This document shows positions 1-51,293 of a stretch of DNA of 51,293 bases, piece after piece. This DNA is from Macrostomum lignano (taxonomy: Eukaryota). The notes under the pieces were generated by a model. It saw nothing but the letters and a program-made list of their open reading frames with translations. It ran no database searches and was not told the origin of the DNA. Every line of letters starts with the position of its first letter. Positions within the stretch are counted from its first letter, which is position 1. Made by a program: the position numbers and the translations under genes. Where the stretch lies: contig NIVC01004299.1 of assembly GCA_002269645.1 (NCBI GenBank), positions 1 to 51,293 on the forward strand, given 5' to 3'.

Positions 1-3000
1 TGGAAATACTCCACTTTTACTGGCCTGTCAACGAGGATCAAAACAGTTGCTGACACTGTTGCAGAAACTAGGCGCGGACTTTAGCCATGCCAATCAGAAA
101 GGCAACACACCGGCGCTATTGCTCAGTGCATAGGAAACCTGCAACTGCTGCAGATTGTTCATAAAGCTGGTGGAGACTTAGACCATCCAAATTGGAAGGC
201 GATACTCCTATTCTGATGGCTTGTCGATACAATCACTTTAGCGTGGTCAAGTTCTTTAGCGATCATGGGTGCACGATGGACTGTGCGAACTATCTGGGGC
301 AAACCCCAGCCTTTTTCTCAGCCAGACATGCAAAGAAAGAATTGCTGCGCTTCCTGGTGGAACAAAAAGCGCCTGTTGATGACGAGACGACCGATGGAAT
401 GACACCCTTGCTAGTGGCAGCTAAGGCAGACCACACAGAGTCAGTCAAAATATTGTTGAGATCGAATTGCCGAGTGGAACAAGTCAACTCTGAAGGCCGA
501 AATATCGTCTCATTTTCCGCAATCAACGGCAATGTGGAAATGCTAAATATGGCAATCGAAAACAAAGCCGATCTTCTCGTACGCGAAACGTCGGGAAACA
601 CTGCAGTAATTGACGCCTGCCGATATGGCAGACTAGAGGTTTTGGAAATTCTGTCGAAGCAAGCTTGCCCTCTGGACGCCAAGAACTACGAAAGCAGAAG
701 TGGGTTGCACTTAGCAGCTGAATTCGGGTTCATCAAAATCGCGAATTTTCTTCTTGAAAAGGAAGTCAATTGCAACTCCCGCGACAAGCTGGGCAACACT
801 CCGCTGATGCTAGCCGCTGAAAAAGGCTTCGATAAAATTATTCAGCTTCTCAATCAGAAAGAATGCGACGTGCACTTGCACAACAAAGAGGGTAAAACTG
901 CGTTGCACTTCGCCAGCCTAGGAAACAACACTCGAAGCATACAGCTGTTACTCATTGCGGGCTGCAACCCTATGCAGACTGACAATGCAGGTGCTACACC
1001 TCTGATGCTCGCCTGCCAAAGTAGCAAACCAGAAGACAAAAATTCAAATGAGGCCTTTAAAATGCTTTGCGAGTTTTCGGCGACCGATGGACGCCGGTCA
1101 TTGTTCTTCTATGACAACAGGATGCAAACCTGCGTTCACTACGCAGCTGAAGTTGGTCAGTACCGTATTCTAGAAGAACTACACAATCTTGGATTGCGAA
1201 TGGATGAGCCGAACCGAGACGGCGAAACACCACTCATCATAGCCGCTAAAGGGCGGTATAGGAAAAGTGTTGAATTCTTGATTACGAAATGCAGTGCTTC
1301 AATATCGGTCGTAGACAATAAAGGTCAGTCTCCAGTTCATAAGGCGGCGTTGAAAGGGCACTTGCCTGTCGTTCAACTGCTCGAGACCAACGGAGCAGAA
1401 ATGGACCGGCCGGACAACTGCGGACGGACGCCTTTGCTGCTAGCCGCAAGTCGCGGTTTTGATAGCATTGTAAAATTTTTGCAGGATAAACGCTGTATTG
1501 ATAAAATAGTCTGTCGCGAACGAAACGAGAACATTTTGCACTTGGCGGCGATAGGTGGTCATACGACTATCATAGAAAGACTTAAAGACAGACAGGATCT
1601 TGTCGAATCGTTGACAACTGAAGGAGAAAGCTGTCTTACCTTGCTATTGAAGTCGCGGGATTGTCCGGATCTGGCTGCCTTATTACTGACTAAATTTCAT
1701 GCGAAATACCCTGACTCCTGTGGTCAAAAAGAGCTGCTGATTGCTGCCAGTGTCGGTCATAAAGCCACTCTGAAAGTCATTCTAAGCCATCCTTGCTGCA
1801 ACAAAGACGCTGTAGACAGTGAAGGTAACTCAGCATTGATGCTGTCTGCCAGAGAGGGTCATCACACATGCGTGCGTCAACTACTTGACTCTGGACTTGA
1901 TCTCAAGCGCCGAAACAACAATGGAGCAACCGCGCTTCATCTCTGCTGCGCCAATGGAAAACGACTTTGCGCTGATTTTCTACTCGATGCTTCCGAAAAC
2001 AAGGGCGTAGAAGAGTCTTTTGTTGACTGGAAAGACAAGCATGGCGACACGGCACTTATTAACGCAGTTCGCTCCGGTCTATCAGGTCTTGTGCGCACAC
2101 TAATTCGCAAAGGAGCCCGTTGGGATATCGCAAACAATCAGGGTTACTCTGCGTGGACGTATGCCTTTTCAAGTCATCGTCTTGATTTTTTGAGCTTCCT
2201 GAAAGAGAAAGGACACCCTCAAGGGACGCTTGAATTGTTGCTGAACGTTTCAAACCTAATAGGAAACTCTAAGTTTGTTTTGGATGTTTTTCAAAAAGCT
2301 TTGTTGCAAAAGAAGCAGGCCTTTTTCGATAAGTTTCTTCTCTTCTTCGCAGACAGAATGACGGATCTGACTCAGCCATGCAGCGACGGCTCCTACCTGC
2401 TGCATGCTTGCTCCGAGATGAATCTTACTTCTGCAGCCAGCAAGCTGCTGAAGGAAGGCGCAGACATCGAATGTCTTGATAGGCAGAATCAGACGCCATT
2501 TCTTCGAGCCGTAGCTAAGAATCGAACTGACATGGCCAAATTTCTGCGCAAAAAGGGGTGCAAAATTTATGTCGTCGACGTAGAAGGTCGAGATGCTTTA
2601 ATGCTTGCCAGCATAAATCGGAACCACGCACTTTTTGATTGGCTGCTTTGCTTGAACCTAAAGGTTGGATTGCAGGACAAATATGGTTACTCAGCCTTGC
2701 ACCATGTTGCTAAGCAAGGAAGCCGTCCAATGTTCAAAACCTTGCTGTTGGAATGCAGTGAGAAAGTGGCAGGCCTAGTTGAAAATAAGCACGGTCTAAC
2801 CATGGCGCATATAGCCGCACGTCGAGGCAACGGCCGATTGCTATTAGAAATAGGGAATTCTATCCATCGAAATCTTCTCAAGACCACGCCTGGAAAGCCG
2901 TCAACGTTTGGCATCGCGTGTTACCGTGGCTGGACAAATATTGTCAAGAAATTGATAGCCCTAGGTCACAGCCCGCCAGTTACAGAGATGTCGCCTTATA

Positions 3001-5377
3001 TTGCAGCTGCTTGTGCTGGCGGTCATCTGCAGGTTTTGATCGAATTGCTTAAAGACGGCTCTGTAAACCCCTCGCGCAGCGTATTTCAGGCTGCGGGGCG
3101 TCACGGAAAGCTATCTGTGGTGGATTATCTGCTAACAACATTCCCAGAAAACAATAACAGAAACGACATTCTTATTGCTGCTGTTGCTCAAGGGCATTCG
3201 CACATTGTGCGTTACATGTTGGATCAGAAAATTTCAGTTGACCAGATGGACGATAGGCAGAACATGCCTTGTCACGTTGCTGCTCTCAGAAGCCACGCGT
3301 CTCTGCTGCCAAGCTTGGTCTGCGGTGAGCTGCACTCGGCCCCACTAAATGGCCGTCGGCGAACGCTCCTTCATCTAGCCTGCATCGGTGGTCAGGAGTC
3401 TGTAGTTCGGCTGCTGCTATCAAATGCTACTGACGAGTTCATAGCAGCTGAAGATGAAGACAAATGCTCTGCATTACTGCACGCTTGCAGCCAGGGCAGT
3501 AAAGAAATAGTTGCGTTGCTGCTACAGCAAAACAGCGTCAATCCAAATAGCTGCGGAGGGCCTCATGGTACTACCGGTGTGCATCTGGCATGTCAGGCGG
3601 GCCGTCAAGACCTGCTTGAAGTTCTGGCAACAGCTGGAGCTGCTCTGGACGCAGCTGATTTAGAGGGATCAACTGGCCTGTTGATGGCCGCAGCCCGTGG
3701 CCATGCGGATGTAGTTCGATACCTCCTAGAAAACGGGTGTAAATGGGATGCAGTTAATAAGTATGGGGCTAACGTGATTCAACTGGCTGTGAGTGGCAAT
3801 CACATGAGCATATTGACTATTCTTTGCGAGCACAACTTTCTACAGCCGCAGTGCTTTGCTAACCAATGCCCCGATGCTCAGCTGGAAGTTGGACACCCCA
3901 TTGGCAGTTCCGCATCCCCGGGCGATGAAGACTGCGCCTTAGCCTACAACAATCTCGGCTTATGCAAAGAAATGAAGCTGGGAGCTGAAAATGCGGATGT
4001 GGTTGAAGAACCAGACGCTGGCCCTGAAGCTGGTGAATCTGCATCAGTCGTCAATTCTGAAGGATTGGCTGTTCATGCGGGTATCAATGACGACGAAGAT
4101 GAAATTAACGACGTTGGGTCATGGATTGAGTCAAGAGGCGGCAGAGCCAGCGGAGCTGCTTTTTCAACCAGACAGCTATCGGTCACTAGTTCGAATTTTG
4201 CCAGGTAAAATTTTATATATTACCGTACGTACGATTTACTGGGAAAGTAGATTTTAAAATAGGACATAGCAGATGTGCGTTTTTGACGTCTTTGGATCTG
4301 ACTATATCGATTTAGTCTCGTGCCTTAACAAGTTCCCTGGGTGTCATCATACGATTTTCATCCATAACGGTCAACCAGCTTAAGTTAAAATAGAACGTCA
4401 ACCCATCAGGATAAATAAAAAAACGCTTTAATTTTCATAGGTGCGGCACAATCCATGAGCTGGAGGACGGTGCAGATTCCAGTGAGCTGAAACTACGGGG
4501 CACCTTCGGCAGAGCGACAAACTTCTGGACCGTTGAAGCGCAGCAAAACAGCAAAGGTGACTGGCTGGTGAAGAAGTGCCTGAGTTGGTCTGAGACTCCC
4601 GATAGCGATCCTTCAAAGACTTTAGGCAACCTAAAGTTGTTGCTTCGAAAGCTTTACGCATTGAAAAGAAGAGAAAACCGTTTCAGCGACAAGTCTCACC
4701 TTCTATGGCCCATAGAGTTCTCCATCGCTTATCACAGTCGCATTGAAGTGTGCATCGTACACCCGTACGTCAAGTGGCACCTGCTACAGTATCTCGATCA
4801 GCTGTATAGCAATCGAGATCAAGACTCGCGGCTTGAAGATGTGAGCTTTCACAAGTCTATAACGTCGGGCGTGTTGCACGGCCTTGCTGAGCTACACAGA
4901 CGCAGCTTAGTTCACGGATCCCTGACTCTGAAAAGCGTTTACTTGACGCAGGATAAGCGCGTAATGCTAAAAGGATTCGACGGCATTAATGATATTCTGG
5001 CGGAGTTTCTGGAACCGACACGAAATAGACTGCTTCGTGACGCCCACACCAAGGCTCCGGAGCTGTTCCGCGATCGGAATCGTCAGCCTACAAAGGAGAG
5101 CGACATCTGGTCGCTTGGAATTTTTTTGCACCAGCTGGTTACGGGAAAGACACCGTTGGCAAATAAATACGACACTGAGGTGAAGGATTTCTATTTAGAA
5201 GGCCAAGTGGCACGCCTACCAGAGTTTCTATCGCTCGGAGACGCCCAGCTGCAGTCAGTTCTCGCAGGAAGCTGCCGAATCGACCCCAACAGTCGGAAAA
5301 GTGCATGCGAACTGATGGAAATCCTGCGGCCAACTGCAAGACATACTTCCTGTTGTGAGGCTGTGGATGATGATTGA
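1..5377 (+). CDS. Giant ankyrin-repeat protein with C-terminal pseudokinase domain (5' end outside window; exons <1-4204 and 4441-5377)
   Basis: ORF 192-4208 has roughly 30 or more ankyrin repeats (GxTPLxxA...G). Ankyrin sequence continues to position 1 in two other frames (GNTPLLLACQRG; GNLQLLQIVHKAGGDLDHPN), with apparent 1-nt deletions at about 120 and 192. Donor AG|GTAAAA at 4205 and acceptor TTTTCATAG at 4440 join in phase 2 (R-CGTIHELEDG...) into the frame of ORF 4568-5377. That exon has RGTFG, LVKK, LVHGSLTLKSVYL, KGFD, TKAPE and SDIWSLG kinase motifs. Confidence 0.85.
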
Positions 5378-7705
5378 TTTTACTCTAATACTATAACCCT
5401 GTTTATTAAATATTTTATCTAGGTGCATGTAAACTACAATTAATTACTTGATTCAGAAAATGCATGAAATGATGCACCTCACACGAGCTCGCTTTCAATC
5501 AGTTTATTAGGCGCAGTTTAAAGAAATGTCCTTAGGAATTGTTTAGAAGAAACCGAAAGAAATAAAAACCACACCTACAAGAAAAATAACTGCCTCGATT
5601 TTGGAATCCGAGTGCATAATAAGCTCGTATATTGGTCTTTTTGCATTCCCATCAACACTATTTTTGTTGCCAACCGATATTTTTGCAAATAGATATTTTT
5701 CTTTTTAAATGATTCCACTTCAAAATAATTCTGTCCTTCTGCGCTTCAATTTTCTAAATTACACTTCAGATGGAAATTCTTTTGTTAAAATGACAAGCCA
5801 AAAATCGTGTAAATGTGTGAATATTATAACCCAGTAGTATATATAGCAAGCAAGTAGCTCTGATAATATTTTTCTAATACGAGCCTATTTATCCACTCAT
5901 TTTTACGAGTTTTGTTTCAAACGCTTTTTGTTATAACCCCCTTCTTGAGTTATCGAGACTATAGAATTAAGCTTAAGCTTTGATTAAATCTTGTTTTGAT
6001 TCAGATTTGTTTGAAATGTTATTTGACCACCTATTTGACATCCAGACGCAAACCTTGTAAGGTTTCAGGAATAGACTTTCTGGTTTTTTTCTTCTGTTTT
6101 GTATAGTTCAATTTTCGTTAATAGCTCGTATTAAACTTCTTACATTTTTGCAAACCTTCTGAAGACACGTAAATATTTTTTTTGCTTTTTTTCTACTATC
6201 AGTAGCATTAATGAAAAAAATTTATTACAGATTTCAAGCCCCCGTACTCTTTTTACCGATTCTCATTAACATCTGTACGTTTGCAAAGCTTTTTAAGTGC
6301 ACTGACTGATCTGTCTCGAGACCATCAACGACCCACTTCAACGACCCACTTCCGACGCACACGTTATTGATGAACATCGCTAGAAAATGTGTCTTTATCA
6401 ACTTTCAGCGAATGCACGTCAGCTAAATGTCGTTGCATTGTGAAATTACCCATTTTCCAGCGACTTCAATCGACGTTGAAAACGCTGGCCGACGTCACAG
6501 ACGACGGATTTGCTATATTAGATAGCACATTCCACAGTTACAAGCCACAGATGCTTTTTCGCCCTGTGTTGGTACTTCACTTGCTATAGTTGTTGAGTCT
6601 TTCTGACTCCATAGACAACCGTCGGTTCATGGTTTATTCCAATAGAATTAGCTAAATGCTACCTTCATAGAATGGTATGGAGAGGTGTAGTAGCAGTAGG
6701 AAGGTGCATTTTACACATGTTTTTTGACTTTAGGAGCTGCAAGGGAAGAAGACTCACCAGATGTAGCCGCACCTTGCATTAGCAATGGTTTTTATTCTAA
6801 AGCCGCTCTTGAGACATTCAAACAGAAGCAAATCTTTCTTTGCATGGCAACCGTGTTGACTGTTACTCGCTGCCAATCACTTAGTAGGCACTCAGCTAGA
6901 ATACTGATTCAAATGGAGACCCCTCCCAATGGAAGACTTTGGCCATACACGGAAGCAATCTTGGCAAGCTGCGTTTGTCTCGATAGGTATGGGTTGGAAA
7001 CAAGTTTTCAAGACAATTGCATAATTTATAAGCGCTAGCTGGCAGTCGCAATGCGCCCTCCTCCTCCTCAGCAGAAGCAATTGCTGCAGCCAGAAACAAA
7101 GAAATGCTACCCACTGCAAATCTTAGGCCTTCTGCGCGTCAGGTTTGGTTGCAAAAGAAAATCAAATTTTCCAATGCATAGCCACAGTATGCCTGCTATT
7201 TATAATCCACAGAACTTGTGAGAGCAGAGCTCAGTCTTTATAGCTATTATTTCAGTTTATTTCACTTGCAATGTATTTTAATCTACAATTGGATTGGGTT
7301 ACTGTACTGTCATTGGTTTGTAAACCTTAGTAAACAAAGTAGTATCTAGGTACAAGAGTAGACAAGCAGACATAGCTTTAAGTGTAAAAAGATAGCAACA
7401 TAAATACGAGTATTCCGGAAAAATTGAACAGGATCAGGAAATTACAGAATCATATATCTGTATTAAAGAAGAAGCTACTGAAATTGAAAAAAAGAAAAAA
7501 AATCGTCTGTTGTCTTATAAAAGGGCACTTGAAAATTGATTGCATAACAAGTACTTCTACATTCGATGTATACCAATTGATAATTAAATAAATATTGACC
7601 ACGAGAGACATGAAGTATTTGTTTTACGTGTCGAATATTAATTTTGTTTGGTTAGTCCAGCTCCTCTTCACGGCTACTGACCAGTAGTCATTCAATTCTG
7701 TTTAA

Positions 7706-8668
7706 TTAGAGGCTGTAGATCTCAACTTCGCACATCGTAATCGAAAAAGCTTGCAAATTAATCATAGCAAACTTGCTGCCAAAAGCGTTGCAGCTGAAAG
7801 TGGCAATTGAGAAAGCCACCGTCAGGTCAACCCGATGACACTCAACACCGTCCACAGTTAGGGACATCTTGTTCAGTCGGGAGCTGCAGCAGTCCGCCCT
7901 GTTGTAGATGGTGACATGCGAGATTTGAGCAGGCGCGGCGAGTTGAGCCTCCCACCAGCCTGGCTGGCCATTATTGTCAGTGTGAATGCAGCTCAGTCCG
8001 CCCCAGTAGTCTTGGTTCTTATTCCCGTCGAATGCTCTCTCGCAGACTCCGTTTTGCATCACGGAGCTCTGGTTGCAGGCGACGAAATTTAGTTTAGCTG
8101 AAATTTGAAAGTTGAAATTATTAACCAAGATTGTACACAGATGATTACTCTGATTTGGATGAGGTTAGTACTCGTACACAGCGGGAGCGAATGCCTCAGC
8201 CGCCCTAAATGCTGTTAAGTGAGTGCATGGCCAAATATTCTGTGAATCACCCACAGCACTCTGCAGGCTGCTCACAGTCGTTGTGAACTTGGTTTCCACG
8301 TACACGTGGCCCATGTCAGGCATGTTTGTACTTCCTATCTTTAAGTCTATTAAGACTTTAAGTCTGTACTTACTCGTATTCAACGTGTAAACGTCGCATT
8401 CAGCTGAGCTCTCCCAGGCTAAATTATAGAAGGCCGACAGACTGAACAATCGGCAGAGACCCGGCAACCAGGTGAAGCCGAAGCAGCCCGATCTTGTGGA
8501 GCAGTCTTCGGCGCAGTTCAATCTGCCGATGCCGGAAGCAGAGACCATGGCAATAGGGGTTGAAATGCTACGCAATTTGCTTGCCGTGAACACAGTTTTC
8601 GCCGTTGTTGGCCTGCAAAGCCAAAGCAGGATGGCACAGGACAGCAGGTTTAAAACGCGCTTGTGCAT
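7706..8668 (-). CDS. Secreted PAN/apple + F-type (fucolectin) lectin protein, paralog A (exons 8668-8374 and 8097-7706; 228 aa)
   Basis: ATG at 8668 gives a signal-peptide-like MHKRVLNLLSCAILLWLCRPTTA, then PAN-like CAEDCSTRSGCFGFTWLPGLCRLF. Phase-1 intron 8373-8098 (GTAAGT...TTTCAG). Exon 2 has CERAFDG, CIHT, GWW, IYNRADCCSSRL and CEVEIY, the F-type lectin H...RxDxxxxR signature. Confidence 0.88.
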
Positions 8669-8773
8669 TTTTTGACAGTTATTTCGTGAGCTGAGCAGTA
8701 GCCGCGGCAGTAGAGCAAATTTCTGATACATTGAGGCACCGCTTTTCAAATACTTTTTTGGTTTGTTTAACCC

Positions 8774-8811
8774 ATTGGATTGGCTGCGTGTTTTCCGGGT
8801 TTGTTCATTGG
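8774..8811 (-). promoter_or_regulatory. CCAAT box cluster upstream of lectin paralog A
   Basis: Three ATTGG on + (8774, 8779, 8807), about 105-140 bp upstream of the ATG. Paralog B has CCAAT boxes at a similar distance. Confidence 0.35.
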
Positions 8812-11137
8812 TTAGAACTAGTTTGTTGAGGGATGGATTTACATGCAATTCAATTCTGTCACCTGGAAAATGTAATTGGTGCTAGTGCAAGAAAAAATAA
8901 AAGCAACTTTTAGAATAATATAATTCTTAATTTACCTGTCCTATCCCCCGGGACGGCCCAGGGAGCTGCACAACCAGGGGAAGGCATGATACTAGCGCGC
9001 ATGAATGAGTGCCTGCGGGGCCAAAATGAGTGCTAACAACATAAATACCCAAAATAATTTTAGTAATTTAGTCATGTAGAAGAATTTTGGTTTTCTCCCC
9101 CCCCCTACCATAAAATCTATGGCGACACCCCTGGTTGCGCTCTCTTTCTGTATTTTCTATGGCTGATTTTTGTCATTATCGATCCTTCTTAGAAACGTTT
9201 TGTTAAAAAACGTCATTCAGCCATTTGAGGCTAAAAGTCACAGGAAATTCACTTTTTGTAACTTCTATTTGATTAAAATTTTCGTTTTTCCCGGATTTGT
9301 TCCGGTTAATTATGAAGCCAAATCCGAAAAACTGATCAGACACAACTGCAGCTTTTGCATTGAATAATGACTTATCAGCTAAATAAATTTGCATAGTCTT
9401 CAGGAAAACTTTAGCTTTTCTATTTTCTTAATAAAAATAAAGCTGAGGAGAGTCTTTCAGCACTGACTTATGTATTTACTACTGCCAGTAACACTACTTC
9501 TCATATCTAATCTATTCTTTCCTTCCCTCTATCTCACATTCTCTTCTTATCCTTCATTTTATGTTAGGATTCTATTTCAGCATACTTTTCCGGGTCGAAA
9601 GCAACAGGTGTCAACTGTTTGGCATGCGGGACTTCAGGTCTACTGACGCCAGATGGTCTTGGAGAATCACGTGACAGGCACTTTTTTCTCATTTTGACAG
9701 GCCATCAATCACATGAAATTTCGGCCTACATGTATGAGTTCGAATTTATTCCTAGTGTGACGATATTTTGACAGCAGCGAATTTTCCCCTGCAAAGTATA
9801 TTTGTCTCAATCTTAATATTCCGGCAGATTATTTCATTGCAATCTCCTCTTTATTCCCGATCTAATATATATTTTTATGTTGTTTTCGACATGAAATTAC
9901 TGAAACTTCTCCGGGGCCTGATAAGGATCTCTGAGCTTCTCAGGTCTAGCTAGTAACAAGCTCAGTCAATCGAAACCGAAACCACAGGAACAAATCACGG
10001 GCCTGTTGGTTCTTAATTTAACCGCCGATTTTTCCTGCTCAGAAAGCAACCTCGAGTTTGGGCCGCACTCAGCTGTCTTCTACGGAAAGACTGGCCTGGA
10101 GATTCTGTGTCCCCTATTCAGCTCTTCCCCCCAGGTTGCAACACCAAGTTGGAGGACATCATCCTCGGCATCGACTGCTAGAATTCCATTAAGAGTTGGT
10201 TATCCTTCAGCTACGACGAGCTTGGCGTATGCGGTCTCAGGATTCCCTGGCCACCGGCAGTCTCAGTATCTGATAGGTTGGGTGAGAGGCGTGACTTACC
10301 GGACTTAGCTGCAGGGCAGTCACAGGAGCGACCAGTGCCATTTCTGCGCGTATTTTAGTTTTATCCCCAAAACACGGTCCTTAGATGCATGTACGAGTAT
10401 ATGGTAACGACTGTTATGATCGTCTACTGATAAGTAGAAAGTGTAGAACACAGCGCGAAAAACTTGTATAATTTGTTAAATATGCTGGCTATGATTGCCG
10501 AGTTCCAGTTGCGTTTAAACTAAAGATATCGACACTGTTCTGCTGAAAAATACATTTATAGTGGCAGTGTGTTCCAGAATTCAATTACAAGTATAATTAT
10601 AATAAGTACACATTGTGACGCGACCCTTCTTGTTCGGTGCTGACGGCTATGCATTTATCAATAAATGAGTCTACGTAACAAGAAAGTTTAGAATTTTAAC
10701 TTCGACTGATTGTATTTAACCGTATTATATTATTTATTTGAAGACAGGAGTTAACTGTTGCTGTTAAATTATTGGTAGTAAGTACTAAGTATGGCGAATA
10801 GGCACAACGCGGCGGACAAACCAGCAGCACACACGAGCCCAGCGAGACAAGAACACTAGAGAACAAAAATTCGATATAACCCACTTTTAAATAATGCAAT
10901 ACCCGTATTTCTATGAATGATACAGTAAAACAAATTTTATGTATAGAACAAATTTAAGATTTGTTTAATAAATAGTAGTTAGATTAATATAACACTAAAG
11001 AGACATTAATAACACCAAATATTATAAAAAATAAATATCAACATCGTTACACTCGCCTCTCCTCAAAAAACAATACAGCTACTTACAGTAACATCAAAGC
11101 ACATGACCCAAAATTTAATAACAATATAAACTTATAT

Positions 11138-11210
11138 ATTGGCAAAATCAAACACATTGGCAAAAATCGAACACATTGGCAAAAATCGAACACATTGGCA
11201 AAATCGAAGC
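11138..11210. repeat. Tandem repeat, about 19-bp unit x4 (ATTGGCAAAAATCGAACAC)
   Basis: Direct reading. The pattern resembles subterminal arrays of non-autonomous DNA transposons. Confidence 0.8.
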
Positions 11211-12170
11211 AATATTCGAACAACGAACGATCAATAGCTGGTATACCTGTAACAATATTCAATAATAAATATTTTTTTGTATTTTTTTGAAAATATTTTA
11301 TGACAACTGTCGAAAGGAAATCACGGTGCTACCATAGTCGGAAAATTGCTAAAAAATTCACCGGAAAAGTTATTTGTCACAATCGATACTCGAATTAGTA
11401 AGGATTCCTTAGAAGCAAAAATAAAAATCGTAGTTGTTCGTTTCAGCTCAAAAAGTGCTATTTTCAGTTTTTACCATAGACGAATTAATAAAAAAGCGAA
11501 GTATCACCGTACTGTTTAGAAATCAGTTCGATTGAGTCCAGGATCAAAGGCAAGCATTAAAAAACATGTTACTGATATTCATCAATGATTGGTTGATGCC
11601 TAAAAGCTGCACATTTGACTTGGATGGGCCTACCACAAGAGAGTCTCAAGGCCCATTCACACCGCCATCAAACGAGACCAAATTTCAAGTGATCACACGA
11701 CATGTGCATAGTTTTTCATCCCTTTGTACTTAAGTCATGTGAGTTGGTTGCTTGTTTGATGGCGTTGTGAATGAGCCTTTATACTCGTACTCACCCTGTT
11801 CGGATGAGTCACTGGTTCAGATCCACCCAGCCCGCCCAGACCCAAAGCTTTACCCTCAGCCAATCCCTCCACCATTCTACATACGTAGGTAAGCACTCGT
11901 ACGCTGTGGCTTGCTCTCTCTCTTCCTGAGCTGTACGTACAAAGTATGATATTGTACATTGGTGTGTGCTCTTTGCACCAAGCACTCGCCGAACCACCCT
12001 CAGTCTTGTAATGCCATCGTGCTCATTTATGTTTTTCATCAATATAAACGTCAAACCTCAAACGTAAGGAGGTCCCGTTTGAAGAGGTTTTGTTGTCCAA
12101 CTCTGTCTAAAGGTGTTTCATCCAAACATTTAGTTGCAACGATTGTGCTTGCGTGTACACAGTTTTTGTC

Positions 12171-12410
12171 ATGCCACTGTCACACGAAGATTGCCTCAAT
12201 CGGATCTGCATTTTGTGCTTTTCGAAGGCAAAAGAGTTGCGATCCGTTACGCCCTGGATGCTGGCCATCATCAATCGGCACAGTGGCTGGCTCTACGATC
12301 TGCACGATAATCGCGTTCCCAAGGCAATTTGTAGCACGTGCAGATTCGCTCTGCAGCAGCTGGAGAAGGGCCAACGGGCTGATGTGCCACCGATGTTAAC
12401 ACCACATTAA
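12171..12410 (+). pseudogene. Truncated C4 zinc-finger (zf-AD-like) ORF, probably a transposon-derived fragment
   Basis: MPLSHEDCLNRICILCFSK...YDLHDNRVPKAICSTCRFAL: two CxxC pairs with the LP..ICxxC spacing of zf-AD-type fingers. The ORF stops after about 80 codons. Confidence 0.45.
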
Positions 12411-12675
12411 TAACACCGAAAACAAGTTTTAGAGTGTACTTCCAGACGATGGAAAAGTCTGATCATGAGCACCTAATGCAACTTGTACGCATCCGTGTAT
12501 TTATGAGCAGGCTCAAGAGTCAGTGGAATATAGGGCTTGTCTTATCAGTACCTAAAAGTCAATTAGGTAATCGGTGGAAAAATTAAGATACAACGACTAC
12601 CTAGGTAAGCTACGAACCAAAAACCGTTGATAATCCGAAAACAATAAAAACTAAATTTAGTGCTTTTGTCATTGT

Positions 12676-12746
12676 CCAATCATATTTGGCCAATCAGCAA
12701 ACCGCATGCAAAAAAATAGGACAAAAAATCATTCGTAACTATAAAA
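12676..12746 (+). promoter_or_regulatory. Core promoter of lectin paralog B (two CCAAT boxes and TATAAAA)
   Basis: CCAAT at 12676 and 12690; TATAAAA at 12740-12746, about 70 bp upstream of ATG 12813. Confidence 0.55.
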
Positions 12747-12812
12747 ACAGGAGCTGAGACTTTTTTGAGAAGGTTGCTTTCGTTGGAAAGATAGCTGAAT
12801 AAAAATTAAAAC

Positions 12813-13579
12813 ATGCATAGCAATTATCCTCTTATTGTGCTGCTCTGTGTAGCTCTTATTGTTGGACCAGCGACAGCTCGAGTCATGTTCTCCATAGCCA
12901 AAATGAGGAGCGTCTCAGCTCCGGTTGCCATGGAGACTCTGACTGGCATCGGCAGGCTGAAATGCGCCGAGCTGTGCAGTCTGAGATCTGACTGCTATGG
13001 CTTCAGTTGGCTGATGCAGGGTCTGTGCAGATTTTTCAACTTCAATGCTTTTCACAATGACGCCTGGATGAGCTTGGATGCCTGGGATGTTTACACCGTC
13101 AGGAAGGGTGAGTATGAAGCACGTTATAAATATATGTAGATTTTTTCAGCACCTTAATCTTGAAGTTATGCTACTTAATTTGTATTCTAGACGCAGTGAA
13201 GCTGAGCTTCATCAGCTGCAACCAGAGCTCGGTCCAGATGAGTGGAGTTTGCGAGAGAGCATTCGATGGTGATACGAACCAGGATTACTCTCATGGATCC
13301 TGCACCCACACGATTGGCGGTGAGGTAGGCTGGTGGGAGGCCCACCTGTCCCGACCTGCCCTCGTCTCGCACGTCACCATCTACAACCGGGCGGGCTACA
13401 GCTACCGAATGAGAAAACTTTCCCTGCAGGTGGACGGCTCTGAGTGCTACCGAGTGAACAGGACGACGGACTTCTCTGTGGCCACCTTCCAGTGCAACGC
13501 CTTCGGCAGTAAATTTGGAATAGTCGGCTTGCAGGAAAATTCAATCAACATCTGCGAAGTGGAGATCTTTGGATTTTGA
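12813..13579 (+). CDS. Secreted PAN/apple + F-type lectin protein, paralog B (exons 12813-13107 and 13191-13579; 227 aa)
   Basis: Signal peptide MHSNYPLIVLLCVALIVGPATA and PAN-like CAELCSLRSDCYGFSW...CRFF. 83-nt phase-1 intron (GTGAGT...TTCTAG) at the same position as in paralog A; both first exons are 295 nt. F-type lectin fold motifs CERAFDG, CTHT, GWW, IYNR and CEVEIF. AATAAA near 13600. Confidence 0.88.
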
Positions 13580-14976
13580 GTGGTTTTTAATGCAAAAAAA
13601 TAAATATCGGTTTAAGCAATATTTACGCAAACGTTGACCAAATGACGTACGTAAGCAGAACCTGAATGTATGCTAAAAATTGGGCCGGTTTATTTCTAGT
13701 CCGCATACGGGCGTATGTGTAACGAGTCCGGTATATTTAATATTACTAGCGAAGAGAGAGTATTAGCAACGTATATCAATGGTTCAGCAGATACGTCTGT
13801 CAGTCCTGGACGATTTACTATACTCGGAGCATAAGAAATCTTACTGTCTTAGTATGAATGCGTACACTGGTGATCGGCTCTGATTATAATTATTGTATCT
13901 CACGTACATGCTAGGTTGATCTACGTCCCAGGCTGCCACACGCTTACAGAAAAAGACTAGAACTTACATGTTAAAATTATGAGTCGCATTTCTTGGAAAC
14001 GGAAACCAAATTAACAAAATACGTAATATTAAACCCTAGAATAAATTACGCACGTAATCTAAACAGCTAAGGATTTGAATAAAGTTAAAATACACCATGT
14101 TAATAAACTAGATTTGAATTACAGAATTTCCAAACCGTTACATATGGTCGAAGTTTCTTTAAAGTATAAAATATCCTGCTATAGAAAACTCTTTCTCTAA
14201 TCCTACTTTTTGTGTTAATTTTATTTATATTAAAAATTTATTTTATCACCTATATTTGTTGCAATTTATGTATCAAAACCTGATAATTCGAAAAATTATA
14301 ATTTTTTTCTCCTAAATATTGAACTCCTTAAATTACGCTCGTAAATTCGCTTTTTTTGTCGTTGCTTTATTGTCGTGAATCACAGTTACCATTCAATTTT
14401 TTTATTTTGTTTTATTGCCTTACTTAGTAGTCCTATATAGCTACTTTTACAAAAAGCTTATCGTGTAGTGTTTGACTGCAATTTTTAGCTTAGTTTCTTA
14501 GAATGGTGGCGAGTTTTGATGGTTAAAATGTTTAACTTTTGTTCGTAGATAATAAATCTTTTTCTTTAGAAAGATTCTTCACTTTGAATTTTAAAATCTT
14601 AATAACTTTCCTAGCGAGTTCACGGGGCACCTTAACTATGAAGAGGAACCGGCATCAGAATAAGCCCATGCACTTACGTGTTTTATAAGAATAATCATTG
14701 TTTGCTCCAAAATTTGAAATGCAATTGCTAAGTAGCTAGTAAAATAATCTTAAAAAGAAGTCAAGAAATTGTTATCTAATTGTGTTTTAATACGATAACC
14801 GGTATATGCACTGAATAATCACGCAGTTTCGTAAGTACTTGGCTTAAGAGAGCTGGCACGAACTTGCATAACTATCAGAAGCTAGCGCGCAATTTCATGA
14901 AGGCTTAGAAAACATACGAGTAAACGAGAAATGACGAAAACACAGCGATTAAAGTACATGCATCCATAAAATGTGT

Positions 14977-15202
14977 GGTTTCCTGATTCGAATTGGCCTA
15001 ATAGTGAATTCGGCGAGTCGGGAATTCGGCGAATCAGGAAATCGGCGAATCAGGAAATCGGCAAGTCGGGATTCGGCAAATGAGGAATTTCGGCAAATCG
15101 GGAATAGGCGACTCGGGAATTTCGGCGAACCAGGAATCGGCGAATCAGGATTCGGCGAGCTGGGAATCGGCAAATCGGGATTCGGCGAATCGGGGGTAAA
15201 CC
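14977..15202. repeat. Array of about 12 copies of a 15-16 bp unit (GGCGAATCGGGAATC) in a MITE-like element
   Basis: Direct reading. The ends GGTTTCCTGATTCG and CGAATCGGGGGTAAACC are imperfect inverted repeats. No TSD seen. Confidence 0.7.
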
Positions 15203-16449
15203 CTCGCTTACTTATCGATTGAGTCAAGAGCTGTCGACACAACTTAGCAAGCCATTTGGTCTCGTTTCTTATAACATAACAAAATGTATTCTAGTTAGCA
15301 CAGCAAAGTGAATTGAAACCGTAGGGATGCTCCAGGTTCAGGAACTCCAACCAATGGTTGAATCTGTAATATATTTTACCAGTAATTTAATCACATACAT
15401 GTAATTGATATGCTTCTCGTAACACAGACAATCATTTAGTATCCACCTAACTGCACAGATATTTTTAAGGCTACTTGTTTGGGAATTCAATTTCGAACTG
15501 TGTGACTTTGTCAGCTCGGCTGGTTGAAACCCTACCCCCATGCCATGGTGAGCGCCAATGTGAGGCGTTCCTATGAGACGGCGCGCTTTGGAAGGCGCCA
15601 GCGTTTCCTGGTTAAGACGCACACTAGCTAGTCAGTTACCTGCAATTTGTTGAAGCCAAATGCATGTAGATCCGTTCCACCATCAATAGACTTCTGTTAG
15701 GAGCAACAGATGCTCCCCAGTCCTGCAACAACAAAAATTTTTTGATGAAAGATTTTTCCAAATTTCCGTTCATTTTGTTTGGCTTCCATCTTCCTGAAGT
15801 CTAAAGGATCCAACAACCTATTGTCTTAAGCATCGATCTTGCTTAAACAAAGCCAAAAATAAAAGACTGCGCCTCAGATAGACTCCGGATGTCTGCTCTG
15901 GGGTTGGTCGCTTATTTCCTTGCAGGCAAGCTTCTCTTTAACAAATTGTCGCCTACTCCTGTTGGCTCTACAACGTGGCTAGTTTACTCGTGCCTGTTTT
16001 TTACCCGACACATCTGTCTGGTCTTTCCGTGAGTTTTCTTTAACTTAGGTATTTTGCATAGCAATCTTTACCTGTCTCTGTCTAACCCTTTCGCCTTAGC
16101 TTCTTAGAAAGTAACTTTCATGTCTGAATTCACATGTGGATGAGGATTGACGAAAGTCAGATTTTTTTGGGTGCATCATTCCCAGTCTTTGTCAGACATT
16201 TTATTTGATGATGTCATTTTATTTGAATTTTTAGGCTCCATGTGCACAGATTGATAGGAAAGTCAGGGAAATCTGCGCTTAAGTTCTTCATGCGCCTGTG
16301 TATATAGGAATCAGCGAGCCTGGGTGTGCTCAAGAGGCTGATTGAATTCGCGTGACTAGCTGCTTCCACGATGACTGGGATTCGAAGCTGCTCTCACCAC
16401 ACCTAGTGACTCCTATAGCTACAACTATAGCAAATTAAATTAGTGAAAT

Positions 16450-17700
16450 TTGAGGAATTTCATATCGTTTACCAAAACCGCCTGTTCGATCTTTCGCAGA
16501 GAAGCTTTCCGGCTAACTTCAGAAGGACGTCTTTCAGCTGCAAAGTTGTGCCTTAAACACCTTTGCAGAGACAGTGATTCTTGCCAGTTTAATAAATTGG
16601 CTCAAGCAGCAGCTAGCAATGGTCACTTGGACGTTGCTAAATATTTCTCCTCACAGATCAGTGACCGATCGCTCAAAGATGGATGCGTTGACGATATCGC
16701 AACCGCAGCATCTTGTAAAGGTCGCCAGAATGACGTTAAATTCTTCGCCTCCCAGATTAGCGACCAATCGCTGAAAGAAAAATGCTACTCAAAATATGCT
16801 CAAGAAGCAGCTATCAAAGGTCATCTTGATGTCGTTGAATATTTTGCTTCACGGATCAGTAAGCCATCGGTCAGAGCTCAATGCCTCTCAGAATCTGCAA
16901 AAGCAGCAGCAAGGAGAAATCTCTTTGATGTCGCTAGATATTTTGTCACACAGATTAGTGACGAATCGCTCAAAGATGAATGCCTCTTGCATTGTGCAAC
17001 GGTAGCACCTGGATGATTTTGAATTCTTCGCCTCTCATACTCGTATCAGTGACCGATTGCTCAAAAATAAAAGCTTCATCGAATGTGCAGAAGAAGCGGC
17101 TATGGAGTGTCACCAGAATGATGCTAAATATTTCATTTCAAAGATCAGTGACCACTCGCTTAAAAAGCAATATCTATCCGCTTGTGCAAAAGCAGCCGCT
17201 GCTTAGGTCACTTGGATATGGCAAAACGTTTCGCCCTACAGCTCAGCGGTCAGTCGATTAAAGATCGATGTCTCACAGCTTTTGCAATGGAATCAGCTTG
17301 GAGAGATCCCGTTGATGATGCTAAATACTTTGCTTCAGAGATTAATGACCAATCGCTTAAAGAAAAATGTCACCTATGTTGTGCAAGTAGCAAGAAGAGA
17401 TATGCTAGGTGTCTCTGGATATTTCTTCTCACAGATCGGTGACCAATCGCACAAAGGTCAATTAGACATGGCTAAATATTTCGATTCGCAGATCAGTGAC
17501 CAATCGATAAAGGTCCTATGCTCATCAGAATGTGCCAAGAAGCAGTTTGGAAAGATCACTTGAATGTCTCTAAATATTTTGTCTCACAGACCAGTGACCG
17601 ATCGCTTAAAGACGGATGCCTCACAGATTGTGCAAAAGCAGCTTCATTGAGAGATCATTTGGATGCTGTGAAATATTTCGCCTCCCAAATCTTGTGACCA
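16450..17700 (+). pseudogene. Degenerate array of about 12 divergent 33-aa ankyrin-like repeats (AAxxGHLDVAKYFASQISDQSLKEKC)
   Basis: A 99-nt unit recurs at about 16620, 16720, 16820, 16920, 17010, 17110, 17205, 17305, 17405, 17455, 17555 and 17655. The frame is broken by several frameshifts, stops and a partial-unit deletion near 17430. Confidence 0.75.
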
Positions 17701-18324
17701 ACGCGCAAACCAATAATAAAGCTTCTTCTAAATGTCAGTGGCGGATCGTGGATGGATCTCCTTGCAAATTTTGATTAGCGGAGACAATTTTTGGTGTCTT
17801 TTACGAGCCTAGGTGTACTGACCTCCAGATGGGTGCCCCTGTTCTTAGGTGGGCCCTCCTGTCTCTCTTAAAAGTCTATATTGTATTTTCGTTGAGTCAA
17901 TTGCTAGTTCCTTTTTTAAACGTGTTTGTACTAGGAGTATATATACTTACTTTCAATCGGATTGACAAGGAACAACGAAGCTTGGGCGCAAGCAGGAGCG
18001 AAGCCATTTGAGCTTGACATTGAACATTTGACATTTTAACTTGTAACTTTTTACTAGTGAGACTTTATTACACTGGAAATTATTCTATCGTCTTTTGTAT
18101 TTTCCTGATATTTATATCTTAGTTATTTGTTCTGTGTTTTTGTTCAGTGTCAAGCGAGTTTTCTTTTGTCAGTCTAAAAGAACTTCAGGCTCCTTTCTCC
18201 GCTATCTAAACTTTTTGAAGTATATTATTTAACACTCATTAAGTTTCAATATTTAAATTCCACTGCATAGCTAAAGTCCGCGTTGTAATTAATGTGTAAC
18301 AGGTCGTTTACCAGTAGTCTCTGA

Positions 18325-18480
18325 AGGCCTCTCACGCCAACTACCTTACACGCCTGCTTAACCCCTCTGCCACGACTGACAGAAGCTTCAAAGAACTGAG
18401 ACAGGTCCTTTTCTTAGGCTTGAGCTCAAACTTTACTAAACTCGGCAGTGGAGAGCCTCGGCTCTTCCAATTGCATTGTA
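18325..18480 (+). mobile_element. Decayed Ty3/gypsy gag-like fragment
   Basis: Translation SHANYLTRLLNPSATTDRSFKELRQVLFLGLSSNFTKLGSGEPRLFQ resembles the gag N-terminal ..D.SF.EL...L....ERF.F segment. Short and degenerate. Confidence 0.35.
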
Positions 18481-19499
18481 TTTATAACCCTCGGCATTGT
18501 GCTCGGGGCAGTGTTGGGGTGGTGGCGTGATATTTTTCCGCCCCACCCATCTTATTTGCTTTTTTGCATTGTTACATGTAGCTAGTTAGATGAATTAACA
18601 CATAGAGAGCACGCAGGGTCTGCGTGGCCGTTTTAGAGCAGGCAAATGGGTGGGTCTAACATTAATTATATGTGAAAAGTTTGTAACAGCATATCGGCAT
18701 TGTAAAAGCTGATACAATGTCCAGCGTCTTAGTTTTTTCATTTAAGCTCCAGGCCAATTTAGCAGTTAAATTCTCACTTTCTCCGAACTACAATACGCTC
18801 GAAAAGCTCTGAAGTCAGGCCCTTCTCTGTGACTACAGTGTATTTATAAAATCAAACGTGCTTACAATCAGCGTCATTAGTTGCATCAAATATAGGAAAA
18901 GATATCCCACTAAACATCACGTAGCATTACTCTTCCAATCTAATCCAGGCGTTTACATACAGCCAAAAGAGTAAAAATAAAATTCACTTTCTTACCAGTA
19001 AACTTTCATTGACTCGCTTAAATAATCAAGTAAAATAGTCATCAGTTAAACAGTTGCTCATGCTGCGCTAATGTCCAGCTATAGGTTTTCAATCATGCGA
19101 TGTCGTTTCGTCATGGCCCAATGCCATACAAATTATCTAAGCTGAGCTTATCAAATTGGTTAGCACTGCTGAATTTCAGTCAGGTAACAGAAAAACTATA
19201 CCTCGACAATGAATATCCACGAATATTTATCAGTACCATGCAATCAGTACATGTATCTTTGGGTCAAAATACGGCTCGTACTTTGGGTCAGATACTATAA
19301 ACCACAGGTTATTTATCTGTTCTCCAAGGTTATAGCAGCCGTATCGCCTTCGAGCCTCGAACATCGATATCAGCAGCAAGCTATTGAGACTGCTCATGCT
19401 TCAAGAATTGGATTGGATCGCTCTTTAAGTAGTAAACTAACTAAACAAGACTTTTCGACAATTCGAGTTTCGAGCTTATAAAAATAATATATATTAATT

Positions 19500-19915
19500 G
19501 GGACACAGAGGGGGACACCTTGCGGGCATGCGCTCGCAGAACAGTCGGGAGGGCAGGCAGCAGCAGCATGAGGGGGGTCAGCGCAAGCGCCTGCAGGTCT
19601 TTGATGAGGCAGTCAGTCAAGTCAGGGTGGCTGCCATCAACCGTCGCAGTTTCTCGGTGGGCTGGTGCATCAGGGTCAGGGGCCGGGAAGGGCGCCCAGG
19701 ATCCAGGAGGCAGTGGCCCAGCAGCATCTGAGGGCGCCGGCGCAGGGTGGCGCTCAGGGGCCATCAGAGCATTTTGGTTAGCAGGTGCTCCGGGTAGTGC
19801 AAACCCAGCACATAGCGCAGCAGCGATCGGTACAGCGCGTCCAGGGCCCGCTCTCGCGTGTTGGTCAGCGGCACAGCCTCCACACCGTACAGGAGGATCG
19901 GCTCTACGGCCGCGC
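19500..19915 (-). mobile_element. 5'-truncated non-LTR retrotransposon (RTE-like LINE), post-RT C-terminal fragment
   Basis: GC-rich island. The minus strand translates SAAVEPILLYGVEAVPLTNTRERALDALYRSLLRYVLGLHYPEHL...PLSATLRRR..LLGH, the typical RTE/CR1-group thumb region, with frameshifts. Confidence 0.8.
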
Positions 19916-21295
19916 TATTATGAAATTATTGACTTTGGTTGAATCCTAATCCTAATGAGTCTACTGCTCATAAACTTGTCGAAGTGTCAGCGAGGTACTT
20001 GCCCACTATCTTATAGCATTTTTTGTACTTATGTTTATTGAAAATTCAGCTGAATTTTCTAACAATGTGTAGAGTTTGTTTAAGACGGAATTCAAGCTAG
20101 AGGGAGCTCTACAGAGACCTTAAGATTAAGAAATATCAGTAATCAAAATATCTAAATCAGTCAGTTAAAATTCAAAACATGAGTTTCTGGAAACTTCTCT
20201 GACGCGAATCTAAATGTTGCTGCATGTGCAAATATCAACACCGCACAGATGTACAAGACATAGTTTCTCAGCTCTTTTGTAATTTAATACTGATTGCTAA
20301 TTATTAACGCTAAGTGGGATTTTTTATTTGAAAAATGAAAAAAATGCACTGAATGTGATAGAAAATACTCTCAGCTTTTTAGAAATTGGTTGAGCTAAAT
20401 GGTTATTATACATATTGGTAGAAAATATAAGAAAGAAGCAGATTTTTTATTTAGAATTAAGGTGCAGTTACAAATAGTTAGGTATCAGCACATCAAGCGG
20501 ACATGTAATTTTACATCTTGGATATAATAGTTGATCTAAGACTGAATACGCTCGTATTTGCAAAAAAGCTACAAAAAGTTATTTTGTAGAAGTTTTCACT
20601 TGCTATTGTTAAGGAAAAAACGATAAAAGTTCGAAGTTCGCTGATTGTGAAAAAACAAGCGAGAAACAAAAATAATATATTATGAAAACAAATTGGCAAT
20701 TAAAAGCCTAATTTCTATCGCTCGTATCAATACAGATAATTCTACTTATAAAAGAAAACACCCCTTCTCAACAAAGTTGCTGAGACATTAAAGGGGGATC
20801 GGCTGGCTAAATCCAAATTCAACGAATTGATATTGTATATTCATCAAGAACTATTTATATATATTGGCTAGCAATGGCAGTACAGTGTAGGTGCATGCAA
20901 CTCATAATTTGGCAGAGACAGCGACAACAAACAGCTAGACTGTAAAGGTATTTACAGAAAGAGAGATCAAAAGATCAAAAATGAATTAAAATTAAGCCTT
21001 GAAATTAATTATTATAATCTAATAATAATCTATCCGTGCTTTTAGCTCATTTAAAGAATAAAGAAAACTTGTTTTATAACAACCAAGGACGACTTGAATA
21101 TAATTTAAAAGTAGTCTTGTGAAGTAGTCTGTACGGTAAAATAACACCAGGCTGCTGATCTATTATTTTAGGGAAAACAAATAAAATATGTTTTTTAACT
21201 GTCCCTACAGGCTACGATGTGTGAATTAAGCACATGTACGATTATGGTGAATATAAAGTCTATCAAAAACGACTATAGGAATTTGATTGAATCAG

Positions 21296-22486
21296 TCAGT
21301 CTATTTCAATAAGAGTTGGAATTCGAACCTTTCCATCGGAACCTCTGCGCCGAGGGACACAATGATGCTGAGCGCAAATCGGAAACTTCTTCTTGAAACA
21401 AAAGTCTCTTAGCTTAAACTTCTTTCCCTGTCCTCGAAAAGTTCTCTGATCGAAAGTACACAGAGCGTACCTGAGCTCAAAGTATTTGTCAGCGTGCACA
21501 AGATACACGGTTCCAAATTTGAGTCCTTTTAATATTTCTTTAAACGTGCCGCTGCACTGGCAGTTTAGGCCTGACCATGAATCTGGAGGCTTTTTAACGA
21601 CTTTTTGTACCGGGTTTTCTTTGCACGCGTCGCAGTTGCAGTTGTGCAGCAGTATGTTTTCTCCGTCATTCTGGTTTAAAAAGTTCAAGGGCTTGCTTAG
21701 TTGCCCCTGAATTACCAGACGATGATCTTCTGAGCAGCAGAAGTGCTTTGGAGGTTCAAAATTGACACTCTTCACCGAAATTCCAATCTTCTTGCACTCG
21801 GGTTCGGCTCCAGGATTGACATTTACCTCCTTCTCTATCCGCAGGTCGTACTTTTCTGTTTCACGACAATACACGCAGCCAGGCACACGGAAATCCGGGT
21901 GAAAGCTGACGTGAGTTAAAGCCAAGTACTCTCCGAAAATAGACTCTTTAATATCATTCTTTTCACTGTGATGGATCATCTCGAGCAAGCACGGGATCTC
22001 TGTCGCTTTACTTGAATTTCGAAAAACTTCGAAAGTGAAGTTGGCATCTTTGAGCAGCAGGTAAAGGGATGCAGCTGCCAATCCTTCTGAGTAGCTGTCA
22101 GGGACATGAACCACTGTAGCGTCAGACAGCTTCCATTGGTTTGGGTTGTCTGGAAGTTGATCAGACAGTCTGTCAGCTTCTTGATTGGATCTTTCACGAA
22201 CCACAGGCCTTTCACGAACCACCTCGAATGGTGTTCCTGTAACACATACGCTCTTTCTGAATATAGTGTAGGCTTTTTTGTAAACGGTAAGGAATTTGGG
22301 ATCACCATACTGTCCTGAAGACTCGCTGGCAGTTAAAACAGTTAGTAAGGCAGCAAGTTCGTTGCCGCAAGGCAGATCAGCAAAGTTTATTTCGCACAAT
22401 TCCTTTAGCAGGTCTTCGTTGTAGCGCTCCGCTATGGTTTGATTGGAAGGGTTAATTACATTTGCATTTGGTGCTGCATTGGCCAT
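21296..22486 (-). CDS. Uncharacterised intronless 396-aa protein, Cys/His-rich C-terminal half
   Basis: Uninterrupted ORF in otherwise AT-rich DNA with ATAATGG start context. A splice-acceptor-like TTTACCAG lies about 10 nt upstream (cis- or trans-splicing). Motifs CVYC, CNCDAC, CQC and CAQHHC; no family recognised. Confidence 0.75.
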   Translation of the reverse strand: MANAAPNANVINPSNQTIAERYNEDLLKELCEINFADLPCGNELAALLTVLTASESSGQYGDPKFLTVYKKAYTIFRKSVCVTGTPFEVVRERPVVRERSNQEADRLSDQLPDNPNQWKLSDATVVHVPDSYSEGLAAASLYLLLKDANFTFEVFRNSSKATEIPCLLEMIHHSEKNDIKESIFGEYLALTHVSFHPDFRVPGCVYCRETEKYDLRIEKEVNVNPGAEPECKKIGISVKSVNFEPPKHFCCSEDHRLVIQGQLSKPLNFLNQNDGENILLHNCNCDACKENPVQKVVKKPPDSWSGLNCQCSGTFKEILKGLKFGTVYLVHADKYFELRYALCTFDQRTFRGQGKKFKLRDFCFKKKFPICAQHHCVPRRRGSDGKVRIPTLIEID

Positions 22487-23368
22487 TATACGAGCCTGGT
22501 AAACTGATTTTAGACTTAACAGAGCGTAAGATCGACTCTAAAAGTTAATTTTATAAGGTTGCTTGATTGCAACAAAAATGTTTAAGGAATGAAAAAGTAT
22601 AGCCAAAAAGGTAAATAGCGCTTACTTATGCTTGTCGATCAAAAAAAGATGAAATCAGCAGTTATAGTAGTTATGCAGTTAGGTAGTCAGATAATTGCAA
22701 CTAATTAACCGTAAGTGTTTTTGATCAAAAGAACTTTTGGATATCTGCTCACACTCACTATTAAAATGTATATTCTCCTAAAATATGAGGCAAATGTGAA
22801 GAGAGAATTTCTGTTTAAACCTGCAATAATTTCTGTTTTATATTCAATCAACCACTGTTTAAACAAACTGCAAGGGCTGCTAAATTTCATTCAACACTGC
22901 ACATTCATGCGAAAAGTCTGTCGGGAATTCAGTTGCGGCTGGGGGCAGAAACATATTGTATTTCAACCCCACGCCCATTTGCTAACCCTGGAAAGGGTGT
23001 ACGCATGTATTGGCGTTGGTACTGTACTAGCAAATAGTCCAGCGTATTCTTCCCCTTGGTCTCTCCAATTCCTCCCAGTCTGCACCGCCTCCAGTTTTCT
23101 TTAATGTACGCACATTGATCACGCCATTTTTGCATCCTACCCTGACGCACATTTGCACTTAAGTTATACATGTGGCTGAACTAAATAGAATGAAGTTCAT
23201 GCCCACTGAGACATTACTGCCTTCCACCAGCCTGCCTGTCTGGATCTCTGTCATACAAGCGTATCAGCAGAGAGGCAGAAGAAATAGCACCCCTTATTTA
23301 CACTCTAAAACTCTTAAGCACACCACAGAATTGCAGCAGCAAAAGAGCTTCACTGCTTGCAGAAAGGC

Positions 23369-26300
23369 ATGACTTTGCTTGGCTTGTACGATGGAATTCT
23401 AAACAAGTTGCTTAGTACCTGTGCAATCGCACGCAATGCTGAGCAGCCCCTGCCTCAGACCGCGGGAGACTCTCCATTGCTGAAGTTCTGTCTAGAAGAG
23501 ACAGAAAAATCGAGCTGTCAACTCATCATTCTGCGGGCTGAAGCTGCACACCAGGTCGATGCTGGCTCAGAGCTTTGCTGGACTTCGCCGCATCACCAGG
23601 TTGCTATGAGAGTCTCAAGGCCAATCAAAGACTTGGCAATGGATTCTGGAAACCAGCAAACTCAGCTCATTCTGTACGACTTGTGCCAATTCGCTTTCAA
23701 AAACTTGAAGGAGCTCCAAAAACCTGAACTGAAAATACTCACTAATGAAAAATTGATAATGAGCTTGTTCGACTTCAAGAGACAGCCGGACCATCAGCGA
23801 GTGGAAAATTTCCTTGTGAGTGCCTACCTGTTTATGCACCTTATCCGAGTGCCAGGCGACAGACTTATCACTGTATTTGAAGAGGCAGATAACAGGCTTA
23901 GCATCCAGATTGGTGATGGACCGCGAAGTTCGCTTCGAAAGTTGACTTTCGACTGCAGCACCAAAACAGAGGAGTCTTTCGAGAAACAATTTCACGAAAC
24001 CCTGAGTGAGGGTGGCTCTTCATTGTACATCTGCTTATTCTTTAACGAACTGAAGACTTGCAGCTGGTACCTCAATGAAAAGGGCAAGGACAAGCAGCAC
24101 GATAGGCTCCCGAATCATGACACAAGCTTGATCCAGTTCGAAGGCGATTGCTCGAAGCTGAATATCTCAGTGACAGCCTTCGATAGCGTAGAAGATAAAT
24201 ACAGCAGCTTCCAGATGGAGCTGAGTGCGGATGCAGCATTCTCACCCGATCGGTTTGGAGACGATGAGCTGCTGTCGACTGTAGTTGGTCTCGTTCGAAA
24301 GGTCGTGATGGAGCAGAAGCCGGCCAACCTCTGCCTCGTCTGCCTTACCGTTCCGTGTCGGACCGCCATTAAGTGGTTGGACATCGCTTCCGGCAGGTGA
24401 GTCGCTTATTTTTTTAATTGGGTGGAGCAGGGCTTATTGGATATTTGCTTTTTTACTGTATATACCAAAGAGGAACTGCAAAACTGATTTTAAAATTTTT
24501 GGTCACATTTATTTCACCATGGCTAGTTACTTATTGTGGTTATAAATTGTGATATTTGTAGTCGTATACGAGCGTACAGTGTGTGGGAGTCTTGCTCACT
24601 TTCATCGATATTTTAATGATGCCAATGAGTGTCAAAGCTGTCAATATTTTTCCGTATAAACCGTATTACTTCATTCCGTTGCTGAGTTTACGAAGTAAAA
24701 TGACAGCTAAATATTACAAATTTGAATGTGATTTTCAAAAACGCAAGTGCTTTTATATTTTTCAGGGAGATATCATGTTGTACAGAAGAAGGCCAAACAG
24801 TCCCATGTTCTGATGACGCTCAGTTATCGGTAGGTTTTCCAATATCCATGTGTTATATCGATTTATGTACTTACTACTTATGCCCCATCCGATTCCAACA
24901 ATCAATGAAAATGATCATTTTTCTCTATAAGAAAATTAGTGCCTAGTGTTGATTAATACTAAAAACGAGTAACTGTCTTTGTAATTAAATAAAAAAGTTT
25001 CTTCCAATTTTTCCAGATTTTTCATTCAGCAGCAGCTAGTGGAGATGTTGCAGTGCTGAGGCAGAGACTGGAAGGCAACCGACTATTGGTTAGTGCTCAG
25101 CAGCAGGAGTTTCCACGTCGCACCGCTCTACTCTGTGCTGCAGCAGCTGCTCCAGAAGACTTTTCTCAGGGTCAACAATCGCACACTGAATGTGCGAGCC
25201 TACTCATCAACAAAGGAGCTGATGTTGGAGACTGTGACTCTCGCGGACACTCGGTGCTGCACTGTGCGGTTCTATCTGAAAATGAAGAATTGGTTGAGTT
25301 TCTGCTGAAAAATTCAACTGCAGATCCAAACAGCAGAGACGAGGATGGTCTGACACCCCTGCAGCTTGCGGTAGAGCAGGAGAACGTTGCCATGGCAGAC
25401 CTATTTCTGGAAAGTGGGGTGGATGTCTGTCTGAATCCCGACGGAACCATTGTTGAACTTGTCCAAGCTCTCGACTCCGAAAACTTTGAGCTCGTGAGAA
25501 CACTCCTAGATCATTATCCGGAAGCAATGTCCGACGACCAGTTTCATAAGTACTACTGGCAAGCGTGGAAACTGGATGCGACTCAAATCTACAGTCTTCT
25601 TTTGATGTATGTATGCTCATAGGTTTTTCCAAAAAGTGATTTTTTCCAATCTAATCGAACTGTAAATTTTTATTGGTCACCTTTTTAGATCAAAATATGG
25701 TCTTTCCGACGAAGCGGTTCAGGTAATTTCCCCAGTTTTTCTAAGCACTGATTATATATGAAACACTTTAACTTAAATGTTCTTAATGTTTATTTGCATA
25801 TGACTGTATACTTGTACATTCGAATATTCATGATTGAGAAAAGTTATTGGGTTTGTTGATCAAAGCAGCAATGAGATTTCAAACATCGTAAATCATTCCA
25901 CTTTTTCGCTAAAAACCCATATTTAGGAAGCAACTCTACTCGGACAGCTTGCATCTCAAGGCGATGTCGAGCAGCTCAAATTGAAGCTCAGCATCCACAA
26001 CTGCAACCTCCGAGACTGGGACTGCAGAACTCCGCTCATGTGGTCAGCCATCGCTAGTTGCGACCCCACAGAGGGACATGCAGACTGTGCTCAGCTGCTG
26101 CTCAGTCTGAGAGCGAACCCCAACGCTGCCGATCTTGACGGCAACTCGCCATTGCACTTGGCTGCGGCCTCCAACAATGTGGAAGTGGCGGCGCTGCTGC
26201 TGCTGCACGGAGCCGACGAGAAAGCGAGAAACCGGAAAGGCGCCACTCCGGCTGAGGTAGCCAAGCAAAGCGGCCAGCCGGATGTGCAACTCTTCCTGGA

Positions 26301-29300
26301 GACCGCTGAGGAGCTGGAACGGTAAGAGTACTTTTATAGAAAATGCTACGAGCGTAATAGTTATGGTTGCATACTAAAGTTACAATGGAGCGAAACCGAA
26401 GGTTCAAAATGGAGATTGCTCGTGAGAGGGGCTTCACATTCAGTGGGTCGCCTGAGCAGTTGGGGTTCTATATAGAAATTAAGCTAATAATAATAATAAT
26501 AATGTTTTGAAATTTACGCACAAAAATCCCTGCAAACGGAGAGGAGGAGCAGGCCAAGCTCAGAACGTACATCTGGCCAGTAGGGCACGAACAGGCTCCT
26601 CCCTGAGCACTAATGTCGGTTTCCTCAGGTGCAAACACAGTGCAGACCGTTGTCGCTTCAATATCTTAAACTCTGCAGTCTCAAATCTCCGGTCCAACAA
26701 GCCACCTATTTGAATTTGCGGCTTTTTCCCACTCTTTACTCGACTTTCTCTTGCTTATTGCCAGCTTTCTCGCAGTCATCTGCTTCTGCCTACCTCTACC
26801 TCCGCTTTTCGATATTTTAAATAAACGTTCGAAGTTTGATGAAGCTGCACTGACTGGGCGCTTTGCCTAGAAATACTTTTGCAGTTTCGGGGAGTTTCCA
26901 ACTCAATTAAGTTATTTGTACTTCATAAGAATCCAGTTTCAACTGCTCTAAGAACCCTGGCTTTCCCTCCTTCTACTATTGTAGAAGCTCAGAGGCCCGG
27001 CAGGCAGCCGCACACCGCTTGGATTCGGGCCTCCATCGGTGAGTCTGACCGGTTTGGCTTTCACTGCCGCATTGCGCTTTCCAACAGGCTGGCAGCTTGG
27101 GGCAGAAATTGCAGAAAGAATCAGAAGGGTTGAGATTGGGTTTGACTGAGTGTTACACTCGCAGCTCTCCTGCTTGCTCTGTCCATCCAACTCTAGGCTC
27201 TCAGACGACTCCCAGCAAGACAGGCGCCTGAGCGAGGAGCTGCATCGACTGCTCAGCGAGGCGGGATTCACCGAGAAGAGCGCAAAGTGTCAACAGAGAC
27301 TGACTGACTGGCTGCAAGAAGTCGCTCGAGTCCTCACGCATGATAATAGGTGGATGACGGGCAGCTACGCAGAGGGCTGGGCCAACAGTCTGGTGCAAGT
27401 GAACGGCAAGACAGCTGCAGACTCGGACATTGACTGGACTGTGCTGGTTGCTGGGCGGCAGTTCCATTTGGAGGGGTGCTGTGAAGGAAGATTTGGTTCC
27501 TGCAGAGACACCACTCGGCTGCAGGTCACGGAGGGTCACGTAAAGGTGGCAGTGGGAGCAGGTGAGTGAGGCTGTGTTCAGCATCAGAGTGCAACTGGAA
27601 GCCCAATAACAATCGGCTCAATTTTAAAATCGTAACCGATTGACGCCCAGTCTCCAAAAGCTACGTGTAAATAGTAAAGGAATTTCTCGTTTTAAATTTT
27701 TGCTTTATCCCCACATCATAAATTCCATAACATGCCCCTGCAAGCATTTCAGCGATTATTTTGCTTTATAGCTTTTGACATTCTAAATGAGAATTTGGCC
27801 AAGCTAGCTGAGACCAATGATCATATACACAAGATGGGCCACTCAATAACCACTCATGTGGCCATAGAAGCTAATGTAAAAAATTGCAACTGCGGGAAAA
27901 TCGACTACTGAACTCAATTCCGTCAGTAGTCTCTGCAGTGAATGCATCATTCTCAGTTTGATTGAGAAGATTTTTATTCAATTTGTGAGAAGTTCTATCA
28001 AATTATGTCCCTAAGCTACTGAATTCAAACTTATAAGCAACCCATGTTGGCTTTTTCGCACAAGTGACGAAAAACAGCGGTCGCACTTTCCCTATTACCG
28101 CCATACAAAGTGGCCTATCTAGGGAATATTCGATCTATGGGTGAGACCAGAGAATATCCAGTATAAACAGAATGCCAATAGGGGGGTCTAAAGTAAAGCC
28201 AGTTTTTGTTCCTTCCAGGACTCTACTTTTTGGCCATAGAAACTCCATGAGTTTTAGCAGGCGCATTAAAAATGTTTGCTACTAGCTTGCTTTTAAGACT
28301 AAATTTTGCTAATTGTATATTGTTTTGTTAGTAGGCTTTTTACCATTTACCAGGCAAATTCTCATCAAGCGGGGCTGCGGGGCATGGATGAAGGTATAGA
28401 AAGGATCGCTCATCTAAAAGCGAGTCTAATGGCCAAGACTTCCTAAAAATTGGGATATTCCCCCCCATGAATTTCATTGGCTGCTGGAATTTAATAATAG
28501 TCCACCCTAAGTTCTTAATGGCTAAAGCTTGTGCGCGGGGGAAAATAAAGCAGTTATAGATGTCTAACGTTAATTCACTTAATAGTGACTTTGGAATTTC
28601 CCCGGCGTACTTAAGCTTCGGCCAGTAATAAGAGACTATTATTAAACATCTTTATTAAGCCTCGGGACCATTAAATGCAGCCTCGGATATTCTAACCACA
28701 GAATGTGAATTAAACGGCCTTTATTATACCTCTTAACATTTTTTGGACATAAGTGAAGTTAATTTAGTCATTAGCCAGCTCAGTCCTAGAAAAGTGAGTT
28801 TGATTTAGTCAGCAGTCGGGGTTTACCATAGACTATAGTTAAGAAATGAAATCGATTTAACTAAATAAAACTAATTAGAATAAATTAACTTCACTTGTCC
28901 AAAATAATTGTTGAAAGGTATATTGCGTAATCATTGATTACAGTAGTAGCACTGACACAGGAGCTGAATTAGTTCAATCAACGTACGCGTTCAATTATTT
29001 TCAAACCAACCCAGTTTTTTAAGCTCACCACAAAGCGACTGTTCGCTTACTGCGCTTTGCAGGCAGCCAACCTGCAGTGACAGCCATGGCGTGCGGTGTG
29101 CGGCCTGCACAGGAAACGTGCCATGCGATCCAGTGCTGCAGCAGTTTCTGTGAGGATAGGGTTAAAAAACTGGTTGATAACAGTTATACTGCAGTTTACC
29201 TGGTTCGGGCGACCAGACCGAGCTCGACCAACGAGCTCAGAGTGAGCTTCAGCTTCCAAGAAAAACACATCATGAGACGGCTGAGCACAGTCCAGGGCCA

Positions 29301-30516
29301 GCTGTTCACACTCATCAAGTTCATCTTCAAGAGATACTTGCCGCTCACTCTGGACACACCTGGACTCAAGACCTATCATGCAAAGACTCTGCTCTTCACA
29401 ATGCTGAAAAAGCATGGCACAGATCCTAAGACTGAAGTTTGGCAGCCCCACAATCTGATCGCTCTGCTCAAGGAGTCTCTCGACTTGATGCTGAGCTTCA
29501 TCGACTCAAGCAGCTCGCCCGATGAGTGCATGCCGCACTTCTTCATGCCCGACGCTCCGCTCTACTTCAAGTACGCTGGAATCGGCGGCGACTTCGACAA
29601 CACGAAGGCGAGGGTTCGAGACCGACTTTGTGAACTGAGAAGCGACATCGGCGGAGTGGTCAAGCAGCTGAGGAGACTCGTGAGCCCTCCGCAGTCAGAG
29701 AAGTTCTATTTTCACCCGTTCACTCTGCTGCCTCTGACAGCACCGCCTGCTGTCACGGAGATCAGGAAAGGACTTTATGGCAAAGAGGAGATTTACTACA
29801 AGTTCGCATACGTGTACAGTGTGGTGCACCAGTGTGTGAGCGAGCTGCAGTCCGAATCGATCGACAGAGACACCCTGATGAGGCAGCTCAGTCTCCTGCA
29901 TGAGCTGCAGTGGTGCAAGTCCGCCGTCCTGTGCATGACCGCCATGGCGCATTTGAAGTTCGGAGAATCTGAGGAGGCTGAGAGACTCGCGATGGAGCTA
30001 CAGAGACATCAGGTTGAGTTAGGGTTAAAGCCACAGGATATTCCAAGAGATCGATATGGCCCAACTAAACTGCCAGAAGACTCAGACTGGGCGTGGAGGT
30101 TCTGCCTCCCCTGTGACTCTCCGCCTCACTTCCCGTTCCTTCCCGAGTTCACACAATCTCTATTCACAGCCAGACTTTCGCAGCCTCTCTCCTCTCACCT
30201 GTACGTGAACTTCCGCTGCCTGAGCTGGAGTCTCCAAGCTGAGCTGCTCCGCAATCGCGCACCTGCAATCGCATTCGATCATTGGATTGAACAGCTGCTT
30301 GAAGACCCGGACTTGGAGGAGCTGCTCACTCTGGCTCACTACAGCGACTGCTGCGAGCACGTGGAGCTCAGCCTGCAGCAGATGGAGATGATCAAGAAAG
30401 AGAGACGCGTCGCCATGGAGACGCAGGACGAGGAGAAGATCAGCTCGGTCAGACAGAAGCTGAAGAGACTTAATGATGCAGTAGCAGAAGTCCATCGGTC
30501 GGAAAAGGAAGGCTGA
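23369..30516 (+). CDS. Multidomain cGAS-like receptor (cGLR/Mab-21 nucleotidyltransferase) with about 9 ankyrin repeats and an unrecognised N-terminal domain; predicted 1317 aa
   Basis: Exons 23369-24396, 24766-24829, 25017-25610, 25927-26321, 26985-27038, 27197-27561 and 29063-30516 are all GT-AG and phase-compatible (2,0,0,2,2,1), total 3954 nt. Ankyrin repeats in exons 3-4. NTase GSYAEG...DSDID in exon 6. Mab-21 motifs VYLV, ELRVSFSFQEK, LIKFIFK, LKTYHAKTLLF and PHFF in exon 7. The Mab-21 identity is firmer than the junction to the ankyrin exons. Confidence 0.75.
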
Positions 30517-30989
30517 GTCAGACTGACTGTCTGGTGCGGTGTTCGATGCTGACACAATTTTCATTTACTTTGGTTTTGTTCAATCAAACTGTTTATTCTG
30601 CTGCATGCTGGCTTGATGAGGGTTCTGCGTGTTCTGCCAATTTCTGTCTAATTTAGCAACTTAAATGCTGCTTTGGTTTGTCTGCTTTTCAGGAAATGAG
30701 CACATCGAGAGCCACTCAGGAGTAGCCCTTCTGCTATTAACTGCAAATTGGTACACTTGTTCTGCAATTCAATTCACACACTGCATGCTAAATCGTTTTT
30801 TCCGTTCAAACTGCGCATCTGCTTTGATTTGGACTTTTCTCTGAGATTTTGTTCTGTATTCTTCAATACTTTTTAAGAGGTTTTTTAGGCTAAATGTACA
30901 GGCAGTAATTGTCAGCATGAACCTTGAAAGGTCTTAGGGTCAGCTGGGTCGGTTCGAAGCAGGAAAAGCTTGCTTCAGGAAAAAGCAAG

Positions 30990-31085
30990 AAGGTTTAACC
31001 ATGATGTCGCTAAATATTATGCATCACTGATCAGTGACCAATCGCTCAAGATCGATGCCTCTCGGATTGCTCCGAAGCTAGTGAA
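30990..31085 (+). pseudogene. Solitary copy of the 33-aa ISDQSLK repeat found at 16450-17700
   Basis: CATGATGTCGCTAAATATTATGCATCACTGATCAGTGACCAATCGCTCAAG closely matches the repeat unit (DVAKYYASLISDQSLK). Confidence 0.75.
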
Positions 31086-31611
31086 GACTTAGCCTTTTGG
31101 ATTGGTGCTGCTGAAATAACCTTTTTGATGGCGTAATGAAAAAGACTTCTTTTCCAGTGACGTCCATTAACGTCAGTTTCGTCGGTGGACATGAACAAGT
31201 TGCAAGGGTAGCTTGTAACAAAGATGGTTTGAGTAGACAACTACTCAAGTCATACTCAAGTCATCCAATTAGCTTGTGCATATACTCGTACATGTAATTG
31301 CATGCTTGCTTTTTATAATTTTCTTTCTGTCGCCGGTTAGATACACTGCAGTGCAGATCTAACTGGCTTTGTTGTTCTCATGCATGGATTGCTGCATGCT
31401 TCCCATACAATCCTTGCGCGACTTACATGTATTCTCTGCTTTGGACGTTTATCTCTTGTAACTCATCTGTTTGTTTTTGCTTAATTTATCGCTGAGTTAG
31501 TTTATTTTTCGCTTCTCGGATCTCGGAAGTTTCAAATCTTTGGAGATATCAGTTCGTGTTACATTGCCTGTTTCAGTTGAATCCGCTATGGTGTCATCAT
31601 CGTGTGGTAGC

Positions 31612-32332
31612 TGGAATGGGCGTGCCTCGCGGTTAAGCTACTGGTTTATTCTGTTTTCTATTATTACTTCTGTTATCATGTACTCTAATTTGGTAGGTTG
31701 CTGCCACCAGACTAATGTCCCTTATAATAATAGTTTTAAATTAAAATAAGTGAGACAAGAGTCGACTTCATGGAAGATTATTGGAATAAACAAACAAAAG
31801 AAAATGATATTATTGAACCAAATATGCGAAGATTTAAGCACTATTATTACTATGTTATTAGAACCGGTAGACTCCTGGTTCCTTTCCCTTACTTCTATCT
31901 AACTGACTATACTAATTCTCCTATTCTCGGTAGACTCCGTTTTGACTAAGCGGTAGACTCCTCTTAATCTCCCTATTTTACCCCGATCTTACCTTTTATA
32001 CTTTCTTATATATATTCTTTTTATTTTATAAAGGGGAGACTCCCTTAGTCTGGCTTATTTGAGACTTAGATCTCTTACAAACGTTGTCCAATGGACGGTC
32101 CTGAACAGGATGCTTTTCCCGAGGCCAAACAGCCTTTTACTAATAGAGGAACCCGCTAATACTCGAATTCCCACAACTTCAGATATTTCCCCGAGGGTGA
32201 ACTACTAATAGTAGCGTAAAAGCAAAACTGCTTATTCTAGAATTTCGTGCTACTAAAATAATTCCTCTCGACGAATAAGAACTGTTGGCAAACGCCTTGG
32301 CAAAACTGCCTTGAACTAAACCCCCTACTACA
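31612..32332 (-). repeat. 3' LTR (721 bp)
   Basis: Direct repeat of 39560-40279; minus-strand ends TGTAGTAGGGGG...CCCATTCCA. Confidence 0.95.
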
Positions 32333-32345
32333 CTTACCCCCCACT
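32333..32345 (-). promoter_or_regulatory. Polypurine tract
   Basis: AGTGGGGGGTAAG immediately upstream of the 3' LTR on the minus strand. Confidence 0.8.
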
Positions 32346-32925
32346 AAAAAAATGTGCAAACCCCTTTGCATATTTAGTTAATATCGGGTTTATTTCAATT
32401 AATTCAGACAGTATTAGTAGTGGCATGCATGGACTAAATATAAGCGATATAATGAGCATGATTAAGCAATAATAATAACTGAGTAATGGTAGCATAGCAT
32501 AGTATAGAACATAGTATGATTATATAGTAATATACAGTATAGGTAATAACAATGGACATAGCATACTATCAGCAAAAGTAATAAAACAGTACGAGTACAT
32601 GATTAGTGGAAGTAAACGACAATAATTAAGCCATACAATATTAGTTTGAGCAATAGTATGTGAGCACTTGAACAGTAATAATTGAGCATAATGGGATTAA
32701 TGAAATAGGCAATGACCATATAGGTTTTCTTCCTGAATATAATCGATATGTAAATATATATGTAAGGCAAGAAGCGGTGCAATGATTTGAAGAAAAGAAA
32801 AATAAATGGCACTATGGCACTGTGTAGAAAAATGCATACAACATCAAAAAAAAATTAAAAAAATTAAAGCTGTTTAATTGTGTAGAAAAGGTTAATAAAG
32901 CTGAAATGTTAATCCTTGTCTATTA

Positions 32926-33762
32926 TTAAAGTTGCCCTATCGGTCGGCAAGTTGGCGCGCGCTGAGAGCACTGGTAAAGGAGGCCAGTCGCGGGGGTTCG
33001 CCTGTCCTTTGGGTCGAATAATTCGACCATGGCCCGGAGATGCTCACTTACTTGGAAGGGCGACAATGGTCCCCTAGCCCTATCCTCAGCATATTGGAGG
33101 GCGTACGTGCAGGCGACTTCCATACACTGGACTTTCTGCTCAGCGGTGGCCTGGGCCAGAAATCGAGTACACTCTGGCGGCACCGCCGGGTCGTAGTGGC
33201 CAGTGCTGCCTGTTCTTAGCAGCCACTTTTTGAGCGCCTTGGTACTCTTCCTGAAACTTCGTGGGCTTGCTCCTGGCTGCTCGTTGCTTTCAGCAAGGTC
33301 TTGTGGCTGCGGTGTGTCGGCCCTGAAGAAGATAGCTACATCGACCGGAGTCTCATTAGTCGTCGGCCTCGCCTCCGGCGCTTCCTTAGGTTCCGGCACT
33401 TCTTGCGGTTCCGATACTTCTGCTGGGGCGTCGTTCTTCGGGCTGAGCTCTTCCTCGAGTTCAGGTAATTCTACTCCCAGTAGAGCTGCCATGAATTCCT
33501 CCTGTTCTCGCCGCACCTCCTCATCATGCCTTCTCGTTGCCTCCTCCAGGTCTACTCCATTCAGATCTACAACCAACTCTCCAGCCTCTTTATCTTCGTC
33601 CACTTCCTCTCGCTGCCGAACTTCTATGGGCTTCTCAGTTGCTTCTCTTGCTCGTACCGATCGTATTTGTGGCTGTTCGTTTTCATCGGGGCTACTTCTT
33701 CTTCTTTTCTTTCCCGAGTAAATTGTCTTGACTGGGTATACCCGCTCCGGGGCGTCAGCCAT
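32926..33762 (-). CDS. Retrotransposon ORF3, 278 aa, acidic, with basic KKRRR motif; not env-like
   Basis: Intact ORF between pol and the 3' LTR in element sense, preceded by the acceptor-like CCTACCTGCTCTTCCAG (ends 33776). No signal peptide or transmembrane segment is visible. Confidence 0.7.
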   Translation of the reverse strand: MADAPERVYPVKTIYSGKKRRRSSPDENEQPQIRSVRAREATEKPIEVRQREEVDEDKEAGELVVDLNGVDLEEATRRHDEEVRREQEEFMAALLGVELPELEEELSPKNDAPAEVSEPQEVPEPKEAPEARPTTNETPVDVAIFFRADTPQPQDLAESNEQPGASPRSFRKSTKALKKWLLRTGSTGHYDPAVPPECTRFLAQATAEQKVQCMEVACTYALQYAEDRARGPLSPFQVSEHLRAMVELFDPKDRRTPATGLLYQCSQRAPTCRPIGQL

Positions 33763-33766
33763 AATG

Positions 33767-36700
33767 CTATTCGAGCTGGAAGAGCAGGTAGGGGTTAAAC
33801 AACTCCGTTACCTTTTGCACATAGCTCTTCCGGCCTGGGTCTATCGCTAATCTACTCGGTTCCCGTCTATCTCTAACTGGTCTAGTTTCGATTGCTGGCT
33901 GCTCATTATTATTTTGCACTGGTAGATTATCTTCTTGTACTGGCATAACCTGCACTGGCATATCCTGCACTGGTACTGGAACATTATTCTGACTCTGCAC
34001 TGGCACAAACTGCACTTCATCTTCATGTTCACTCTCACTGTCGGCTGCTTCGTACATCGGATTAAGCGGTACATTTTCTCGAAGTTTCGGTCGCCTGGCA
34101 CAACTGCTTTCTGGCTTTTCTTCCTCACTAACGTAATCGGCTGTTGGTACGGGTAGTAAATTATCCCTATGCATGACTAATTCCTCTTTTCTAGCCTTAG
34201 TACTTTTTTTAATAATCTAATCCTGTAAACTACTTCTGATAACTGTTCTATGACCTCGTAGACTGCTCTTCTCTTCCTGTGGAACTTGTTGGCTTCTGTC
34301 TGTGTGATGACTGGGTTGTTAATGAAAACTAAGCTCCCTATAGGTAAGTCTGGTTGTTTAGGTTTGTTAGAATAGTGCTGCTCACGCTTACGTTGTATTA
34401 ATGTGAGCCGCTGTTTGGCGAGTTCTTGCCCCTCTTGCAGGTGAGTCAAGTGCTCTTGAACGTAAGCAGGCAGATCGGCGAACGCCTTTGGCTGCTGGAA
34501 CACATTGTCACTCGGCATCCGGGCCTCTCTTCCAAACACAAGATAATGCGGACTGAAACCTGTGGCTGTATGCGTGCTGGTGCGCAATGCGGTTATACAA
34601 CCGGGCAAAGACATCCCAGTTCGCATGTTCTTTCTCGAGCAAACAGGTAAGAATTGACTTAATTTGTTTGTTTAAATTTTCTACTAGCCCATTGCTTTGT
34701 GGATGATAGCTTGTTGTCCTAGTGTGCCTAATCCCATAGAGGTCTAAAAACTTTCTAAATGCTCTCCCTGTAAATTGTGTTCCCTGATCTGTGTGAATCC
34801 ACTGAGGTATTCCAAAGTCGGCGAAAACTCGCTCCTGCAGAATTTTAATTACTGTCTTAGCCTTCTGATTTTTAATTGCAAACGCAAATGGAAATTTGCT
34901 AGTGCTGTCAATAACTGACAAGACATATTTGTTACCAGATTTGCTAGTCTGATTGATCGAACCTATCAAATCAATGTGAAGGCGTGAGAATGGCTCGACA
35001 ATAGGAAAATTCTGCACGGGTGCCTTGCATCGCTTTCTTGATTTACTATCTAAACAAGATTTGCACTTGGCGACGTACTTTTCGACTGCTGTAGCTAATC
35101 CTACTCTCCAAAATCTTTCCTTAACTCGCTGATAAGTTTTGTCTCTTCCTAAATGACCTGCTAACGGTGAATCGTGGAATTCGTGAAAAACTTCACCATC
35201 TAAAGACTTGGGCAACACCACTTTAGATTCGGTCCGCCCTAAATTTAAGTCTATTCTAAGAACACCGTCTTCTATCCTGAAGAGTTCAAAATAACCTAGC
35301 AGATTTCTAATCTCGTGAGACAATTCTAGTCTTTCTTGAAAATTCGGTTTCGGCAAGTCAGATTCAATCAGATTCCTGACATAGCTTAGTGCGGGGTCAG
35401 CTAGCTGAGCTGCGACCAAATTTTCGCGACGCACAGGGCTACGAAGGTAATCACTCAGCAGTGCATTGCAAACAAGCGGGTGCCTTTCCTTAGGCTCCTG
35501 TTCTTGCCTTTTGCTTAGCAACCTGCTACTAAAACTCTGAGTATTGTGTCGGTTCGGCGCCATATTCTGCGGCGAACAGCATGACGTAACTCCACTGTGT
35601 AGACTACAGGTTTCGGCTTGCGCGGAATTGCCTGAGCTCACAGTAACAGCTGATGCTGGGTCTGTGTTCACAGTTGCCCTACAGCTAAGCGACCTGGCAT
35701 ATGGGGATGACTCATCCTGTTGAGGATCCGGGATCCTGGATAGAGCATCAGCATTCACATGCTTAGGGCCACTTCTATGCTCAATCTCAAAATCAAACTC
35801 ACTAAGTCTCTCGATCCAACGACCTAAAATGCCTGTCTGTTCGGTCTGGCGAAGCAACCAGGTTAGGGCATTGTGATCAGTGCGCACCTTAAAACGTTTC
35901 CCTACGAGGTAAAACCTGAAGTACTTCAGCGAGTCAACAATCGCTAGAAGCTCCTTCCTCGTAATCGGATATCTACTTTCTGACTGCCTCATTTTCCGAC
36001 TATAATACGCGATCGGTCTCTCAACTTCGTCGCTCTGTACTTGATTTAAGACCGCCCCAATTCTGACATCTGATGCATCAGTGTCTAACACAAAGTAAAC
36101 TTGGGGGTCTGTATTAAACTCTGGGTAAGCAAGCACTTCTTCGGAACACATCCGTTCCTTTAACAACTCGAAGCATTCATCATGAATCCTGGTCCATTTG
36201 TCCTGGATACATTTGATGTTCTTCTTCGTTAGCTCACAGAGCGGTGCTGCTACCTCGGCAAAATCTCTAACGAATTTTCGATAATAATTACAGAGTCCGA
36301 GAAAACTTCGAAGCTCTGTCACAGATTTCGGTTTCGGCCAGTTCCTAATCGCTTCTAACTTTGACGCATCTCTCTTAATTCCTGCTTTGCCTATGACGTG
36401 TCCTAGATATTGTAGTTCTGATTTGAAAAGGTGACATTTCTTCGCTTTTAGTTTCATATTAGCTTGGATTAGTCTTTTGAGCACTTCTTTCAGGTGTTCT
36501 AAGTGAGATTCAAAGTCTGTACTATAAACTATTACATCGTCTAAGTAAGCTATGGCGAACTTCTGTGCAATGTCCTTAAGAACTAAGTTCATGCACCTTT
36601 GAAAAGTTCCTGGAGCTCCTTGCAATCCCATTGGCAAAACTTCGTACTCAAACGAGCCTCGATGTAAAGTTGGAAAACTAGTTTTGCACTTATCTTCTTC

Positions 36701-38191
36701 CCTAAGAGCTATCTGATAATATCCTGAGAATAGATCTAACGTAGAAAATTGACTGGCTCCATGGAGACACGAGAATGTTTCATTAATATTAGTTATTGGA
36801 TACGGAAAGTACTCCGATTTGTTATTTAGTGCTCGATAATCGTTAACTAATCTCAGCGAACCATCCTTCTTAGGTACTATGACTAATGGAGTCGAGTACT
36901 GCGAGTAACTAGGCCTAATGATGCCTCTAGCCAACATGAGATCTAACTGTTCATCTACCTCTTTGATCCAATGAGGTGGAATCTTCCTAGCTGGTATCTG
37001 AACTGGGTTGTTGTCCTTCAAGATAATCTCATGCGTGACTAAGTGCGTTCTGCCTAAGTCTAACTTGTGTTGTGAGAAAGCTGCTGAATGTTCCTTGACG
37101 ACCTCGATCACCTTCTGTCTCTGCTCCTGAGTCAGTTCATTTCCTATGTCGATCTCACTAATCCAATCTTCTGACTTGTCTTGAACCTGTCTGATGTTTT
37201 CGCAAAACTGCGTGTTCTTATTCTGGCATAACTGCTCTTTCTCTGGTTGATCCTTAAGATAGTTTAATTCACTAGCTAAAAGCGGTTTAGCCATTCCTAC
37301 TAGTGCTGATGCTGGCACTCTAGCTTCCTGTGAGCTGGTGTTAATGACTTCTAGATAAGCTTCTCCTTGCCTTAGAGTTACTAAGCTTGGCACTACAGTT
37401 ACCTTCTCTGCTCTAGTCTTCAATCCTGATCTGAGTGGCTCAACAACTGATGGCACTCCGAAATTGGATTCACTACCTGTGGCTAACCTGACTTTGACTA
37501 ATCCTGAACTATTAGCTGGAACTGTCGTCTTTTCTGCAACATAGATTCTCTTAACCTGAGGCTTAGCTCTGGTAGAACGAAGTGGAATTCTGGCTCCCTG
37601 CTTCATAGTTAGCATTCCTGTCTCAAAGTCGATAGCATTACAATATTGTTGGACAAACGTCACGCCTATTACATTGTCTACTCCTGCGTCACATAAGAGA
37701 AACTCTATTTCTTCTTCAAAATCTCCGAATGTCGCCTTAATTACTACGGAACCTTTAATTGGAATCGGCTCTTCCGTGAATGACACGATTCTATTGTTCC
37801 ACTGCTTAATTAAGTGACTATTCTTGCCAGTGAACAGATGTTTCCAGGTTTCTCGTCCTAGAATGCTCCTATTGCTGCCAGTGTCTAATAGATAAACTAC
37901 CTCCTTATTTAGAATGCTGCCAGTAATATACGGATCGTAATTTTGCTTCTTAGTTGGTTCGCTTAAATTTTGTGGTTTAATTTGCTGCTTACTAGAACAA
38001 GGTTGTTGCTGTGGTGCGTGTGAAAAGTGCTGAGAATAAATGTTTGGTTGATTAAATGGTTGCGCATGCATATTCAATTCACTATTTACAGAAAAACTAT
38101 CGCTGCTATTTACAGGTTGCGAGGCTACAGACTGCTGACTGTCTACTTCTGGAAAGCGTTGCCCCCTACGCTTCCGGCTACTCCGTTTCCC
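33767..38191 (-). CDS. pol: Pol polyprotein (protease, RT, RNase H, integrase) with two apparent 1-nt deletions
   Basis: LLDTGS; LDLFSGYYQI and YLDDV; LDTDASD; HDSPLAGH..CKSC, IDLIG, TDQG and E. Frame changes at about 34610 (WDV/LPGCITALRT) and about 34205 (A-run, then KEELVMHRDNL) link ORFs 34508-38077, 34177-34626 and 33767-34174. Confidence 0.95.
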
Positions 38192-39153
38192 TGATTCTTA
38201 TTCTGGTACTGCTGCGGGAACTGCTGCTGCGGGAACTGCGGCGGCGGGTACTGCGGTTGGTACGGAATAAACTGTGGTGGTTGTGGAAACTGCTGCTGCG
38301 GAAACTGCGGCTGATTCTGCTGCTGCTGGCAATGCTTAGCTATGTGACCGCTTTTCCCACACTTGAAGCACTTTACTGGCTGCTTCTGACCTTGGCCCTG
38401 TTGCTGGCCTTGGTACGGCTTCTGCCTAGCCTTCTGCTCAGCACTCTGCTGGTGTCGAAGCAACTCCTGGAGCACCCTCTGCTGGCTTTCTAGTGTCTCA
38501 CCTTGCTTGCGGACTAACTCCCTCAAGCTACTCTCAGCCTCATCTCCTCCAGTTGCCTTGCACTGAGCTGGATCTCTCCCTCGGCGAGACATGGTATACG
38601 CCATTTCGATACGTCGCAAGACTCGACGTGTCTCTTGGAGTGTGTTCGCCTGTGCTAGCAGTAGCTTTTCCCTAGCCTCTGGGGTTATCCTAACACCTCT
38701 AATAAATTGTTCCACCACTTCTTCCTGTCTTTGATCGTTAGTTAGGTGAGGAAACGCCCTATAGGCTAACTCTGTCAGCTTCTCCGCATAGTCGTCAGTG
38801 CTCTCTGTCTTAGATTGGTATCTGCTACGGAATTCTTCCCTAGCTTCTTGAGCACTACCCGCATGCGTGAATCGTTCGATGAGCCTATCCTTGAATTCAG
38901 CATACGGTAGATTAGGATCTAAATTCAGCCTTGTCACAATAGCAAACGCTGATTGGACATCTAGATTAGATAGTAGTTCATTTTTCCAATCGGCTGCAGG
39001 TATCTCATCTGCGATACACCTTTGCTCAAAAGCCTGAATCCACACGTCAATATCTTGATTAGGCGTGTACTTTTGGATCCTAATGTGCTTTCTAATGTCT
39101 AGTCTGTCTCTAATTCCTTCAGCCAGAGCTTCTACTACGTCATTAGCGTCCAT
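38143..39153 (-). CDS. gag: Gag with CCHC zinc knuckle
   Basis: YTPNQDIDVWIQAFE, FRSRYQSKTESTDDY and CFKCGKSGHIAKHC, with a Q/P-rich tail. Confidence 0.95.
   Translation of the reverse strand: MDANDVVEALAEGIRDRLDIRKHIRIQKYTPNQDIDVWIQAFEQRCIADEIPAADWKNELLSNLDVQSAFAIVTRLNLDPNLPYAEFKDRLIERFTHAGSAQEAREEFRSRYQSKTESTDDYAEKLTELAYRAFPHLTNDQRQEEVVEQFIRGVRITPEAREKLLLAQANTLQETRRVLRRIEMAYTMSRRGRDPAQCKATGGDEAESSLRELVRKQGETLESQQRVLQELLRHQQSAEQKARQKPYQGQQQGQGQKQPVKCFKCGKSGHIAKHCQQQQNQPQFPQQQFPQPPQFIPYQPQYPPPQFPQQQFPQQYQNKNQGNGVAGSVGGNAFQK
38150..38191 (-). promoter_or_regulatory. -1 programmed ribosomal frameshift signal (gag-pol)
   Basis: Slippery heptamer G-GGA-AAC (38191-38185) in the gag frame, a 9-nt spacer, then stem GGAAGCGT/ACGCTTTCC. 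The -1 frame is open from there into the protease. Confidence 0.75.
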
Positions 39154-39546
39154 TAGATTTTCGAATTTACGAATTATCGCTTCTTATGATTAATTGATTT
39201 CAGTGAGACTGGGAGACTCCTGAGTCACTGATCTACCTAACTAGTTTAATTGGTTACTTCTAATTGTGAACAGAACTGCTAGACTGCGTGATCTCTTCAC
39301 TTTTATCTGGGTCAATTTCGCCCTTGCTGATAATTTTTGACACTATTAGCTACTAGAAGCGTTAATTCGATCTTAATCCGTTAATCCTAGGATTTAGGAT
39401 TATCGTATTAGTTTCAGTATTTTAGATTACCTTCTCTCCTGATTCTGACTTTTCGAAACGTTTTATTTTGCAGGTTATATATTTTACTAATTTTTAGTTT
39501 GCACCAGTCTTAACTTTTTGCGTTTCTCGGGTTTACTAATCCTCTA

Positions 39547-39557
39547 AGCTGCCACCA
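39547..39557 (-). promoter_or_regulatory. Primer binding site (TGGTGGCAGCT, tRNA-Leu-like)
   Basis: Lies 2 nt downstream of the 5' LTR. The tRNA assignment is an inference. Confidence 0.75.
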
Positions 39558-39559
39558 AT

Positions 39560-40279
39560 TGGAATGGGCGTGCCTCGCGGTTAAGCTACTGGTTTATTCT
39601 GTTTTCTATTATTACTTCTGTTATCATGTAGTCTAATTTGGTAGGTTGCTGCCACCAGACTAATGTCCCTTATAATAATAGTTTTAAATTAAAATAAGTG
39701 AGACAAGAGTCGACTTCATGGAAGATTATTGGAATAAACAAACAAAAGAAAATGATATTATTGAACCAAATATGCGAAGATTTAAGCACTATTATTACTA
39801 TGTTATTAGAACCGGTAGACTCCTGGTTCCTTTCCCTTACTTCTATCTAACTGACTATACTAATTCTCCTATTCTCGGTAGACTCCGTTTTGACTAAGCG
39901 GTAGACTCCTCTTAGTCTCCCTATTTTACCCCGATCTTACCTTTTATACTTTCTTATATATATTCTTTTTATTTTATAAAGGGGAGACTCCCTTAGTCTG
40001 GCTTATTTGAGACTTAGATCTCTTACAAACGTTGTCCAATGGACGGTCCTGAACAGGATGCTTTTCCCGAGGCCAAACAGCCTTTTACTAATAGAGGAAC
40101 CCGCTAATACTCGAATTCCCACAACTTCAGATATTTCCCGAGGGTGAACTACTAATAGTAGCGTAAAAGCAAAACTGCTTATTCTAGAATTTCGTGCTAC
40201 TAAAATAATTCCTCTCGACGAATAAGAACTGTTGGCAAACGCCTTGGCAAAACTGCATTGAACTAAACCCCCTACTACA
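39560..40279 (-). repeat. 5' LTR (720 bp)
   Basis: Differs from the 3' LTR at about 3 substitutions and 1 indel by manual comparison. Confidence 0.95.
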
Positions 40280-42344
40280 TAGCACTAACGTTTAAAATAT
40301 ACAGCGTATGTCCTCCTGATTGATTTATTATTATGGTGCATGCTATGTTGCAGTTAAAATTCTATTTTTGTGTCAATAAGCATGCATGTGCCTGCGCCAG
40401 TTGTTTCTTGTATACGTTTTACTCCGCAGCAGTTACTTCCCTTAACAGTCTCAGCTGATCAGTAACGTAAGGTGCATTGTTTGTCGTAGCATTTGGGACA
40501 TATCCACAGGATTCAGGAACACCCCATATAACTTTCACCAGCCTCCCCTACCTCCTTGGCTACGCCCCTTCCTGTGATCCTGATCACAAACGGTTGATGA
40601 AACACTTGGGGCAACTCGAAATGATCGACTCAAAAACTCATCGAATGACTAGCTAGTTGTTGCTATGATGCATTACATGCATTCCTGCGTGGCATTGATG
40701 CACGCACAGACAAACAATGTATCTCGTAAATAAAGTGCGTACATGTACGTCTGTGCTGCGTGACAGCAGCTGGTTTAGGGTGCTTATTAGCTGTTGCTGA
40801 GTGCATGTACTCGTAATGTTCCACTATTGCATGTACATATAGCTATCTGGTAAAATAATCGATTTTTTGCAAAATCTTAAATATTCTGAACAACTTCCAT
40901 GTTTGCATTAATTAACCACTCTTTTCGTTAAAAATTCCATAATCATTTTAAATATGTGCAACCCGAGTTAAGAATATTACGTCACCTTTACTATGTATTA
41001 GAGGATTATGTTTGGGTACAATACGCACTATCTTTTACTTCTTGGGCTAGAAGGTGTCGGAATGTTTATCTAATTTTTTGTACATGTACCTTAAAATTAC
41101 TTGTGCTGTATTCGTATTTTGCTGATTCAGCGTCTTGTTTTAACCTCCCTTACTACTTTTTAAATATAACGACTCGTGATTACATGAGCCTCTGCACACG
41201 CCTTCGTGTGTTTTCTTACTTCTATAGCTGAATACTGTGAACCGCATGAAAAATGCAAGGACCACAAATAGCTAATTTATACTCGTAGTTGGTAGTCCTT
41301 GGAAGAATGTAAAGAGCCACGGGCCCTATTCGCATGTAACTCCATAATGATTTGATTTGACTCACGCTCGACCAGATATACCACATGTATAGACTAGATA
41401 CATGTTGTTGGCCTTCATATTTTTTCGTGTGTAGCACTCGTCGAATTCACGCACCGGCCGGATGAGGGCCGATGAGGCCAGAGCCTCCAGATCGTCGACA
41501 GTCGAATTGATTCGCGGCGTGCCCAGCATCATCAACCTAACTATTCACAGTAATAAGGAGAGCGGACGAAATAGCACCTAAACCTAAAAGAATCTCGGAT
41601 CGCTACTGTATAGAAGTCGGCATGGCAACCATAAGCAGCAAAAGAACCGCGTGCGTCAAAACGCTATTCCAAACTGCTTAGTCACATCTCCTGTTAATTT
41701 TCCCCTAGAGTCTAGATGCAGAGTATCTGAATTCGATTTTGAATCTCTCTTTTTCCGCATTGTTTTTGTTTAAACAAGCGAGTGCTTCGAGGAAAATTCG
41801 GCCGCAGAAATTGAAATTCGCCCCTGTAATAAAATTGATGCCGATATAAGCGTTAGAAATTTGAAAGAAGGTCATCCAAAACCAACCAAAAGCATCCACC
41901 AGACCATTTTAGATAAAGTGCAGCCCGTAGCGATCGAGATGAGCGCGACACGGCCTGTCGGAGCTGGAGTGCGACGGCAGGGATCGGGGGATCGGGCACG
42001 CCCAACTCTGGCGACCAACCACGCAGTAAAAGTACAGTAAAATATAAATCGAATACAAATACAAGTAGCACACGATGCGAAATACGAGCTAACTTGATTA
42101 CTTTTAAAAACATACGCAGATACATTACACCAGTGGCACGGAAGTCTCTTTGGTCGCTGCTGTCCAGGAAGGGACACTCACCAGCCCCACCCCCACTCCA
42201 CTATACGAGTTTAGGGGCGTTTTTTCAAGCCCAGAGCGGGGGAGTTTTAAAATTTCTCGGGACTGAGTGCAATGATCGAGGGCCCATCTTTGCACAAATT
42301 TACGCATTTATTAGACACTGCTTGCTTTTGCTTGCCACTTTATG

Positions 42345-42790
42345 CCTATATGATAGTGTGCACGGACATGATGAAGCTTCACTATCTAAGCTTCTAAGCT
42401 AATCTAAGCTTGCTATCTGAGAATAGAAAGAACCATCCACACAGCCTGAGCTTCTGGAAAAATGGATCTCCGCGACTTCCCCGAAAGTGGAAAGCAGCAG
42501 AGTTGAAGAAGTTGCGCAGCGATCCAAAGCACAACTACCGGATCTGCTCACTGCATTTTTCAGAAAGGCTGTCTGTAACCAATTCTCAGGACTCCAACTC
42601 GATCGAGCCGTGTAAGCGCTCCGCGTTTGCAAATGCATGCAAATGGACAACCAAAGCAGCTAGAAAATCGACGCTTGAGAATTCTATCCCGTACCTGAGG
42701 AGTGCATCTTTCCAAACTTGCCATCCTGCTTGAGCATCCAAACGTGCCATCCTGCTTGAGCAAAACTGTACCTGAGGACGACCTACCACC
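42345..42790 (+). mobile_element. Decayed THAP-domain transposase 5' remnant (P-element-like)
   Basis: HSLSFW...RKWKAA...NYRICSLHF is the THAP W...CSxHF signature. It is followed in another frame by IFPNLPSCLS, typical of the THAP linker. The N-terminus is degenerate and there is a 26-bp tandem duplication near 42710-42761. Confidence 0.7.
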
Positions 42791-44331
42791 ATGGCACCTA
42801 CTCAGACTTGACGAGAGAGTGCTTAATTACTATACGCGTCGCTACAAGGATAAGGCAGAATAAACTCTTCGAAAGCAATGTTATAGGGGCTTCCATGATC
42901 TACTGGCGTTCGAGCTCTCCGCCACAAAGGGTAGCAAAATTTATTTTTGCACTAAAGAAACGACAGCTTCGTGAATAATGCAACCAAACATAGTAGATAC
43001 GGATCATAAATTTCTGAATGTTTTGCGTTCAATGATGCAAACCGCATCTTTCGATGACTTTTACTCATAAATTTATCAGTCATAGAAATGAAAAATAATC
43101 GCGTTTTCCTTTTCATTCAATGCAATTTAATTCGGCTTTTGCCCCTTAACTTGTATGCTGCCTAAACTAAGTGTTCCTTCCTGGGGAGCGCAGCGAGCCA
43201 ATAGGATTCTAGATCTGCCAGTGGCGTAGCTAGGAGTTTGAAATGGGACTGGGGAATAACTGCAAAGGTCAAAGTCACAGTCAATTAAATTTTTTTATGT
43301 AATTTTTTGCGGTAAAAATGCACTAAAAAGTACTTGTAGCATTATTTATAGGCTAAAAAACTTCAATTTGTTATAATCAGAAAAACCCGTTAGACATGTG
43401 TCTTAACTCAAATAACTTGAGTTAAAATTAGGAATAAAAATTAAAATCACATTTTACTAGTACATTTATACTTATTAGCTTTTTTAACAGAGACCGCAGT
43501 TTTTATCAAGTTTCACTCATGGACAACTAGAGTAGAAGGACGCTACACTCGGCTTTCGTGGAAATCGGGCTGGAGGCCAAATTTTCGCGTAAATACACTA
43601 GCGAGATAGAAGAATATATTATTTTTCATGCGAAATAGGCAGCTAAATTTGAGTCCAGTCCAAGAAGCAGTGAAGTTCTTATTTTGATATAAGTTGAAAG
43701 AGTTATTACTTTGTTGAATTTTATATGGCTTTCATCGCGAAAGTGTAGCATTCTATTTTTTCATTTACATTATAACTATAGGCCTAATTATAAGGTATAG
43801 GCTACTCTACTCTAGTAGGCCTGTGGCCTATCTAGTAGTATAGTATTCCCTACTATTATTATTAGGCTCTGCATGTCTACTGTATTCAGTAATGGACAAT
43901 TACCAAGCCAGTCTATACATCCTATCTGTAGCTAGTAGATCTTAAATCTCATGCCTATAGCCTATGATCAATATACTTAGTATATTACAAGAATTGCAAT
44001 CTAGAGTGTTATGGATATTCATTCATTCAAGCATACAAACCCAACCTTAGAGATTTCGTATATTTAGATAGGGTAGCTTTAATTTTTGTTTACTTTGATT
44101 TGAAATGCTTGTTTTATAATAGAAAACTATTGATTTGTATCTATGCTATCTATGTAGACTCTAACTCAGATGTCAGACATCCCAACATAATCATTACCTT
44201 TAAGTTTGATTTACTTTGAATTGTAACTGATGTAGGCCTATGATAATATCATATTTATATACCATTTAATGTCTTATGGCCAATTGTCATTGATTATATA
44301 TATATCTGACAAGTTGGCTACTTAGTGGTAA

Positions 44332-44714
44332 CGAAGAGCTTGCGTGCACGGCGGCCGTTCGCGTGGGCTCAGAATTGCGTGCACGGCAGAGCTGTATCTT
44401 ATAGGCCTATACAGTAAGTCATAGCTATTCAAATAATATTCAAATTAACAAAAAAGCAATGAATTAAGATTACATTGGGTGTACATGGTGTACGTGGGAT
44501 AAAACATAAAACAATATAGTAACAATAACTTTTTAATTAGTTATTGTTTAATTTAAGGGCCCCAGTCCTGGCCATTTACTGGCTGCCATGCATGCAATTT
44601 CAACACTAGATGAACGGCTGCCATACATGCAAATAAAGCACTAGTAGATAGTCGCCGTGCAGTGCACGCAATTCTGAGCTTACGTGAACGGCTGCCGTGC
44701 ACGCAAGCTCTTTG
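44332..44714. mobile_element. MITE with about 55-bp TIRs and 9-bp TSD TAGTGGTAA
   Basis: Left CGAAGAGCTTGCGTGCACGGCGGCCGTTCGCGTGGGCTCAGAATTGCGTGCAC; the right end is its near-perfect reverse complement. TAGTGGTAA lies at 44323-44331 and 44715-44723. Confidence 0.88.
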
Positions 44715-45411
44715 TAGTGGTAACTGGGGAACCTGCATGGACAATCGAAGTCATTCATCTTTATTGCCTTTTTGCTTTAAAATTATAGTATTGTTTGTTT
44801 CATTGTTGATATAGTTCTGATACAATTCATGTAGAGTATTGTTATATTTATCTCAATTGCTTCTAACTCTTGGATATATCTGAAAACTTTCGCCTTTAAA
44901 TCTATGTAAAAGCCTACGAGTATAATATACACATTTGCACTTGTTTTTATACAGCTTTTATAAGCTGATTATGCATCAGATATTTTACTGATGGCACAAG
45001 ATAAAAGAATTTACTAGAAGGGAGCTGTGGCTTGTGTGGCCTAATGGGTCTGTTTTGACTTTCGACTGCATTATTTTCTGACTGATTATAGTTTTCCATA
45101 CATGTTCAGTGCCGATTAATAGCAAAGATGAGCATTAATTGTTTTTACTAGAGCCAACAAATTTCTGAGCAACCCAGTGAAAGAATTTTTAGTTTTCATG
45201 CAGCCAATCAAGAGATATTGACTTTTGAATTTTGGCCTCCAGCTAATTTTACATGATTCGCGAGTGTAGCGTCTTTCTACTCTAGTTGTTTCACTGCATA
45301 TTTTACAGAATATTTTCAGGTAACGTTTTCTGCGAAAATCTGGGTAAATTTTCACACTTTACCCATGGCATTGGGAAACTCGGAATTCGTGGAAATATCA
45401 TTAAAAAATTA

Positions 45412-47017
45412 TCTGCTACATATAAAAATCAAAACTCTGTGTGTGTGTCTGTGTGTGTGTCTGTGGACAATTTTGATCGCTATGGACTCCCAAACCACTC
45501 AACCAAATGACACCAAACTTTACACCCACCCTAAACGTATTACGGAGAATGTCTTAGGCTACCTTTAAATTTCCTAGACTCAAGTCTTCTTGCCTAAAAG
45601 TACAAAAAACTGCTCAAAATTCGCGATTTTTTCACTTAATCCTCCATAGCGCCGCTCCACTTCTAACAATTCTCTTCAAATTTGACACAAAAAATCTTAA
45701 ACTATTTTAGCATAATCATGTAAAATTTCGAGTCTCAAAGTTAATCCTGAGCGATGCTGTGCACTTTTAAAGTTAGGCTGTTTTTTTTCAGCGTAGCAAC
45801 CACCCCAACCTCCGCCCGCCTGCCTCTCTTCCCGATCTGGGCCTAGATGTGTAAAAGGGTTTCAAAATTGACTAACTTTCAGCTGCCATAAGTTTGCTCC
45901 AAGTAAAGCGATTGACTTCAAACTTGACATAAATCTTTATTGACTTATTCTCTGTTTAAATGTAAAGTTTCAACTCTCTAACTCAATCAGAACAGAAACT
46001 GTAAACATGTAAAGTTTGTCTGCTTTTTCTGTTGTTTGTGCCACTCACTCACTCATTCCCCCAGAGCCAGATGAAGGGTCAGGCGATAGGGCTCAATGTA
46101 CATAGCGAATGTACAGTGTTTTGGAATAACTTTTTAATAGCCTTCTGTACCCCGCGATGGAGAGGAGAGAGTTTAGCGAGAGATTCAATTTCAAACCACT
46201 GTCCTCTAAATAGACAAGTCTGCAGCAGTTAAACAAGGATGGCAAATCAAGGCGGTGTGGGATGGTTTGTAAAAATATTGAAAAATTAATGAATAACTGA
46301 TTACAATGCAATCCTACTAAATTAGTTAGTTCCAGCATGAAGCTTTTAACATTAAGATTCACATAAGGTAACTTTAAAATTTAAATGGCTACGAAGAAAT
46401 GCGTATTTCCTTGGTTGTTAGACTGCTGCAGACTGTGGTGGTGGAGCCAGAGAATGGAGATACACAAATTCCTCTCAGGGCTACTAATTGGCCAGAAAGA
46501 TGACGCGATTAAAGCATGAGAAATGATAACAAATAACAACCATGATAGTATTACTTCCCATCCCATGCACAAACTGGCTTTCGAAGCAGGGATCGGCAGA
46601 TTTTTATCTCAAAGGCCAGATAAAGAATCCAGCTCATGGCTGCGGGCCAGATGAGAGTAAAAAGGAAAAGGAATAGACTATTAGAAAGGGAGGAGGGGTG
46701 AGAGGGGGATAAGAGAGCAGATAGAAGATAACAGGAGAGACAAGGGGGTTGAGGAGAGAGCAGAGAATATGGGACGAAGAAGCGAGAGGGGGGAGAGAGA
46801 AGGGAGACGAAATAGTAGAGGTGAGAAGATGGAGAGAGAAGAGGGGAGAGATGAGACAGAGGATCGATGAGAGAGGAGAGTGGAGAAGAGTGAGAAGAGA
46901 TGAGAGATGAGAGAACAGAGAGGCAAATGAGAGAGGATCGAGAGGAGAGATTAGAAAGGATAGAGAAGAGAGGAGATAAGAGGGGGAGAGAGAGGAGTGA
47001 GAAGAGAGGAGATAAGA

Positions 47018-47082
<65 letters not shown>

Positions 47083-48331
47083 TTGAGAAAGGAGAGATGA
47101 TAGAGTAAAGGGAAGAGGAGGAGAGAAAAAAGAGATGAGATGAGAGAGATGAGAGAGATGAAAGGAAAGATGAGAGATGAAGGAAGAGAGAGCAGAGTGC
47201 AGAGAGACGAGAGAAGAGAATAAAGGGGAGAGAGTATAGAAGAGGGAAGAGAAGAGAGGAGTAAGGAAAGAGAGGAGTCAGAAGAGGGGAAAGAGAAGAG
47301 TACACAGTAGAGAGGAGAGTAGAGATGACAGAAGAGAGAGGGAAATGAGAGAGCAAAGATGGGAGTGAACAGACGATATAATTGAGAGGAGAGAGGAGAG
47401 TGGAGAGAGAAGAGAGAAGACAAGAGAGGGAGAGAGTATAGAAGAGAGAAGAGAAAAGATGAGAAGGAAGAAGAAAGGAAAGAGAGTCCTGAGTCAAAAA
47501 GGGGAAAGAGAGGAGTACAAGAAGAGAGAGGTGAGAGAACATATGAGAATAAAGATGACAGATGAGAGAGGGGAGATGAGAGAGCAGAAACCAGAGTGAA
47601 CAGACAAGAGATGGGAGAGTAGAGAGAAGAGAGGAGAGATAAGAAATAAGAGATGAGATGTGGAGACAAGGGAGAGATGAGAAGTGAGTGAAGAGAGAGG
47701 AGGGGAAGGGAGAGAATTGAGAGGACAGGGGAAATTGGTGAAAAGGACGAGAGAGGAGAGGAAAGAGAGGAGAGATTAGTGAGAAGAGAGATAGGACAGG
47801 AGAGAGCATAGAGAAGAGAGGAGAGAGAGAAGAGAAATGAGAAAAGATAAGAGAGAGAGAGAAGATAAAAGAAGAGAAATGAGATATAAGAGAGCAAAGA
47901 CGAGAGAGAAGGGAGGTGAGAGAAAAGAATAGAGGGGAGAGGGAAGAGACGAGAGAAGAGGGGAAAGAGGAGAGAGGACAGAGAAGAGAAAAAAGAAGAG
48001 ATAAGAGGAGAAAAAGAGGAGACGAGAGACGTGAGAAAAGATAGGAAACAGAAAAGAAGATGAAAGTTTTAAAGGATGCAAAGTACATAGGGAGAGGCAG
48101 AGGTAGAGGCCAGAGTTTGCCTGACATTCTGCGCAGCACCCTAGCCAACAATATCAATGTTTGCTTCAAATCCTAATTTTACACGAATCTATACTCTATT
48201 TTATGTTTAACTCCATCCTAACTATTAACAAGTTTTTGTTTGAGTTTGACCTCAGATTTTAGATTACATGCAAAAATAATTCTGGGAATGGAGTTCCCCG
48301 GGTTCAAAATCCGCGGGTTTCAACAGCTTGT
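45412..48331 (+). mobile_element. Possible non-autonomous Helitron/HINE-like element
   Basis: Starts TCTGCTACATATAAAAAT followed by a (GT)/GTCT microsatellite and an ACCACTCAACCAAATGACACCAAACTTT block. Ends with the GC hairpin CCCGGG...CCGCGGG and CAGCTTGT, a CTAGT variant. Boundaries are uncertain. Confidence 0.45.
46650..48110 (+). repeat. About 1.4-kb low-complexity polypurine (GA-rich) tract including a pure (GA)n run near 47021-47064
   Basis: Almost only G and A on the + strand. This explains the L/S-rich minus-strand ORFs. Confidence 0.95.
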
Positions 48332-51293
48332 AATGTAATATAATTAACTTAAATATAATATCAGTGTCAGCTAACGATGAAACACTTTCTTTCTTCCTCC
48401 GCCCACATCAATATATCTCCGTGTCCCCCGTAGCCACGCTACTGCATTACATCCAGAGGTCCGCGTTCTAACCGCATTATTCACAGTAGGTAGAAAAAAT
48501 ACATATTTAATACTGTAAGAACTAAGAACAGTACTAACGTATTGTATGGTAAGAGAAGTCTTTATTGTAACCTTTGTGCATGAGAATTTTTCCACTGAAA
48601 TGCTAGGCCTATCTAGCCTATCTTCCTGGCTGTATGCCTGTATCATATTCATATGGTCTAGTCTGACTAAATCAGTATTGTATGGCTACTGTAATGTATG
48701 CTAATGCTAGATTTGATTTAGGAAAAACTCACTTCATGTATTACTAATTCTTTTTTAATTACTTAGGCCTAGGCCCTAGGCTATACTATTACTAGACACA
48801 TTCCATAGTCATCATAAGCTGTCTTATTGAATTATGGTTACTTTGGTGCCAAATGTGTATAGTATAGAGCATTGCTGCCAAAAATAGGGAGTCTAGTGAG
48901 ATGTTAATTTTTTTAATTTGTCTCTTTTTTGATACCATGGCATGTGATAGACATTTATTGTATAAGTAAAATGAAACCTTAGTTTTGATTTTGGTCAAGT
49001 AATAAAAAAGTTTGAACACTTTTAATGTCATATTTTTTTTAATTTCTATAGCCATGTGACGTTGATGGTTTCTTTTGTCTTGCCAGTTTGTCAGTTGGTA
49101 GCTCGTATCAGCTGGAATATTTAATGTGTAATCTGGTTATTTCAATGAGTTGTATTTTTATGTTTGCTGACAATGGTTGGGACTTTGTTTTACTGGGTTG
49201 GCAATACTTTATTTAACATTTGAATTCTGTGGCTTTGGAGAAGAGGGATCTAGGGTTCGTGCTTGTCTGTTAAAACTACCGCTTGCAAGTTCATTTTTTC
49301 AATCATTATTAAAGAATGCTTCCCGCTAGATCTTAAACTGCATTCAGTCTAAGTACCGTGTTCTCCACAAGATCATATCTTCCAAAGCCACCCACCTGAT
49401 CCGTTACTTTGCTATCAGTTGCAAGCGAATATTATACTTCTTCCAACCGTGTTTGAGAGAAAAAATACAAATAATCCAATAATGGCCAGTTGTCATCAAT
49501 CAATCAAGGTTCTACGTGTTTGTCGCTAATTTGAATACATGTAGCAGCCCGTCAGCACGTGAACTCTTACATCAGATCAGATATATTTGTCACAGCCATA
49601 GCCTAATGGCTAATGCAATTTCCTATAAGGCACTATGAACATTTTTTCCTTAAGAGGTCTGATTTTTCAAGTTATAGGCCTAAAGGATATAACTTTTGAA
49701 CTAGGCCCCTATTCAGGGGATTTTCATTCCTAATAGTAATGTCAATAGTAAGAGCCTAGTGTGTGGATCATGTACCTGTGTATGCTGGAAAAATTTGGGT
49801 GTCAAGGACTTTGTATGCCAGTGAATGCAAAAAACAAAAAGTTGCACTAATGTACACCAAAAAATTTTAAAAAAGGTCATCCGGTTTTTACAAATAGAGT
49901 TTTCTAAGAAAGGCTTTTGTATGAAAAGTGTTTTTAAAATATTACAAATATTTTTAAATTAAACAAACTTAAATTATAACTACAAAAAATATGATGCAAA
50001 ATTAATACTCTTAGCAAAAAATTTACACTAATTTTTATTATTAATTTATAAAAGAAGCAAAAAGTTATCACTGACAATTATAAATTTTCCTTTACTTTTG
50101 AGTGGGGCGATTTAGACTTGTTGTGGTCGGGATTGTCTGGTGTTCACTTGATTTAATGTCAAATTGAATGGCTCAGGCCTCTGAATAGGCGCCATTGTTA
50201 ATTTCGCACAAATTAAATCCAAAAATTTGCGTGGGCAAATCCGATAGAAACAACTCGTAGATACCCGTCTGCTGGGCGTCCTCAATCCCGGGGGAAGGTA
50301 GTTTTGGTCGTAGGCAAGCGGTCTTCGTTTGCCGAGCGTTCAAATGGGCGGTCCTTAGACACTGTAAATTTAATGTGTCTCGTATTCTTGTTGTGTTACT
50401 AACAGTAGAGTAGCGCTGCCACCGTAATTTGCATATTACGGAACGTTGAAAAGTCTCAGAGCTTGCTTCAAGGTGAGACTGGTTATTTTATGCCCCACGG
50501 CAAATGACTTAAGTTAATCTATGGTTTTAATCGAAGAACGGATTGTAGTAAATTAATGCGAGTTTATTGCTTAACGAGTTATTACAAAAAGACAGCTAAA
50601 ATATTATACTAATGTCTCACGCGTGTAAATAAGAGACAACTGACGACAGATGATCAGGGGTGCCGCAGTGCGCGACCTTCGCTTAAAGAAAAGTTAAACT
50701 AAATAGTTTTGGTCAGGCAGTAGTTAGTTGAGTTATCTTAAAGTTATTAAACTAGTAAAAAAGGAAATCCCTGAAGGAAGTTATAGAGGGACGTCACAGA
50801 CGGAGACAGGGAGGCAAAGGCGAAGGGGGAAAAGAAGAAGACGAAGAAGAAGACGAACAAACAAAACGAAACGAAAATGCAACGCATGAGGAGAGGGCAG
50901 GCGCAAGGGTGGAATAAATACCGAGACAGGACACAAAAAGGCTGGCAAGGCCAGAAACGGGGAGGGGTGAAAACTCAAAAGGCCAAAAAAGGATTCAACA
51001 AAATTACCCAGAAATACATAGTAAAACAAAAGAAAAAACACAATTTGGTCATATAGCGCCAGAAAATGGGGCAAGGGGGAACAGAAAGGGGCAAAATTAC
51101 GTCATGACTGCACCAGGGAGTAGACTAACGGGGACCAGAATAGGGTACGCATAATTTTATCGTCCAGAAACTGTAATGTTATTAAAATCAATAAAATAAT
51201 TAAAATCAATCAAATAATCAATTGGTGGTACCAACTACCACATGCTTTATTTTATAAATTTAGTACACAATAGATTTTGACCAAGTTTAACTT

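Follow-up and report, generated by a model that had tools for sequence, protein, structure and literature searches.

Ankyrin-cGLR, ankyrin-pseudokinase and F-type lectin genes side by side in Macrostomum lignano: a probable chance adjacency

Results

The window, that is the whole stretch of 51,293 nucleotides analysed here (Macrostomum lignano contig NIVC01004299.1), carries the following features within positions 1-31085.

1..5377, + strand: 3' part of a giant ankyrin-repeat protein with a pseudokinase at its end (Pfam Ank_2, E 1.5e-165)
128..197, + strand: two 1-nt deletions compared with the NCBI allele (global alignment with the allelic contig, three-frame translations)
4441..5377, + strand: pseudokinase domain (Pfam Pkinase, E 2e-13 to 2.6e-13; alignment with PAK4)
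8668-8374 and 8097-7706, - strand: F-type lectin A, two exons, 228 aa (FBP32, 9.6e-23; Pfam F5_F8_type_C_2, 1.2e-11)
12813-13107 and 13191-13579, + strand: F-type lectin B, two exons, 227 aa (gene model)
16450..17700, + strand: frameshifted array of 99-nt (33-aa) ankyrin-like units (repeat families D1 and D2)
21296..22486, - strand: orphan ORF without introns, 396 codons from ATG to stop
23357..30516, + strand: ankyrin-cGLR gene, eight exons, 1331 aa (splice model and translation)
23357..24396, + strand: orphan N-terminal exon of the cGLR gene, ~340 aa (in-frame join to the downstream exons)
25017..26321, + strand: ankyrin-repeat exons of the cGLR gene, ~5-7 repeats (Pfam Ank, E 1.7e-19 and 3.1e-16)
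27197..29694, + strand: cGAS-like nucleotidyltransferase (NTase) core of Mab21 fold (AF2, Foldseek and profile matches)
29695..30516, + strand: family-specific C-terminal extension, ~270 aa (alignment of Macrostomum paralogs)

Every element listed in the initial annotation is present, with the corrections given below, and its statement that no housekeeping gene lies in 1-31085 was borne out. A second M. lignano contig, NIVC01002488.1, is ~99% identical to the window and serves as an allelic comparison (L009) up to position 20008. The order of ankyrin-pseudokinase, lectin B and repeat array is kept in it, while lectin A and ~4.6 kb net are missing.

The window covers the final ~1650 of the 2109 codons of the ankyrin-pseudokinase, in exons ..192-4204 and 4441-5377 separated by a GT-AG intron. 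The splice junction is identical to that of the annotated 2109-aa protein P0026, so that the gene starts ~460 codons before position 1 of the window; the stop lies at 5375-5377 with an ATTAAA a little downstream. The protein had been described as an ankyrin-pseudokinase, and both the Ank_2 and Pkinase matches and the active site agree: ~50 ankyrin repeats are followed by a kinase fold without both catalytic aspartates. A G-loop remnant (RGTFGRA, 4496-4516), the VAIK-type lysine (LVKK, 4565-4576) and the APE motif are retained, whereas HRD has become HGS in the catalytic loop (HGSLTLKS, 4913-4936) and DFG has become GFD (GFDG, 4973-4984), with loss of the Asp in each case. The protein stops 17 residues past the kinase C-lobe and is therefore without the KEN ribonuclease domain, the hallmark of RNase L; no other domain follows the pseudokinase, and no further ORF or exon was found downstream on the + strand. 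In the PDB the kinase domain comes nearest to kinases of the PAK/PDK1 type, RNase L being absent from the best 60 matches, and in a search of 1.84 billion proteins the nearest relatives are 28-32% identical, all seven of those scanned being kinases without ankyrin repeats. Comparison with the NCBI allele gives pN/pS values of 0.34 and 0.10, and the pseudokinase is under purifying selection. The two deletions (one C lost from CC after position 128, one G from GGG after position 197) shift the reading frame twice in the window and are either assembly errors or the mark of a disrupted allele.

The two lectin genes are transcribed from opposite strands, are connected by inverted-repeat arms I1 and I2, and encode proteins 56% identical to each other with the same layout: a signal-like N-terminus, a Cys-containing PAN-like module (PAN_1 match weak, E 0.018) and an F-type lectin domain. 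Their best PDB matches are FBP32 (9.6e-23), a fucolectin-related protein and eel agglutinin. The hydrophobic, signal-like N-termini, judged by eye, are consistent with the secreted F-type lectins that had been reported, and by this token both proteins would be extracellular. The fucose motif is intact in lectin A (His at 7984-7982, RADCCSSR at 7900-7877) and degenerate in lectin B (RAGYSYRMR, 13388-13414), where the Asp and the Cys-Cys pair are gone; fucose binding is likely still to be expected for copy A only. The lectin-domain exon of lectin B is 99% identical at the protein level in the allelic contig, with a pN/pS of 0.28.

In the ankyrin-like array the D1/D2 spacings run from 99 nt to 190, 197, 249, 387 and 348 nt, so that register is lost, and the units occupy several frames with a weak Pfam Ank_2 match (E 1.4e-6). 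One stop and three 1-nt indels separate it from the allele (pN/pS 0.58). By tblastn the array matches P0015 and the loci L002, L003, L005, L006 and L007; five of the ten paralogous loci carry this 33-aa repeat type immediately 5' of their ankyrin-cGLR gene, and the two are joined in some paralog gene models. The array of the window, previously described as decayed, is probably such a remnant, and would be the leftover of a cGLR N-terminal array.

The orphan Cys-rich gene of the initial annotation corresponds to the 396-codon ORF, whose product contains 18 Cys (14 in its C-terminal half) and gave no Pfam or PDB match. Its in-frame codon usage (+0.23 bits/codon) is at the level of verified exons; the collection searched lists no called gene whose product is exactly this one.

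All eight exons of the cGLR gene (23357-24396, 24766-24829, 25017-25606, 25689-25722, 25927-26321, 26985-27038, 27197-27561 and 29063-30516) are intact, in frame and bounded by GT-AG. The ankyrin-cGAS-like NTase noted earlier is thus real, although the gene is larger than had been described and its 340-aa N-terminal exon had not been assigned. The protein, which shows no signal peptide, consists of an orphan N-terminus, ankyrin repeats, the NTase and a helical tail. For the N-terminal exon, searches returned neither a homolog nor a Pfam or PDB match, and it adjoins none of the paralogs; its codon usage is +0.23 in frame, and a single-sequence AF2 model (pLDDT 36) was unusable. Over exons 6-8 the identity to M. 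lignano paralogs is 79-86%, whereas the ankyrin block is unrelated in sequence to theirs. In tblastn residues 1-150 of the close paralogs P0001 and P0003 are unmatched here and residues 151 onward match from 26986; this and the unrelated ankyrin block suggest that the N-terminal module was swapped at the junction of exons 5 and 6.

The NTase core, split by a 1.5-kb intron (27562-29062), has the three elements of the published cGLR signature, namely TGS (T-G73-S74, 27357-27365), DxD (D95-I-D97, 27426-27434) and a third acid (E157, 29113-29115). Its AF2 model (pLDDT 79, pTM 0.80) retrieves cGAS as best Foldseek match (E 3.5e-6, probability 1.0), followed by MAB21L1. Profile searches of the PDB gave cGLR1 (6.3e-6) and cGAS (7.6e-6), Pfam gave Mab-21_C (E 2.6e-5), and hhalign with coral and mollusc cGLRs (probability 98%, E 1.3e-13) places E157 on the catalytic Asp. 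The C-terminal extension is mostly helical, with model blocks mostly at pLDDT 80-95, is conserved among Macrostomum paralogs and lies outside the ~390 columns aligned to cGAS. The gene at 23357-30516 is shown by these data to be a member of a Macrostomum-specific expansion of cGAS-like receptors comprising at least 24 paralog clusters. Li et al. 2023 (PMC9980059, Table S3 rows 89-93) had already listed the M. lignano family as cGLRs, including the close paralogs PAA93208.1 / BOX15_Mlig001946g3 and PAA68676.1 / BOX15_Mlig016402g1 (rows 92-93).

It is somewhat unlikely that this cGLR-like protein is no enzyme, being a Mab21-type scaffold or regulator, a protein whose motif serves nucleotide binding only, or a copy drifting to loss. 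Five M. lignano cGLRs, the two close paralogs included, were cloned and expressed in the screen of Li et al. and none is among the reported actives, which come from insects, anemones, molluscs, hydras and corals only (PMC9980059); that screen used only dsDNA or poly(I:C) with truncated constructs, however, and is a weak negative. The third catalytic position is Glu here and Asp in close paralogs, yet the published motif allows Glu, and G-S, D-x-D and the third acid are kept across paralogs as low as 30% identity. Model confidence is low in the loops beside the active site, and the NCBI assembly carries no annotation of the gene, but none of its eight exons is damaged.

Linkage was analysed at ten paralogous M. 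lignano cGLR loci with 185 kb of flanks, each up to 10 kb. Neither a kinase, a lectin, the orphan ORF nor the N-terminal exon was found at any of the ten, the flanks reaching at most 10 kb where the pseudokinase and cGLR genes of the window lie 18 kb apart; co-location beyond chance is thus unsupported by these loci. The neighbours found were unrelated to those of the window: CH/GAS2, Na/Ca exchanger, FMO, RRM, ribosomal L6e and dynein genes. In one database gene model, P0017, a cGLR C-terminus is joined to a kinase C-lobe that looks active, and on this model at least one other cGLR paralog may have a kinase neighbour.

Discussion

We propose that the 31 kb form an ordinary part of the M. lignano genome, and that several lineage-specific, fast-evolving genes lie side by side at this locus probably through chance adjacency, and are not parts of one machine. 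The adjacency would reflect a gene-poor, TE-containing and structurally variable region and not functional coupling. Structural flux is evident in the absence of lectin A from the allele, in the frameshifted repeat array and in an LTR retrotransposon 1.1 kb past the cGLR stop, whose LTRs are 99.4% identical. The cGLR would act as a cytosolic pattern-recognition enzyme which, when bound to ligand, would make a nucleotide second messenger for a receptor whose gene lies elsewhere, and its ankyrin block and orphan N-terminal region would be exchangeable interaction modules. The giant ankyrin protein would act as a non-catalytic scaffold, and both lectins would be secreted humoral carbohydrate binders.

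The initial annotation had proposed a circuit in which the cGLR writes a messenger, the ankyrin-pseudokinase reads it in an RNase L-like and STING-independent manner and the F-type lectins sense upstream, a scheme that we regard as extremely improbable. Its writer stands, since the NTase has the cGLR sequence features, with a complete active-site motif, and a cGAS-like predicted fold. The reader is unsupported: the order of ankyrin repeats and pseudokinase is that of RNase L and purifying selection acts on the domain, but no KEN or other effector domain follows it, ~50 repeats replace 9, its affinities are those of a generic PAK/PDK1-like kinase and its frame is broken twice in the window. Nor is a part as sensors supported for the lectins, as they would be extracellular while the cGLR and pseudokinase proteins show no signal peptide, the other haplotype dispenses with copy A and copy B has lost its binding Asp. 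Planarians are without cGAS and STING (PMC13563047), cGLRs may drive STING-independent responses according to Li et al. (PMC9980059), and P0017 hints at a kinase adjoining another paralog; nevertheless kinase and lectin are missing from all ten paralog loci within flanks of up to 10 kb. The alternative raised in the same annotation, fast-evolving families clustered in a TE-rich region, fits better.

A co-regulated immune island, with genes biochemically independent and chromatin or induction shared, is quite improbable. Three of the five genes (the cGLR and the two F-type lectins) come from families of invertebrate immunity, and housekeeping genes are missing around them, yet other cGLR paralogs adjoin housekeeping-type genes (ribosomal L6e, dynein, FMO, ion exchanger). 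The gene order kept in the allelic contig would likewise agree with an island, although colinearity of alleles or homeologs is expected whatever the function.

Like the ankyrin-pseudokinase, RNase L has N-terminal ankyrin repeats followed by a catalytically dead kinase fold, but it has a KEN domain and 9 repeats, neither it nor IRE1 shows specific similarity to the window kinase domain, and no OAS-type writer was identified. ILK and TNNI3K are ankyrin-repeat (pseudo)kinase scaffolds with the same domain order as the window protein, and ILK has likewise lost catalytic residues, an analogy that suggests an ILK-like scaffold role for the ankyrin-pseudokinase. Its ankyrin array is, however, far longer (2109 aa in total), and no orthology to either was detected, the nearest relatives being the 28-32% identical proteins described above.

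The F-type lectin domains match those of the fish lectins MsaFBP32 (3cqo) and Anguilla agglutinin (1k12) with E 1e-22 and 1e-9. Lectin A keeps their His...Arg-x-Asp-x4-Arg fucose motif and Cys-Cys pair, whereas lectin B is without the Asp and Cys-Cys, and here a single lectin domain follows a small, weakly PAN-like Cys module.

The predicted NTase fold matches vertebrate cGAS (Foldseek probability 1.0, TM ~0.5 normalised to cGAS), and profile matches to cGAS and Drosophila cGLR1 (E 8e-6 and 6e-6) share the GS, DxD and acid triad at just 12-16% sequence identity. No DNA- or RNA-binding surface or zinc thumb is evident in the window protein, which adds N-terminal ankyrin repeats and the 270-aa C-terminal extension. 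With the M. lignano cGLRs of Li et al. it has in common this extension and the NTase core, including TGSYAEGWANSLVQVNG.TAADSDIDWT, RVSFSFQEK and LKTYHAKTLLF, although the window copy lies outside the annotated protein set. The third catalytic acid differs, and where the paralogs carry a 33-aa repeat array, a linker and an ankyrin block, the window copy carries the orphan 340 aa and a different ankyrin block.

The NTase is a predicted cGLR with a probably exchanged N-terminal half

The eight-exon gene at 23357-30516 (+) was compared with the features that define cGLRs in Li et al. 2023 (PMC9980059), namely structural homology to cGAS, an h[QT]GS motif, a [DE]h[DE]h motif 8-20 residues after GS and a third acid 50-90 residues further. 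An AF2 model obtained from 17 family sequences (pLDDT 79, pTM 0.80) matched only cGAS in its 17 best Foldseek hits (probability 1.0, E between 3.5e-6 and 3.5e-5), mouse and human cGAS at the top, and MAB21L1 came next. Searched by sequence against the PDB, the two NTase ORFs on their own had no match; the family profile, taken from a trimmed alignment as the untrimmed profile was swamped by ankyrin matches, retrieved cGLR1 (6.3e-6) and cGAS (7.6e-6) ahead of MAB21L1 (0.013) and MB21D2 (0.59). The activation-loop motif reads M-T72-G73-S74, with the G and S invariant in 10 family members down to 30% identity, and D95-I-D97-W lies 20 residues after S74. The third acid is E157, which follows D97 after 59 intervening residues and occupies a conserved acidic column holding Asp in most paralogs; in a profile-profile comparison (probability 98%, E 1.3e-13) with cGLRs of corals and molluscs, this residue aligns to the Asp of the coral cGLR 'ISVDLVPAL'. 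Q163 had been suspected as the third catalytic residue from its strand position, and was rejected because its column varies between Q/E/D/H/W/K, even in paralogs curated as complete.

Judged from motifs and modelled fold, the NTase is a predicted cGLR carrying every feature that could be tested, which agrees with the initial annotation's label of writer. The M. lignano cGLR family is already catalogued and is not new: Li et al. 2023 (PMC9980059, Table S3) list five members, which were cloned for their screen, and the window gene has close paralogs in two of these (PAA93208.1 and PAA68676.1). The active enzymes reported there belong to insects, anemones, molluscs, hydras and corals, with none of the five cloned M. 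lignano cGLRs among them (PMC9980059).

The last three exons were set by paralog alignments and the remainder by splice-site inspection, giving eight exons with canonical GT-AG boundaries and one open frame of 3996 nt. The close relatives of the NTase ORF are all M. lignano proteins, at most 86% identical. The encoded protein is formed by an orphan N-terminal region of 340 aa, ankyrin repeats, the NTase core and a C-terminal extension (29695-30516) of ~270 aa, which is mostly helical, confidently modelled and common to the Macrostomum cGLR family in the family alignment. The orphan N-terminal exon has coding-like codon usage; it has no homolog and no Pfam or PDB match, resembles neither the NTase profile nor the orphan ORF described below, and its single-sequence AF2 model reaches a pLDDT of 36.

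The similarity to the close paralogs P0001 and P0003 begins exactly at exon 6 (position 26985); the orphan and ankyrin exons upstream are unrelated to the N-termini of these proteins, whose own N-terminal 150 residues have no counterpart within the window. The window copy has thus gained, at this exon boundary, an N-terminal half unlike that of P0001 and P0003, and the exon structure suggests that N-terminal modules may be exchanged by exon shuffling within the cGLR family. At three paralog loci (L003, L004 and L006) a second cGLR C-terminal match lies within a few kb, which indicates local tandem duplication of the family there.

The ankyrin-pseudokinase gene and the allelic contig

The 5' end of the window is occupied by the ankyrin-pseudokinase gene.

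192-4208, + strand, ankyrin ORF, almost entirely ankyrin repeat (Pfam Ank_2, E 1.5e-165)
4205-4440, + strand, GT-AG intron, across which the ankyrin ORF continues in frame to 4441-5377

When the pseudokinase exon was used in an exhaustive HMMER search, it identified P0026, an annotated protein of 2109 aa that differs from this exon by one residue and whose gene lies on NCBI contig NIVC01002488.1 (assembly GCA_002269645.1). The splice junction is exactly that of P0026, and thus the window carries the last 1650 of the 2109 codons. The last 311 residues form a protein-kinase fold (Pfam Pkinase, E 2.6e-13), whose best PDB matches are PAK4, PAK6, MAP2K5, PDK1 and TAO3 and not RNase L. The alignment to PAK4 shows a recognisable remnant of the G-loop (RGTFGRA) and the retention of the VAIK-type Lys (LVKK), APE and DIWSLG; HRD has become HGS and DFG has become GFD, so that both the catalytic and the Mg-binding Asp of an active kinase are gone. 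The domain is a pseudokinase, in agreement with the initial annotation. The stop codon, shared with P0026, is placed 17 residues past the kinase C-lobe and is followed by ATTAAA. No KEN ribonuclease domain and no further exon or domain were found after the pseudokinase; Pfam at E<=10 gives kinase families only.

Among 1.84 billion representative proteins P0026 is the only close relative, in a set where paralogs >50% identical would fall inside the P0026 cluster. The next relatives are 28-32% identical; the seven scanned for domains are all kinases that lack ankyrin repeats, and several of them have tandem kinase domains. A word-index homolog search found a yeast kinase alone, overlooking even P0026 despite its near identity, and is not evidence that paralogs are absent.

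The window and the P0026 locus (L009) are colinear in the compared region, which reaches window position 20008, with 98.96% identity over 1-5475 and 95.8% over 12420-20008; the window thus represents an allele or a homeolog of L009 from the same species. The two differ by a structural variant in which ~7 kb of the window (5475-12420, with lectin gene A) correspond to 2.3 kb of L009 (16664-18958), where lectin B is the only lectin gene. Against the NCBI allele pN/pS is 0.34 in the ankyrin exon and 0.10 in the kinase exon, which shows that the ankyrin-pseudokinase gene is under purifying selection. Two 1-nt deletions relative to NIVC01002488.1, after positions 128 and 197 in short homopolymers, shift the pseudokinase frame twice, and are either assembly errors or the mark of a broken, pseudogenised allele. 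In the NCBI contig the ankyrin-pseudokinase gene is closely preceded by two DUF7802 genes in divergent orientation (L009 3874-8298).

F-type lectins

7706-8668, - strand, lectin A
12813-13579, + strand, lectin B

Both lectin genes, in divergent orientation and 56% identical, have two exons and ~228 codons, and their products start with a signal-like hydrophobic segment, continue with a small Cys module that resembles PAN only weakly (E 0.018), and carry an F-type lectin domain matching F5_F8_type_C_2 in Pfam and, in the PDB, striped-bass FBP32 (9.6e-23), the pneumococcal fucolectin-related protein 2j22 (4e-11) and eel agglutinin 1k12 (1e-9). Each protein begins with a short polar stretch and a hydrophobic run (MHKRVLNLLSCAILLWLCRPTTA and MHSNYPLIVLLCVALIVGPATA), by which they appear to be secreted. 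Lectin A keeps the sugar-binding motif of fucose-binding F-type lectins, His ... Arg-x-Asp-x4-Arg/Lys (H...RADCCSSR, aligned to NRGDCCPER of FBP32), and is missing from the allelic contig. Lectin B, with a motif of RAGY-SYR, has the Asp replaced by Gly and the Cys pair lost; it is present in the allelic contig, its lectin-domain exon being 99% identical at the protein level. Between the two genes a short ORF at 12153-12410 (+) matches Pfam zf-AD just at the cut-off (E 2.4e-6), and may be a piece of a zinc-finger gene or of one derived from a TE.

Repeat array, orphan ORF and mobile elements

16450-17700, repeat array, 99-nt units coding a 33-aa ankyrin-like repeat
21296-22486, - strand, orphan ORF, 396 codons with 18 Cys

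The array comprises four in-register copies followed by spacings of 190, 197, 249, 387 and 348 nt, with units in different frames, and against L009 it shows one stop, three 1-nt indels and a pN/pS of 0.58. Long arrays of the same repeat lie directly upstream of the ankyrin-cGLR gene at half of the ten paralog loci, and four gene models (P0005, P0006, P0015 and P0020) join the array to that gene. The window array is most simply a decayed remnant. A tandem repeat at 15006-15194, with 12 copies of a ~15-16-nt unit (GAATTCGGCGAATCGG), can also be read as 32- and 47-nt periods.

The orphan ORF has no match in Pfam or the PDB, and no called gene in the collection has exactly its product. Its in-frame codon-usage score of +0.23 bits/codon matches the value of verified exons and clearly exceeds that of most control ORFs; we regard the ORF as a gene that is real or was so until recently.

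A retrotransposon begins 1.1 kb past the cGLR stop.

31612-40279, - strand ORFs, near-intact Ty3/gypsy LTR retrotransposon
31612-32332 and 39560-40279, its LTRs, 721 bp and 99.4% identical
38143-39153, - strand, gag ORF
34508-38077, - strand, protease/RT/RNase H/integrase ORF of 1189 aa
32926-34626, - strand, three further ORFs

The element looks like a recent insertion. Further downstream, an ORF at 42410-42733 (+) with a weak THAP match just below the cut-off (E 1.4e-4) may be a fragment derived from a transposase. At 46823-48041 a degenerate, purine-rich (GA)n / GAGAAGAGAGGAGA tract of 1.2 kb skews GC and AT strongly and gives rise to long, spurious minus-strand ORFs rich in Ser and Leu. 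The Rfam and tRNA scans gave no match.

Linkage and the proposed circuit

The gene inventory of the initial annotation was correct in every domain call; the circuit built on it, in which the cGLR writes a nucleotide signal, the ankyrin-pseudokinase reads it and the lectins act as sensors, is unsupported. RNase L needs its KEN nuclease, and the pseudokinase protein, with a kinase domain nearest to PAK4/PAK6/MAP2K5/PDK1, ends without one, so the reader role finds no backing. The sensor role fares no better, since the lectins are apparently secreted whereas the cGLR and the pseudokinase show no signal sequence, which would make a direct relay from lectin to cGLR topologically awkward; moreover lectin A is dispensable in the other haplotype and the sugar site of lectin B is damaged.

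The expected co-location was also looked for at ten other M. lignano cGLR loci. Their flanks were compared by tblastn with three kinase queries (the window pseudokinase and two active kinases), with the modules of both lectins, and with the orphan ORF and N-terminal exon. In a total of 185 kb (<=10 kb each side, compared with the 18-kb spacing of pseudokinase and cGLR in the window) there was no kinase, lectin, orphan ORF or N-terminal-exon match, with three kinase probes that may overlook a very divergent kinase. The annotated neighbours of the paralogs are unrelated to the window genes, being CH/GAS2, Na/Ca exchanger, FMO-like, RRM, ribosomal L6e, dynein heavy chain and amine oxidase-like genes. 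The circuit could draw some support from the M. lignano UniRef model P0017, in which a cGLR C-terminal segment is joined to an active-looking kinase C-lobe with HRD and DFG present, 26% identical to the window pseudokinase; either two neighbouring genes were wrongly fused in the model or the fusion is real. By a rough estimate, kinase genes number in the hundreds and cGLR paralogs in the dozens in a genome of such size, so that one neighbouring pair within ~25 kb is expected by chance. No paper linking Macrostomum F-type lectins, STING or these window genes was found in the literature.

Discussion

Simple adjacency of the window genes is the most likely account: fast-evolving, lineage-specific genes would merely lie side by side within a structurally fluid, TE-bearing region. 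We consider it very improbable that Macrostomum has a STING-independent nucleotide pathway in which the neighbouring giant ankyrin-pseudokinase, as a nuclease-free scaffold-type receptor, would read the product of the ankyrin-cGLR, with exchangeable cGLR N-terminal modules setting ligand specificity. As the writer-reader-sensor reading finds backing neither in linkage nor in domain content, a false lead is avoided, and the window offers no candidate receptor for the cGLR product.

What is mildly new here is an unannotated cGLR paralog with its N-terminal half replaced by an orphan module and a different ankyrin block. This combination on a conserved NTase is a hint that cGLRs diversify by shuffling of N-terminal modules. 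Most platyhelminths have lost cGLR signalling (Li et al., PMC9980059), and a planarian study of 2026 found neither cGAS nor STING (PMC13563047). Given that loss in most flatworms, the Macrostomum expansion is a place to ask what cGLRs signal through in the phylum.

With respect to known systems, the ~270-aa C-terminal extension of the Macrostomum enzymes has no counterpart in cGAS. RNase L has 9 ankyrin repeats and a C-terminal KEN ribonuclease, whereas the window protein has ~50 repeats and terminates at its kinase fold; the likeness between the two lies in the order of their domains, with N-terminal ankyrin repeats followed by a pseudokinase.

Follow-up and report, generated by a model that had tools for sequence, protein, structure and literature searches.

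Analysis of a 51,293-nucleotide stretch of Macrostomum lignano DNA (NIVC01004299.1, positions 1 to 51,293 of the forward strand; referred to here as the window) reveals a predicted chimeric gene whose coding exons derive, by sequence comparison, from two different gene families. Joining eight GT-AG exons on the + strand between positions 23369 and 30516 gives a 3984-nt stop-free open reading frame (ORF) of 1327 amino acids, and the locus is, in our judgement, probably though far from certainly read as one chimeric protein of this length through a splice between exons 5 and 6. The predicted protein is laid out as an orphan N-terminal domain (N-domain, aa 1-345), ankyrin repeats (aa about 365-703), a linker, a nucleotidyltransferase (NTase) core, a Mab-21 C-lobe and a C-terminal extension. 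A previous sequence-only reading of this locus had proposed a three-module cGAS-like receptor (cGLR) built from seven exons. Eight exons are required to cover 23369-30516, and the two-family origin was not part of that reading; the canonical, phase-matched splice sites that it described do open the frame, and its junctions at 26321/26985, 27038/27197 and 27561/29063 are exactly those that keep it open. The reading frame and the modules of the proposed protein hold, but no annotated protein supports the exon 5-exon 6 join.

Exons 1 to 5, which we assign to a family termed A, match the existing M. lignano models A0A1I8JJD2 and A0A1I8JKD9 (P0042/P0048) with differences of 1-2 residues, and both models end at a TAA embedded in the splice donor at 26322. 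Exon 1 (23369-24396) encodes the N-domain from the ATG at 23369, which is the first Met of a frame open from 23318 to 24400, and its aa 1-342 are 100% identical to P0042/P0048. Exons 2 (24766-24829) and 4 (25689-25722) are micro-exons of 64 and 34 nt, the former linking the N-domain to the ankyrins. Both are placed by their GT-AG sites and phase fit, and their peptides (REISCCTEEGQTVPCSDDAQLS and SKYGLSDEAVQ, respectively) are found in P0042/P0048. The first ankyrin block is located in exon 3 (25017-25606; Pfam Ank_2/Ank_4), with 99% identity to P0048 but 40-45% to the family-A paralogs P0049, P0045 and P0046. The second is located in exon 5 (25927-26321; Pfam Ank); its identity is 100% to P0042/P0048 and 43-51% to family-A paralogs, and it has generic similarity only to the ankyrins of the second family, B. 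Both blocks are of the family-A type, and exon 5 ends at a phase-2 donor, CG/GTAAGA (the slash marks the splice site here and below). Pfam recognises five ankyrin stretches above cut-off at aa about 370-700 (Ank_2 E 6.6e-34), in agreement with the repeats noted previously.

Family A appears to be Macrostomum-restricted and to combine the orphan N-domain with two ankyrin blocks and a variable tail. The N-domain of the window shares 26-35% identity with four paralogs of M. lignano, the motifs LFNE, RLPNH and VPCR being invariant, and all the family features (this N-domain, then a pair of ankyrin blocks, then an intron in phase 2) are present. Family-A genes such as P0049 (BOX15_Mlig001598g12), P0045 and P0046 share with the window the N-domain, the ankyrin blocks, the micro-exons and the phase-2 intron past the second ankyrin block. 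Upstream of the gene lies a divergent 396-aa neighbour gene with a counterpart at the family-A loci L002 and L007, and because of this common neighbour the window can be taken as a family-A locus by synteny. However, the paralogs carry short low-complexity or CC-repeat tails, whereas in the window only the cGLR exons follow in frame, and a search of the window for a family-A tail exon gave nothing above noise.

Pfam and PDB profile searches with the N-domain were empty and its fold has no match either, in keeping with its earlier description as an unknown domain; a word-index search gave zero matches and missed the identical database protein too. An AF2 model of the N-domain, built from a five-sequence alignment, was discarded as a clue to function, its pLDDT being 46 and its Foldseek matches (E >= 0.13) meaningless. 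An exhaustive HMMER search yielded six N-domain clusters with a Mab21 module in 0/6 of them, and no database protein was found in which the two are combined. The suggestion that the N-domain is an effector within a self-contained sensor-synthase-effector gains no support. In 5/5 paralog clusters the N-domain is without a Mab21 module.

Exons 6 to 8, by comparison with other loci, are a 5'-truncated copy, lacking its own first exon, of a gene from an expanded ankyrin-cGLR family (family B). The family-B-derived DNA, as delimited by blastn against L001 and L003-L006, covers 26741-30978 on the + strand; it begins within intron 1 and takes in three exons with two introns, as well as the 3'UTR. Exon 6 (26985-27038) is the 54-nt linker exon of the family, with the peptide SSEARQAAAHRLDSGLHR. 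Exon 7 (27197-27561) encodes the N-terminal helices and the NTase N-lobe, while exon 8 (29063-30516) completes the NTase core and then encodes the Mab-21_C lobe (about 29353-29562) and a C-terminal extension, conserved and about 240 aa long, closing with the stop TGA at 30514-30516. The best paralog of these exons is P0001 (BOX15_Mlig000394g2), which is 85% identical and has the same exon structure at its locus, L001. Exon 6 is homologous to P0001 exon 2 (L001 12283-12336), with the same frame and a phase-2 acceptor in both; exon 7 is 79% identical to P0001 exon 3 in amino acids, and exon 8 is 86% identical to P0001 exon 4 in amino acids and 89% in nucleotides. Ankyrin-cGLR paralogs in general, among them P0001 and P0006 (BOX15_Mlig016402g1, PAA68676.1; cloned by Li et al. 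2023), are 81-85% identical to the window in amino acids over the linker exon, NTase core, Mab-21 C-lobe and C-terminal extension. They also share its exon structure and boundaries, its intron phases, its GS, DID and RVSFSFQEK motifs and the presence of ankyrins directly upstream. The window copy has no annotated protein model, and no database protein with the Mab21 module of this locus itself was found, the best match being 85% identical.

The upstream part of the predicted protein differs from these paralogs. The CC repeats and the ankyrin exon of family B are missing upstream of the linker exon at this locus, where family-A ankyrins and the orphan N-domain replace them, and tblastn with P0001, P0006, P0008 and P0014 gave no specific match in the window to the family-B ankyrin exon (MAIEG...TGATALMLAADAGHHELI...). 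The ankyrins of the predicted protein are not those that normally accompany this cGLR family.

The boundary between the two families falls in intron 5 (26322-26984), in which sequence homologous to the first intron at the P0001 locus starts at window position 26741 (L001 12050; blastn). The donor at 26322 is in phase 2, as had been predicted, and homologous phase-2 donors are used at two family-A paralog loci, L002 (AG/GTGTGA) and L007 (AG/GTGAGC), whose models splice from them into further, unrelated tail exons. Intron 1 of family B is also in phase 2 (GG/GTGAGT ... cag/A), and since both introns share this phase a splice from 26321 to 26985 keeps the frame, with ...ETAEELERSSEARQ... as the predicted peptide across the junction. 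The TAA that ends the existing models (26323-26325) is in frame and lies inside the GTAAGA donor of exon 5. A phase-2 GTRAGT donor is automatically followed by an in-frame TAA or TGA, so the stop of these models is no evidence of a true terminus; P0001 likewise has an in-frame stop embedded in a phase-2 donor. The cGLR exons, for their part, cannot start translation alone, because their frame contains no Met upstream of 27354, two residues before GS, and in-frame stops close exons 6 and 7 upstream (26926-26928 and 27147-27149). These exons have, as the earlier reading implied, no usable start of their own.

It is possible that the locus contains two separate things, namely a complete 704-aa family-A gene that ends at the TAA and is polyadenylated in intron 5, and a downstream cGLR relic that is not expressed and whose phase match is coincidental. 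To this arrangement we give a modest though real chance. P0042 and P0048 end exactly at 26323-26325, and a poly(A)-like AATAAA is present in intron 5 at 26820, making it possible that transcripts end before the cGLR exons are reached. However, the stop is a by-product of a donor type that two paralogs do use, and the AATAAA is absent from the homologous L001 intron DNA, its surroundings being AT-rich and intron-derived. A family-A gene ending here would also have no tail, unlike its paralogs. A match in phase would be expected by chance in about 1 case in 3, family B exceeds 30 copies with many fragmentary models, and no protein found combines the N-domain with Mab21, all of which would agree with a relic. 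L002 carries a frameshifted, deleted Mab21 fragment behind its family-A gene, so such a juxtaposition can be debris.

The state of the cGLR module in the window argues against a relic of this kind. The module is intact and under purifying selection: it contains neither stops nor frameshifts over 624 codons, and, given the observed dS, neutral substitution would leave it stop-free with a probability of 0.0014. On the window's own branch dN/dS is 0.42-0.51 (bootstrap 95% CI 0.28-0.79, which excludes 1; at most 0.2% of replicates reach 1), and 9/223 family-invariant positions are changed, corresponding to about five-fold depletion. Recent gene conversion was considered as the main cause of this intactness and rejected, as the module is uniformly 85-90% identical to five paralog copies, the regional identity profile is the same in all five, and the longest identical run is at most 106 nt. 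Intron identity to L001 is 69%, a divergence larger than dS (0.16), so the exons of the paralogs may have been homogenised to some degree. Part of the measured constraint may also predate the 5' truncation. Exact protein look-ups for P0042, P0048, P0046, the fused and 704-aa models, the Met-27354 product and the exon-8 and exon-1 ORFs retrieved no records. Along with the chimeric protein, a 704-aa short isoform that retains the donor and stops at its TAA may coexist, possibly by way of the AATAAA at 26820.

The constraint demands that the cGLR module is translated, not that it is fused to the family-A gene, and the module might be expressed unfused from a 5' exon or promoter of its own, by spliced-leader (SL) trans-splicing within an operon and use of Met 27354, or behind a distant upstream exon. 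A candidate for the last is an ORF of CC repeats of the family-B N-terminal type at 16450-17016, which lies on the same (+) strand 10 kb upstream. We consider unfused expression quite unlikely. The spliced leader of M. lignano carries a terminal ATG (PMC8629364), but an SL-supplied ATG was rejected as a stand-alone start for the cGLR exons, this ATG being out of frame at the acceptors of both exon 6 and exon 7. A start at Met 27354 would remove conserved helices (module residues 3-47), and the paralogs all use these exons internally, behind ankyrin exons. The window has no family-B-type ankyrin exon, and a splice from 17 kb would have to skip one complete gene and another on the minus strand, which is far-fetched.

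Structural modelling and profile searches support the C-terminal module as a cGAS/Mab21-fold nucleotidyltransferase, in line with the Mab-21 NTase named previously. The AF2 model of exons 7-8 (pLDDT 83.4, pTM 0.87) has 83 Foldseek matches in the PDB at E<=1e-3, and the best 50 of them are all cGAS, MAB21L1 or Sp-cGLR1, with 4k9b at the top (E 1.2e-6, TM 0.52 on target). Two N-terminal helices, formed by module residues 3-47, lie inside the modelled fold and are conserved in all paralogs. PF20266 (Mab-21_C, an HhH/H2TH-like domain) scores 25.3 bits on the module scanned alone, above its gathering cut-off of 24.1, and matches 9/9 paralogs; in the full-length scan its score is just under the cut-off (22.8 bits). 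PF03281, the Pfam Mab-21 NTase core, gives no match at E<=1, and the N-lobe is recognised by fold and motifs only. A single-sequence PDB search with the module returned nothing relevant, and a family profile was needed. The profile matches mouse cGAS (E 5.6e-5), Sp-cGLR1 (3.4e-4) and MAB21L1 (0.075) over the segment ELRVSFSFQEK...CMPHFF, the cGAS counterpart being WRLSFSHTEK. Alignment of the family with the coral cGLR alignment of the Li et al. supplement by hhalign covered 49 columns of the VHLV...RVSFS region only (probability 17%), and the catalytic residues therefore lack confirmation by profile alignment.

The catalytic candidates of the sequence-only reading are all present, and their coordinates are correct. 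GS (27360-27365) and DID (27426-27434) are located in exon 7, and the third acidic residue, the Glu of ETCHAIQC (29113-29115), is in exon 8, as is the RVSFSFQEK motif (from 29239); in the numbering of the 1327-aa model the active-site positions are GS 777-778, D799, D801 and E861. Module residues G55/S56 and D77/D79 are invariant in alignment A2, which has 9 sequences including the 32%-identical P0036. In alignment A1 (22 sequences) GS and DID are invariant or nearly so, with the first Asp of DID replaced by Gly in P0028 (39% identical, A1 only). In the AF2 model a strand at 51-54 stops just before GS and another at 79-91 starts at D79; so far as AF2 secondary structure indicates, the active-site residues stand where strands begin, the arrangement of Pol-beta-type NTases.

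A fused protein might be made whose Mab21 module has no catalytic activity or is no second-messenger synthase, and would then be a MAB21L1-like scaffold in a pure ankyrin adaptor; we regard this as unlikely. The failure of PF03281 to match and the occurrence of MAB21L1 among the fold matches would be consistent with it, as would an insertion of about 9 residues in the GS-to-DxD loop relative to mollusc cGLRs. The third acid is Glu in the window and Asp in 8/8 other A2 sequences and 12/12 close paralogs, which points the same way. However, paralogs down to 29% identity keep GS, DxD and the third acidic position either unchanged or conservatively substituted, which would be unexpected for a dead scaffold. 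MAB21L1 (PDB 5eom/5eog) has the same fold as the window module, but Mab21L1/2/3 are without a predicted functional active site (PMC9980059, Fig. 1 legend), whereas the window module keeps all catalytic positions. Five M. lignano family-B members have been cloned as cGLRs (Li et al. 2023, PMC9980059). The main text of that study makes no mention of Macrostomum and does not discuss the five among its 15 active enzymes, but according to the same study many cGLRs are inactive in vitro only for want of a known ligand.

On the reading of a single chimeric protein, the locus would be a young M. lignano gene formed from a family-A gene and a partial duplicate of family-B DNA, which spans mid-intron 1 to the 3'UTR and begins about 420 nt past the last family-A ankyrin exon. 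The terminal phase-2 intron of family A, after the second ankyrin block, would join the family-B linker exon with no adjustment of frame. By homology with other cGLRs alone, we infer that the NTase would be enzymatically active, held inactive until ligand binding and then making a nucleotide second messenger; the ankyrin blocks would most likely serve in recruitment of protein or ligand. A fuller proposal is that exons 5 and 6 are indeed spliced together and that the chimera works as an immune receptor of recent assembly, in which a different ankyrin scaffold and the Macrostomum-specific orphan domain control the cGLR synthase, the orphan domain being a new cis sensing or output module; this is speculative and, taken as a whole, improbable.

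M. lignano is a laboratory model with RNAi and transgenesis, so the exon 5-6 fusion can be tested at low cost. Should the junction be used, receptor diversification would have proceeded through capture of a synthase cassette in the last intron of a repeat-protein gene unrelated to it, made possible by compatible intron phases, and there would be a handle on the orphan N-domain. A functional chimera would be a natural case of pattern-recognition receptors remodelled through exon shuffling, with sensor cassettes swapped onto a conserved second-messenger synthase. If the junction is unused, the locus would be merely another fragmentary paralog of a repetitive gene family. The phylum to which Macrostomum belongs is reported to have mostly lost cGLR signalling, and Macrostomum, with its large ankyrin-cGLR expansion, is an exception.

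Ankyrin-cGLR fusions are already known and this cGLR family is already catalogued, and the earlier remark that some invertebrate cGLRs carry repeat domains is documented (Li et al. 2023, PMC9980059). In that study single-domain cGLRs account for 87%, repeat-domain fusion being a minority architecture. The ankyrin- and death-domain-fused cGLRs of the coral Stylophora pistillata and the ANK/TPR-cGLR architecture class (PMC9980059) likewise join an NTase to repeat-type interaction domains, but they belong to an unrelated lineage, represent independent fusions, and none is reported with the N-domain described here. The window module resembles vertebrate cGAS and Sp-cGLR1 (PDB 4k9b, 8gjy) in its bilobal Mab21/cGAS fold (TM about 0.52 on target, Foldseek E 1e-6) and in the RLSFSxxEK segment. 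It differs from them in its 12-19% identity, in having no evidence of a zinc thumb, in the insertion in the GS-DxD loop, in large N-terminal additions and in the extra conserved 240-aa C-terminal extension.

Joining of the candidate exons, read over positions 23000-31000, yields a stop-free coding sequence of 3984 nt (1327 aa), which extends from the ATG at 23369 to the TGA at 30514-30516 and contains only GT-AG introns. The sequence-only reading had counted seven exons, but the coding sequence needs eight. Exon 1 (23369-24396) is followed by a micro-exon (exon 2, 24766-24829), an ankyrin exon (exon 3, 25017-25606), a second micro-exon (exon 4, 25689-25722), a further ankyrin exon (exon 5, 25927-26321), a 54-nt linker (exon 6, 26985-27038) and the two long exons of the cGLR module (exon 7, 27197-27561; exon 8, 29063-30516). 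Apart from this count the sequence-level observation is sound: the three downstream junctions it had proposed (26321/26985, 27038/27197 and 27561/29063) are correct in the joined coding sequence, and GS (27360), DID (27426-27434) and the Glu of ETCHAIQC (29113-29115) are located where it had placed them. What it said about start codons, that the cGLR exons must be entered from an upstream donor, is borne out too: stops at 26926 and 27147 close the reading frames of exons 6 and 7 on their 5' side. The earliest in-frame Met of the cGLR exons is at 27354, two residues ahead of GS.

Intron 7 (27562-29062) is 1.5 kb long in the window as against about 560 nt in L001, the locus of P0001, which is the closest paralog among the ankyrin-cGLR genes of M. 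lignano (family B). The extra ~940 nt, which had no match among the fetched loci, may be an insertion. The 54-nt linker exon and its paralog homologues are translated in all three frames by different M. lignano models (SPEARQAAAH in P0001, AQRPGRHPLIAW in P0002 and PRGPAGSRSPLG in P0015), which shows that current gene models of the family are unreliable around that exon. Because of its length, skipping of exon 6 would also keep the frame.

The C-terminal half of the protein has 41 database matches, all from Macrostomum lignano (top identity 85%), the majority of them annotated with Ank and Mab-21_C. The N-domain found no match in a word-indexed search; an exhaustive HMMER search recovered six clusters, every one from M. 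lignano. Two members of one cluster, P0042 (A0A1I8JJD2, 703 aa) and P0048 (A0A1I8JKD9, 704 aa), match exons 1-5 with 1-2 aa differences and contain both micro-exons, which makes them allelic or homeologous versions of the window locus. The remaining clusters (P0043/P0049, P0044, P0045, P0046 and P0047) consist of the N-domain alone, or of the N-domain followed by ankyrins and a variable tail, and the Mab21 module is absent from all of them. Genes with this orphan N-domain and ankyrins are referred to here as family A.

Exons 3 and 5 encode ankyrins that share 40-51% identity with those of family A paralogs and bear just a generic likeness to family B ankyrins. An unannotated divergent gene of about 400 aa lies upstream (21296-22486, minus strand; a 396-aa ATG ORF with no Pfam match) and has counterparts at two family A loci, L002 and L007, where these homologues (26-27% identity) are located divergently upstream of the family A genes at 7533-8576 and 8087-9097, respectively. 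This ORF and the family A gene form a conserved head-to-head pair. DNA homology to L001 (assembly GCA_002269645.1) begins at window position 26741, matching a point in L001 intron 1 that is 233 nt 5' of the linker exon, and extends across exons 6, 7 and 8, intron 6 and the 3'UTR, as far as about 30930-30980; no counterpart of the family B ankyrin exon was found across the window. The family A ankyrins and synteny, together with the start of homology at 26741, show that the locus is a family A locus which has acquired a family B gene copy. The acquired copy is 5'-truncated, about 4.2 kb in length and complete with introns. The favoured explanation is a chimeric gene of the two families, which would encode an N-domain-ankyrin-cGLR protein.

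Among the paralogous loci, L002 carries at 13123-13683 a frameshifted and internally deleted Mab21 C-terminal fragment (model residues 998-1231, 30-67% identity), directly 3' of the CC-repeat exon of the family A gene P0045. This fragment is a second, decayed juxtaposition of families A and B. Repeats of the same type ('CCIKAA..G..E.VKFL') build an ORF at 16450-17016 (plus strand) in the window, the N-termini of the family B proteins P0006, P0008 and P0014, and the C-terminus of P0045. The family B locus L006 has two tandem Mab21 modules at 33385-37648 (exon-8 equivalents 34236-35657 and 36281-37648). The protein model P0002 carries two cGLR modules, a layout resembling the multi-cGLR fusions mentioned by Li et al.

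In the two family A paralogs compared at the DNA level, the end of the last ankyrin exon corresponds to that of exon 5 to within one codon and carries a phase-2 GT donor (AG/GTGTGA in L002, AG/GTGAGC in L007), from which the annotated proteins run on into tail exons unrelated to each other. Family B intron 1 is likewise of phase 2 (GG/GTGAGT ... cag/AAGCCC in L001), and this shared phase accounts for the frame match at 26321/26985. P0042 and P0048 end in ...ETAEELER, the donor CG/GTAAGA having been read as CGG TAA. Such an ending is what the main rival reading would have, namely a family A gene that is complete in itself, with a cGLR relic behind it that is not expressed; we consider this reading unlikely. 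A phase-2 GTRAGT donor, if read through, always yields an in-frame TAA or TGA, as does the P0001 donor, so the terminus of the 703/704-aa models says little. No family A tail exon was found in the window. A short 704-aa isoform is possible.

The relic reading also has to face the selection estimates: when exons 7-8 were aligned by codon with their counterparts at four paralogous loci, pairwise dN/dS came to 0.52-0.65. For the branch of the window copy itself (dN about 0.05, dS about 0.10) the three-point method gives an omega of 0.42-0.55, with bootstrap 95% confidence intervals of 0.28 to 0.79 and ≤0.2% of replicates reaching 1. The window is altered at 9 of 223 positions that are invariant in 12 paralogs, where a rough estimate of the neutral expectation at the branch dS is about 45, and 604 codons remain stop-free in 0.14% of simulations with neutral substitutions only (d = 0.10). 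These data imply that the cGLR module was translated during the greater part of its separate history, although it cannot initiate translation alone. It could be that the truncation is recent relative to the branch length. On balance we lean modestly towards a real fusion of the family A gene and the cGLR module. Expression of the module from another 5' end would also fit the constraint and is a smaller possibility, more doubtful than the relic. In M. lignano the spliced leader has been reported to carry a terminal ATG (PMC8629364); an ATG so supplied was rejected as a start, being out of frame at the exon 6 or 7 acceptor and giving TGA in the cGLR frame. No recent gene conversion tract was seen, identity to five paralog copies being uniform (85-90%, same regional profile) with the longest identical run ≤106 nt. 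Intron divergence (69% identity) is greater than dS, so some exon homogenisation among paralogs is possible.

The three modules of the sequence-only reading are present, but a fourth had been left out, a conserved C-terminal extension of about 240 aa (DWAWRFCLPCD...YVNFRCLSWSL...) located 3' of the Mab21 lobe. The ankyrins give strong Pfam matches, and Mab-21_C is above the gathering score in the isolated cGLR module and in 9/9 paralogs; the Pfam NTase-core model does not match the module. An AF2 model of the module, built with 22 paralogs, has a pLDDT of 83.4 and a pTM of 0.87, and the best 50 Foldseek matches listed from the PDB are all cGAS, MAB21L1 or Sp-cGLR1 (top E 1.2e-6). A trimmed family profile matches mouse cGAS (E 5.6e-5), with ELRVSFSFQEK placed on WRLSFSHTEK. 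An alignment of nine modules, including the 32%-identical P0036, shows no variation in GS or DxD and has an acidic residue throughout at the third position, which is Glu in the window alone and Asp otherwise. The model has two long N-terminal helices, a strand that stops just before GS, one that starts at D79 (module numbering) of DID and another immediately after the third acidic residue, a predicted layout that corresponds to the Pol-beta NTase arrangement. The NTase core has a pI of 8.8 while the remainder of the protein is acidic, which is a weak hint of nucleic-acid binding. Independently of how the gene structure is read, the enzyme might lack activity. The N-domain has motifs conserved across five paralogs. 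In line with the 'unknown domain' of the sequence-only reading, it matches no Pfam family, PDB entry or known fold; its AF2 model is unreliable, and nothing supports its proposed role as an effector.

Single-domain proteins make up 87% of cGLRs and some bear ankyrin or TPR repeats (Li et al. 2023, PMC9980059), which agrees with the earlier statement that repeat-domain cGLRs exist. Most platyhelminths are without a cGLR apart from Mab21-like proteins (Li et al. 2023, PMC9980059). Ank_2-bearing proteins of M. lignano are entered in Table S2 of that study (PMC9980059), and therefore the ankyrin-cGLR architecture and this family are already catalogued. Macrostomum is absent from the main text, and the five M. 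lignano cGLRs cloned in that study are not discussed among the 15 active enzymes (PMC9980059). Its authors also remark that, for want of the right ligand, many cGLRs show no activity in vitro (PMC9980059). If the fusion is true, its novelty would lie in the chimeric origin and in the additional orphan domain.

Positions 192-5377 (plus strand) hold a giant ankyrin-repeat ORF (1338 aa, Ank_2 E 1.5e-165) followed by a protein-kinase ORF (4568-5377), probably a single ankyrin-kinase gene; in L002, too, an ankyrin gene lies at the corresponding place upstream. A Ty3/gypsy-type LTR retrotransposon occupies about 32900-39200 (minus strand), with a pol ORF (34508-38077, minus strand; RT, RNase H and integrase) and a gag ORF (38143-39153, minus strand; Retrotrans_gag and zf-CCHC). 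A microsatellite of degenerate, purine-rich (GA)n / GAGAAGAGAGGAGA units runs over about 1.2 kb at 46823-48041 and accounts for the GC skew of 0.63, and the minus-strand ORFs of 448 and 511 aa there were dismissed as repeat artefacts. The segment 43514-43981 is 86% identical, in inverted orientation, to L007 430-880, near another family A locus, and is probably a dispersed repeat.
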